NCBI RefSeq assembly: GCF_964204645.1
Contig: NC_134035.1
Location: 11,378,451-11,442,450, forward strand
Source: Tubulanus polymorphus
Lineage: Eukaryota; Animalia; Nemertea
Direction of reading: 5' to 3'
DNA: 64,000 nucleotides
The notes below the pieces were generated by a model. It worked only from the letters and a program-made list of their open reading frames with translations. It had not been told where the DNA came from and did no database searches. Made by a program: the position numbers and the translations under genes. Shown here one piece after another: positions 1-64,000 of this stretch. Every line of letters starts with the position of its first letter. Positions within the stretch are counted from its first letter, which is position 1.

Positions 1-89
1 TGTAACTGAAAAACGTATAGTGTTAATCGCTAGATATCGGTTTAATAAATCCATCGTGATTTTATCGGATCAAAGCGAGGAATTATTTA

Positions 90-3000
90 CATCCCAACCG
101 CCATATCGACGCCATTGCCGAAGCTGAAGTTCACTTTGCCGGACGTTCGTTTTTTGTGATCTTTAGAGCGCACCCTGGTGAGTAATTCTTCGAATTGTTC
201 GGCCGGATCGGGTAACGCGGTGATTTCATCGTCGTTGGAAAATAAACAATCCTAGAAGGGATTTACAAACTTCGAGGGTCTTTCATGTAAATCAAGGCAA
301 ATCAGAGCATGGCATGCAGTTCAGGTATAGTCTAATCAAAAGATTTTAATTGCTAACATCTCAAAATTGAAGGAGTTTTAAAGGAGTTTCTGACATTTTA
401 CTAAAATTAAAGGAGTTTCAAGCAACCTTAAAAGCATCTTTCCATTTAGAAGGAGTTTTTAAGGAATTAAGGAGTCGTAGGGACCCTGTAAGATGATCAG
501 GGGATTTACAAAGGATCTTTGAGGGTGCGCCATGTAAATCAAGCCAATACTGCGCATGGCTACGAAATTTCTACAGGCATGAGGCGAGCAACAGATACAG
601 ATAAAGGAACTGATATTAGAGGGAATCCTTTGACGTAAGAGGGAACATTTTCTGCTGCGCTCCAAGTTTGACTGTCATTATTTTCGTCTGTTTTTGATTC
701 TAACCTTGTAAAACGCAGTGACGTCGAACGTTTGTCCCGGTTTTTGCATGTGCATCAGATCGAGTTGAATTCCGGTCTCGTAGAGATCTTTAGCTTTTCG
801 GATTGCTTGGTTTCGTAGCGAATTATTCTCGGAATGCGGATTATCGTTGTTCGTGAACAACATCACTCGTTTATATCCGAGCTTGTGCGAACTGGAAAAT
901 AGAATATCGTACATCAGTGGTGTAACACCACCAAATACAGGACACTCAGACCCATGATGCCAAATAATCTTTTTTACAGAAATTCGTCTGAATACTGAGC
1001 TGAGAAAAAATTTAAAGTCTATCCAACTACAGGTCCGAGGACACGAACCATGCACCTAAATACAATATTTGAAAATCTGGCAATTTCAAAACAGTCAACC
1101 TAGCTAATGATCTCAGAGCTGCGACGATCATTTCGTCGACAACTTGAACTTGTTGGCAAATTGAACTGGAGACCGATTACGTAATGTGACAACTAATTGG
1201 AGTTCGACTGTCTTTCAGCTTTTGATGAAGCATAAGATATCATGATACCTGTAAGGGGCCATTCAATAAATACATGACGTGTGCATAAGTATCCACGCGG
1301 AGGGGGACAGGTAGTTGTCTGAAAATCAGCTGATAAGATCTCTTCTCTTCTCAGAATGTACCTTTTGAACTAACTAAATTTTGAACTATACAAAAAAATT
1401 GATTACCAGTTAGAGAACAAATTCGAACAAGTCCATAAAGCGTCGCTCAATGAAAATCCAGCGTTATGACCGTACTCTTTCTTGAAATCTTCAGGTTGAT
1501 CTATGAAATATAACGGTTACGCATTAAAGATTGATAATCTTTTTGTGTCACCTAAAGATTTAGTTTTCAATCTATTAATAGGTGGGTTTTAGAATAGCGA
1601 ATACAATAGCAGAGGTCAGATTGATGAATTATCGAATTATCGATTACTGGAATCATCGAGTGCAGCTGTTCTAGTAAAATGTGAATTCTATTTGACTCAC
1701 AGCTCATAATTTCCTCGAGTTGAAGAACTCTTTCAGCGCTGGGTTGATTAAGGTCCTAAGAAAACAATAGATAGCGATTCTTAGATATACAGTGAAATTG
1801 CGTAAGTCATTTTATTCGGGACGATCAGCGTGTCAATAACTTTCACTATGTAAATTGAATTTCTATTACAAATTAGGACTCAAAAGAGATGACTTCAGCA
1901 ATGTGACTTACAATGACCACTTACCGGTAACTGAATTTGACTGTAATATTGTACACTACAAATTCGTTATGATATTTACCTGCAGAATGTAAATGTGCTT
2001 GAAATCTGATGAGTTTTTCAAATTTTCCTGAAAAAATGTGGAGAGGTAAAAATATGTAATCATTTGATTTGCGTCCTATTTATCGACCGCATCGGACCGC
2101 GAAGCCGAATGAAACATTTTCTCGGCGATGGATTCTAGATCTCTTAGATGTGTACTTACAGTGCCGAAGAAAACGATTCCCATCAAGTCTCTATCGCTGC
2201 TGATTATCTTATTTTGCATCATGTTCTTGGCGCACTGAAGTGAAGCAAAATGTTTTGCACTTATTGTTATGACGAACTATAGAAACAGAGCTTCAGAAAA
2301 GTTACTGAGCTCTTTTTTCGAATTCCCCTGATCTTCAAGAAAAGTCAGAATGCCCCAATTTTTCAAGCTTTTACAATTTTCCAAGCTCAAGGAGTTTCAA
2401 GCACCTTCAAAAGAATTGTCAGTTTAGGAGTTTTTAAGGAATCAACTAGTCATAGGGACCCTGGAAAAATACCTTGATACAAAGATCGAATGGACTTTCA
2501 TCGTCGTCATCACAAACAAACATCGATGTTGTACAATCTATTAACATGATTAAACCATCGCGCGCCACCGTTTGCCACTGAAAATAGAAATCACCCGATC
2601 ACTCGTTATAACCGATATACCGTTCTATCACTGGGATGAAATTCTAAGTTTTATACCACCGTTGTTTCCTCACAGGCCTAATTCAATAACGCTACTTTAT
2701 AATGGGTGAGTTAATTGCATAGATTTTATAGCATTTTCATATTCAATCGATGTACAAAACCCACGTATTTTGACGTTTATTCAACTCAAATACTATAAAC
2801 CTCCTGAAATGGCTCATAGCATTTGAATCGAAACGTTAAAATCATCTAACATCTTTTCTTTGATTGGGCATAGTTAGTTGCCTAATTGTTGCCTAGTGAC
2901 GAGAAAAGCATCTATAGTGAGTAGTTTAATTGGATATGGGTAGTTTGCAAAAGTATCCAATAATCGTGATATGTTTAGGTCATAGAAAAGAGTTAACCCA

Positions 3001-3142
3001 ACATCAAACATGGATAAATAAGAGCTAAATGAAATAAATTTCAACATCCAGATCATCAACGAACCCTTGAGCTGTAGTCTTGTTCATCATCTACATCATC
3101 ATCACCGCCATCAAATTGGTTACCCCACGTTAAATCTGACAT
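90..3142 (-). CDS. XRCC6: Ku70 (X-ray repair cross-complementing protein 6), 5' part; continues beyond the window start
   Basis: Exons 3142-3065, 2577-2473, 2234-2160, 2027-1980, 1755-1701, 1500-1407, 891-705 and 251-~90 splice in frame with GT-AG sites. They give MSDLTW...ARDGLIMLIDCTTSMF...SPFDLCIK CAKNMMQNKIISSDRDLMGIVFFGT...SLSDALWTCSNLFS...YKRVMLFTNNDNP, matching the Ku70 vWA domain. Confidence 0.95.
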
Positions 3143-4044
3143 TTTTGTCAACTGCGACAGGTACAAACGTAGGGCCTCTACTAGCCTAGGGGCTGCTGGG
3201 TGGGACTGGGACTCGGGAGGAGAGAAGACGTCGGTCGGTGGTTGTGTCACTACTTGAAACCTGAATCCCAACCAACGATATTTTTATTGTCGGTGGAAAT
3301 CTATGTTCTGTTTTAATATTTATGTTGTAAACTGAGTTAGAATAGGCCTTAATTTTGTGGAACGTTTCAATTTGAGTCGGTTTGTTAAGCGCCGGGAAAA
3401 TCTACTTTCGGGGACGACCAACTACTACGGACGGCTGTGCACAGAACGTGCTGCCACCTAGTAGTATTATTTATCGCCAGTAACCGAATAAATACTGTCA
3501 CGCGCCGGTGAACAGCGGCCGCAAAATCTCCCTGGAAAATCTTACTACGAAATAACACGTAGAGACTCCGCTTTTCTCAAATGACCATAAGCACTAAAGG
3601 AAAACTGTCAATCTGTTAGAATTTTGAATTCTGCACACCTTGTCAGTGTCCTCTCTGCCATGGCCCCCTTCCTTCTACTTTCACCAAGAATCTTGGTGTC
3701 TGATGTACCACACTTGGTTACATTAGGATCATAGAGTGATGGAGATCTGTGGAGACAACCGCACTGCCATGACTGGGTGAACTTCTAATTCTACTGCCCA
3801 CAACTCCAAAACCACATCCAAGGATGATCAGGATGGAGCATCAACCAGTCGCGACGTACACCTTTCTGTTATTCATGGAAAGGCCATTTTCAGCGAAACA
3901 CGCCTCAATTTTCCTACGAACACCACGTCCACTTGAAAGTGTCTAGAACATCTAAGTTATTGTCCACAAAAAACTAGTGGTAACCCGCAAGATCGTTGGT
4001 ATTCAGTCCGTTCAAGGAGAGTAATCTGTAACACATCTCATCCA

Positions 4045-4153
4045 GGGCCCAGTTTCACAAAAAGGTTTAACTCTTAAATCGATTTAATTTCTTCATTAAT
4101 TCAGTTTATCTAAAATCGATTTAGGCCTTAATCATTTTTGTGAAACTAGGCCC
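4045..4153. mobile_element. ~110-bp palindromic MITE (PIF/Harbinger-like)
   Basis: TIR ggcccagtttcacaaaaa / tttttgtgaaactaggcc with a CAG-type 3-bp flank. Related elements at 6711-6818, 52171-52280 and 53064-53180. Confidence 0.7.
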
Positions 4154-4369
4154 AGGGTTTTGTTTATAGGATAGGCCCATAACAACATAGTTTTGAAAAA
4201 CAACCACTCCAAACACTCAAACAACAATTTCAACAAAACAAATAAATTTCTCGAGACCTTTAATTTATAAAACTAAATCTAACACATCATAAAGTTCACA
4301 TCATGTAAAACAATATATGAATGTAAAAGTAGCATCACGTTAAATATAGTTATATCACGTTCTAGTGTT

Positions 4370-4616
4370 GGGGGTGGATCTAGGAAAATTGGAAGGTTGG
4401 GACTAAGAAAAGACAGTTCTCAGCCATGTTAAAGGCCACTCACTCGCAGGATCCTCTGTATTCAAATATATTTAAAGAAATACTTCGTTAAAGATGTTAA
4501 TTCGGAGAGGATGAATGTCAAATTTTCAGGTTTTAACGATCTCTGTCCCGACAAAAAGGGCGACTTCAGCGGGAAGGCAGAGGTACCCTGTGGCCACACC
4601 CTAAATCCGCCCATGC
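4370..4616. mobile_element. Degenerate MITE of the GGGGTGGATCTAGG family
   Basis: Begins gggggtggatctagga and ends cctaaatccgcccatg. Related ends at ~6146, ~6448, ~55830 and 58307-58629. Confidence 0.55.
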
Positions 4617-4915
4617 TAGGACACTAATTCCAACTATAATATGTCAACATTCAACACCACCAGGAGCATCTATATAAAATCTCGAAAATCACCACAATTA
4701 TAGATTATCACGAGCTACAAATTTGCAAGCGAGCTGAAAAACCAGAAGCAAACAGAAAGTAGATTGTGGCGGGTGAGTAAAAATAGATTCCACTCGCTGA
4801 TAAAAAGTGAATTCGTTGGATATGCAATAGTCTCTCAAATAGAAGATCCAGGCCGAGTGGACTTAATAGCACATTGTGATCAGAGTCGGGACTTAGTCGA
4901 AAACGGAGGTAGTTG

Positions 4916-7900
4916 CTATAACTTGGCGCCGTTCTCTGATTTAATACTGTTGATAACGTGCATCATGTTGTTGACTATACGTTCAGTGTGTAGTTTGTGC
5001 ACGTAATGAGATCCGGTCTCAAACATCAATCCGCGTTTAAATGCTCCGTCGACGATTGGATCTGAAAATGCAATGATTAAGAAATTAGGACGCTACGTTC
5101 AATCCACGGCAATCGAGGTTTCAGGGTTGTAAGCAGCGAGTATCCACCAACCAGGTTTGCTAGTGCGCATTAGGGATCATCCATTTATTACGCACGCATA
5201 AAATTTGAATTTTTCACCCCTCTGTACGCAAAATCTGCCATTTTTTCATATACATTACAAGCATTACATTACGCAATCGCACTGTCCCCCTCCCCCTCCC
5301 CTAATGCGTATGAAATAAATGAATGACCCCTTAAGACAACAAATGATCCAAGATTTCTTCTCGGATTAAAACCTTGTTTAGAATTTCATTGTTGTCAGCT
5401 ATAAACGGTTTCGTGTAATCAAAAATGCTTAAGACTTTTTTTACCTAGAGACCCGTGCTCACCACAATTCAACCATGTTCGCAGGCAAAGGGTGAATTGT
5501 CACTTTTGAGTAACTGCCCTCGGTACAAGTTTTTGCTACTAATGTATAGATACTAGTAGCGAAAGCTTGTGCGTCTAATAAACTAGTAAACCAATAAAGT
5601 ACTATCCATTATGTAGTATATATTCTACATGAGATCCTCCAATGACCTCCGTATATTAACTCAACTTACCGATGAATTCCATTTCCGGCACTACAGGAGC
5701 ACCGTCTTTATCGTAAGCTAGTATATGAGATGCGGGAATGCCGAGTATTTGACAGGCTTCGTACGGTATCTGCCACTCGATCAGTTTATCTGCTTGCGAA
5801 AATGCGATTAAAGTCGGAAGATTTCTATTTTTCAGTTTTTCCATCGTCGCTCGACACTGAAACGTGAAACGTCGTATTTCATTTCATAAAATCTGACTTC
5901 ACATCATAGGCTATAAGAAATCTTACCTTAGGAAAGTTGAGCTGGTTTAGAAATCTCAACGATACATAAATTCTATCGATAGTTTGATGATGAAATCCTG
6001 TAAATACAAAGCAACAAAGTAATTAATGGTTAGCTAAATCAGAAACAGCAGGCATAGTTAATGACTATTTCTATACAGTAGACTTTGCTTAGGCCCCAAG
6101 TCGATTGCCTTGGATCATCTCGTACTTCTTGGACAACATATTACCAGGGGTGGATCTAGGATTTTCAAAATGGGGGTGCTCTATCGGTCAACTACCAGTA
6201 AATTTTGAAAGATTATCCTAATTTTCCTGCATTCTGGGGGGTTCTACCTGGGAATACAAATCTTCTAAATCCGCGAAATCCGAGGCAAACCGAGTCTACC
6301 GTACGTAGATACCTACCTGCGTTCATGTACGCCCAAAGTATAAAACGCTCAATCACGGGTCCAAATCTCGTATTCATAACCCACAGTGCTATAGGCATCA
6401 ATCTGTGCAGTCTAAGTGCTCTGTAATAGCAGATGAAAGACATGATTAGGGGCAGATCTATGAAATTTGGAAGGGGGCAGGGGTCCAGGAAGAAAAGCCA
6501 TTTTTCAGATAAAGCAGCCAAGACATAGGCGACCGGAGTCCCTCCCTTGGTATTGAGATATTTCTAAAGAAATGATACAATAAAATATGCTTTTTCCGAA
6601 AGGATGAGTTTCAAGGGAACATAGCTTGTTGAATACACAGACAATCACAATTGACTCAAGAGTTTACAAATTGAAAATGAATCCAATAAGCTGGGTCGTA
6701 TTAGACCCAAGGACCCAGTTCTACAGTTATGAGTTAAGAGTTAACTCTGAGTTAAAGTTAGTTCGTTTTCACTGAGTTAACTCAGTCAAATCTTAACTGA
6801 GAACTGTGGAACTGGACCAAGAACTTTAGTGGTCTGAGCCATGAAGAGGTGCTTTGTTTCACTAGCCTAGATGAAAGAAAATAAATGCATAGCTTAGAAA
6901 ATTAGCTCCCACTTCAACAGCAATAGAAATTGAGTTATCCGCTAACAAATCATGAAACATGGGACTTATACTCAGTGAACAAATGCTATCATCTTGTAAG
7001 CCTGGCTCGGGGATCGAATGTTTCATGGAAGAAACTGATTGATAAGGATTACCTGTGAACACGATGACCGACTGGACATAGATGTGTTACTGATTTGATT
7101 CTCTTATCGCGGTTTGCAGTACTATAACCAACCCAAGATCCAGCGCTGTGACACAACAGCATATCAACTCTGAATTTCATAAGAAAAGCAGAGCTTCATC
7201 AATGTCTTAGCAAGGCTTTGTAAACAGGTTACTGACACTCTATAGACATTCTGTTAAACGTATTAGAGATTATATGTTTAACTGCTAGATTTGATGTTTG
7301 TTTGGTTTTTTTATCAGAAAACTGACAAATAACTCAACCAACCACTAGCCTTCATCAATGAATATTCTTACAGGGTCTGAGTATATTTTTTCATTAGGAC
7401 AAGCATATTTTCATTAGGGCAAGTAGGTTATCATTATCACTTGTCCACCGGGTTAGTGTCCCACTCGATACAATGGGATGATTGTGCCACCAATCGCACT
7501 GCCTGAGTAGGGCTTCACCAAGAACCTTAATTGTCTGATGGGTACGCTAGGATCGTAGAGCAATGTAAATCACTGTAGAGACAGCCACACTGCCAGGACT
7601 GGCTGAAGTGTAGGGCAAGTTGATTGTTGAGGGGTGCAAATGAAATTTCAGATATGTATGTAGTCATAAGATAAAAACCCACTCTGTACAAATTAAACAA
7701 ATTAAAATCGAGAATTTATTTATTCACACAATCTAAAATATGAAATACACAACGTTTCGATTATAAAATTCTTCTAATTTGTACATAGCGGGTTTTTATC
7801 TTATAATCCGTTCACCACGTTTGAGTGTGGTTGTTGTACTACTATGTAGACTGTATCTGATGTTAGAAAGTTTGACCCCTACTTGTCGATATTCAACTTG

Positions 7901-8862
7901 TCGAGGAACGCAGAAAGAAGGTTTGAACGTTCAACTGGGCCGTGATATATCGTTTCTTCCGGGGAAACTTGAGTAGACAATCCATAACCTATAAAGAGAA
8001 GTGGTTACTAAAGGTATGGGATCATTCATTTATTACATATGCATGAAATCTGACTTTTTCAACCCCCCCTGTACGCAAAATCGACCATTTTTTCATATAC
8101 ATTAAGCATAACAGTACGCAATTGCACTGACCCCTACCCCCTCCCCTACATCCTCGCTTGCCAGGGGTGCGGTATCACTCCCGAACTCGCTTCCACCAAC
8201 GGGGAACAGCTTAAGCGTAGTGGGTTCCAATCCCTTGACGGGTGAAGATGCCTCCCCTAATGCGTACGTAATAAATGAATGATCCCTATGCTGTTTGTCA
8301 AGGTTTAATCGGGCTAATCAGGCAACGGTTCGCGCTAAGGCCGATTCTCGCGATGCCACCAGGTTCGAATCGCTACGTAATGTTTATTACCTGGAAAATT
8401 AGGCAACACAAGACGACATCCAGCTTTCACAAGCGCCGGAACTACGTATTTAAAATCACCGGCCGCTCCGAGATCACCGTGAACTCCGACAATTATCGGA
8501 GCCTCGGGCCGCTCCTTATCGTCGGTCGTTCCGTGATCATCGTTTACCGCGACGTGATCTTCGTAAACTACGTCAAACGTTGCTCCGCCGTATTCAACCA
8601 ACATTGATGATTTAGCGGAGTTTTTTTCTGTATCCGTTGACATCGTCGGTCGACGATCGTTAGAATCGGGAATATCCACTCGAGAATCTACAGCTCTTGC
8701 CATAGAACTCGTAAACCTATAGCTACTCCATCTAGGAATGTGTAAGTTCAAAACCTGGCGATGATTTCTTCGTTTGATAAGCGGTGGTCCGATGAGAAGA
8801 AATTTGCTTCTAATAAATGCGCTAGGATTTTTGACAGTTCCCAGTAGTATTTTCAAAGCCAT
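4916..8862 (-). CDS. Alpha/beta-hydrolase (DUF1057-like) with C-terminal PTS1-like -AKL
   Basis: Seven exons (8862-~8391, ~7987-7882, 7169-7053, 6420-~6317, 5997-5927, 5856-~5670, 5061-4916) splice in frame. Motifs: VGVHGDLG (oxyanion hole), LPNFPGYG, CHSAG (nucleophile elbow), ADKLI (acid residue), GSHYVH (His). Ends ...SENGAKL*. Confidence 0.85.
5173..5330. mobile_element. Harbinger-like MITE (uninterrupted copy)
   Basis: TIR gggatcatccatttatt / aataaatgaatgacccc with TTA on both sides. Homologous to 8018-8286. Confidence 0.8.
6711..6818. mobile_element. ~108-bp palindromic MITE
   Basis: ggacccagttctacagtt ... aactgtggaactggacc. Inverted homologue at 52171-52280. Confidence 0.7.
7667..7803. 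repeat. Short inverted-repeat element (possible Penelope-like terminal remnant)
   Basis: taagataaaaacccactctgtacaaatt ... aatttgtacatagcgggtttttatctta. Contains cgaaacgtt on the minus strand; its ends resemble those of 9339-9482. Confidence 0.45.
8018..8286. mobile_element. Harbinger-like MITE interrupted by a 102-bp MITE
   Basis: Same sequence as 5173-5330, with TAT on both sides and an insertion at 8149-8250. Confidence 0.8.
8149..8250. mobile_element. 102-bp MITE, 9-bp TSD (Mutator-like), family A
   Basis: catcctcgcttgccagggg...cccttgacgggtgaagatg, flanked by cctccccta on both sides (8140-8148, 8251-8259). Confidence 0.9.
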
Positions 8863-9338
8863 TTAATCAAATATCAATTTTTGTAGGCAATCTTTTACAC
8901 GCAGCCTAGAAACACAGATGAATGATGGTGAATGAGGACCTGCCAAGAATGGAGGGGACTGGTGGTGGTGAGCAGGTTTGAGGAGGAGGAAGGAAGGATA
9001 GTCGGACGAGTCAATTATTGACCAGTCACACTGTCACTGACTGACACAGAGGAGACAGTCATTGAGTCAAGTCAGACTTGTCAAGTAAAAGACAACCAAC
9101 GCGGTCCTTACTGTATGTATGTTAGTTAGATAAGCCTTTTTTAAACGGCTAAATATTCGACTTTTTTGGTCATGATGGGCCAGAAAATTGCACACTGACT
9201 CTGACTGTCAAATTGACCATTTTAGACGCTATTCGACGGTTTTGGATAGGGGCATCTGGACGGCAACAATCACGGTTGACGACTTAGGACTACGGCGCTG
9301 TTGGTTTCCATAGACAAGTGGCTATCCCGTATCAATAC

Positions 9339-9482
9339 GTAGACAAAAACCCACAATTAAAAGAAAAACTCAATTCTATGAGCCATTTTCAAAAAAGCCA
9401 GTTTTTGAAAATGGCTCATAGAATTGAGTTGAAACGTTAAACTACCAGATAGTGTTTCTTTTTATTGTGGGTTTTTGTCTAC
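9339..9482. mobile_element. Inverted-duplicated short element, probable Penelope-like terminal-repeat remnant
   Basis: gtagacaaaaacccacaat...attgtgggtttttgtctac with an internal inverted duplication. Carries a hammerhead-like segment at 9400-9443. Related sequence at ~2752-2870. Confidence 0.5.
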
Positions 9483-10439
9483 TACGGCGCTGCGGTGCGC
9501 AGAGCAGCGGGCCGGGACATTTTCGCCGAAGTAACAATCTCAAGCCCAAGTTTGAAGAATTACCTGAACGAAATTTAACCTGGGGTATCGTTTAGAAAAA
9601 TGCTGTTCTTGTTGAATAGTTCACGCGCTTAACCAAAGCAGGCAAACGACAAACAGGCCCCAAACGAGTGATTATAAGGCAAAGACAAACTAAGGGGTAA
9701 TCCAGACAAAAACAAAAGGCATCAAAGGAATAATCAAGGAGTGAGAAAGCCTTAAAGGCCTCAAAATGCTTATCACCTGACCATTTGAGCCATTGCAGTT
9801 GCTAGTAATCGCAACCGACATAAGCAATTTGAGCAGGAAGCAACTGGGAGGGATCTCATATCCCGCTAGTCGGCCTCAGTTCTGCGAATCAGAGCGCAGT
9901 CGACATAAGCTGGACTGCGATCGCGGTTGCTCTCAGTTTGCGTCGGTAGGAGTCGGTAGGCGTCGCGTTGCTTGTCGACATAAGCCATACGCTCTATTTT
10001 ATACACGGACGATGTTACCGTTTGCATGAAGTTTCATCGAAATCAATCAATCATTTGATGAGTTTGTTATAGTGAAGTATAAGAGGTTTATTCTGATCTC
10101 ATAATACAAGGTTTACAACATACTTGAGCTCACTCATGCCAAAGATATTGTCGATTATTATATATGCGTACATGCAATTAATCATTAACAAGTTTTTCAA
10201 ACGAAAACGAACAATTAATAGATATGATCGGCAGTTTTTCTTTCGCACTCATTTGATGACGGGGTAATTGGAGAAGGGGAAGTTTTGGTAAACACTGTTG
10301 GCCTACCACTACAACAACGAGCGCCTTGGAGAACCTAAAAACCTGACGGTCTGGTGTCCCGGCTTCTGGAGGAGGGATCTTCGAAAATAATGTACCAGCG
10401 TTCGAATAATCTCAATGTAATAGTATTTTTAGAGTCTAT

Positions 10440-10720
10440 TTAACGACAGCGAAGAACCAAATTAAGCTGAAATGTTACGGTACAGTCTGTTTCAGCAAAT
10501 GATAACGAAGAACCACGAATAAGCTTAGAAGAAATGGTACAGTCTATTTCAGCAAATGGCAACGAAGAAAAAATACAAAAAATAAGCCTAACGTATAGTG
10601 TAGTACAATAATCTCAATGTCTAGTCAATTCCGCAAATAACAACGAAGAACCACAAATAATCTTAATGAAGTAATACAGTCTAATTTCATAGTCTAGTTT
10701 CAAATGACAACGAAGAAGAA
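10440..10720. repeat. Degenerate ~55-60-bp tandem repeat
   Basis: About five recurrences of caaat(g)..aacgaagaa(c/a)...tacagtcta. Confidence 0.55.
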
Positions 10721-10913
10721 TACCATGCTCGGCCAAATATAGGGACCGTTGTGATCACCACTTAATCCAGCCCTGATAGAGGATTTCCCCACGCAGCCTA
10801 GCAACGTGATTCGAACATCATGTTTACGACATAAATTTCTATGCAGAGTTTTTATTTTATCAACCGCCCAATCTTTCGGAATGATACTACTAATACGGAA
10901 TAATACTAATCTT

Positions 10914-11381
10914 AACAGTGCCGAAACGCGGAATGACAAAACACGCACTGCAGTTAAAGAGCCATAGGATAAAAACTAGACAAGATATCTTAAAATTTTA
11001 AAGTTCACCTAGAATGGGGGCGTTTATGCGCACAGTTCTTGAAATTTTTGTATTTTCTAGAATATTATTTCTGAAAATAACGAACTTCACAGTTCAGTAC
11101 CCTGGATTTTTATGCGCGCGGCAAAAACTGACCACCGATTTTTATATCGCTCTCATGTCGCATTGTTGCAAATTTGAGAAATGATTTTGTCTTTACATAA
11201 CTGAAAACAAGAGATTCACACGGTTTGAATGTTGCTAAAACTTCATCCCGGGACAGAGGAAATATGATAAAATACGCATCACAGATAGGCCTAATTAAGA
11301 AAACCCAGAAAAAATGACCCAACAATACAGGACTAAAGTACCCTAACAAAATGGCGGCTAGCAACTGTAAAATGGATTATT
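10914..11381. mobile_element. Solo arm of the foldback element family found at 29505-31244
   Basis: Colinear similarity to 30782-31244 (ctgcagttaaagagccatagg...aaaatggcggctagcaactgtaaaatgg). Lies just 3' of the GPCR stop codon. Confidence 0.85.
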
Positions 11382-11431
11382 CAGACTTCCATAGGCGACG
11401 ACATCCATTCCGCCTGGTGAGTAAATTCCAC

Positions 11432-14400
11432 CTATGCACGAGGGCGAGAGCAGTCATGAATTTTGAATCGAGATTTGAACAATGCAAAGATCCTCTTGTT
11501 TACAATAAAAGCCAAAAAGACGAGATTCCCTTGAGAAGAATTCAGGACGTTAAAGAAGTACCAGAGGAAATCGTTGTTTACGAACGATGCTACGAACCCG
11601 ATGATCCAAGTAACTCCGGTCACCAGTGCCATACGAAAGAAAATAAGTGCCGTATTTCTTTTGTTTCCCGCCTGAACTGCATCGGATGATGAGATGGATG
11701 AGAGATAAATGCGAGGAACTGCAACGATGAACGAAATGACACTGACTAGGTCAAGAATTGCGATTGACAAAACGAAGGCAAACATCAGCAAAATCTTATT
11801 CCTGAACCAACAAGTATGAGCGCCACCGTAGATCATCCCAGAAAATCTCGTGATATCAGTCGATTCGAGGAAAACGCAAGGTCCGACTACGAGAATAGGA
11901 AAAAGCCATATCGACGACAGATAGGAAACTAGAACCTTCGAGGAATTTGATAATTTATGGAGATTTGTAAACGTATGCGCCATGTGGATGGATATTGCGC
12001 TCATCGACGCAAAAACAACCAACCAGACATAATGCTTTATGACGGCCATAATGACGCATAACAATCTGTCACTCAAACGAAAAGTAGATAAGTGTAGAAC
12101 CTGAGCTATTGTGAGACTTATACAAAAGTTAACGATGAGTTTCCCGGGGAGAGTGAGAAGAGTTGGAAAAATAAGATAAATGGAGACAGTCACTACGAGA
12201 CTAACGATAGAAAAACAACTACAAACAAACGTTACGCTAAAGTCTCGATTAGCAAATAGATCCGTAGCTCGACAAACCAAACCCTTTCCATTGACATACA
12301 CTCGAATGCAGTCCGTCTTTTTCGTTAAACATCTGCTCTTTTTAGTTATGTGTTCTTTGCCATTATACGTGGTCTGAAGTATATTGTAGGACATCAGTGT
12401 CCCATCGTTGCTTTGGTCTAGTGATGGTTCTTCGAGCTCAGGAATTTCTCCATCCATGTGTTCAGTCGTTGATAGTGTTTCCTCTTTGCAGTTTGAATTA
12501 ACGGTTAGACTCGTCATCACATAACTATATCTTGTATAGGTGACTATGCTTCCATCAAATTCGAACAGACACGTGATCCCAGACTTGTATTCGCTAATGG
12601 CGTGCTTCATATCGACAAAGGAAGTGTACTTTTCGAGTATCTCGTATTTACTGTATTCAAAATATCTTCGAAATGAGTTGTTAGCGATGGTTGTCATTGC
12701 ACCTATTTCAGTAAATTTTGCTTCACGATTGCTTTTATAACCGTAGTTGCATTGAAGACGGTACCAATACATCGAATCGTAGGCAAACATTTCCATGCGC
12801 AAGCGCTGAGTCTCAGTAAAAGTGATATAAAACGTAAAGTTTCCATGAATCTCGATTTTTGGCCATTCGTTGAAGTCAAGTTCACACTGGTCGCCGTTCC
12901 TGAGGTATCCTAACAAGCAACCCTCATCTCGGCATCCGTATGTTCTCTTATCAAATACTTTGGCACTTTTGGCGCATACAGTTTCCATGGGAAATAACGA
13001 AACGCCCGGTAAGCCTTTAGTATGGAATGTAATGCCATCAACCAGACTAAAATCGAGCAACACGTTCAAACCGTATATCCCGTATATCTTATGCCCGGAC
13101 CTTTCAATTATACAACTCAACGCTTTCTCAAACAAATCAGTTCGTTGACACCTCAAACAATATGAGTTACGGAAATATATCAACTGACCGTTTGATATAG
13201 CTGATATTGGATTATATATATGCTTACATTTAGTTCTTAAGATTACATTAGTTTCGCTTTGCGGACACATACTATTTTGGAAAACCAATTTGCGTGCGCA
13301 GCGGTGTATCAGTGCACGATGATATTCAGGTGGCGTATAAACTAATCGACAATCTTGCGGTAGACGGTTTTCAGTGTCAGTTGTGGTGTTCTTGATGCTT
13401 GCTATGATGTCATTTATTTTCATGTTTTCCGTGTAATTGTAAGAACATTGCAGATCTACCCTGAAGGGTCGCACTTCGCTGATGTTAAACCCGTGGCATA
13501 AAGCGCAATACATATTTCTAAACGGTAACCAGTTATCTATATAAACAGGTATCTCCGTAATTACGTTTGACGACAGGGATTCGCAATTTTGACGAATGGT
13601 TGGGTCTTCGGTGTAGCTATCAGGACATCGAGTGATTTCGAAAAACCGCTGTAAACCGCCGTCGTTCGCGCGTACCTCAATACAATTTACGTTAGGGAGC
13701 AGATTTTCTAGTACTTTGCGTGTAGTGCTATTTCTAGCACACGTTAAAGATTTGTGATCGCAGCAATTGTCCAAAACAGTGCATATGCAACCGTTATGCC
13801 GGGTACACGGATGCCATTTGTGTTGACAGTCCGCTACGGCAATGCCATCCTCGTCAAATTCGATCACTGGTCTGTGATATTTTCCGGTACGGATATTTGG
13901 AAAAGCATCAGCGTGTGATCCTCGGTGAGGCCTTCCATTACCTGAAATATAGAGAAAAGAATCTTTTTTTTGAAGCTGACCTTATCTGCCGATTAAAAAA
14001 ATTGATTCATCTGTGATAACTACGCGATGCTAAGATATTCGAAAGGCGATACTGGTGGATTATTAGATAAAACAACCCCCCGATTTGGTAGACCCATCTT
14101 CCTGCGTTTTTAGTGGTGAGATGCGCAATAAACCTCTCTTGATCTATTCGTCGTGTATCATAGCCCCGGATCATAGCATTTTTAGTAATGTTTTTAGATT
14201 ATCAATGAAATATTATTCATATTATGTAATACACATTTCCTTTAAAGATTCGTAGAAACAAATTGATATCTCGTAGATTTTGGACAAACCCAACAAACCC
14301 AAATAGACGTCAACGCTAGGAATCAACACTAATCAATTCATGCAAATTTATTACACCCGTGTATAAGAAGAATTTATACAAAACAATCCGATCCTTTGAC

Positions 14401-15459
14401 CATTCCATTCGATAAAACACCGCAATTACAGAGCATTACATGCAAAAAATCAATGATCAATGAAAATCCACCAAACCTAGACCACATTCAGTACCGAGCA
14501 ATATGAACTGTATCATAATGCATAGAAATTGATTTAATGTAATTCAAAAATTTCATTTCAGAAAACTTCAGGATTCGATAACCTGAATATCAATTCATCA
14601 AAGCAATTGGGAAAAATATTTCGAACCCAACCGAACAGAATCTAATATTCGGAGACTCTTTCATCGAGCTATGACACGGCTTTCCGCTTAACTTTGACCA
14701 CGGTCATCTGTACAACATTCAGGCTGTTCGATGTTGCTTCTATCCTTGGAGCAATCATCTACCCCAAGTTCTATCCAAGCTACTTACTCAATGCATTCTA
14801 CACAAGCAACACTATAGAACCTGGGCAGGTAACAATACAACATTTCTATATACAAATTGCCTATACAAACTATTCGTAAGCCTTTCCAAATTAATAAAAG
14901 TTACGTACTTTATTATCAACATTAGACCCCCTGGGGGACGAACCGGGTGGGGATTATCTCCTTAGTAAGGGTAAAGAAAAAATAATAGATAGTAATGCGA
15001 TTGGGTTTGCTGTGAAAAAGTAGAAAACCCTAATAATGATAATGATAAAAACATAATAGTGAAAACGATAGCAATAATAATGACAATAATAATACTAATA
15101 TAAAAAATCGAGAGAAAAGTAAAAGCGTTTTCTGTGAAAAAGCAGAAAACCCCAATAATCCGGAGTAAACAAATATGGTTTTTTGTGAAACAGTAGAAAT
15201 ACCTAATATCAGAGTTAATACAAAATTATGAGGTAGAAACTCTAATAGAGTTTCTGCAGAAAGGCGGTAAACTCTAGTGGCGGCATATTAACGATCTAAA
15301 ATTTATCACCAAACTCTACCTGTTTTGGCGATTTCATTCAGGAAATGAAACAAAATTCAAGTTGAACTTCATATAATGATATAACATAATTAAGTACTTA
15401 CAAAGACTTGTAAATAGTAGAAGAAATCGAAAGCGACCGAAACAGGTCATCATATTCAT
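11432..15459 (-). CDS. Methuselah/secretin(adhesion)-family GPCR with large Cys-rich ectodomain
   Basis: A 2.5-kb coding exon (13941-11432) encodes seven hydrophobic segments with family-B/Mth motifs (TLPGKLIVNFCISL, HYVWL, TGVTWI, NSSQG), an SMB-like C-rich start and two F-R-N-x-Y-C-x-x-C repeats. A probable signal exon at 15459-15402 (MNMMTCFGRFRFLLLFTSL, GTAAGT donor) matches in phase 1. Confidence 0.85.
14995..15270. repeat. Degenerate repeat with an (aat)n tract and repeated gtgaaaaag(t/c)agaaaaccc units
   Basis: Three to four imperfect units around an AAT-rich microsatellite. Probably the end of a non-autonomous DNA element. Confidence 0.45.
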
Positions 15460-16843
15460 CAGTCTTCTGCTACAGGACGTGTGAGCGAATAATCGAAACT
15501 GGTCAGACACTGCGGCCACGATGACTTTTATGGTATCACGTATCGACCTATCAAAATGAGCCGCATCTAATTTGTGTGATATTTGACGTATTCAACATCA
15601 TCAGACATTGAAAACAATATTCTGATAAAAGATTACGTGACTGATAATCAAAGCGACAACTGATGCGCGTGCGTGACTATCGATAATAAATTACCATCGA
15701 AACCAAATACTTCATTTTCTTTCGATTACGGTTGCATTTTTGTGAGGAAATGTGATTCTATACAGGGACTGTTTACATTATTTATATACATTCCGAGAAT
15801 CGAAAAGGTCTGGGTTAAAGATATTCCCCGGAGATATCTTATTAACAATACATAGTAATATAAAACCGGCCCCAGTTTTTTCAACAGTTCATTTTCATAA
15901 TGGATTCGATTAAATTGCTGTGTTGTATAACAACTGCTCTTATTTCAGTCAAAAGAAAACTTTTCAGCACGAAGTCAGACAAATCATATCAGTGTTATTC
16001 ACTTATTTTCTTCAAGCAAAATAACACTTGAGTTCGATTGCAAATTTTCACAAATTCACCAGACGAAGCTACTGCGAAATAATTTGCGAAAGCTCGTACT
16101 TGAAATAAACACGTTAAGCTATATGTACTATCCCATCTCGTTTATTTTGCTTGTGTTGATCATAAAACCTTACCTTTTGAGATGATTCGCCAAGGTTTTC
16201 ATCTTCTCAAACTCTGATTGTTCAAACTACTGACTAAGTTCGCTTATTTTATTACTCATCTATCGGACGACTATTTGGACAATTTTAGGCCATTTCTCCA
16301 AACAAGTACAGTTGGTTGTTACGAGGTGTTCTTCCAAAACATAGGATATTTCCAAATAAGGTTAAAAGAACGTATTTTTAAAATTCTAAAATCTTATATT
16401 CAAATCACTCAAAAGCAGACCTGCAAATTCTCTTAAATTAATTGAAATCAATAATCGTTTAACTTAATCCCTCTGTCTGGTTTCAAATCCTCTTTAATAT
16501 TCATGTAAATCGTTGAAAATGGACAAGAGAAAAATATCATACAATATATGTACAAAACATGACGATGAGATTAAGAAATCGTGTATATTTCTGTTTCTCC
16601 CGCAGAGAAACAAATGACGTCGAGCTTGTTCGTTCTCAGTGAGCTCATTTGTAGCAACCTTGAAATCAATGAATCGTCGATGGTCTATATCTCACGTGTA
16701 TTTACATGCTATATTGAATACGATGTCGATGACCCTTATATTACTTTCGCAGTGCATTTGAAAAATTAAAAGTGGATTTGCAGCTTTCGATACAGAATGT
16801 GAGAGTATGTTCGAGTTGTGTTAAAACGTATGTACGTAACACT

Positions 16844-18795
16844 TCAAGCGACTGTGACGTACTCCATTTTTGCTTCTCTATATTTCCAGCCATTTTTAGC
16901 GGGGACAATATTATACGGTTCCCTGTTCAATATACACGTTTTAAAGGTATTAGTGTCGTTAGCGTGGAAGCTGATAGATCGACAATTAACCAAGTCTTTT
17001 ACGCATTCGCTTATACAACTTGATAAAGTTGCCGTTCGCAACGTTTTAAATCCCGTATCCGGTTGCACCGTTATCTTGGCAAACTTCGTGGATATCATTG
17101 TTTTTCCAGTAAGTTCTAAAAATTAAATGTATATCAATAGAAATATGCAAACCATCCTATCATCGAGCAGCTTTAGATTGAAAGTGTTATACCGATATGT
17201 CATATTTGAAGTTTCACGAATATACATGAATTAATAAGACAATCGACTAGTCAACAGCAGTCATTCACAGAACTTTAACTAGTTCCAAGTATTCTACGAG
17301 TCGCCCTTTAGTATCGGAATTTCTCGTTTATTCGAGTGGGGTTTTTTTTACAAGTATTCATTCGTCATGAGGCCACTGTACGGGGGAGGGAATGATAAGT
17401 CATGACTTACCTATTACACATCTAACTTGTAAAAGGCAGGATCGTCGGCACCCGGCTCTACATCCATTGCCGACCTTATTCACTGAGTACATAAAAGCAC
17501 TTCCATAGCTAAACAGTGAAATATAGCAGTTGTTATTTTTTCAACACACGGATAGAATATTTAGAAAATATTTGCATTGGCAGCAATTCGAAAATGCTAT
17601 CGAAAAAAATATTATGGTGGCTGATTAGGTGCCAAATGAGAAAAAAAATTGCCACAGAAGGTTACTTTTCTTATTATTTCAACCAAATGATCCGAATCAA
17701 CCAAAAAATGATTTAAGTCGTTGAAACAGTTCTTAATCGGCGTAATCATATCATCGACACATTTAAACAAAAAATAATTACAAGTTATGCAGACTACACG
17801 ATAGAGCTGTAGAGCGCCAAGGACAGTATACAGAGGGGTCTTGGGTTGAATATGATGACATCGTGAAGTATAAGTTCTTTTTGTCTGTACAGGTCAGCTT
17901 TGTCTGAAAAAAATCGAAAATCATCTGGCAAAATTGTTGCTGCCTTTTGCTCCCAATTGAAACTAATTCTGTTCAGCTCATAAATCTTTTTTTCCAGTGA
18001 TTTGTTTCACGACTATTATCAATCAAAATAAAGCGGTGTTTTACATGTGGACATTTATGCTCATGAACAATGTATTCGAAGGTATATATTTAATCAACTT
18101 TGAATGCACGCACAATCAGGTGTACATACCCTCGTCGGACCCACCCAACCGCTGTTATAACAGTAACATGCATCTCCTTGAAACTTGGCACCATCCACTG
18201 CTCTTCCGCTTACTTCACAGCTACAATCGGTGTAAAAACTACCGGCCGGACATTTCACTACTGAAGCTTGGTCATTTGCCGGTCCAATATAATCAGATAA
18301 ATAGGTCTTTTCCAATGATGATCCTAATTAATTAGTAAAACGAAAAGCCAGTGATTTGATCCATTAGTTAATCATTATCAGGGACGACAGCCAGAATGGG
18401 GTGCAGTCCATAGCTTTTTTTTTTATAGCAAATTCATCCTAAATATCTAAATTTCCATGCATTTTGGGGCTACGTTTTCTGGGGAACTCGATTTCCGCGG
18501 TAGTATTTTCCTTATCTTTTTAGTTATTTTTTATCATGTTTCAAAATAACAAAATAATATTACAACAACGAGATAGATTTTATAAGAAGCTATTTTTGAA
18601 AAGACTTAATGAAATTTTGTTCGCAGTTTTCCAATCGATACATCATTATCGTCACATCTACATATCGATGGAATTACTAAGTTTCCTTGGCTTCATTACA
18701 AAATTTAGATCAATCATTTGAGTACGTATAAAATACCACTTACCTTCTTGCAATAAAAGAAAAAACAGGAATAAGCGGCCATTTCTAAAAAACAT
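16844..18795 (-). CDS. Small secreted Cys-rich protein: PCSK9-C/resistin-like module plus PAN/apple domain
   Basis: Exons 18795-18744 (signal MFFRNGRLFLFFLLLQE), 18323-18130 (DQASVVKCPAG..TDCSC..DGAKFQGDACYCYNS), 17474-17411 and 17115-16844 (SCISECVKDLVNCRSISF...CILN...GWKY, PAN pattern) join in frame. The exon 2/3 junction is the least certain. Confidence 0.7.
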
Positions 18796-20572
18796 ATTAA
18801 CGATATTCAACGTTCCGACAAGTTTCGGAATATCATCAACCACTGGGTACGTTTCAATATTGCGTTATAGTGCATAATTCACCGTTACAAGGCGTTATAT
18901 AAGTGAACAGAATTTTCATCAATTATTCAGAAAAAAAAACTATTATTTACTGAAAAAGTCTATATCGGTAATCGGTGTGTGTTTTGTAGGGAGTCGGTGA
19001 ATTGATTTTTACTCGAATGTCAAAAGGTCCAGAGGCCAGTGTATATAATTTCATGTGTTCATGATATTTTTGTACACTCGTAGCTATAGACTTAAAATAC
19101 GGCTAACTGTACGCTATTGCGTGAAGTCCAGGTCCGCGTTGTATCGAATCATATTGGGTCTGACTGATTTCAGTATAATATTCAACGTGGTCAAAGCTAT
19201 GAATAAATGAATGCATTTTGCTATATATATTGTTACATAATTACCAGGTGATAGAATGAAAATATATCCGATACGTCACATATATACCATGCCATACGTC
19301 ACCTACCTACCGGTAATATATAGATATAAAATAAGCCTAAATACCATAGCCAGATCGACACGGGTAATATATACCAGTATATGGTGTTTTAAACAATGTA
19401 GGACCATGGTGCAAAAATAAGTTCAAAAGAGGTTTATTTGGGGGGGGTTTGTGGGCACTAGACCCAGCTGCGTTGTCACAGCTGACAACTAAATTTTTAG
19501 ATTTTGAGTTTGAGGTTTATATTTTTCTTTTACACGTTCTTATTTCTGTTCAGTGTATGCGCATGGATTTTGGATTCAACAGGTCATTTTATTGTCTTGT
19601 ACGGTTTATCGATCGCTGTAAATCAGCTTAATCTGTAATTTTGCATAAATGTTAGAGCATTATTCACAGACACTGAGCCTTGGCAGTTAGTAAGATCCCT
19701 GATCTTGGACTATAGCATATGAAATTAATTGAACATCCATTAACTCGGCGAGTGTAAATCTTGTATTCTTCCGCATGATTATGCAGAAATGATTAGATTC
19801 CGTTTATTTGCTGTTAAACAAACGTATTTACGATGGACATGAACACTCGAGTTTTGATTATTTTCTGGTCGTCGGTTACACATTGAAAATAAAATTTTTC
19901 ATACGAACGGTAATTGTCGCCATTTCACCCATGATTTCATCTAAATCTATCCAATAAAATCATCATGCAAATGAAATCAAACTAATGTGGTAAAAATAGC
20001 AATTTGTTTCGTTCATCTCAATACCATTTATCTCATTGCATCGAAATAGATAAGTGATTTTGACACTTTCTCCGTTGTCTATTGGCGCCTCTGACGCACA
20101 TCACGAGGGCGAGCCTGATTCTGTTGACCCTTTGTTCCCAGTAGATTAAACATTCTATTATCTCTGGGTTAGCACGACCATCTCGTGTAGTATGGTGTCG
20201 GTGTGAAAGTTAATAAACACTAAGATCAAAATAGCAGAACTCGTTCACACAATCTAACTAACACCCCATTCATTCAGTGCAATCCTCATAAATACCGTGA
20301 AGATCTTCGACCAGTCATATCAGTTGCGCTACAAATTCATAATCCTGCGACAGTTAGAACACGTTTGCTCTTTCAAGATTCTCCCAAAAAGGAGGAAGAT
20401 ATATTAGTAAAGACAGTGCAAGATTTGTTGTTGAAGTGTGAAAAGAACCATCCTTTTTATCTGCTGTGTATCGGTCGGATTATCATTGGAAGTTGAATAT
20501 TCGTCAAAAATACGATTCGAGAACTCATAATCTTGATATCGCGAACTGCCGTGGTTTTTTTGTAATCGTAAA

Positions 20573-21628
20573 ATGGCGTCAAACGGAAATGTAACTCATG
20601 GTAGCGATGAAGAAGATAGCGGCGGCGACCAACTCGGGCATTACTGTGATTTATACTACGTATACTCGCAATCGCTACTGGACGGACCGATGTGGAAAGC
20701 CTGGCTGCAGTTTATCGTATCATTCGTTCTTACGACGTTCGGTCTCGCGGCAAACGTCATATCATTTGTAATCATGACTTTCACGAAAATGCGCAGACAT
20801 TCGTACACTGTTTACCTATCTGCTCTATCATTGGTGGATGTGGGTAACGTGGCCCAGCGTCTGGTAGTCTGGTTAAATTTGGCCAGTCTGTGGTTCGGTG
20901 GTCCACAGATAGTAAAACCGGTGAATTTAGCCACGAGTATCGTGGCCACGTACTGCAGTATTACATTGGCCGTCCAGAGTAGTTGGTTGGTTTCGGCGAT
21001 TAGTATCGAACGATTGATTGTGGTTTGTTTTCCAGTAATTGGTTATCGTCTTTGCACGAGAAAAGCGGCGATAATTATAACCGTTTCGACGCTACTGGCG
21101 GCGGCAGTCGTTATGACGTACATATTGATGCCAAGTTTTGAATTGGAGTTCCACCCGATAATGGGCTGTTACGTCGGCAGAAAAAGCCAAGTTACAAACA
21201 CTTTGATATCGGCGACGTTTATTTCTATTTTACCAATCACTTTGATCATCGCCTGCAACGCCTCCATAATCATCGCATTGCTCAGGCGCAAGAATCTCTC
21301 CGAATCTACAAACGCGGATCCATCTGAAAGAAGGAAGCGCGCTAGCGCTCTCAAGGTCACCAAGTTACTCGTAGCATTAACTACGACATTAGTAATTTGT
21401 TTGACACCGGCTACTATAGTGTTGATATGTATGTTCCTGTGGCCTGATTTCTTGTGGATCAGAGAAAATTTGTACGGTCCGGTGATTAATATTCTATGGG
21501 AGTTGAACTACGGGATGAATTTTGTAATTTACGTATTTACCTCGGCGGAAGTGAGAGGGTACCTCGCTTGTCGCGGTGGCTCTAAGCACAACACATCCTC
21601 GTCTCAGGTTTTCAACTATACCTCATAA
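20573..21628 (+). CDS. Class A (rhodopsin-like) orphan peptide-type GPCR, single coding exon
   Basis: 351 aa with seven TMs: GLAAN (TM1), LSLVD (TM2), SIERL (DRY variant), CLTP (TM6) and MNFVIY (NPxxY variant typical of FMRFamide-receptor/GPR139-like invertebrate expansions). Confidence 0.9.
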   Translation: MASNGNVTHGSDEEDSGGDQLGHYCDLYYVYSQSLLDGPMWKAWLQFIVSFVLTTFGLAANVISFVIMTFTKMRRHSYTVYLSALSLVDVGNVAQRLVVWLNLASLWFGGPQIVKPVNLATSIVATYCSITLAVQSSWLVSAISIERLIVVCFPVIGYRLCTRKAAIIITVSTLLAAAVVMTYILMPSFELEFHPIMGCYVGRKSQVTNTLISATFISILPITLIIACNASIIIALLRRKNLSESTNADPSERRKRASALKVTKLLVALTTTLVICLTPATIVLICMFLWPDFLWIRENLYGPVINILWELNYGMNFVIYVFTSAEVRGYLACRGGSKHNTSSSQVFNYTS

Positions 21629-22124
21629 CTGTGGAAATTGACTCTCCTAGGTCAGTTAATACAAACATTAAAAAGAAAGCTATGAATTAATTGGATCCAA
21701 TGTCATTGTTAAAATCAATGTATTTATATGTATTTTTCTTATCATCTCGTCATATCATATTAAACGTACGCTGTATCATTTCCAGATTCTATTGTATTTT
21801 CTCAGGATTTTCTTCTTGTAATGCGAGACAGATCTGGATCAAACAACTGTTTCAAGTCGGCAGTTCTTTTTCTTCGAATTCAAGCATATTTCATGGGTAA
21901 TAATATTCTGACAAAATTTATGTTTTTGTCAAGCGGGCGCCTATATAATATACAAGTAGATATTTCTGTTTTTTACGCTGATCGAGCTAATTCACATTTA
22001 AGTCTGGAGCTTGATTCGAGCGTTTTCCAATCGCTAAACTGCGAATAGTGGAAGAAGCACCGGGAAAACCCGTGCGACCACTGTTCATGATTATTGCGAA
22101 TTTTCGATGAAGCAGATGTGAAGA

Positions 22125-22970
22125 TAGTCAGTAACCTGTCTGTGGTTTAGTTTCACGATCGGATATTTTCACAAACCACAGTCAGGAATGGGAAGGTCAT
22201 TTTTGTATGAAATCTTCGTCAGCCAATTTGACTGACGAGTAATTTGCCTGGCATTTCATTGTCTCTTAAGATATCCGTCTAATTTTTGTTGTAATCGACG
22301 CACAACAGATTCGTAGTTTGTCTGATACCTATAACACCTCACCTGACGATCTTAATCCATGTGCAAATCGGCCGTAAAGTGAGAGTAAATTTCCGTAGAG
22401 TCAACAGCTGCCATTTTGAAAATTACTGGAGGTGCTGGCACCTGTGGACTGAGGCCAGGACAACAGCACAAACTAACAAAGCGAAACGACGAAATTGAAA
22501 AATATTAAGAAATCAACACTTATTCACATTTTTCTTTTACCAGAATTTATTATTTAAATATTAATTAAGGAAAACACGAAGATTTGAAATATAGGTTGGA
22601 AAACCATCAAAAATAAAAATTGTCGTTTCGTCTTGGAAGTTTTATATAAATCCTTGTAGGTCCCCTTGTCTTATCATGCCACATGTGCAATACAGAGAAA
22701 TGGCGGCCAATGGCGAAATTTGTGGAGAAATTAATTAATTTCTCAAAATAATGTTGATTAATCACTCGAAACATGCATAAAATTGGATTATTTCGAAAGG
22801 TACCTGTGTAAGTTTGTGAAATAAGCCATTAATTGTGGACTGAAGTGGATAGAAAGTATATTTTTGAAGTGTTACTTTTTTCAACCGTGTTTTGGCCCTT
22901 GTCATCCCTAACGTTGGTATAAGCCCATCCGATTATAAAAGCTTACCACCAACGATTAGGTAACTAACTA
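22125..22970. mobile_element. 846-bp non-autonomous DNA element, 9-bp TSD, family B
   Basis: TIR tagtcagtaacct / aggtaactaacta; atgtgaaga at 22116-22124 and 22971-22979. Its ends are shared with 41973-42074. Confidence 0.85.
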
Positions 22971-22979
22971 ATGTGAAGA

Positions 22980-23082
22980 CATCCTCGCTTGCCAGGGGTC
23001 CAGTATCACTCCCGAACTCGCTTCCACCAGCGGGGAACAGCTTTAAGCGTAGTGGGTTCGAATCCCTTGACGGGTGAAGATG
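22980..23082. mobile_element. 103-bp MITE, family A
   Basis: Near-identical to 8149-8250. TSD atgtgaaga at 22971-22979 and 23083-23091. Confidence 0.9.
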
Positions 23083-23437
23083 ATGTGAAGATTAGATTAG
23101 AGTAGATCTTTCGCGATCATGATTGAGCAGGCGCGTGTAGTATATACGAGCGCCAATCCGTTACTCGAACCGATTTTATGAGGGCGCTAAATTAAGTCGG
23201 AAACAATTGTTTGAGGCATACGGTCAGGAAATTTAATCCGGAGGAAAGTGCAATGAGTTGGCTTGATTTGAATAAAGCTTAGTTTATCTTGTAATTCATG
23301 TGTATTCTATTCTGTGAATTCCCTTGTAATGATTACTGTTCCTTTATTGCTTTTTATGCTTATATGTTTTATTACCTTTCTAAAGGACAATAAAGAATTG
23401 AATTGAATTTACGATTGACAGGTCACATGATCATAAA

Positions 23438-25135
23438 ATGGCGGCGCCCACAATGATAATCAAAGCGGTAAAACAGTTGATATTTTATGTCATCGGTGCC
23501 GTAGCATTCGTTTGCGCTTTGATTTCGACGATGAAATTCGTAAAGTTTTGTTCTACTCAGAAACTACGACGCCTCGTCATTGTCCACCCATCTTTAAATC
23601 AGTCGTCAACAGCATCAACAACAGCAGCAGCAGGACTCGACGGAGGATACCCAGCCGACTCTAGTACGACGGATGATAAACTGATTGGCAAAGAAGGTGA
23701 AATATTGCGGGTCCTTTATTATCACAACTTACGCCGTTTAAAGATAATCAAACCAGACTCTATCCATGGCCCGGGTAAAACCAAGACACCAAGGCTATCC
23801 ACAATTCTTAAAATGATAATTTGTCTTCTTTTCTTACAGTTTGGGATGAAATTTTATTGAGTTTGTTGAAAGACTTTCTGTTATTGCTGATGTTTGCATT
23901 ACAGCACAGTTTAATGGCTACTCGTTGTTTCAAGTCGATCGTGTACAGATATTTCAGTCTAATCGTTATCGAGCGTTCTGTATACGTATTCATCACTTCG
24001 CTCACTTTATCGGTAATTATTCGGCATACCTGACTAACTTGATCGAGATTAGTACTGAGCATAGCTCGTTGAAATTTCATTTCCGTATGTTTGACACCCC
24101 CAGACAACCGCTCCTGGATCCAGTGATGACTGTGAAACTGAATCCTGATCTCTATGTTAGATTATAAACCCTGAAGACCATTTGATATGAAAAAAAACAA
24201 CTGTCAGACATCTTAAGTCACTGAAAGAAACGTAATGAATTTTCATCCATTTCTTTCAGGTTGTATTGGACCGGTGGGAGTCGATAAATATTTTTCTATG
24301 GAATTTAGACACGTCTAAATCTCTGCTGTGGTGGACGTTATTTTCATTGGTTCATCTGTTTCTGTGGATGATACTGTTCGGTCAGCTGTGCTTGATGGAT
24401 CTACCAGAACTTCTCGGTCTCAAACAGGTAGCTATATCGCCTCTTGATTAAGTATTATTCTTAGTCGAATCGATTACCCGGTGTGATAATGGCTTTGTTA
24501 GTTTGATCATCTCAAACCCTTGAAGTGCCATAGTCGCCGCAGTATTGCGACTATGGCACTTAAAGGAATGTACAGAATTATATGAATCTTCGAGACCTAA
24601 TCAGAGTGTTTTCTTGTTCCTGAAACCATTCCAGATTTTGTCGGTCATTAGCATTAGCCCATGTATCATGCCCGGGACGGTAGACACCTATTATTAGCGG
24701 GTTAAGTCAGGCAAAACTATGACATGTGCATGTCGGGGTATAGTCAGGGAAAAAGCCAATAAAAGTAGTCGCCCTGTTGATTGTGTTTGAATTCAGGATG
24801 TTTAAAATAGTTTGTCTTATTGCATATTTCAGATCTACTTCTACAGCCTTGGAAACGTGCTTCCGATCAAACTAAAAACCTGGGATTTACAAATATTCTA
24901 CAGACACATGCGTCACCCCGGTTTGACGTGTTTAACGCTGATACTGTGCGTTCACCCGGTGATGTCTATCGATCGTTGGTTGTTCGCCACGGCGCTCGCG
25001 TTCTATAACTTCGCCGCGTTCCGCGTTACGCCCGACGATTACGTCTACATCGACGAACAAGTCGAACGAAAAGAATACGAACTGCAGCGAATGCGAACGA
25101 AGAGGAGAATGATGGTGACGTCTCAGGTTAAATGA
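23438..25135 (+). CDS. NRM: Nurim (nuclear envelope membrane protein)
   Basis: Exons 23438-23696, 23840-24012, 24260-24427 and 24833-25135. Nurim motifs FALQHSLMA, ERSVYV, ELLGLKQ, HMRHP, MSIDR. Confidence 0.9.
24518..24566. repeat. Near-perfect 49-bp hairpin in NRM intron 3 (minimal piggyBac-like MITE?)
   Basis: ccttgaagtgccatagtcgc-cgcagtatt-gcgactatggcacttaaagg. Confidence 0.55.
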
Positions 25136-26035
25136 AATTCCTCCTTTGTGCTGCCAAATACACGTACCAGTGAATATCGTTCATGGACTGGTTCATTACA
25201 GGTGTTTATACATTAGATATCTCATAGTTCTGGTTCCCCCACCACCGTTGCCACTACTGTCCAAACTCTCTCATAGCTGATCCGTCTTATCACTGTTACT
25301 ATCAAGGAGTGATGCATTGCCATAAGCGATGTGTTCGGTATTGTAGTAGTATCTAGTATAGTTTTTGATGATGAGTGTGCTGGGCAGCCCTTTTAGATAC
25401 TTTGTTTTTTTTCGATGTTTACCCTGTTGTCCAATATTTTCGAGGGCGAGAAAGTTGTACAGGAGTTGTATTTAGTGCTAACGAATAATAATATCCCCGC
25501 TTTTTAGTGCGCTTTGAATTCTTGCATTTATGTACAGTTATTTTTACTTACAGTAGAGTAACATGAATGATAATGTTTTATAAATTTACGAGTTATTTCG
25601 ATAATGTCTTTTTTGTAATTTTCATGTCTTCCAAACCTGGTATTTCGTTGTAAGTACACGGTAAATTATGATTTGATTTTGGATTAACGCAAATAGCATT
25701 TGTGGAATTATTCCATGGAATTTTCTGATAAAAAATCCATATAATGAATATATCTGGAGAGCCAATCATTTTTTCCTGAAATTCCTCGTGAAATGTTGTT
25801 TTCGATAGTTATTTGTATTTACCGAGTATGTCGATGTTTAATGCTAATGTAATGTAAACGTGTTTGTTATAATGTACATTTAGATATAAAATCATGTCTG
25901 GAAAAGTAATAAATTATACCTTTGTATCATAAGAAGAACTCTTCTGTTTGTAGATTGTATGTGAATATGAATTATAGTAGACAATTCGGTGAATTAACTG
26001 AATTATTTTGGGAAAACCTTCCCGATTTGCATTTC

Positions 26036-26321
26036 TCAACTCGATGAAATATTTCCGGTCTCGATGCTACCGAGTAACGTAACCGCGAGTTCGTGATCCA
26101 CATCTTTTAGGTCATCTACGCTGTTAGGATTTGCCCACTGCGCACCCCGCGGACTCTTGCGTTCACTTCCCGTCCGCCTGAAGACATGATCTATTTTTTG
26201 GGGACATTTTCAACACGGCTTGATGAACGGTGATATTTGGTTTATATATACATCGACACATTATACATTTACGGCCCAGAATTGGCGAGATGGGAATCTA
26301 GATGGCCTTGTTGTTCGGCAA
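26036..26321 (-). other. Two candidate orphan coding exons (26321-26273, 26177-26036)
   Basis: GC-richer segments with phase-compatible splice sites, reading xAEQQGHLDSHLANSG-P-RTGSERKSPRGAQWANPNSVDDLKDVDHELAVTLLGSIETGNISSS*. The upstream partner exon is unknown. Confidence 0.35.
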
Positions 26322-26515
26322 CTAAGTTTTCATGATATATTTTGAAGACACTTCATTTAGACATAGTTTATATAGACGGTAGGGATGATATCAAGTTGTA
26401 TTGTCGTCACATATTTGTATTTTTACTGTTTACCAATTTATTGTGTAACCAAACTTAATATCGTATCTTCATATTTCATATTTAACATTTCTCTTGCATC
26501 GCACCTCCAAATAAT

Positions 26516-29500
26516 CTACAATTCTTCTTTCGCTCGTAATGAGTCCTGAAATGATTTGAACATTCTTTTCATTATTTCTAAACCTTGCTTCATGTTCAGA
26601 CATTTTTACGTAGATTTCGTTTTCGAGAAGAAACCGATTTCTACTCCGATTCAAAACTCATAGCTCCAAGAACTCTAAGTAATTCCTGAGATAGTATTTA
26701 AGATTATTGAAAATTGTTTCTTACGTATGAATCGCTTACCTGTAGTGCGTCGATTTTCTTCCAGTAAACGCTACCCTCCTGGTGAATGGGCATGATCGGG
26801 AATCGTAACCGAACTCTACGGTCGATACCTGCATTTTTAAAGAAAAGCAACGTTATACATTATGAATCACTAACGAACGCATTCAATGAGGGGCCAAACA
26901 TTTTTGCGAATGACGATTTTTATCGTTAAGACAGCTGTCCAATTTAGTTGTATGATATGACGATATGATTTATTCGCGAAAAAGATCGCTACAAAATTCC
27001 CATGTTATATACAGGTGTACGCAAAACGTACGGATGAAACAATGCGTTGAATTAAGGAAAAGCCAATGCTGGCTTGAACTGGTCTTTATCCCTCGTCCAT
27101 TCACACTCACATATACATTCATATTCATTCGTTACCGAATAAAAGGGAGACGTACATACAGAAAGAATTGCAGATGAAGTTGTGACGCGTTATAGCGAGA
27201 TTTGAAAATATTGATAGGTAGAACGAAGGTAGTTCACTGAAGTTCAATTTTGAAGTTGGGAATTGTATTTAAATTACCTGGAATAGGCGGCAGTAAAATC
27301 CTCGCCCCGGACGCGACCACCTTTTGAGGCACACCCTTGCCGTCCTTCACATACATATAGCCGTTTGAAGTATCGGCCGGGTCCCCGCTGTATCCGTTAG
27401 ACGCGTAGAATTCTAGAGGAGTTATGTCGTAAAGACGCCTCCAAGCGTGCGTCAAGGCGTTACCCGGTTTCTTTCCGCTATTCGTTGAGACTTTCGGGTC
27501 CACGTTATGCTTTTATGAAATGAAATCATATCTATCAAAATATAGCATCAAAAAATGCAAACTTATTCACGTTTTGAAGATCCACGGCGATATTTAGGGC
27601 TCGTAAACGCAAATGATAAAGGGTGAAAAGATGAAACGCAATTGAATTAGTAATATATAGATTATTTTTCTGAATAAGAAACAAGCGATGGACGCATTTT
27701 CTTTTCATTAGCATTACCTTGTAAGTAATATTGTGAGGATTCCAGCTGTTAAGCGGAGTCAGATAGATAATTTCTAACGGTATCGCGTACGTGAACCTTT
27801 GTTTGGCTTGCACGCATTTCTTCTTCCGGCAGTACTCGACCTGAGGGAAAATATATACACGACAAATTGACAACAAAGCAGAATGTCTAGAGCCATTAGT
27901 GAAATATACGAAAATGACCACAACAATACGACTTTGAGACTAAAAGGGATCAACTTTCATGTCAATGGAAAGGCAATGATTTAACCAAGTCCATTTACAA
28001 TGTTTGAATTAGAAAAATTTCAAAAATATACATGTTAAAAAATCAACAACAATCGTCAAAATTCTGAACGTTAAATAAAACGTTAAATGTTTCATGTGAC
28101 ATCGACCATTATATAGATTTAGCTTTTTATGCATAAGTTTCGATCAATCTTTTCACCATTAGCGAACACTGATCAGTGCTTTCTAACCTCAGCTGGTGCT
28201 ATTTTTTCCTGCGTGGTCGAAGCCGCGAACAAACTGTCGTCGTCGAAACCGCGGTGTTGGAATCTAGATCCCATAGCGTCCCGGTCACCGGTGAACCATC
28301 TGTGATAATACGCCGCGTTCAAATCTTTTTCTGGTTCTACATACGACTGAAAAAACATTTTTCAAAACCATTTAACTGTGACTTCTATTCAAAGGCGGGA
28401 AGGGGATTCGAATAAAATTGTAATCCTGGGTTGACGAGAGACAAGTTGTTAAAAAACCGAGCGTGTAAACTATATAGTGCTTCTCTAAAACTGACCTTGG
28501 CGCGACTTCCGCTGATTCCGTCATCGACCATGTTGGCGCCGTAACCGTCTTTACCCGGGATTTCAGACATCAATTCATCGAGAAAATCATATCGATAACT
28601 GTCCTCTTTCCAGAAGTCTTGGTCTTTAGGGGCCAGCTTTATAAGGTATAGAATTGAAATGTCAGCATTAACGCGTAACACAGTTATGGTGGCCAACTAC
28701 ATAATATTTATACGCATTTCGAGTCGTTAATTCAATCGATTAAATCAACATACTTTCTTTGACCAATAAGAAAAAATACTTAAGCGAAGTTTTTTAAAGT
28801 GAATATATCTTTGGTGGGAAGAACATATTTCAACGTTGAATTCGAATTGGTTTCGGAGTTTTAGCTTTCTGGTGTCGCGGTTGTATTACCTTATATCTGG
28901 CAGCTCTAGACATCTCGTATTGTTTGATATCATGTTTATTTGCCATTCTGACGTCTAAATCATCGACGAGTACGAGTCGTTTAGTCGATAAATAGTTCTT
29001 CAACGGGTGACATACAATTCGATAGTTCCATTGCGCCAGAATCGGAACGCCGTTCACTACTTTAGTAATCGTAGTCGGCAGGTAGGCGAAATTCTCAAAT
29101 CGATCTTTTCGTCCAGTGTACGATGAGTATCTTACCTAAAAAAGGAATCGGAAAATATCTATTCGTTAAGTTATTCTATAAACGAGAACAGACAAACAGG
29201 TTTTCATACAGCTCGTACTTTTTCCTGAAGATCAAGCCACGACGAGGCGTCCAGGTGGTGTCGGTCGCTATCGAACGATTCTTCGATGGCGCCTCCGTCA
29301 GATACAGTCCATCCTCCTTCCAGAAAACACAACAACGGCTTGAAATAATCCTTGTAGTTTCTGTGAGTTTCGTTTTGTTGACTGAACGCCTTGAAATATT
29401 CCCTCATCTCTTGAATCTGCAATATTTGTAATGATCAGTGTGAGTTGGTGAGAGTTGTTTGATAACTAGAAGATCTATAATGGAATCTAAGTTTTTATAA

Positions 29501-32500
29501 TTATAATAAACCATTTTACAGTTGCTAGCCGCCATTTTGTTAGGGTACTTTTGTCCCGTATTGTTGGGTCATTTTTTTCTCTTTTTTAAAAACTATCCGT
29601 GATGTGTATTGTATCATATTTCATCTGTCCATGGATGGATTTTGACAACTTCAGCAACATTCAAACCGCGTGAATCTCTAGTTTTCAGTTATGTTAAAAT
29701 CATTTCTCAAATTTACAACAATGCGACATGTGAGCGATATAAAAATCGGTGCTCAGTTTTTGCCGTGCGCATAGAAATCCAGGGTACTGAACTTTGAAGT
29801 TCGTTTTTTTCAGAAATAATTTTCTAAAAAATCCAAACATTTCAAGCACTGTGCGCATAAACGCCCCCTTTCAGGTGAACTTTGAAATTTTAAGATATCT
29901 TGCCTAGTTTTTTTCCTATGGCTCTTTAACTGCAGCGCGTGTATTGTCATTCCGAGATTTGGCGCTGTTTTCTTTGCGTGTATTTCAGTATATGGGTGTT
30001 ATTTCTTCATTTTCACTACACTTGTCTCTACGGAAAATGGTTTTAATTGTTGGTACGAGTATCAGGTTTAAATATTACGGCATTAATACTGTATTCCGTT
30101 CTCCGGCGCTAGTTCGTAATGGCTGTAGTGGTAACCGCTTTTACGGCAGGCAGAGGCTTACGTACATGCACCCAAGAAAACCCAAAATATCACTCTTTTG
30201 TTGTAAATGCAATCCACACACTTCTTGCGTTTTTGGTGATGGTAGATGTCACTTTTTACTTTTTATCACCTGCGTCTGACATTCGAAAAAAAGAAAACGT
30301 TTTCTTATATTTTCTTCCCAATCTAATCAATCTTGAGTGTACTTAATAGAAAGTATTCATAGAAAGTAGCTGAATATTTGCCCCACCCCATTTGTCCAGC
30401 TTTTTGACCACTTCTCCATCCATCTAATTTCAGTAGATTTTTATGTAAATTTATTGATAGACTACTGATTTAAATGGTCATCATACTCGATTTTGAGTGC
30501 TATATTTCTTTTCTTCTTCCATCTCAATATAGGCCCATATATTCTCTTCCCGCGCGCAATTTCGAATGCGTGATCAAAATGCCGCTCAGTCTCGCTGCTA
30601 AAACTGGTCAGAAAAATCCCTTAAACCCCAACATCTCTAATGTCTCCGATCTATTATATTGCATAAACGACGTGATATTTAAACCTGATACTCGTACCAA
30701 CAATTAAAACCATTTTCCGTAGAGACAAGTGTAGTGAAAATGAAGAAATAACTCCCATATACTGAAATACACGCAAAGAAAACAGCGCCAAATCTCGGAA
30801 TGACAATACACGCGCTGCAGTTAAAGAGCCATAGGAAAAAAACTAGGCAAGATATCTTAAAATTTCAAAGTTCACCTAAAATGGGGCATTTATGCGCACA
30901 GTGCTTGAAATGTTTGGATTTTTTAGAAAATTATTTCTGAAAATAACGAACTTCAAATTCAGTACCCTGGATTTCTATGCGCACGGCAAAAACTGAGCAC
31001 CGATTTTTATATCGCTCTCATGTCGCATTGTTGTAAATTTGAGGAATGATTTTAACATAACTGAAAACTAGAGATTCACGCGGTTTGAATGTTGCTGAAG
31101 TTGTCAAAATCCATCCATCGACAGATGAAATATGATACAATACACATCACGGATAGTTTTTAAAAAAGAGAAAAAAATGACCCAACAATACGGGACAAAA
31201 GTACCCTAACAAAATGGCGGCTAGCAACTGTAAAATGGTTTATTCAAATAGGAGATTATCATCAAACGTCCGAAATATCGGTAGTGAGAAAAACCGCTTT
31301 GTTTCCAATATGTCCTTCTTATAAAATACCCGATATCTTTGATCGGGCAAGATATTCTGTCGTTCGTATTTTAGGCTCATTCAATAAATTTTTCTAAATC
31401 ATCTCTACCAATTCAGGTTCACGATTTCAACTTGGAAACGAATTGTAGATTGAAAAACGTGGTTTATTCATTACTATCATCATCCGTGTAAACGTTCTTA
31501 TCGATATCATTTCCATATTTAGAACATATCTCATGAAAATTATTACCCTTTAAACGTGACTTGTTTTATGATACAAGAAACTCTCTAAAAGATTTATTTA
31601 AAGAGACATTGCGATGTATTACTAAAGAAATTAGTTAAGATAGTAAACCATTACCAACCTGTTCTTCAATCGTGTCCTTTTCTGTAACTGTTTTCGGGAC
31701 GTCTGGGAACGTGATTGCCTCAACCTGATTGTAAGCGGTTCTGTTCATTCCGGGAGCAATGGAGGCAGGCTTCACGAGTTTATAATCGTTGTGTCTGGTT
31801 CTGAATTCGACTCCGTTCAACACGGCTACGAATTCGCCCATGCCGACTGTATTGATGAGGTTTGAGTGATCGTGCATGGCGGCAGCTCGCTTGCCGCTGT
31901 ACGTGGTCGAATGGTAGGTCTTGGTTCCTGTGGAAACACAAGGGTTTGCGTTGGAAACGCTGATTCAACAAATATGAATTCTTTATGACAATTTATGAAA
32001 ACATGAATATATAAGGAAAATACTCTTTTTTCAAACATTCAAACGAACGTTTTTATTACACATAGTAACTCCATTATGCATGTATATATGGTCATTTTCC
32101 TCATCATTTCAACCGGATTTCCAGGAATATTTTGCAATTCTGAGAAATCTTTTATTTACATTTAAGAATTGTCTTACCTCTCATTGCTCACTCATTCGAA
32201 CACTTTCAGAAGAACGTGCGATAAATTTTGTGTATATGGAAAAAAGCGATATAACAACTTTGAAACTTACCCTGGCGAGTGAGTCGTAGTTGTTTGATAC
32301 CAGATTTACCATCGGATCTGATACGTTCTTCTACGAACATTTGTTGTAACATCAACTGTCGCGAAATGTGGCTCATCGACTGTTCGATGTGTTTCAGTCG
32401 GGCGTCCAGAGATTCACCGACAGTTTGTTTTTTGTCCTTTTCTGGAGCGGCTGAGTGTGCGGCTGCGGTCATCACGACCAAAACTACCGCGCAGGACCAG

Positions 32501-32514
32501 CAAGTGGAAATCAT
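26516..32514 (-). CDS. Uncharacterised signal-peptide plus C-terminal KEEL protein, array copy 1 (576 aa)
   Basis: Ten coding exons: 32514-32271, 31927-31659, 29416-29219, 29135-28890, 28636-28496, 28346-28188, 27840-27718, 27509-27278, 26828-26740, 26545-26516. Total 1731 nt, all introns GT-AG, no internal stop. Confidence 0.9.
29505..31244. mobile_element. 1.74-kb foldback DNA element with ~575-bp near-identical inverted arms, between coding exons 2 and 3 of copy 1
   Basis: 29505-~30080 is the reverse complement of ~30670-31244 (aataaaccattttacagttgctagccgccattttg...). Absent from the homologous intron in copies 2-4. Confidence 0.92.
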
Positions 32515-32904
32515 TCTCGATTAATCTGATTAGAAGGAAAATAATTTTAAAGAGAAAGATATAATAGATGGTTATAGGCAGCTATTATCGTGTGTAATTA
32601 CAGTGTCGATAACGGGCTCCAATCTTATGCTTTCGTTCTTCATAGATCGGATGTGGCCTCTGCTTTGTGTCATCAGATAAGTTACATATTTATATAAATT
32701 CACAGTGAAACTTTTATTCGATATAGTATGTTCACATATATATTCGTGAATTAATAGATTATCTGCTTTCGTCAAAATCTAAGAGGACTCAAATTTAAAT
32801 CTTAAAATGCCATCCTATGATTTTGAATGAGATCTAATTAAGAGGAAAAATTGCCTCGAATCTTGTCACTGCTTTATTCAGTTTTTTTTTCCAGAGAAAC
32901 TTAC

Positions 32905-32990
32905 TTGTCTTTGTAGATCCCGTGTGAGTGTTTCGGAGCTTTCGACGACGAATGCGGCTCTAATTAGCGTACGCGTTTTATTTAAGCGCC
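32905..32990 (-). promoter_or_regulatory. Putative non-coding first exon and TATA-like promoter of copy 1
   Basis: GTAAGT donor at 32904 and TTAAATA ~25-30 nt upstream of cattcgtcgtcg. The block is conserved with 53275-53355 upstream of copy 4. Confidence 0.55.
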
Positions 32991-33625
32991 TCCTGCGAGC
33001 TAATACAGCTGTCAACGCGCAGGGTTCATTAGCTGCTATTTATCAGGAGGATATATGTAATCAAAATCATCACAAATAGAAAGCATCTGAAATGGCCGTG
33101 TACTGAATAAACAGCCGATTATAAACGAAGATAGCAGATGCGATTATCTTATTGTCCACGAGGTCGATCGATCGGTGAATTATTGCATTTCAATCAGGCC
33201 CATTTGCCTGATATGAGTTGTTTGCTGTGAATAGATCCAGAAAGTATTGGCTCGCAAAGATATTATCATTTTTTTGGTGCCGTAAAGAGAAGTAATCCTC
33301 GTTCAAGAAGGGTTTCTTACCCTGGCAGAGTCTCGCGATGCCATCGGTTTGGAATCTCAGCCGAGGGATGGTGACGCCATCGATACGAATTTTTAAAAAA
33401 GGTAGTCCTCGTCCAAGATCTGTAAGCTGTATATAACCTGTAAGCGCTAAACCTCCTCAAATCCACTAAATCAGATATATTTAAATGACCTGCACGCATT
33501 AGTATTTTCATTGTACACTCATTTATTATTAATCCAGCTATAAGATATGACTGAGATATGATTTAGATATGATTTAGATATGACTTTAAAGTGTTTCATC
33601 TTCGTGCATCGCACCTCGAAATCAT

Positions 33626-36600
33626 CTACAATTCTTCTTTCGCTCGTAACGAGTCCTGAAATGGTTTTAATTTTCATCACATCATTTTCAAACCTTGCAA
33701 CATTTCTAGGGATTGAGCTCCTGGTCCAAAAGGTGTGAATTAGAATTCTTAACATGAAATTGTGTAATCGAGTAGGAACTGAACTTTTTATTTCCACGTC
33801 AAATTACGTAACTCATTATTAGAAATACAGCGCAAAGATTGAATTCATGTAATTTCTAGTAATAGATGGTTAAAAGGTTGAAAATTGTATTTTATGAATA
33901 GCTTACCTGTAGTGCGTCGATTTTCTTCCAGTAAACGCTACCCTCCTGGTGAATGGGCATGATCGGGAATCGTAACCGAACTCTATGGTCGATACCTGCA
34001 TTTATATTATACAAGAAATGTCACATCATGTATAGCATTTCTGAACCAACCGTTATGGAGGTAGTCATTGAGGGGTCAATCATATGTAAAAAAATGTATT
34101 TATAGCAAGGACAGTTTGAGGAATATTGAATTTACCTGGAATAGGTGGCAGTAAAAGCTTCGCTCCAGATGCGACAACCTTTTGAGGCACACCCTTATTG
34201 TCTTTGATGTACATGAATCCGTTTGAAGTGTCGGCCGGGTCCCCGCTGTATTCGTTAGACGCGTAGAATTCATGAGGAGTAAGCTTGTATGTCTCCCTCC
34301 AAGCGTGCGTGAAAGCATTATCCGGTTTCTTTCCACTACCCGGTGAGGTTTTTCGGTCCTCGTCATGCTTTTTTTAAATGAAGTTATATATATGTTAAGA
34401 TATAGTATCGCTATGATATAAACTTTATTCATATGATCTACTACGAAATGGCACATATATAGGTGAATGACGATGGAATAAAACGGATTTGGACGAAAAA
34501 TGATTTTTTCTGAATGAGATAAATTAATTCATTAATATTGTAACCTTGTTTTATATCATAACATTATTCATTGATTGTCACATTGTACAGATTATTGCAA
34601 TCTATTTCTGAAATAAATAAGATGAGAACCATAAACGAAGAACTCATTTCATTAGCATTATTACCTTGTAAGCAATATTGTGGGGATTCCAGCTGTTAAG
34701 CGGAGTCAGATAGACAATTTCCAGCGGTATCGCGTACGTGAACCTTTGTTTGGTCTGAACGCATTTCTTTCTCTTGCAGTAGTCGGCCTGGGGAAAAACA
34801 TCGAACAAGATTATAACGAAGCAAAATAGAGTCGTCCAAGAATTATGTACACCAAAATTGAGTTTAAGTATATGTGGTTAAAGTACTGCGTGATTCGGGT
34901 TTTTAACTTATATACGTGATGGAAAAATGATACAAAAGCCGTTAAGAATAACCCCAAAAATGTATCGATAAAATAAAAATGATAATCGTCACACTGCACA
35001 AAGATCGACTTTTTGAACACATTGATTTTATAAGCCTTTCGTTTTCGATGAATCTTTCACCATGTCGTACTGCTCTGAGCCAGTTTTTTCTAACCTCAGC
35101 TGGTGCTATTTTTTCCTGCGTGGTCGAAGCCGCGAACAAACTTTCGTCGTCGAAACCGCGGTGTTGGAATCTAGATCCCATAGCGTCCCGGTCACCGGTG
35201 AACCATCTGTGATAATACGCCGCGTTCAAATCTTTTTCTGGCTCAACGAACGACTGTAAAAACAAGGCGATTATTTCATGAATTAGTGGAAACATTTTTT
35301 TCAAAACGCCTTTTCGGCGACTTTTTCTTTAAGGTGGGAAGGGGCATTTGAAGAAAATGAATCGTGGAACGTGAAAAACCGATGGTCTAATCCACAGAGA
35401 GCTTCTTTAAAACTGACCTTGGCGCGACTTCCACTGATTCCGTCATCGACCATGAAGGCGCCGTAACCGTCTTTACCCGGGATTTCAGACATCAATTCAT
35501 CCAGCAAATCATATTGATAACTGCCCTCTTTCCAGGAGTCTTCGTCTTTAGGTGCCAGCTTAGAGAACAAAGAAAGTATCATCAGTATCAATGACAGTGT
35601 TGTTTATACGTTATTCGTGTAAAATATTTTTTCAAAAAGTCAATGAGTTTTTGATCAAGACAAATCGTGAACATTTTAAAAGATTATCAGGAGTTTTCAG
35701 GAGTATTACCTTATATCGGGCAGCTCTAGACATCTCGTATTGTTTGATATCGTGTTTATTTGCCATTCTGACGTCTAAATCATCGACGAGTACGAGTCGT
35801 TTAGTCGATAAATAGTTCTTCAGCGGGTGACATACAATTCGATAGTTCCATTGCGCCAGAATCGGGACGCCGTTCACTACTTTAGTAATCGTAGTCGGCA
35901 GGTAGGCGAAATTCTCAAATCGATCTTTTCGTCCAGTGTACGATGAGTATCTTACCTAAAACAAGGATTCGAAAAATATCTATTTGTTAAGTTATTCTAT
36001 AAACGAGAACAGAAAAAAGGTTTTCATACAGCTCGTACTTTTTCCTGAAGATCAAGCCACGACGAGGCATCCAGGTGGTGTCGGTCGCTATCGAACGATT
36101 CTTCGATGGTACCTTCATCAGATACAGTCCATCCTCCTTCCAGAAAACACAACAACGGCTTGAAATAATCCGTGTAGTTTCTGTGAGTTTCGTCTTGTTG
36201 ATCGAACGCCTTGAAATATTCCCTCATCTCTTGAATCTGCAATATTTGTAATGATCAACGTGAGCTGGTCGGGGTTTATTCGATGATTAGATTTTTAAAG
36301 CAATTTGTGTAAAGGCTAAACGTCCGAAAGAGTCGGAAAAACCGCTTTGTTCCCGTTTTTTTTCAAACGAAATATTTATGATCGGGGAAGATATTCTGCT
36401 GTTCATATTTTCACTTCGTTAAATGTATATTCCTCAATTTTCTCTATTCGTACAAGTTCATTCTGGTTCAATTTGGGAAACGAATAGTATAAATTGAATA
36501 TTACTTTATCAATTTTGAACAGTCTTATGAACAGTTCTTTTGTCTACGTATAGCAAGTGAAGAATAGATATTGCTAGATATTATTATATCGCCAGTTTTT

Positions 36601-37347
36601 TTTTTTTTAAATAAATAAATCTTACTTCAGTCATTACGTATCTCATGAAAAATGATTACCCTTTAAACATGACTTGTTTTACTACGTAAGACACTCTGGG
36701 CATTTGTAGTAAAAATTTGTATCCAAAGAAATTAGTTAAGTAGTAAACCATTACTAACCTGTTCTTCAATCGTGTCCTTTTCTGTAACTGTTTTCGGGAC
36801 GTCTGGGAACGGGATTTCCTCAACCTGATTGTAAGCGGTTCTGTTCATTCCGGGAGCGACGGAGGCAGGCTTCACGAGTTTATAATCGTTGTGTCTGGTT
36901 CTGAATTCGACTCCGTTCAACACGGCTACGAATTCGCCCATGCCGACTGTACGAATGTGGTTTGAGTGATCGTGAATGGCAGCAGCTCGCCTGCCGCTGT
37001 ACGTCGTCGAAAAGTAGGTCTTGGTTCCTGAGGAATAAATCAAAAGGGTTTGGTTTAGTGACGCTGTCTTTATCTATGACGAATTCCTTTGTGGTTGTTG
37101 CAATTTGTAAATGATTACTTTGAAACTTACCCTGGCGAACGAGTCGTAGTTGTTTGATACCAGATTTACCATCGGATCTGATACGTTCTTCTACGAACAT
37201 TTGTTGTAACATCAACTGTCGCGAAATGTGGCTCATCGACTGTTCGACGTGTTTCAGTCGGGCGTCCAGAGATTCACTGACAGTTGAGTGTGCGGTAGCG
37301 GTCATCATGACCATAACAACCGCGCAGGACAACCAAGTAGAAATCAT
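33626..37347 (-). CDS. Array copy 2 (~567 aa; 9-aa deletion after the signal peptide)
   Basis: Same 10-exon structure; the exons I read are in frame. Terminal coding segment 33655-33626 = DSLRAKEEL*. Confidence 0.88.
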
Positions 37348-38116
37348 TATTGCTAAATCTAATTGAAATAAAGAGAAATGATGATTTCAGAGAGAGAAAA
37401 ATGCAATAGATGATTTTAAACGCAATTCCAATATATCCCATGAGTGCTCAGATCGGGGGTTATTCATATATAAGGTGTAGCCTCCATTCTTCTTCATCCT
37501 CATACAGACGACATTTAGTGATAAATCAAAAATTGTATCTTCGATATATAAGAACCGTTACGTGGTGTAACGTTCATGAAATAGTAAAGAATAATAAGAT
37601 AACATCGATGGAAAACTGTGAGTAAAATATATTAACTTTTCAAAACATTTTGTTTAAAAATCGTGTATCTTCCCGGTCTTATTTTACTCACCGTTCCTGG
37701 CTGCGATTTTCACGATATGTTAAATTTGATTATTTTACCGGAATCATATATAGGCGTCGTATCGATTTTGCTCGAAAACATGTGCATGAAAAGCAAACAC
37801 GAAAAATGTTTTTCTGTCGCTTAATTTTGAAAAATATCCCTAAGAGTGGCTGTGGGTGACCAAAACATTAAGCGATTTACTTCATTGGGCTCAATTGATA
37901 TTATTATATAATCTATTTAAATGCATATCATTTTTGTATGTTTATGTGCGATCTTTTATAATTTGATTGTTGATAAAGAAATAACAGAGGTTTCAAAGAC
38001 TAGTTTTATTTGGGGGATTATTCAATTATTGAACGTGTCAATCTGCTGTCTGGGGCGAGACGTTCCATTCTTCCCATTCTTCCAACCTCGATACTCCATA
38101 TACTTCACGTGTGTTC

Positions 38117-38464
38117 CATCCTCGCTTTCCAGGGTCCGATTGCCGCTCGGTGGAGCTAACGCCAATACAAACCCTGGCCGCAAACACTTCGTTGGTCTAT
38201 TACATCGCCCAAGATTTCTTGGGCGGACAGGTTCCCACTCAGCGCCACCGTCGAATCTAGCCAATCAAAGGCGTTTTTACCGGCACGAAGTTTGCTCTAT
38301 AAGTATCACGCATCTGATTGGCTAGATATATAGACTGGTGGCGCTGAGTGGGAGCCCGTCCGAGCAAGAAATCTTGGGCGATAGTCCAGTGAAGGGTTTG
38401 CGGCCAGGGTTTGTATTGTCGTGAGCTCCAGCGGGCGGCAATCAAACCCTGGCAAGCGAGGTTG
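38117..38464. mobile_element. 348-bp palindromic MITE sharing termini with family A
   Basis: catcctcgctttccaggg...ccctggcaagcgaggttg with long internal inverted arms. Degenerate 9-bp flanks cgtgtgttc / cgtgtgaat. Confidence 0.8.
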
Positions 38465-38611
38465 CGTGTGAATGGGACTATACCTTTAGACACTATGTAC
38501 TCTATTGGGGCAGAGAAACCCGGAAAAGGACAGTTATATAGGATATAACTTGCAAAAAGGGGACTTAACAAAATTTCTAGGGGACAACATTGCCCCTTGT
38601 TTAATACGGCC

Positions 38612-38832
38612 CTGATATCTATGTAAGGAGTTGACGTATCATTGCCCTTCCCGGCTCCCTTATCAATGTATGGAGTTGCATCATTGCCCTTACCGGCTCC
38701 CATATCCATGTATGGAGTTGCATCATTGCCCTTCCCAGCTCCCTTATCAATGTATGGAGTTGTATCTTTGCCCTTCCCGGCTCGCATATCCATGTATGGA
38801 GTTGTATCGTTACCCTTCCCGGCTCCCATATC
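38612..38832. repeat. 42-bp minisatellite (~5 units)
   Basis: tgtatggagttg(c/t)atc(a/t)ttgcccttcccggctccc(t/a)tatc(a/c)a repeated. Confidence 0.9.
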
Positions 38833-38916
38833 CGTGGCCTTGTGAATTGATCTTATGTTAGTTTCTATTCCTCACAGATTTTTTCTGTTTTAAAAAATCA
38901 TAGGAATAACATCAGA

Positions 38917-39586
38917 CTTCACATGTTTCACCCGAGACATTCTGAACTGAAAATTAGCGTACACAAACACCAGAAAATATCATTGATCAGCTTTTTTTTA
39001 GAGATTAATCGTCTACAAAATTCATAACGGAAGTTTGAGAGTCTACGGATTGTTAGGTTACACTCGGTTACAGTTGGTGGCTATAGTCTGCATTTTATAT
39101 GATTATATCTCAAACGATATATTACTGAAAAATAGCATATGCTAGTCTGGTATCGATTATGCGTGAAAACACGTGTCGTGGGTGCAAACATGGGTGAAGC
39201 TTTGTAAGGTAAGGTACTTGTTTCGAGCAAATACCATGAGGAATTTTATGAATTTAGCTGCAAAGCATCGACAACAAAGCATATCATTAGTTCCGAACAA
39301 ACATTATTTTTCAGCTATATCTATTGATTAGAACTTGAGACAACGGCTGCACCATTTTTGCTTTGCAACTAAGTACCTTACAAAGCATCATCCATGTTTG
39401 CACTCAGGACACGTGTTTTCGCGCATAATCGATACCAGACAATCATATGATATTCTTCAATAATCTACCGTTTGAAATATTATTACATAAAATGTAGACT
39501 ATAACGACGATGCTGATCAGTGATATTATCCGATGTTTGTGTACGCTCATTTTCAGTTAAGAATGTCTCGGGTAGAACACGTGAAG
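38917..39586. mobile_element. ~670-bp foldback MITE
   Basis: cttcacatgtttcacccgagacattctgaactgaaaat... versus ...ttttcagttaagaatgtctcgggtagaacacgtgaag. The internal arms are also inverted (39140-39220 vs 39370-39440). Confidence 0.75.
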
Positions 39587-40385
39587 CTAAATAATCTAGT
39601 TGCTCGACACCAAAACACGATTCAATTGCTTACTAAACACATAGATTACTTTGTAGTCACTGGCCAGTACTGGTCAAGCATTGTTCAGTTAAACAGTCTC
39701 TAGATTAATGCCTAAAAATAATGCTACTGTGGGTTATGAATTTACGACCCAGGAATGAAGCTTGGGATGTGCACTCGATCGACTATTCACTATAACGTCT
39801 TTATTCCTACTAAGAACTCCTACATCAGTTAATCTCATGGACGGTGTGAGCGGAAGTTGCGGTCAGAGAAGATGTTGCTGCCGGATCTGGGAGAGAGCGA
39901 GTAACGCGCTAATCTCTTTGTACTGAGGGAATTATTCACAGTTTCCATGTTTAAAATTCATTCCATTTCTTCGATAAAGAATACATCGATTTATGAATAA
40001 ACAATTTAGTAGAAAATAGGTTCGAAATCCCTGCCGATTAAATATAGCGCCATCGATGCGAATCTTTAAAAAGGTTATATCCTCGCCAAGAACTGAAAGG
40101 ATTCGAGTATTAAGAAGTAATCCTCTTACAAAGAAGGCAGCTAGGTTTCGTACCGAACGGGTTCGTATCCCTGCCGAGGGAGGATGACGCCATCATCGAA
40201 ACGAATGTTCAAAAAAGGTTATCCTCGTCGAAAAATTACAAAACTTCGAATCCTAACAAAACAGGTTGTCATCGTCCAAGAGCTCTGTAACAGATGTAAG
40301 GGTAAAACTTCCTCAAATCTACTAGATTAGATCTATATTGAATGACGTGAACGCGTTAGTATTTCCATTGTGTACTCATTTATTA

Positions 40386-41947
40386 CGTTATAAAGACTAT
40401 AAGCGCATCTTATGTAAATTACTACGGTTGGCAGAAAAAAAATTATTATGAACGTAAATTGCATTTTTTCAAAGGTAACATGAAAGGTACTTGGAATGTC
40501 ATCAACTCGTTTATTGGAAAATCGTCTAGGAACTCAAAGTTACCAGATGTTTTTTATTTGAATGGTTCTGCCGTTAGTGGTTCTTATGATATTGCCAATG
40601 AATTTAACTCTTTATTTGCTAATGTTGGCCAAAATATGGCGAATTCTATTCCAGATTCCGGAGTTAGTTTTGAAAATTATTTAAGCCGTCCAATAGCGGA
40701 AAATTTTTTCTTCTTCCCAACTAACGCTTATGAGATCGCTGACATTATGAATAGTTTTTCAGCAAACTAGGGGATCGGTATCAATGAAATCTCAATGAAA
40801 ATTATTAAGAAAGTTATTGACACAATCAAAGACCCAATTTCCCATATATTTAATTTTTGTTCCGTTTGAACTAAAAATCGCCAGAATTTGTCCACTTTAT
40901 AAGAAAGGTGACGCACATTGTTGTGATAATTATCGACCTAATATCAATCCTACCCTGTTTCTCCAAGATTTTGGAAAAAAATGTATATAACCTCATTTTG
41001 TGATAAAATCTCAATCTTAGATAGCAACCAGTTTGGATTCAGAAAAAAACCACTCAACAACAATGGCTTTGACTCAGATTATAGATAAAATTTCAGCTAA
41101 TATTGAATCTAAAACACCATCGATTGGGATATCTTTAGATCTCTCCAAAGCTTTTGATTCTGTCAATCATAGCATTGTACTACATAAATTAAACCATTAT
41201 GGTATAAAAGGTAACGCACTGATGTGGTTCAAAAACTACTTGAGTGACATATTGTTCAAATTGAAGCATTTAAGCATTTAAATGAACTTCGCTTAGTATT
41301 GGTATTGGAGTGCCCCAAGGTTCTATCGTAGGTCCTTTGTTGTTTCTAATCTATATGAATGACTGTACAAATTCATCTGATATTTCAAATTTCATTTTGT
41401 TCCTTGATGACACGAATTGTTTCTATTCCGTAAAAATATTAATCGTCTTGTTAATACTGTCAACTGTGAGTTATCAAATCTTGTAATCTGGTTTCGTGCC
41501 AATAAGCTATCTATTAATATAAAAAAGACATCTTACATTATATTCAGTAAGTCGTATATTGGTAATACACAAATCTCTATTGATGGCCAGGATATTGACC
41601 GAGTCTCGAGTATTTCAACGTAAATATCTAAAATTCCTTAAATTATCGTGATTATGTATTTTGAACTTCCATGTTGTATTTTTTTTATGTTTGAATGCAT
41701 TCACTGATGCAGCGTGCGTGTGTGTATACGTGTGGTGCTTGTAGTGTGCATGTGTAAGAGTGAATTTGTATGTATGTTAATTTTTTTCTTTTGGGGTGGC
41801 ACGGCTCCGATAGATCTTTGTGATCTCTCTGTGTAGCCCGCATTTTCTTGTTACATTTTTTCACTGTATATTATACAATATCAATCATGTAATAATGTAA
41901 CAACCAAATGATAAATAAATACTACTATACTCTACTAAGCTTATACG
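40386..41947 (+). mobile_element. 5'-truncated, degenerate CR1/L2-type LINE (ORF2 RT remnant plus 3' tail)
   Basis: RT motifs YRP-SILPCFSKILEK, QFGFR, LDLSKAFDSVNH, GVPQGS-VGPLLFLIYMND and DDT, broken by stops and frameshifts. Ends in an aataaataaatactacta tail. The empty site is visible in copy 4 (tttattatcaatccagc). Confidence 0.9.
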
Positions 41948-41972
41948 ATTATCAATTCAGCTACATTTAGAT

Positions 41973-42074
41973 TAGTTAGTTACCTAATCGTTGGTGGTAA
42001 GATTTTTATAATCGGATGGGCTCATACGAACTTATATGTGGTTTGTGAAACTAAACCAGTCAGGTTACCGACTA
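41973..42074. mobile_element. 102-bp internally deleted derivative of family B
   Basis: tagttagttacct...caggttaccgacta with TSD catttagat (41964-41972, 42075-42083). Inverted relative to 22125-22970. Confidence 0.88.
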
Positions 42075-42148
42075 CATTTAGATATGAATTTTTAACGTAT
42101 CTATTGTCGATCTTCTTTCTTCCGTGCACAGCACCTCCAAATAATCAT

Positions 42149-45100
42149 CTACAATTCTTCTTTCGCTCGTAACGAATCCTGAAATGGTTTGAATTTTCGT
42201 TACATCATTTTTAAACTTGCAACATTTCTAGAGATTAACTTCCTGGTCCAAAAGATGTGAATTAGAATTCTTATCATGAAATTGTCTAACCGAGAAGGAA
42301 CTGAACTTATACTTCCGAGTCAAATTACGTAACATATAAATCAAAAAAACTGCGCAAAGATATTCGAATTCAAGTATTTTCTAGTTATAGATGGTGGAAA
42401 TGTTGAAAATTATATTTTATGAATCGCTTACCTGAAGTGCTTCGATTTTCTTCCAGCAAACGCTACCTTCCTGGTGAATGGGCATGATCGGGAATCGTAA
42501 CCGAACTCTACGGTCGATACCTGCATTTATATTTATAAGAAATATCACATCATTTGAAGCATTTTTGAACATTGCATTTATCGCAAGGACAGTTGTTGAA
42601 TATCTAAATTACCTGGAATAGGCGGCAATAAAAGCTTCGCTCCAGATGCGACAACCTTTTGAGGCACACCCTTATTGTCTTTGATGTACATGAAGCCGTT
42701 TGAAGTGTCGGCCGGGTCCCCGCTGTATCCGTTAGATGCGTAGAATTCTAAAGGAGTTAGGTTGTATGTCTCCCTCGAAGCGTGCGCCAAAGCATTACCC
42801 GGTTTCTTTCCAATACCCGGTGAGGTTTTTGGGTCCTCGTCATGCTTTTTATTTAAATGAAGTTATATATATGTTGAGATATAGTATCGCTATGATATAA
42901 ACTTTATTCATATGAACTACCACGAAATGGCACATATATAGGTGAATGACGATGGAATAAAACGGAATTGGACGAAAAATCATTTTTCTGAATGAATGAA
43001 ATTAATTCATTAGTTGTAACTTTGTTTTATATCATAACATTATTCATCGATTTCACATTGTACAGTGTTGCAATCTATTTCTGAAATAAATAAGATGAGA
43101 ACCATAAACGAAGAACTCATTTCATTAGCATTATTACCTTGTAAGCAATATTGTGGGGATTCCAGCTGTTAAGCGGAGTCAGATAGACAATTTCCAACGG
43201 TATCGCGTACGTGAACCTCTGTTTGACTTGCACGCATTTCTTTTTCTGGCAGTATTCGGCCTGGGGAAAAACATCGAACAAGATTGTAACGAAGCAAAAT
43301 AAAGAGTCGCCCAAGCATTATGTACACCCAAATTGAGATTAAGTATATGCGGTTAAAGTACTGCGTGATTTGGGTTTTTAAATTACTTATACGTGATGGA
43401 AAAATGATACAAAAGCCGTTCGTTAAGAATAACCCCAAAAATGTATCGATAAAATAAAAGTGATAATCGTCACACTCCTCAACGATCGACGTTTTGAATA
43501 CATAGATTAGGTCATTAGTTTTCGATGAATCTTTCACCATGTCGTACTGCTCCGTACGAGTTTTTTCTAACCTCAGCTGGTGCTATTTTTTCCTGCGTGG
43601 TCGAAGCCGCGAACAAACTGTCGTCGTCGAAACCGCGGTGTTGGAATCTAGATCCCATAGCGTCCCGGTCACCGGTGAACCATCTGTGATAATACGCCGC
43701 ATTCAAATCTTTTTCTGGTTCAACGAATGACTGTAAAAACAAGGAGATCTTTTCATGAATTAGTGGAAACATTTTTTTTTTCAAAACGATTTTCTGCAAA
43801 TATTTCTTAAAGGTGGGAAGGGGCATTTGAAGAAAATGAATCGTGGAACGTGAAAAACCGATGGTCTAATCCATCGAGAGCTTCTTTAAAACTGACTTTG
43901 GCGCGACTTCCACTGATTTCGTCATCGACCATGAAGGCGCCGTAACCGTCTTTACCCGGGATTTCAGACATCAATTTATCGAGAAAATCAGTTCGATTAC
44001 TGCCCTCTTCCCATGAGGCTTCGTCTTCAGGTGCGAGCTTAGAAAAAAGAAAGTATCATCAGTATCAATGACAGTGTTGTTTATACGTTATTCATGTAAA
44101 ATATTTTTCTAAAACAAAAGTCAATGAGTTTTTGATCAAGACAAATCGTGAACATTAAAGATTACCAGGAGTTGTCAGGAGTATTACCTTATATCGGGCA
44201 GCTCTAGACATCTCGTGTTGTTTGATATCATGTTTATTTGCCATTCTGACGTCTAAATCATCGACGAGTGCAAATCGTTTTGTCGATAAATAGTTCTTCA
44301 GCGGGTGACATAAAATTCGATAGTTCCATTGCGCCAGAATCGGGACGCCGTTCACTACTTTAGTAATCGTAATCGGCAGGTAGGCGAATTTCTCAAATTG
44401 ATCTTTTCGTCCAGTGTACGATGAATATCTTACCTAAACAAGGAATCGGAAAATATCTATTTGTTAAGTTGTTCTATAAACGAGAACAGAAAAAAGGTTT
44501 TCATACAGCTCGTACTTTTTCCTGAAGATCAAGCCACGACGAGGCGTCCAGATGGTGTCGGTCGCTATCGAACGATTCGTCGATGGTGCCTTCATCAGAT
44601 ACAGTCCATCCTCCTTCCAGAAAACACAACAACGGCTTGAAATATTCCTTGTAGTTTCTGTGAGTTTCGTCTTGTTGATCGAACGCCTTGAAATATTCCC
44701 TCATCTCTTGAATCTGTAATATTTGTAATGATCAATGTGAGTTGGTCGGGGTTTTTCGATGATTAGATTTTTAAAGCAATTTGCGTAAAGGCTAAGCGCC
44801 CGAAAGAGTTGGAAAACCGCTTTGTTCCCGTTCTTTCAAACGAAATACCTGATATCTATGATCGCTTTTTTCTAGATAAATCTTACTTCAGTCATTACGT
44901 ATCTCATGAAAAATGATTACCCTTTAAACATGACTTGCTTTTTATGACGCAAGACACTCAAAGCATTTGTAGTAAAAATTTGTATCCAAAGAAATTAGTT
45001 AAGTAGTAAACCATTACTAACCTGTTCTTCAACCGTGTCCTTTTCTGTAACTGATTTCGGGACGTCTGGGAACGGGATTTCCTCAACCTGATTGTAAGCG

Positions 45101-45610
45101 GTTCTGTTCATTCCGGGAGCGACGGAGGCAGGCTTCACGAGTTTATAATCGTTGTGTCTGGTTCTGAATTCGACTCCGTTCAACACGGCGACGAATTCGC
45201 CCATGCCGACTGTACGAATGTGGTTTGAGTGATCGTGAATGGCAGCAGCTCGCCCGCCGCTGTACGTCGTCGAAAAGTAGGTCTTGGTTCCTGAGGAATA
45301 AATCAAAAGGGTTTGGTTTAGTGACGCTGTCTTTATCTATGACGAATTCCTTTGTGGTTGTTGCAATTTGTAAATGATTACTTTGAAACTTACCCTGGCG
45401 AGTGAGTCGTAGTTGTTTGATACCAGATTTACCATCGGATCTGATACGTTCTTCTACAAACATTTGTTGTAACATCAACTGTCGCCAAATGTGGCTCATC
45501 GACTGTTCGACGTGTTTCAGTCGGGCGTCCAGAGATTCACTGACAGTTGAGTGTACGGCTGCGGTCATCATGACCATAACAACCGCGCAGGACAACCAAG
45601 TGGAAATCAT
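42149..45610 (-). CDS. Array copy 3 (~567 aa)
   Basis: Same 10 exons, open frame. Terminal coding segment 42178-42149 = DSLRAKEEL*. Carries several private amino-acid changes. Confidence 0.85.
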
Positions 45611-47121
45611 TATTGCTAAATCTAAGTGAAATAAAGTGAAATGATGATTTTAGAGAGAAAATTTAATTCTCGATATGTAAGAACCGTTACGGGGTGTAAC
45701 GTTCATGAAATGTAAAAAATATACCTCATTCTTATGTACCCGGGAACTCGGGTAGATTTTATTTGTAAAATACACTTTCGCAATTGGTGAATTCTTTGAA
45801 TAATCAAAAGACCACGTTGTTTTAAAGTCGATTGAAAATTGAGTAAGGATTCGGAGATGATAGATTTACTTTTCATTTGTAAGAATAGCAAGATAACATC
45901 GATGGAAAACTGTGAGTAAAATATATTAACTTTTCAAAACATTTTGTTTAAAAATCGTGTATCTTCCCGGTCTTATTTTACTCACCGTTCCTGGCAGCGA
46001 ATTTCACGATATGTTAGATTTGATTATTTTACCGGAATCATATATGGGCGTGGTATCGATTTTGCTTGAAAACATGTGCATGAAAAGCCTTAAATTATGC
46101 GAGCATTAAGTTCAAAAACTAGTTATAAAAATCAGTCATAGCTTAGCAGCGAAAAAAAAAGTTTGTAGACAATATTATGACCTTTCATATGATACCAGGT
46201 TTGAATATTTAAGTGACAAAGCATTGGTCAGTATTTGTTAGATTCATCAGATTCGGGACCAGGACTTGGCCTTGAGAAGGGTTTGATTTTCGTCGTCTAT
46301 ATCATAAATATCATCTGAACTTTTTTATCAAGTCACTGGATTCACTGTCTATTAGCTCTAAATCATCGTCTCCAAACTCATCATAAGCAAAGATTTATTA
46401 TAAAACCTGATCTGTATTCATGATTTTACCTTATTTATTTCGAAAAAATGACAAATTTTGACTCAATATTGCTCCAATCGATTTAGGTCCGTCTGTAGAG
46501 TTTCCAGAACCTGTCATGTCAGGGCCCAAGACCTGACATGATGGGACCTCAGGTGACAGGTTGATTCGCTAAAATGAAAATCGTTATGACTGAACCGAAG
46601 ATAGGCGATTAGAAGACATGATAGGCGCGGATTTAGAACACATGATAGCCGATGAGAATACAAAGAACATATCGTAGTGCTTTCTGAATATATTATTCAA
46701 AAACAAAAAACAAACTAGGATTATGTTATGAATTCATTTAAGAATTTATGTTTGTCCGTTTATAAAAAGTTGTTGAACTATATCGCCTTGTATATATAAC
46801 AATAAAGGTGCAATGATTGTGACTTATTTGAGAACATTGAAAGAATTGTTTACAATTAATTTATTTTTTTCTTGTAACATGAAACATAAACATATCAAGA
46901 TCAGGCAATGATACCAGTAGTGCCTTTTGTAATCATAATCAGCATTAATGATAATCATTATACTCATTATAATTAGACCCTCTATTATTACATATTATTA
47001 TTATTGATTACTCGCAATATAATTAATTCACCAAGAGCACATACAATTTAAAAACATTTTTGTTCTAAACTTATAAGTTGAATTAGACACATCGTAGTTG
47101 CGATAACACTGATTAATTAGT

Positions 47122-47935
47122 GAGACCTCACACGGCAGCTCGCGCCATTTTGAAGAGCTTCGGGACCTGTGGTGACAGGTCTGCTTGAAAACTGATGAAA
47201 TAAAGGAAAACTTTAAATTCTTTGGTCTATTCATAGTAATGAGTATAACATAAATTGCTAACCGATGGATATAGTTAATCTTAAGTTAATATAAAACAAT
47301 AATTTTGAAGCGAGACCTCACACGGCAGCTCGCGCCATTTTGAAGAGCTTCGGGACCTGTGGTGTCAGGTCTGCTTGAAAACTGATGAAATGAAGGAAAA
47401 GTTTAATTTTTTTGGTCTAGTTAATCTTAAGTTACTATAAAACAATAATTATGAAGCGAGACCTCACACGGCAGCTCGCGCCATTTTGCAGAGCTTCCCG
47501 GGACCTGAGGTGACAGGTCTGCATTAAAACTGATGAAATGGAAAAAACTTTACTTTTTAAAACCTATATATAGTAATGAGTATAATATGAGTATAATATC
47601 AATTGCTAACCATAGATAGAGTTAATCTTAAGTTACTATAAAACAATGATTATGAAGCGAGACCTCACACGGCAGCTCGCGCCATTTTGCAGAGCTTCTT
47701 GAGACCTGTAGTGACAGGTCTGCATTTAAAATGATGAAATGAAGGAAAACTTTAATTCTTTGGTCTCTTTATAGTAATAAGTATGATATATATTGCCAAC
47801 CATGGATATAGTTAATATTAAGTTACTATAAAATAATGATTATGAAGTGAGACCTCACACGGCAGTTCGCGCCATTTTGCAGAGCTTCGGGACCTGTGGT
47901 GACAGGTCTGCATTTAAACTGATATGAATGGGAAA
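47122..47935. repeat. Satellite-like tandem array, 5 units (periods 190, 146, 201, 190 bp)
   Basis: Units start gagacctcacacggcagctcgcgccattttg at 47122, 47312, 47458, 47659 and 47849. Confidence 0.92.
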
Positions 47936-49044
47936 AACCTTCATGCTTTAAATTGATGAGTTGATTTAAAATCAGTCTCTATATTGCATTTGGCTCTTTT
48001 ACATGTACATCATAAAAACAATGATTATTATAATTATTAGTGTGACTTCAGGACAGTGATCGATGCCGAACTGGATAGTAAGCAGATATTTTTCAGTGTC
48101 TTATTGTGGGAACGAAATATCAAGACCTCGATTCACCTATCGAAAATATTCTCTTATAATGTTCTCTCAACTTCTACATTAAATAATTCATCTATGCCTG
48201 AAACTTTTTTCCCTTTCATAAAGAAATAAGTCATAGTTAAACACATAAATATTTTCTTCTTATAAATCAACCTTTCAAATGAATTATTAGTGCAGAACGT
48301 TTTCCTTATCGAATCATTTTCGACATATACGACGGGTCAGAATATTCATTCAACTCAAAATGTTCTTCCATTCGTCTAGCGCATGCCTATATATTTCGGC
48401 GTTTCGTCAAATATTGTCGTGAGTTTGGGTTTTTTCATTCAATTGCTCAAAAACAATGAATTCCAACCATCAACAATTTTCATAGACTGGTTACCGGTCT
48501 CTATCTTCAATTAGATATTGAATGGGACATGCAACCAGTCTAAACTTTTACGGCGAATAATCGACAGAAACGCCATCTACCGACTAATCATGTGCTATGA
48601 TGAAAACCTGTAGGTGAAACGACGATAATTTACACTTTTCACAGCACACGCCGGGGCTCTGTACTGTAAGGATTCGAGTATTAAGAAGTAATCATCTTTC
48701 AAAGAAGGCAGCTAGGTTTCGTACCGAACGGGTTCGAATCCCTGCCGAGGGAGGATGACGCCATCATCGAAACGAATCTTCAAAAAAGGTTGTCCTCGTC
48801 GAAAGATTGCATAACTTCGAATCCTAACAAAACAGGTTGTCATCGTTCAAGAGCTCTGTAACAGATGTAAGGGTAAAACTTCCTAAAATCCACTAGATTA
48901 GATCTATATTGAATGACGTGAACGCATCAGTATTTCCATTGTGTACTCATTTATTATCAATCCAGCTATACATTTAAATATGACATTTTAACGTATCTAT
49001 TGCCGATCATCTTTCTTTCATGCATCGCATCTCCAAATGATCAT

Positions 49045-52000
49045 CTACAATTCTTCTTTTGCTCGTAACGAGTCCTGAAATGGTTTAAATTTTCATTACA
49101 TCATTTTTAAACATTTCTAGAGATTAAACTCCTGATCCAAAAGATGTGAATTAGAATTCTTAACGTGAAATTGTGTAATCGAGAAGGAACTGAACTTTTA
49201 CTTCCGAGTCAAATTACGTAACACGTAGCTAAAAAAAACTGCGCGAAGATATTCGAATTCAAGTAATTTCTAGTTATAGATGGTGGAAATGTTGAAAATT
49301 ATATTTTATGAATCGCTTACCTGAAGTGCGTCGATTTTCTTCCAGTAAACGCTACCCTCCTGGTGAATGGGCATGATCGGGAAACGTAACCGAACTCTAC
49401 GGTCGATACCTGCATTTATATTATACAAGAAATATCACATCATTTGAAGCATTTCTGAACATTGTATTTAACGCAAGGAGTAGTTGTTGTTGAATATCTA
49501 AATTACCTGGAATAGGCGGCAATAAAATCTTCGCTCCAGATGCGACCACCTTTTGAGCCACACCCTTATTGTCTTTGATGTACATGAAGCCGTTTGAAGT
49601 GTCGGCCGGGTCCCCGCTGTATCCGTTAGATGCGTAGAATTCTAGAGGCGTCAAGTCGTAAACCGTCCTCGAAGCGTGCGCCAAAGCATTACCCGGTTTC
49701 TTTCCAATACCCGGTGAGGTTTTTGGGTCCTCGTCATGCTTTTTATTTAAATGAAGTTATATATATGTTAAGATATAGTATCGCTATGATATAAACTTTA
49801 TTCATATGAACTACCACGAAATGACACATATACCGGTGAATAACGATGGGATTCAACGGAATTGGACGAAAAATCATTTTTCTGAAGGAATGAAATTAAT
49901 TCATTAGTTGTAACTTTGTTTTATATTATAACATTATTCATTGACTGTCACATTGTACAGATTGTTGCAATCAATACGTTGAGAACCATTAACAAAGGAC
50001 TGACTTCATTAGCATTATTACCTTGTAAGCAATATTGTGGGGATTCCAGCTGTTAAGCGGAGTCAGATAGACAATTTCCAACGGTATCGCGTACGTGAAC
50101 CTCTGTTTGGCTTGCACGCATTTCTTTTTCCGGCAGTACTCGACCTGGGGGAAAACATCGAACATGATTATAACGAAGCAAAATAAAGAGTCGCCCAAGC
50201 ATTATGTTCACGTAAATTAAGTTTAAGTATATGCGGTTGAAGTACTGCGTGATTCGGGTTTTTAAATAACTTCTACGTGATAGAAAAAGGATGCTAGAGC
50301 CGTTAAGAATAACCCCAAAAATGAAACGATAAACAAGACAATGACACTCGTCACACTCCTCAGAGATCGACTTTTTTAACACATTGATTTTACAGGCTTT
50401 TCGTTTTCGATGAATCTTTCACCATGTCGTACTGTTCCGTACGAGTGCTTTCTAACCTCAGCTGGTGCTATTTTTTCCTGCGTGGTCGAAGCCGCGAACA
50501 AACTGTCGTCGTCGAAACCTCGGTGCTGCCATCTAGATCCCATAGCGTCCCGGTCACCAGTGAACCATCTGTGATAATACGCCGCGTTCAAATCTTTTTC
50601 TGGTTCAACGAACGACTGTAAATATAAGGAGGTCATTTCATGAATGGGAACATTTTTCAAACGATTTCTATTATAGTGGGAAGAGGATTTGAAGAAAAAG
50701 AATCGTGGTTGATGAGAGACAAGTTCATGATAGACCGATGGTCTAAACCATAGAGTGCTTCTCTGATCTAAAACTGACCTTGGCGCGACTTCCACTGATT
50801 CCGTCATCGACCATGTTGGCGCCGTAACCGTCTTTACCCGGGATTTCAGACATCAATTCATCCAGAAAATCATATCGATAAGTGTCCTCTTTCCAGGAGT
50901 CTTCGTCTTTAGGTGCCAGCTTAGAAAAAAAGAAAGTATCATCAGTATCAATGACAGTGTTGTTTATACGTTATTCATGTAAAATATTTTTCTAAAAAGT
51001 CAATGATTTTTTAATCAAGACAAATCGTGAACATTGTAAAAGATTATCAGGAGTTGTCAGCAGTATTACCTTATATCGGGCAGCTCTAGACATCTCGTAT
51101 TGTTTGATATCGTGTTTATTTGCCATTCTGACGTCTAAATCATCGACGAGTACGAGTCGTTTTGTCGATAAGTAGTTCTTCAACGGGTGACATACAATTC
51201 GATAGTTCCATTGCGCCAGAATCGGGACGCCGTTCACTACTTTAGTAATCGTAGTCGGCAGGTAGGCGAAATTCTCAAATCGATCTTTTCGTCCAGTGTA
51301 CGATGAGTATCTTACCTAAACAAGGAATCGGAAAATATCTATACGTTAAGTTATTCTAAAAACGAGAACAGACAAAAAAGGTTTTCATACAGCTCGTACT
51401 TTTTCCTGAAGATCAAGCCACGACGAGGCGTCCAAGTGGTGTCGGTCGCTTTCGAACGATTCTTCGATGGCGCCTTCATCAGATACAGTCCATCCTCCTT
51501 CCAGAAAACACAACAACGGCTTGAAATAATCCTTGTAGTTTCTGTGAGTTTCGTTTTGCTGACTGAACGCCTTGAAATATTCCCTCATCTCTTGAATCTG
51601 CAATATTTGTAATGATCAGTGTGAGCTGGTCGGTTGTTTTTGACTATAAGATTTCAATGGATTTATCTAAAAGCTAAGAAGTTTAAGCGTCCGAAAGAGT
51701 CAGAAAAACTGCTTTGTTTCTGTTCTCATCATTTCTAGTTAGTTTATTTGTCTACGTATAGCAAGTGAAGAATAGATACTGCCAGGGTTTTTTCTAAATA
51801 AATTTTACTTCAGTCATTACCAACCTGTTCTTCAATCGTGTCCTTTTCTGTAACTGATTTCGGGACATCTGGGAATGGGATGTCCTCAATCTGATTGTAA
51901 GCGGTTCTGTTCATTCCGGGAGCGATGGAGGCAGGCTTCGCGAGTTTATAATCGTTGTGTCTGGTTCTGAATTCGACTCCGTTCAACACGGCTACGAATT

Positions 52001-52818
52001 CGCCCATGCCGACTGTACGAATGTGGTTTGAGTGATCGTGCATGGCAGCAGCTCGCTTTCCACTGTATGAGGTCGAATGGTAGGTCTTGCTTCCTGTGGA
52101 AAACAAAATCATAAGGGTTTGGGTTGGTCACGCTTTCTTGTAACTATGCTGTAACTATGACGAATTCGATGGGTCCAGTTCCACAGTTCGGAGTTAAGAT
52201 TTGAACCTGAGTTAACTCATTGAAAATGAACTAATTTTAACTCAGAGTTAACTCTAACTCACAACTGTGGAACTAGGTCCTGGTGGTTATTACAATTTGT
52301 AAATGATAAAAAGCTCTTATGTATGAATCGCGCGAGAAATACTACTTTTCTATAGTATTTCTGCCTTGAGTTTCCAGGAATCGTTATTTAGAGAAATCTT
52401 GTACATTCTATACACTATATCAAAGCCATGTAACTATCTCTCATTGCTTCCTTAGTAAAAAAACGTGAAAGCGTTGGTGTATTGTTGCCAGCAGATTGGT
52501 ATGAGTCCATTATGGTAAGGGTGAGGAACATACAACTTATTGCGTGGAAATAATATAGCAGCTTTGAAACTTACCCTGGCGAGTGAGTCGTAGTTGTTTG
52601 ATACCAGATTTACCATCGGATCTGATACGTTCTTCTACGAACATTTGTTGTAACATCAACTGTCGCGAAATGTGGCTCATCGACTGTTCGATGTATTTCA
52701 GTCTGGCGTCCAGAGATTCACCGACAGTTTGTTTTTTGTCCGTTTCTGGAGCGGCTGAGTGTGCGGCAGCGGTCATCACGACCAAAACTACCGCGCAGGA
52801 CAACCAAGTAGAAATCAT
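49045..52818 (-). CDS. Array copy 4 (~576 aa)
   Basis: Same 10 exons, open frame, long N-terminus like copy 1. Terminal coding segment 49074-49045 = DSLRAKEEL*. Confidence 0.88.
52171..52280. mobile_element. ~110-bp palindromic MITE in a copy 4 intron
   Basis: gggtccagttccacagtt...aactgtggaactaggtcc. The empty site is seen in copies 2 and 3 (gacgaattcctttgtggttg). Confidence 0.8.
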
Positions 52819-53274
52819 TCTTGCTAAATCTAATTGGAATATAGAAAAATGATGATTTTAGACGGAGAAAAATACAATGGATGATGTAAATTGTTTAGTG
52901 CTCAGATCGTAAGGTTATGGCTATTCCTAGATCGGGTGAAGCCTCCACTTTTCTTGATCCTCACATAGAAGACGTCTAGTGAATAATTTCATTCGATATA
53001 AAAAGAACCGTTACGTGGTGCAACGTTCATAAAATGTAAAAAAAATCATAACCTAGTCATATGGACCCGAGGTTTCACAGAGATGTCAGTTAGACTTAAC
53101 TCTGAGTTAGAATTAGTTCATTTCAATGTTTCAACAAAATGTTTTCAAATCATAACTCTGCAACTGTGAAATTGAGTCATGCCTTTCAATGAGATATAAC
53201 CAAAAGGTTTCTTATCCCTCGATTATTGTCTCCGGCCCAATGATTTTTAATGATTTTTCCCCAGTGAAACTTAC

Positions 53275-53355
53275 TTGTCTTCGTAGATCCCCTGTCTTCT
53301 TCGGAGCTTTCGACGACGAATGGTCCACGATTGGCGGCGACGACCTATTTAAACG
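53275..53355 (-). promoter_or_regulatory. Putative non-coding first exon and TATA-like promoter of copy 4
   Basis: Homologous to 32905-32990. GTAAGT donor at 53274, TTTAAATA at 53346-53353. Confidence 0.55.
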
Positions 53356-54128
53356 CTATCGCGGGCTAACACAGCTGTCAAACGCGTAGGATTGATACAA
53401 TAATCGAAATCATTACAAATAATTGGAAAGTATCTGAAACTGAACTTCTGCTGAATCAACAGCAATTACAAATAAAGTTGTTGCAATAATCTCATTGTCT
53501 GGTCGGATTGATCGGTGTAATTATTGATTAAATGCTCAATTATCATTCATTTCGATTCCGTCTGTTCGTTATATTTTCCGCACGAGGTTGTGTTTGCTGC
53601 AAATAAAATTCAGAGTCTCTCTTGTCTTGTAAGGGTCATATTTACCCGTACTATCGATGTATTTAAACTTTGAAAGATAAAATCTCTTGCGGTTCTTTGA
53701 ACTTGTCGGTCGTATTTGCAAAAAACGGTCGCGACCTCTTCGATTCGAAGAAATCTACGAAGGTACAAAGTTTACTATGATAATAAAGTTTTCTTCCTGT
53801 ATTTCATCATTCAAACCATCGTTACTTAGCGTGGGTTTGGCTACTTGGGGTAGAATCAAGTTATTCTGGGAAGTTTTTAACATTTTGTTCGATTAAATGA
53901 ATCAGTTGATCACAATATCCGCGATGAGACAATCAGTGTAAAAAGTCTACAATAATAGATTGAATGACTAAAAAGTTTATTTTATCAATATTTCGGGTGG
54001 TTTCTACCCCACCCTTCTTGAGTCTAGGACTCAATGATTCACTTTAGACCGGAGAAGGGCGGTAGAAAACGTCCATCTAAAATATGGAAATATTTCGCGT
54101 GATTTCTAAGTTGAAAGGGCAATTTTAG

Positions 54129-54790
54129 TCGTCTCCATCGATCCCAAAAGAAAAAAGGGCACATTTTTCCGAGACAAGGCAGATAATTTTAAACAAAAGG
54201 GCACATTCACCGAATGAAAAACAAGAAAAGACACGTTTAGTCGTCTCCATCAATCCCAAAAGAAAAAAGGGCACATTTTTCTAAGACAAGGCAGATAATT
54301 TTAAACAAAAGGGCACATTCAGCTGTTCATCAATACCGAATGAAAAACAAGAAAAGACACGTTTAGTCGTCTCCATCAATCCCAAAAGAAAAAAGGGCAC
54401 ATTTTTCTAAGACAAGGCAGATAATTTTAAACAAAAGGGCACATTCAGCTGTTCATCAATACCGAATGAAAAACAAGAAAAGACACGTTTATTCGTCTCC
54501 ATCAATCCCAAAAGAAAAAAGGGCACATTTTTCTAAGACAAGGCAGATAATTTTAAACAAAAGGGCACATTCAGCTGTTCATCAATACCGAATGAAAAAC
54601 AAGAAAAGACACGTTTAGTCGTCTCCATCAATCCCAAAAGAAAAAAGGGCACATTTTTCTAAGACAAGGCAGTTAATTTTAAACAAAAGGGCACATTCAG
54701 CTGTTCATCAATACCGAATGAAAAACAAGAAAAGACACGTTTAGTCTCCATCAATCCCAAAAGTAGAAAAGGACATTTTTCTTCAAGATG
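54129..54790. repeat. 126-bp tandem repeat (~5 units), probably inside a non-autonomous DNA element ending ~54986
   Basis: tcgtctccatcaatcccaaaag recurs at 54241, 54367, 54493 and 54619, with aaagggcaca sub-repeats. Downstream terminus ggatgcggccctg. Confidence 0.9.
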
Positions 54791-55016
54791 AGGTGGAAAA
54801 TGTCAAACAAAAAAGGCTCTCCCAAATGGGCATATTTTTACCAGGCAGATCATTCTCATAAAGACGTTGGCAAATAGCAGTAAACTTTCAAAATGTTCTG
54901 TGGGAGGACCCCAAACCCCCTCGTTTGTCTCAGATGATGCCATTTAGTAGTGCTACCCTCAACAGTGGTCGTTGGATGCGGCCCTGTTGGTATGGAATGT
55001 GAAAGGTTGTGCAAGG

Positions 55017-55490
55017 CTCAAAAGTGGGCCTCAAATTAACACTTTTTTTCATATTACATGTAATTTGTAATTAAATTCTTGGCTTCATTAAGCCTAAGTC
55101 TCATGTAACGCATACGCCCTAAACTGCATTCATTATTTATACATTATATTGTATATGTTATTGCGTACGTCCCCTTCTGATGAGGAATGAAAGGTTTTGC
55201 ATAAATCTGTCATAGCAAAAATCTGTAATTCAATGTAATTCCCTGCAATCGATGTGTAATACGCTGTAAAGCTGTAATAACCAGATAAACCCTAAGTTAT
55301 ATTTTGCATAAATCTGTTAATAAATGTAATTCATTGAATTACAGATTTAATGCAAAACATTTCAATCCATGAAACGCATATTAGATACTATTGACCTACT
55401 GATGAGCCTATGCATTCTAAACGAAGCCAGAATTTTATTACAAATTACATGTAATATGAAAAAAAGTTAACTTTGTGACCACATTTTAAG
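55017..55490. mobile_element. ~470-bp foldback MITE
   Basis: ttaacactttttttcatattacatgtaatttgtaat / attacaaattacatgtaatatgaaaaaaagttaa. Confidence 0.75.
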
Positions 55491-56366
55491 ACACAAATGT
55501 GCACAGATGCGCTGATTGTCCGTCCACGTGAGGGATATCACATCATCAATATAAACATATGAATAAATAGATATAACCGGATCCACTATTCAGTATTCTT
55601 CTGTTTGTGGACTTATCAACTGAACAAATATTCATCTAATCGAAATATCGTTCAATACTTCTGAAAATCCCGTTTATAAAATGGATAAAAGCTTCCACTG
55701 ACGGCTTTCTTTTGAGGATATCGCAGAGTTAATTTTGTACTTAGTATATGTTAAAGAAATCCCTCCTTCAGCCCTAGATTGGCGCGAGTAAAGTAGGGTG
55801 AAAACCACGAACTGTTTGAGGCCAAGTGAAGGGGTGGATCTAGGTAATAGGGAGGTCGGGGTCCAGAAGATTGAGCAGCCATGTTATAGGCTACGAGCGG
55901 TATGTTAGATCTTTTATACATCGAGGAAATATGCAAATGTCATAGGCTTCTAGAAAGAAACAATTTCCGAAAGAATGAGTTTCAGATTTGCAGCTTTTAA
56001 CAATCTTAGTCGTCACGAAAAGGGCAACCTTTATGTCAAAGCAGAGGGCCGAGCCCCCGAGACCACCCGCTAAACCTAGGTGAGTGAACTGCTATAAGCA
56101 TCACTGTTGTAGGTTTTACGTATTTTGTTTCGTTTTGCATGTCAGGGGATTTTAGGCTTTGTTCCGAATCAGCCATCATTAATAAAAAGGTCTAAATCGT
56201 GTAGAAATATTAGAATAGAGGCAAAAACGTTGCAGCTATTCGTATTTGACCCCCTCGGGCCAAAACTTGCGCCGCAGAATGGGTGCAGCACATAAGGTGA
56301 TCAAATGGGTTGCCAGGGTTTGATTGGGCGGGCCTGAGCGGCAACCTGTCCGACCAAGGAATCTTG

Positions 56367-56710
56367 AGGCGTTTTTACGAGCATCCGATTTTTGCGATCG
56401 ATTTCGTGAACGATTTGCTTCGATCGTACGATCGAATCGAACGTTCGTAAAAATGACGATGGCTTTGGCTAATCACATGACATAAATATGGCGACGTTGA
56501 GGAAAAAAATGTATGGTTTTGAACTACCCGGTGCCGCCATCTTGGAAATCAAATCGCCAAATCGCTCGCCGAGCGAGTTGGTCGATTTCAAAAATCGATC
56601 GGAAAATCGTGTTCGTAAAAACGCCGATCGTGAAATCGATCGCAAAAATCGGTGCTCGTAAATGCGTTCCTACGATCGATCGCAAAAATCGGATGCTCGT
56701 AAAAACGCCT
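56367..56710. mobile_element. 344-bp MITE with perfect 36-bp TIR
   Basis: aggcgtttttacgagcatccgatttttgcgatcgat at both ends; flanks cttg / ctag. Confidence 0.85.
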
Positions 56711-56726
56711 CTAGGAGGTGTTATAG

Positions 56727-56826
56727 CATCCTCGCTTGCCAGGGGTCCGGTATCACTCCCGAACTCGCTTCCACCAGCCCCCTGGCCTCACGAAGCGTGA
56801 TTTCATTTCCTTGACGGGTGAAGATG
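56727..56826. mobile_element. 100-bp MITE, family A variant
   Basis: Same termini as 8149 and 22980. TSD gtgttatag (56718-56726, 56827-56835). Confidence 0.9.
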
Positions 56827-59800
56827 GTGTTATAGATCAATGAAGGGTTTGCGGCCTGTGTCGTTGGCGTGAGTATCGGCGCGAGGCAATCAAACCCTGG
56901 CAAGCGAGAATATAGCATCCCCGGTTATCCGGACTGTTCAGAGTCATAGATCGCCATCTACTGGAATTTTTTTGAACTCTGAAATTTTTCAATTCAGCTC
57001 GTGTACAGAATGTCAAAATCATAGGTTGCCATCTATTGGAAGTTGTCAATAAACAGTTCAAGGAAATTATGGTGGAAATCACACCAAATCATTATGCAAT
57101 TACGTAAAAAGTCATTTTCCTCTACATACCATGGATATGGTTGGAGAGTAAATAAATGTATTCTATGCTACATTCTGTTATAATTCACGTAAATTAGAAA
57201 ACCAACGAAGCACGACCATTGATATACCGGGTTCGAACCTAAGACATCCTTGTTTAACATATTCAGCATCAGCATATCATTGCGACCACAGGGATCCGTT
57301 ACAATTGATAATCCTGTGATTGTGATCAGCTTTCCACCAGTTTCTTTGACGTAGCTAAAAGTTTTCTTTAGCCTGCCGAAGGAAAACAAACAATAATCCA
57401 CTGCTACTTTTACCATGTAAAATATTTTATTGTACCAGAAAAATCAGCAGAGCTACGCATAATTATAATTAATATGTAAAACATAATACATAATATCATT
57501 TACATAATATCATATATGAACTCGGGGAATATACATATGTATTAAATATATTCGATATTCGATGTACGTAACTAATACATGCGCATAAATTAACTGGCGA
57601 ATCAAAAAAAATTCGTTTGATACACACGCGATTTCAGAATATAAAACAGGTGATTCTGTGAGCAGCGAACCGGACAGACAGGCGCGAATCATTACAACTG
57701 CAACGTGCCTTTTTGAATTTCTAGAAAACACATTAACCTCAATATCGTTTCATGATAGCTGAAATCAGATTCTAAAAACGTTGAAAAAGGAGCCTTGAAG
57801 GCAGTTAATTTTACTCAAACCTCCACATGTATTTCCCTGATTTTCAAAGGTGCAGTTTATTGCAGTTCGTGTCATGTTTTGGTTTTGTCTATCCGCACGC
57901 CTAAATAAAGATATTCTAATGTCCCTTATACGTATAGCACCACGTCCATAGAAAACGAATGTCTTGTGCCCGTTCATTTTGATTTTGAATCACGGAAAAA
58001 TTAAAAAAAATTTTAATTCTAGCGAAATTGAACTCACAACCGTGAACTGTGGAACTGGCTCGTGAACTGGATCGACACATCTTGAAGAATTCTTCAACTT
58101 TATTCATAGTTGTCGGACAAAAGAATTTACTTGCGATGTTTTCTATCGGTTGAGACAGGTTTGTTATGCGGAGATTCAGTTCACCTTATTCGCGGAAGCC
58201 ATTTTCTAATACACAGTCAATGAGAAAGGTTTCTAAAATATCATTCCGGATTATATGTTTTCTTAAAAAATATTATCACCTTACATATTCGTGAGGTCGG
58301 GGGAGGTGGGTGGATCCAGGCGCATTTCACGACAGTCGTGCATTGAAAGAAAATATTATAATTCTGCAAGTGGCCCCTCTTCAGAGAAATTTCCAAGGAA
58401 GACCGGACTACCTGATATCTCAAATTGTAGTAAGTTTTCACCAAAAATGAAAGTAATTTTGATATAAAAAATAATAGTAGCTTTACCATTGAAAATGAGC
58501 TGAAAATTACTATGATTTCGAGAGTATTGATATTTTTTGGGCGTCATCATAGAAACTACACTCAAATAGTAGCGGTAGTCATGTCTGCCTAGGGCACTTC
58601 ATTCTTGCAAAGCCCTGGATCCGCACCTGATGTTTATACTTCTAGGCCAGTGAACAGCTGCTCAATAGTTAGAGTTAATAGTCATGAGTTAATCGGTGGA
58701 CATAGTGACAGTTAAAAGTTTATTGTTACTATGGTATTTATCCGCTGGTTATCTTTAACCAACTTTTGAGCGACTGACCACTGATCGCAAAGTTGTGCAT
58801 AAATATTCGACTATGCACGCTACAACTATCAACACTATTGGCCGTAAGTTGTTTTAACTCTGTTTCGCCATGACATGATACATCTATTATCAACATGATC
58901 TTTTAATAAACGATAAGCAAATGAAAAAAAAATAAGAGCGCATAGAATTGAAGAAATAAATGCAGCTGCAAGCACATATCCGGTAGTAGAAAATACATCT
59001 CTTTACTTACTTTTGCCGGTAGTTAATACTCAGTAATACCTCGGTATAATTACTCATACACAAACCATACTTCCATATGGTTGTCGTATCGTAAACCGAT
59101 TCAGAATACATTATACGAAAGCATGATCAAACAAAATTCAATGCAACTGCATGAATCTAAAAACACGAAGCAAAAAATGGTGAACCTGTAAATTGCCGTG
59201 GTGGAATTGAGAAAATACGTGCGTGACCGAAATATCAGCGAAAAAACTACAAGTTTTCGCAAACTTTTTACTCAATTCTCAAATCGTTAACAATTTTCAA
59301 AGATTTCGATTACGCATAATATAAGTCCACTGTCACAACGATAAGATTCCTACTAACACTAAATTGAGGTAAGCTTAGTATAGAAAATCTTGCGAATATT
59401 ACCAGGAGAAAATGAAAAGCGACGAAGCTTCTACCAAGTACCTGCTGACGAACTATTTCAATTGAGCTAACATCGTATTTACATCGCTAACACATTAAGA
59501 TGTACAGTAGACGCTTCCTCATAAATAGTAAGTCGCGATCACACGGAAACAATTGAACCCCGCTTCAAATTCACTGTTCGCTCGTAACTAAAACTGCTAT
59601 CAAAACAATGCTGTGGCAAGCGAGTGAGGTGAGTCACTTTCAGAACCACTTCACACCCATCAACATGATTTTGACCCGAGCTAAAATTTGGCGTGGGTCT
59701 GGTCCAATGTTTTTGATCGTGCAAAATTTGGCTATTGTCAAAGGCCTTATCCGGCATGGGCTGAATTTGAAACGGTCGTGTGATCGCGACTGGTATCCCA

Positions 59801-59938
59801 ACAGTAGTGTATTTAAGGAGTCTACTATATGCTAATATATTACACAGAGATATACATGTATAATTACCTAATTCAAACACGCCTTTCCAATTAAATCAAT
59901 CGTCCTACTAGACTCCCATCTTATTCGGTACTGATTAA

Positions 59939-60221
59939 CCCTTTCAGTGCGTATACACCGCAGAGCGGTGTATGAATCGGTGATGGATTTTGCTAGTACA
60001 CCGCACTGCGGTGTATCGGTGTAATTAGTAATTAGTTTTTATCTCTATTGAAAGATGGCAGTACCTGTCAAACATAGTGAAATATTAGTAACTAACGATA
60101 CACTGCACCGCGGTATAGACGCACTGTAGTGGTATTCCCGTTATTCAACACACTAGGGCGGAATTTTTCAAAATTTTCAAATTATCTCCAGCACTATAGG
60201 GTATTGATTAGTCTGAAAGGG
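59939..60221. mobile_element. Non-autonomous piggyBac-like element
   Basis: TTAA|ccctttcag ... ctgaaaggg|TTAA, with internal acaccgca..gcggtgta palindromes. Confidence 0.8.
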
Positions 60222-63200
60222 TTAATATTCAGCAACCAGTCAAAACATAGGCGTCATGCAGCGTTTCAATCTTAATTATCGTAAAATTTGATTCCGCGCG
60301 AAAATATTTGCATCATCGCCGTTAAACACGACAAATTCTAAAGCATCAATTTACGTACTTATCTATTATTTACAGAAATATGGATGAATCAGTTGAATCT
60401 TTAAACTATATTTCTCTATTAACTACGTATATAGTGACAAATGCCCATTTCGACTTACAGTTTGAAGTCCTCCTTACAGTAGAGGAAAGTCAATACGAAG
60501 AGGACCGCGAGTATTCCCACCAGATGGCGCTCGTAACAATAGGACGACTCGTTCGAAGTTTAGTTCATTTTCAAATGATTTTCCAGAACACGGGTCGATT
60601 TCTAGGGTTCATAATGCGCAACTTTTATTCATCTTCCACTGAATTCGTGAAATTATGAATAGATTTATCTTAAAAATTTGCCATCGATGTCCTACTGCAC
60701 ACTGTTGCCACCTGGTGGATTGTCGGACTACAGCCGGAATCCTCGACTACTGAGTACTCCTTCCCCATTCGAAACCAATGCAAAAACACAAATCTACTCT
60801 TAACAATGCACTCTTCAAAACAGAAAATGAAATATCCTAAAATCATAGGAATCCGAATCGGAATTTTCAAAAATTTGTTACGCAAAATGGATTCCTCTGC
60901 AAATTACTTGTTAAAACATTCAGAAAAAAATGTATGATTCCAAAGTTTTCTGGGTTATATATCTAATAACATGTTGATCACAAAGCGAAGTAAAGTATGT
61001 TTATATACATATACACATGGGATCGGATTCATCTAAAAGTTAGAAAAACTAAAATCTATCATATTCCTTTCATTTCTCGTCGGTCATACCTTTACGTACT
61101 TACGATAATATTCAAATCTAAATCTAATAAATCTAATCTATGATTTAATCGGTTATTAAAAATCTTTTTTGTACATGATCGGAAAATTACTTACATTCTC
61201 GGCAAACATAACAAGATACCCTGCAAGGGGTTAGGTTAGATCAGTCGATCCATGCATTAATGTCCTGTATCATTTGGCCATACATGCATGTTTTTGAAAT
61301 TTACCGAGGCTGGGCGCCAGTTTTATAAAGCTATATGTGGCTGTATGACGACACCACATTGTCCTGAAACACTATAAGCCTTTTTTTCCAATTACTTGAA
61401 GTATGGATCTTTTCAAGAAAAACAGCAAAAAATTATACTGAAGTAATGTTTTCTATCACAGCGTTCTAAAGCGGGAGGGAATAAGGAAATGAATATGTTT
61501 TTAAATTCTTTTCAATGATTTGAGATTTTTTTTCAAATGAAATCCGGAAAGAATCACGGCAAACATGAAAAACGAGTGAAAATTGAGTCGAATTGAATTC
61601 AAACGATGGATGGAGAGACAAAAAAAAAACTATTTTTTTGCGAATCATGCGATTAAAAACCAAGTTGGAAATATCGAAGAAAAATTTTCCATGTTTGAAT
61701 TTTTTTTTTTTTTTCATATGATGCTTGTGGTGAAACTCCAGGCAGCGGAACCATACTCAAAGTAACCCAAAAAAGGCTTAAGAGTTCTATTTGAATATGA
61801 TATACTCCGCTAGTTTCTTAGACCTCATTATATCAATGTATAGTTATATCATGCGGTTCATTAGGTCAAAAGCTGTCATTCCATCTCTTATCATTAATAA
61901 CAAGTTTTGAAATTTGCCGTCCTGATTTTCATTCACTTTTTCACTTTTCATCGATACGGACTCGCGATGAATCGAGCTGTAAATTTGAGCGTGCGGCTTC
62001 TATTTTCTAGAAAACCTTATTACCAGTTATTAGGTCATTAGAGCGACCCCGAGAGACGTAAGCGTAAGCCATTACCGAATGGACATTTCATTACCTAGTT
62101 CCATAAACATACACAATTCAAATAATTGGCTTGTAATTGATAATGAACATCTCGTGCCATCATATATATATATACATGTACATGTACATATACACTGCGC
62201 TTTTTACATTGACCAGGAAACTGGCAATAGCGCGACAAAGAAGAGGTGATGGTAATATCTGTAAACTTCCGATAAATGTAGAAAATATTACATGGTCCCT
62301 ACGGATCAGTCATTTCTATTTCTGGATAAAAGAAGTTTTCAAGAAAATTTCGAGGAAGCATCTCCATCACTTTTATATCCCAATTACGATAGATTCTTCC
62401 TGAATCGGTACTGTTCATCTCAGAAAACCATTAATTCGGTGGTTTCGTAAGCAAATTTTTGTCCTATACACTACTTCAACCCGAGTTTCTAATCCGGAAA
62501 CCACCTAATTGGCTAAAAATAAATCCTGGTCTCAACTGTACCGATTAAGGTAACAGTTACCGCACAACTACAAACATTTCTAATCGCTGATTTCTCGAAA
62601 TTGAAAGAGTTTCATGCATTTTACTCAAATGAATCATCTTCTCTTTAAAAGGAGTTTCTAAAGAATCAAAAGTTGTAGGGACCGTGTATTACATAACCGA
62701 TGACAAATATAAACTGGGAGCATTATTTTGAATAGCGACAATAAGGCGGGTGATCCAGGCAAACAGGTATATAACAGTATATGCTGTACACTGAAGCGAA
62801 CCTGGTAGTACGACGTGTAGTAACGGGAAAATGCGATCGGCTAAAAATATCTTCGCTCATCGACGGCTATAGCTAAGTCAGGATATGTATTAAAGCACAT
62901 TTGAACGAACTTCCAATCTTTCTCGATCGATGTTGAAGGCCGAGTCGTTGATTAGGAAAATATAGTGCTGAACCTGTTTCCTTTTACAGCAGAACGCGCT
63001 CAATTCGGATCACGTTGGACCGATGGAATTAATCCGGTTTACGAGACGTCTCCGATTATACGCATAATTTTTTTCACATACACATTTAAGTATAGGTCGA
63101 CCATATATAATATCCCAATCGGATAAAAATCTGAATGAATCTTATCCGAATTAAGCGGGTTTAACTGTAGTGGCGTTCGTCGGTCTAGCATCCGATCGAA

Positions 63201-63405
63201 ATAGAAGAAATCAACGGTTTCCTAAGCTCGGTACCGACATATATACCATTCGATAGCATCTAAATTGCATGATGAGATGTGCCCTACGTCAATTCCGGTC
63301 CTAGATACGGCTTGTGAGTGCTTTTTAATAAATATCCCGACGCCATAAAACTCTATCCACACAGATTTTGATTGGTAATGTTTGTCTTTTTATCTCCGTT
63401 GTCGG

Positions 63406-63494
63406 TCATGGTTTTTTCTCTCTCAACTCTTCATCTAACCCTTCGTGTCGCGTATTGCACAGCACAACATCATCGAGAAGATCATTCCGAATAT
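63406..63494 (-). CDS. Candidate terminal coding exon of a gene lying to the right of the window
   Basis: Acceptor ctgattacag, then an open frame (x)IRNDLLDDVVLCNTRHEGLDEELREKKP*. No homology recognised. Confidence 0.35.
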
Positions 63495-64000
63495 CTGTAA
63501 TCAGATCAACACATGCAAGTATATCAAATGTTCTTTCAACAAAAAAAAAATATAATTAATTTTTCACTCAAAGATAACAATGAAATGAAAATTATAAATG
63601 CCGCATTTACATTGATAAGTGAGGGAGCAGTCACAGAGCCCACAGGCCACTTTTGGACCAAGCCAAGTGGTGACTGTACCCAAATACTACAGGGGAGTCA
63701 CTTTTATTTGAATTGCTTTCCCCCCCGACTCTTCCCTAAGAATTCAACCAATTAACACAGTCAAATACCCAAAACAAAGTCGGAAACTGTTTGATTTTTC
63801 GTGCGATCTAGCATTCTCAACAAGTGTCCCTGACTTTTTACGGTAGCTTTTTTACATGATTACCGGACTTTTTTTGTTAAAAAATGGAAATTGGCTCTGA
63901 TAACCAGGTAAATGGCTTAAATGCTCCATCCATTCTTAACTCAAATACCAAGTTAGAAGAAGATCAATCAAAAGTTATCGCACACAAAGCTATAATCCTC

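Follow-up and report, generated by a model that had tools for sequence, protein, structure and literature searches.

In the ribbon worm Tubulanus polymorphus, four genes arranged head to tail encode proteins whose core (residues ~57 - 570) is clearly homologous to a domain of one class of phage tail fibres, the distal one, far from the baseplate. The homology and the gene structure are nearly certain. We infer, as the best overall explanation and a probable one, that the proteins function as ER-retained, trimeric ligand-binding proteins with a fibre-like head.

The gene array and its transcripts

The genes (g1 - g4) occupy the minus strand of a 64,000-nucleotide stretch of DNA (the window), from position 26516, where the g1 stop codon ends, to 52818, the A of the g4 ATG. 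A sequence-only reading of the window had described four intact paralogues with the same structure of 10 coding exons, and had proposed splicing the coding sequences as a check. All four models were rebuilt (Table 1): g1, g2, g3 and g4 yield open frames of 576, 567, 567 and 576 aa, each with one stop, at its end, and every intron has a GT donor and an AG acceptor. Three of the four translations are letter-for-letter identical to RefSeq proteins of T. polymorphus labelled 'uncharacterized protein' (g1, P0001, XP_074660714.1; g2, P0151, XP_074660708.1; g3, P0265, XP_074660707.1); no protein identical to g4 was present among the database records retrieved. Database searches were run on exon 2 and then on these identical records, and the joined g4 model entered the frame check, the dN/dS estimates and the tree only.

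Table 1. Position of the genes, exons and protein regions in the window.
Feature	Position	Strand	Basis
g1 (LOC141913152), 576 aa, 10 coding exons	26516..32514	-	Open frame, GT-AG introns, translation = P0001
g1 exons	32514-32271, 31927-31659, 29416-29219, 29135-28890, 28636-28496, 28346-28188, 27840-27718, 27509-27278, 26828-26740, 26545-26516	-	Rebuilt model
g2 (LOC141913148), 567 aa, 10 coding exons	33626..37347	-	Translation = P0151; introns 1, 2, 3, 4, 6, 7 via spliced contigs
g2 exons	37347-37131, 37027-36759, 36236-36039, 35955-35710, 35558-35418, 35253-35095, 34787-34665, 34367-34136, 33995-33907, 33655-33626	-	Rebuilt model
g3 (LOC141913147), 567 aa, 10 coding exons	42149..45610	-	Translation = P0265; carries N252K
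g3 exons	45610-45394, 45290-45022, 44713-44516, 44433-44188, 44037-43897, 43730-43572, 43260-43138, 42844-42613, 42520-42432, 42178-42149	-	Rebuilt model
g4, 576 aa, 10 coding exons	49045..52818	-	Open frame; 93% identity with g1 protein
g4 exons	52818-52575, 52093-51825, 51597-51400, 51315-51070, 50919-50779, 50615-50457, 50144-50022, 49738-49507, 49409-49321, 49074-49045	-	Rebuilt model
Exon 1 (signal peptide and most of the N-terminal long helix)	g1 32271..32514; g2 37131-37347; g3 45394-45610; g4 52575-52818	-	Kyte-Doolittle, AlphaFold2
Tail-fibre-like core of g1, residues ~57-570, end of exon 1 to exon 9; likewise in g2-g4	26740..32340	-	BLASTP, hhalign, Foldseek
Last 30-nt exon, DSLRAKEEL + stop	g1 26516..26545; g2 33626-33655; g3 42149-42178; g4 49045-49074	-	Rebuilt models

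The start-to-start distances of the four direct repeat units are ~6.8 - 7.2, 8.5 and 6.9 kb for most blocks, and 4.9 - 5.1, 8.3 and 6.8 - 7.2 kb for the 5' blocks, where the spacing departs because of an inverted-repeat insertion in intron 2 of g1, which also accounts for the 2.2 kb length of that intron. The array lies within a 14-Mb contig that has animal genes on either side (GPCRs, retrotransposon fragments). Its setting is an animal chromosome, with no cluster of tail or baseplate genes around it. A fifth, diverged T. polymorphus paralogue with matching exon blocks is found on a separate contig, giving five members in the genome.

The four genes are transcribed and spliced transcripts are present. 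Contigs from a public run (X4) lack precisely introns 1, 2, 3, 4, 6 and 7 of g2, all GT..AG and on the minus strand, and a loose contig end fits the exon 8/exon 9 junction (intron 8) of the g1/g3/g4 type. The exon joins that the earlier reading had modelled are thereby borne out for introns 1 - 4 and 6 - 8; for intron 5, and for intron 9 just ahead of the KEEL exon, no RNA junction appears among the run X4 matches listed.

The g1 - g4 proteins differ at 7 - 12% of residues (88 - 93% identity; dS 0.09 - 0.16), and the copies have unlike intron lengths and spacers, with the insertion confined to intron 2 of g1. Because of these differences the copies are, to judge from their sequences, real separate genes and not assembly or haplotype duplicates. 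That the array might be an artefact of collapsed or expanded haplotypes or of bacterial or phage contamination, or consist of pseudogenes, is suggested by the phage-type domain, but is so improbable as to be nearly dismissed. Contamination and pseudogenes are already refuted by the nine spliceosomal introns of each copy, the animal neighbours on the 14-Mb contig, the frames, all of them open and under purifying selection, and the spliced transcripts; the divergence, the unlike intron content and the fifth paralogue likewise speak against an artefact.

Homology of the core to phage tail fibres

Curated libraries are silent on these proteins, as the sequence-only reading, which could assign no known domain and supposed an undescribed system, had anticipated. 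Exon-by-exon Pfam searches gave nothing, whole-protein searches of Pfam, NCBIfam and PHROGs returned only sub-threshold noise, P0001 and 34 eukaryotic relatives had no Pfam match (the lone weak match, to DUF7705, had E 0.043 in 1 of 35 members), and a search for PF24804 in the worm's own genome and in control genomes found nothing. Solved structures resembling the domain were not found by PDB sequence-profile search (no match at E up to 10), by Foldseek against PDB (none below E 0.1) or by a wide VIA search, and ESM Atlas searches by shape and by features were also empty. The best VIA neighbour (Z 5.1) was the receptor-binding protein of lactococcal phage 1358, followed by Mtd, the p2 RBP and TssK, all below the noise level of the tool; these neighbours are suggestive in hindsight only.

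The supposition of an undescribed system did not survive comparison with phage and prophage proteins, in which a confident match was obtained by Foldseek, BLASTP and profiles alike, a relationship beyond the reach of a sequence-only reading. Foldseek against BFVD gave gp431 of Bacillus phage G (E 2.9e-33, TM 0.69, 572 columns), which was also matched by tblastn at 27% identity (E 1e-23), and in this 1013-aa protein (G3MAH2) the same domain forms the C-terminal module. A search started from gp431 collected 117 proteins, with bacterial 'phage tail protein' records carrying PF12571 first and then animal members at E 1e-17 to 1e-29. In BLASTP, residues 57 - 557 of P0001 align with residues 185 - 676 of the prophage fibre P0348 (30% identity, 517 aa, E 2e-62), and profile-profile alignment by hhalign reached a probability of 100% (E 9e-102); reciprocal profile searches also succeed. 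PF12571 itself, the N-terminal baseplate-attachment domain of the tail-collar fibre type, with a cut-off of 23 bits, is scored at 42.8 in P0348 and 51 in P0324 and is absent from P0001. In its P2-like prophage the P0348 gene has gpI on one side and the sheath gene on the other; the homologous fibres occupy the gpH position of such prophages.

Among 50,697 records, phage G was the only isolated phage carrying the domain. Pattern scans of bacterial and viral contigs with animal motifs found no matches, and missed the prophage homologues because the motifs used differ there; a scan with bacterial motifs gave 7 loci. No paper tying this animal family to tail fibres was found in the literature.

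The cross-kingdom alignment contains 31 invariant and 25 near-invariant residues. The invariant ones include H127, D129, E204, H224, E251, D402, E442 and D506, while H100, H102 and E113 come close to invariance. Of the 56 residues, 55 are kept by the four copies; at the sites invariant across kingdoms the single substitution is N252K in g3.

An ancient eukaryotic family

The family is ancient and widespread rather than lineage-specific: members occur in Cnidaria, Mollusca, Annelida, Brachiopoda, a choanoflagellate and others. They share a layout of signal peptide, helical or collagen stalk, and a ~500-aa core with the motifs RHNDY, SDRH and YAIPLE..TPL..WNP, and they align at 45 - 50% identity with 75 invariant columns. 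The window proteins have this layout, with a coiled coil where the stalk of the Hartaetosiga member consists of collagen repeats, and in the tree g1 - g4 fall inside the animal clade. The description of the family as lineage-expanded is not upheld, since it extends across many phyla and T. polymorphus has only five members.

The usual members are ~700 aa long and carry a His-rich C-terminal domain of ~110 aa with invariant H-x-H, G-H-x-H, C and C-x-D-x-H, and hence two HxH motifs. This domain, modelled as a confident small beta structure (pLDDT 88), found no match in a fold search (Z <=3.8). It is absent from P0001, P0151, P0152 and P0155, neither tblastn nor HMM searches detected remnants of it in the window, and it has been lost in the nemertean clade.

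The expectation of a diversifying family was likewise overturned. Between copy pairs dN/dS is 0.22 - 0.44, which indicates purifying selection and rules out a diversifying kind, and differences among the copies affect 34% of the sites that vary within the family but 3% of those that it conserves. The tools show g1 - g4 to be paralogues of recent duplication that recombine and are transcribed, within a gene family that is old among eukaryotes.

Signal peptide, stalk and C terminus

The features that the sequence-only reading listed are all present, and its view of g1 - g4 as intact paralogues encoding a secretory-pathway protein is upheld. The sole hydrophobic 19-residue window lies at the N terminus (the only Kyte-Doolittle value >1.6, at residues 1 - 24), in agreement with a signal peptide and no transmembrane segment, and exon 1 of g2 and g3 is 9 codons shorter. 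The NRT sequon (N143 in g1) is common to all four copies. Residues 27 - 65 are predicted by AlphaFold2 to form one long helix; the coiled-coil motif quoted for this region is exact in g1 - g3, but g4 reads LKY for LKH.

All four copies end in RAKEEL, an ER-retention-type C terminus, and the exon encoding KEEL has synonymous changes among the copies and no amino-acid changes. KEEL fits the ER-targeting pattern [KRHQSA]-[DENQ]-E-L (PROSITE PS00014) and is the C terminus of human ERp72, although a KDEL-type end does not guarantee ER residence. The putative retention end rests on the reading frame, on its conservation in 4/4 copies and on the identical RefSeq models, and together with the hydrophobic N terminus it gives the proteins the sequence features of ER residents; on these features the chances of actual ER retention appear evenly balanced. 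ER residence does not extend to the family, as had been proposed: among 176 homologues of at least 450 aa the KEEL end is confined to this tandem cluster, and 0/174 of the others have a KDEL-type end.

The proteins could instead be exported in spite of KEEL, as a defence lectin or toxin-like binder of mucus or glands, with KEEL slowing export or acting after uptake by a target cell; some bacterial AB toxins use KDEL-type ends after uptake. Other family members all look secreted and lack a retrieval signal, the stalk and globular head resemble soluble trimeric recognition proteins, and genes for abundant secreted products are commonly amplified in tandem, with gene conversion. Nemerteans secrete copious toxic mucus (PMC6410017). 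The absence of amino-acid change in the KEEL exon of all four copies, despite synonymous changes, argues instead for selection on the signal itself, and there is no likeness to any toxin family; export seems improbable.

Proposed mode of action

In the eukaryotic proteins a signal peptide and a coiled-coil stalk (collagen in the choanoflagellate) have taken the place of the phage baseplate-attachment domain. Most members add the small C-terminal beta domain with its two HxH motifs, which the nemertean branch has lost, and KEEL, encoded by a last exon of 30 nt, is an addition peculiar to the Tubulanus tandem cluster. In the proposed mechanism the signal peptide would direct the chain into the ER, where the N-terminal helix and the fibre-like head may form homotrimers, as tail fibres do; mixed trimers are possible because the copies are 88 - 93% identical. 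The head would bind a ligand, by analogy with fibre tips most likely a glycan and possibly a microbial one, and the KDEL receptor would read KEEL and bring the protein back from the Golgi. With such retrieval the ER or the early secretory pathway would be its place of action or storage, whereas its relatives are released.

By analogy with tail fibres a trimer is somewhat more likely than not, and it is hinted at by the coiled-coil or collagen stalk and by the weak structural neighbours, all of which are trimeric phage receptor-binding proteins or TssK. That the head binds a glycan or other ligand rather than acting as a catalyst is, again by analogy, a tentative choice that falls a little short of even chances. 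Against it, conservation of the core is higher than is usual in a receptor-binding tip (30% identity from phage to animal; 45 - 50% from cnidarian to nemertean), and its numerous invariant His, Asp, Glu and Arg residues could equally belong to an enzyme or a metal site.

The core may be considered as an enzyme and not a binder, for example a depolymerase that degrades or modifies glycans, an activity carried by many phage fibres and spikes, or a metal-dependent oxidoreductase, with the Tubulanus copies in the ER lumen acting on glycoproteins or secretory cargo. The polar residues conserved across kingdoms are all kept in the four copies, which are under purifying selection; a plastocyanin-like copper domain is inserted in one relative, most eukaryotic members have the His-rich domain, and next to gp431 phage G encodes a protein with sialidase-type BNR repeats. 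However, the Pfam, PHROGs/NCBIfam, PDB, Foldseek and VIA searches found no likeness to enzyme families or folds, and HxH motifs in phage fibres can have a structural role, as in the tip of T4 gp37, where they hold metal ions on the trimer axis. Two mollusc members are named for other proteins, 'Amine oxidase' in Elysia marginata and 'Counting factor associated protein D' in a scallop; neither name has Pfam support, papers using the latter concern cathepsins, and both were dismissed as functional evidence. Catalysis is unlikely, although less so than export.

Taken jointly, the findings could be read as the capture of a whole fibre receptor-binding module by an early eukaryote, before the choanoflagellate-animal split, its mounting on a coiled-coil or collagen stalk, and its use by marine animals for trimeric recognition of microbial surfaces, with the Tubulanus branch turned inward, as an ER-lumenal binder, when it lost the His-rich domain and acquired KEEL. 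This sequence of events is speculative and, taken as a whole, doubtful; if true, it would define a class of lectin, viral in origin and serving innate immunity or feeding, that has so far gone unrecognised.

A domain of ~500 residues that retains 45 - 50% identity from sea anemone to ribbon worm, and is also found in choanoflagellates, has no Pfam entry, solved structure or studied member, and the tail-fibre link provides the first handle on a possible role, namely to trimerise and to bind a surface ligand. It adds a rare and large case of a phage structural module surviving in animal genomes and, in the reverse direction, draws attention to an uncharacterised type of fibre that P2-like prophages and the giant phage G carry. 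The Tubulanus cluster amounts to an experiment done by nature, in which the head is without its C-terminal metal-type domain and has an ER-retrieval signal, and what the head binds, and where, is therefore directly testable.

Comparison with known systems

Among ER residents with KDEL-type ends such as ERp72, the likeness is to the KEEL tetrapeptide, and the remainder of the window proteins is unrelated to known ER chaperones and enzymes. Collectins, ficolins and C1q-type proteins similarly combine a signal peptide, a trimerising coiled-coil or collagen stalk and a globular head, an analogy only, with no relation in sequence or fold. A precedent for a trimer-forming module of phage fibres or spikes fixed in animal genomes is MYRF, a membrane-bound transcription factor with an intramolecular chaperone domain of the phage tailspike type (Peptidase S74); that domain is unrelated, and the window proteins have no Pfam S74 match.

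The closest eukaryotic systems are the ~700-aa proteins of Nematostella (LOC116604390), Lingula (LOC106153767), Pecten (LOC117322199) and Hartaetosiga gracilis (P0141), which have the same order of signal peptide, stalk and core, align with P0001 at 45 - 50% identity over 91 - 100%, and have two conserved cysteine pairs in common with it. They are unlike the nemertean clade in having the ~110-aa C-terminal domain and no KDEL-type end.

In phage G gp431 the C-terminal ~470 residues share fold and sequence family with the window proteins, whereas it differs from them in a long N-terminal part, where tail proteins are matched weakly and an ILEI/PANDER-like domain is present, and it has neither a signal peptide context nor KEEL. 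The P2-like prophage fibres with PF12571, from Pseudomonas sp. TCU-HL1 (P0348) and Pseudoalteromonas tunicata (P0324), have a distal domain with no Pfam entry or solved structure. The window proteins differ from these fibres in lacking PF12571 and a surrounding tail cluster and in having a signal peptide and coiled coil, introns and KEEL, but everything past the attachment domain of the fibres aligns with P0001, and the motifs RTRHNDY, SxRH, YAIPLE..TPL..WNP and ADT are common to both.

Organization and transcription of the gene array

Four direct repeat units occupy 26.5-52.8 kb, with coding signal exclusively on the minus strand, and the bounds at 26516 and 52818 coincide exactly with the g1 stop and the g4 ATG. 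The model of g1 was built from open-frame fragments and splice signals and was carried over by alignment to the other three units, g2-g4. Each gene has 10 coding exons, with AG before and GT after every internal exon, and one stop, the terminal one. The g1, g2 and g3 models match the RefSeq T. polymorphus proteins XP_074660714.1, XP_074660708.1 and XP_074660707.1 at 100% of residues, all three named 'uncharacterized protein', while g4 had no matching protein among the database records compared. The gene models and the three equal RefSeq proteins confirm the four-copy array of open, 10-coding-exon genes proposed in the sequence-only reading.

Features in the window (window positions)
Feature	Position	Strand	Details
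Receptor-like ORF, single exon	11432-13867	-	811 aa; Cys-rich ectodomain, several hydrophobic segments; no Pfam match
Rhodopsin-family GPCR, single exon	20573-21628	+	351 aa; 7tm_1, 54 bits
g1	26516-32514	-	576 aa
Inverted pair, g1 intron 2	29940-30810		two ~340-nt copies of one sequence, facing each other
ORF in g1 intron 2	29944-30279	+	no Pfam match
ORF in g1 intron 2	30654-30806	-	no Pfam match
g2	33626-37347	-	567 aa
Open frame between g2 and g3	38257-38829	-	five tandem 14-residue units, type TPY(I/M)D(K/M)GAGKGND; no Pfam match
Tandem repeat at this open frame	38638-38847		42-nt unit
Non-LTR retrotransposon fragments, g2-g3 spacer	40459-41281	+	reverse transcriptase (RVT_1, 30 bits)
g3	42149-45610	-	567 aa
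Looser array between g3 and g4	47105-47979		146-201-nt start-to-start spacing
g4	49045-52818	-	576 aa
Tandem array upstream of g4	54083-54838		126-nt unit; five overlapping 252-nt members, two identical (100%), one 99%, outer two 62-75%

Start-to-start spacings are about 6.8-7.2, 8.5 and 6.9 kb for most repeat blocks, and 4.9-5.1, 8.3 and 6.8-7.2 kb for 5' blocks, the latter differing because of an insertion in g1 intron 2. Owing to this inverted pair, which resembles a foldback or MITE-type insertion, the intron measures 2.2 kb versus 0.2-0.5 kb in the other copies; its two ORFs have their first 44 residues in common (MSFRDLALFSL...) and diverge beyond. The g2-g3 spacer is ~1.6 kb longer than the others because of the retrotransposon fragments, and the open frame in the same spacer may represent one exon of a repetitive secreted protein or a mere minisatellite.

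The copies differ from one another at 7-12% of residues (dS 0.09-0.16) and in intron lengths, with the inverted-repeat insertion restricted to g1. Comparison of repeat blocks revealed that the nearest copy switches along the gene: g2 and g3 are 97% alike in the exons 2-3 region, g3 and g4 95% in the exon 8 region, g2 and g4 96% in the exon 4 region (a block extending into intron 4), and g1 and g4 95% in exon 1. Such mosaic similarity is what gene conversion or unequal crossing-over among tandem copies leaves behind.

The stretch was found in public T. polymorphus sequencing runs. Contigs of one run, X4, precisely omit g2 introns 1, 2, 3, 4, 6 and 7, with GT..AG ends; one loose end joins exon 8 to exon 9 in the g1/g3/g4 form, and a second consists of exon 1 sequence specific to g1. 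Several copies are therefore transcribed and spliced as modelled at these junctions, as an RNA check of exon joining called for; among the X4 contig rows listed, there was no RNA junction for introns 5 and 9, the latter preceding the exon that encodes the C-terminal KEEL.

Protein features and constraint

The secretory character and KEEL end ascribed earlier to these proteins were borne out. The sole hydrophobic window of g1-g4 lies at the N-terminus, in agreement with a signal peptide and no transmembrane segment; residues 27-65 form a long helix in the AlphaFold2 model, where a coiled coil had been predicted; and the NRT sequon is common to all four copies. All models end in DSLRAKEEL, encoded by its own 30-nt exon, with KEEL matching the ER-retrieval pattern. 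Four mature-chain cysteines (g1 positions 201, 279, 423 and 428) are invariant family-wide.

Diversification of the copies, also suggested from the sequence, was contradicted. Pairwise dN/dS is 0.22-0.44, ruling out diversifying selection on g1-g4, and the copies differ at 34% of family-variable sites versus 3% of sites at least 90% conserved in the wider family. Selection is purifying, with a few tolerant loops; differences concentrate at residues 313-336 and 457-504.

Tail-fibre homology of the core

The ~500-residue core had no match in curated domain libraries or among solved structures, and to that extent the earlier statement that no known domain could be assigned holds; relatives do exist, however, in phage tail fibres, as revealed by fold matching, BLAST and profiles. 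An AlphaFold2 model of the g1 protein, of fair quality (pLDDT 79.8, pTM 0.81), gave one decisive match among predicted viral structures, gp431 of Bacillus phage G (E 2.9e-33, TM 0.69, 572 columns, 24% identity), which was also the sole tblastn match in 50,697 phage genomes (27% identity, E 1e-23). With the gp431 domain as query, 117 proteins were matched, ranking as phage-G-like (two), then many bacterial or metagenomic ones, then the animal family; several of the bacterial and metagenomic proteins carry PF12571 and the name 'phage tail protein' or 'tail-collar fiber domain-containing'. The locus of gp431 (phage G 337266-356612) appears to be a cluster of genes for surface or fibre proteins: gp431 itself has weak tail-protein matches, an ILEI/PANDER-like domain slightly below the Pfam cut-off (25.4 versus 27 bits) and the fibre domain, and the neighbouring gp427 (1826 aa) combines BNR/sialidase-type repeats with a bacterial Ig domain and Hoc-like parts.

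The g1 protein aligns with P0348, a prophage tail fibre of Pseudomonas sp. TCU-HL1, at 30% identity over 517 residues (E 2e-62), and profiles of 35 eukaryotic and 26 bacterial members match with 100% probability (E 9e-102, 485 columns). P0348 scores above the PF12571 cut-off, and its gene occupies the exact place of fibre gene H in P2, with gpV, gpW, gpJ and gpI upstream and two small genes of no assigned identity, sheath, tube, gpE, tape measure, gpU and gpD downstream. A metagenomic contig of phage-like character carries a further relative, and seven additional loci occur in scattered bacterial genomes. When phage, bacterial and eukaryotic sequences are compared, 31 positions are invariant and another 25 almost so, and g1-g4 retain 55 of these 56. 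Together, the structure, sequence and profile matches and the genomic context of P0348 identify the worm core as the fibre region past the baseplate-attachment domain.

The eukaryotic family and its origin

A search with exon 2 against 1.8 billion cluster representatives returned 351 clusters, the g1 protein among them, and the g1 protein record matched 613 proteins. Named animal matches come from Cnidaria (Nematostella, Actinia, corals, Hydractinia, Dendronephthya), Mollusca, Annelida and Brachiopoda, at 44-50% identity and 91-100% query coverage, none with a Pfam domain. Three members are non-animal: one from the choanoflagellate Hartaetosiga gracilis, whose stalk holds collagen repeats, and those of the amoebozoan Nolandella and the dinoflagellate Amphidinium massartii, taken from transcriptomes in which contamination is possible. 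The family is thus not lineage-specific, contrary to the lineage expansion supposed earlier. Database names of its members are all 'uncharacterized' or unsupported, and no paper describing the animal family or its tail-fibre link was found in the literature searched.

Typical members have about 700 residues and an additional C-terminal His-rich domain, in which H-x-H, G-H-x-H, two Cys and a final His are invariant. T. polymorphus has five members, g1-g4 and one on another contig; in the family tree g1-g4 form one clade, with two metatranscriptome sequences as sisters and the fifth gene next. This entire branch is missing the His-rich domain, of which no remnant was found within the window. Of 176 homologues with 450 or more residues, only the Tubulanus tandem proteins have a KDEL-type end. 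Insertions were seen in two relatives: a plastocyanin-like copper domain within the core of P0093 (1120 aa, Logan), and ~250 residues within the His-rich domain of the H. gracilis protein (1082 aa), whose collagen repeats are N-terminal.

In a joint tree a long stem leads to a single clade of all eukaryotic sequences (support 100), in which Amphidinium branches first, then Nolandella with the choanoflagellates, then animals; phage and bacterial sequences form several deep clades around it. The tree is unrooted, and the direction of transfer is not readable from it. Transfer from a stem eukaryote to phage is possible, and this direction has precedent in other fibre tips (PMC12923769). Favoured is a single old transfer from phage or prophage to a eukaryote, with vertical inheritance and many losses thereafter, because the prokaryotic clades are deeper, the fibre context is standard and no bacterial sequence is nested within the eukaryotes.

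Proposed function and comparison with phage fibres

The worm genes encode animal secretory proteins with a phage fibre domain and a derived ER-retrieval end; their function is predicted. The data show the entry signal, helical stalk, constrained fibre-type head, KEEL end and transcription. The proteins may form trimers, given the trimeric state of tail fibres and the coiled-coil or collagen stalks of the eukaryotic members. The head would bind a ligand, most likely a glycan, and the KDEL receptor would return the protein to the ER, such that the worm branch would act or be stored within the secretory pathway and its relatives would be released. The main rival to binding is catalysis by the His, Asp, Glu and Arg residues, whose conservation is striking. 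HxH motifs occur once ahead of the head and, in relatives, twice in the C-terminal domain; they may just as well be axial metal sites, such as those known in the T4 gp37 tip.

In the TCU-HL1 prophage, the fibre gene is followed by two genes (10192-11491 of that locus; 273 and 155 aa, neither with any Pfam match) at the position of the P2 fibre-assembly chaperone gene G, and their products may be chaperones of this fibre type. No comparable partner gene lies near the animal genes.
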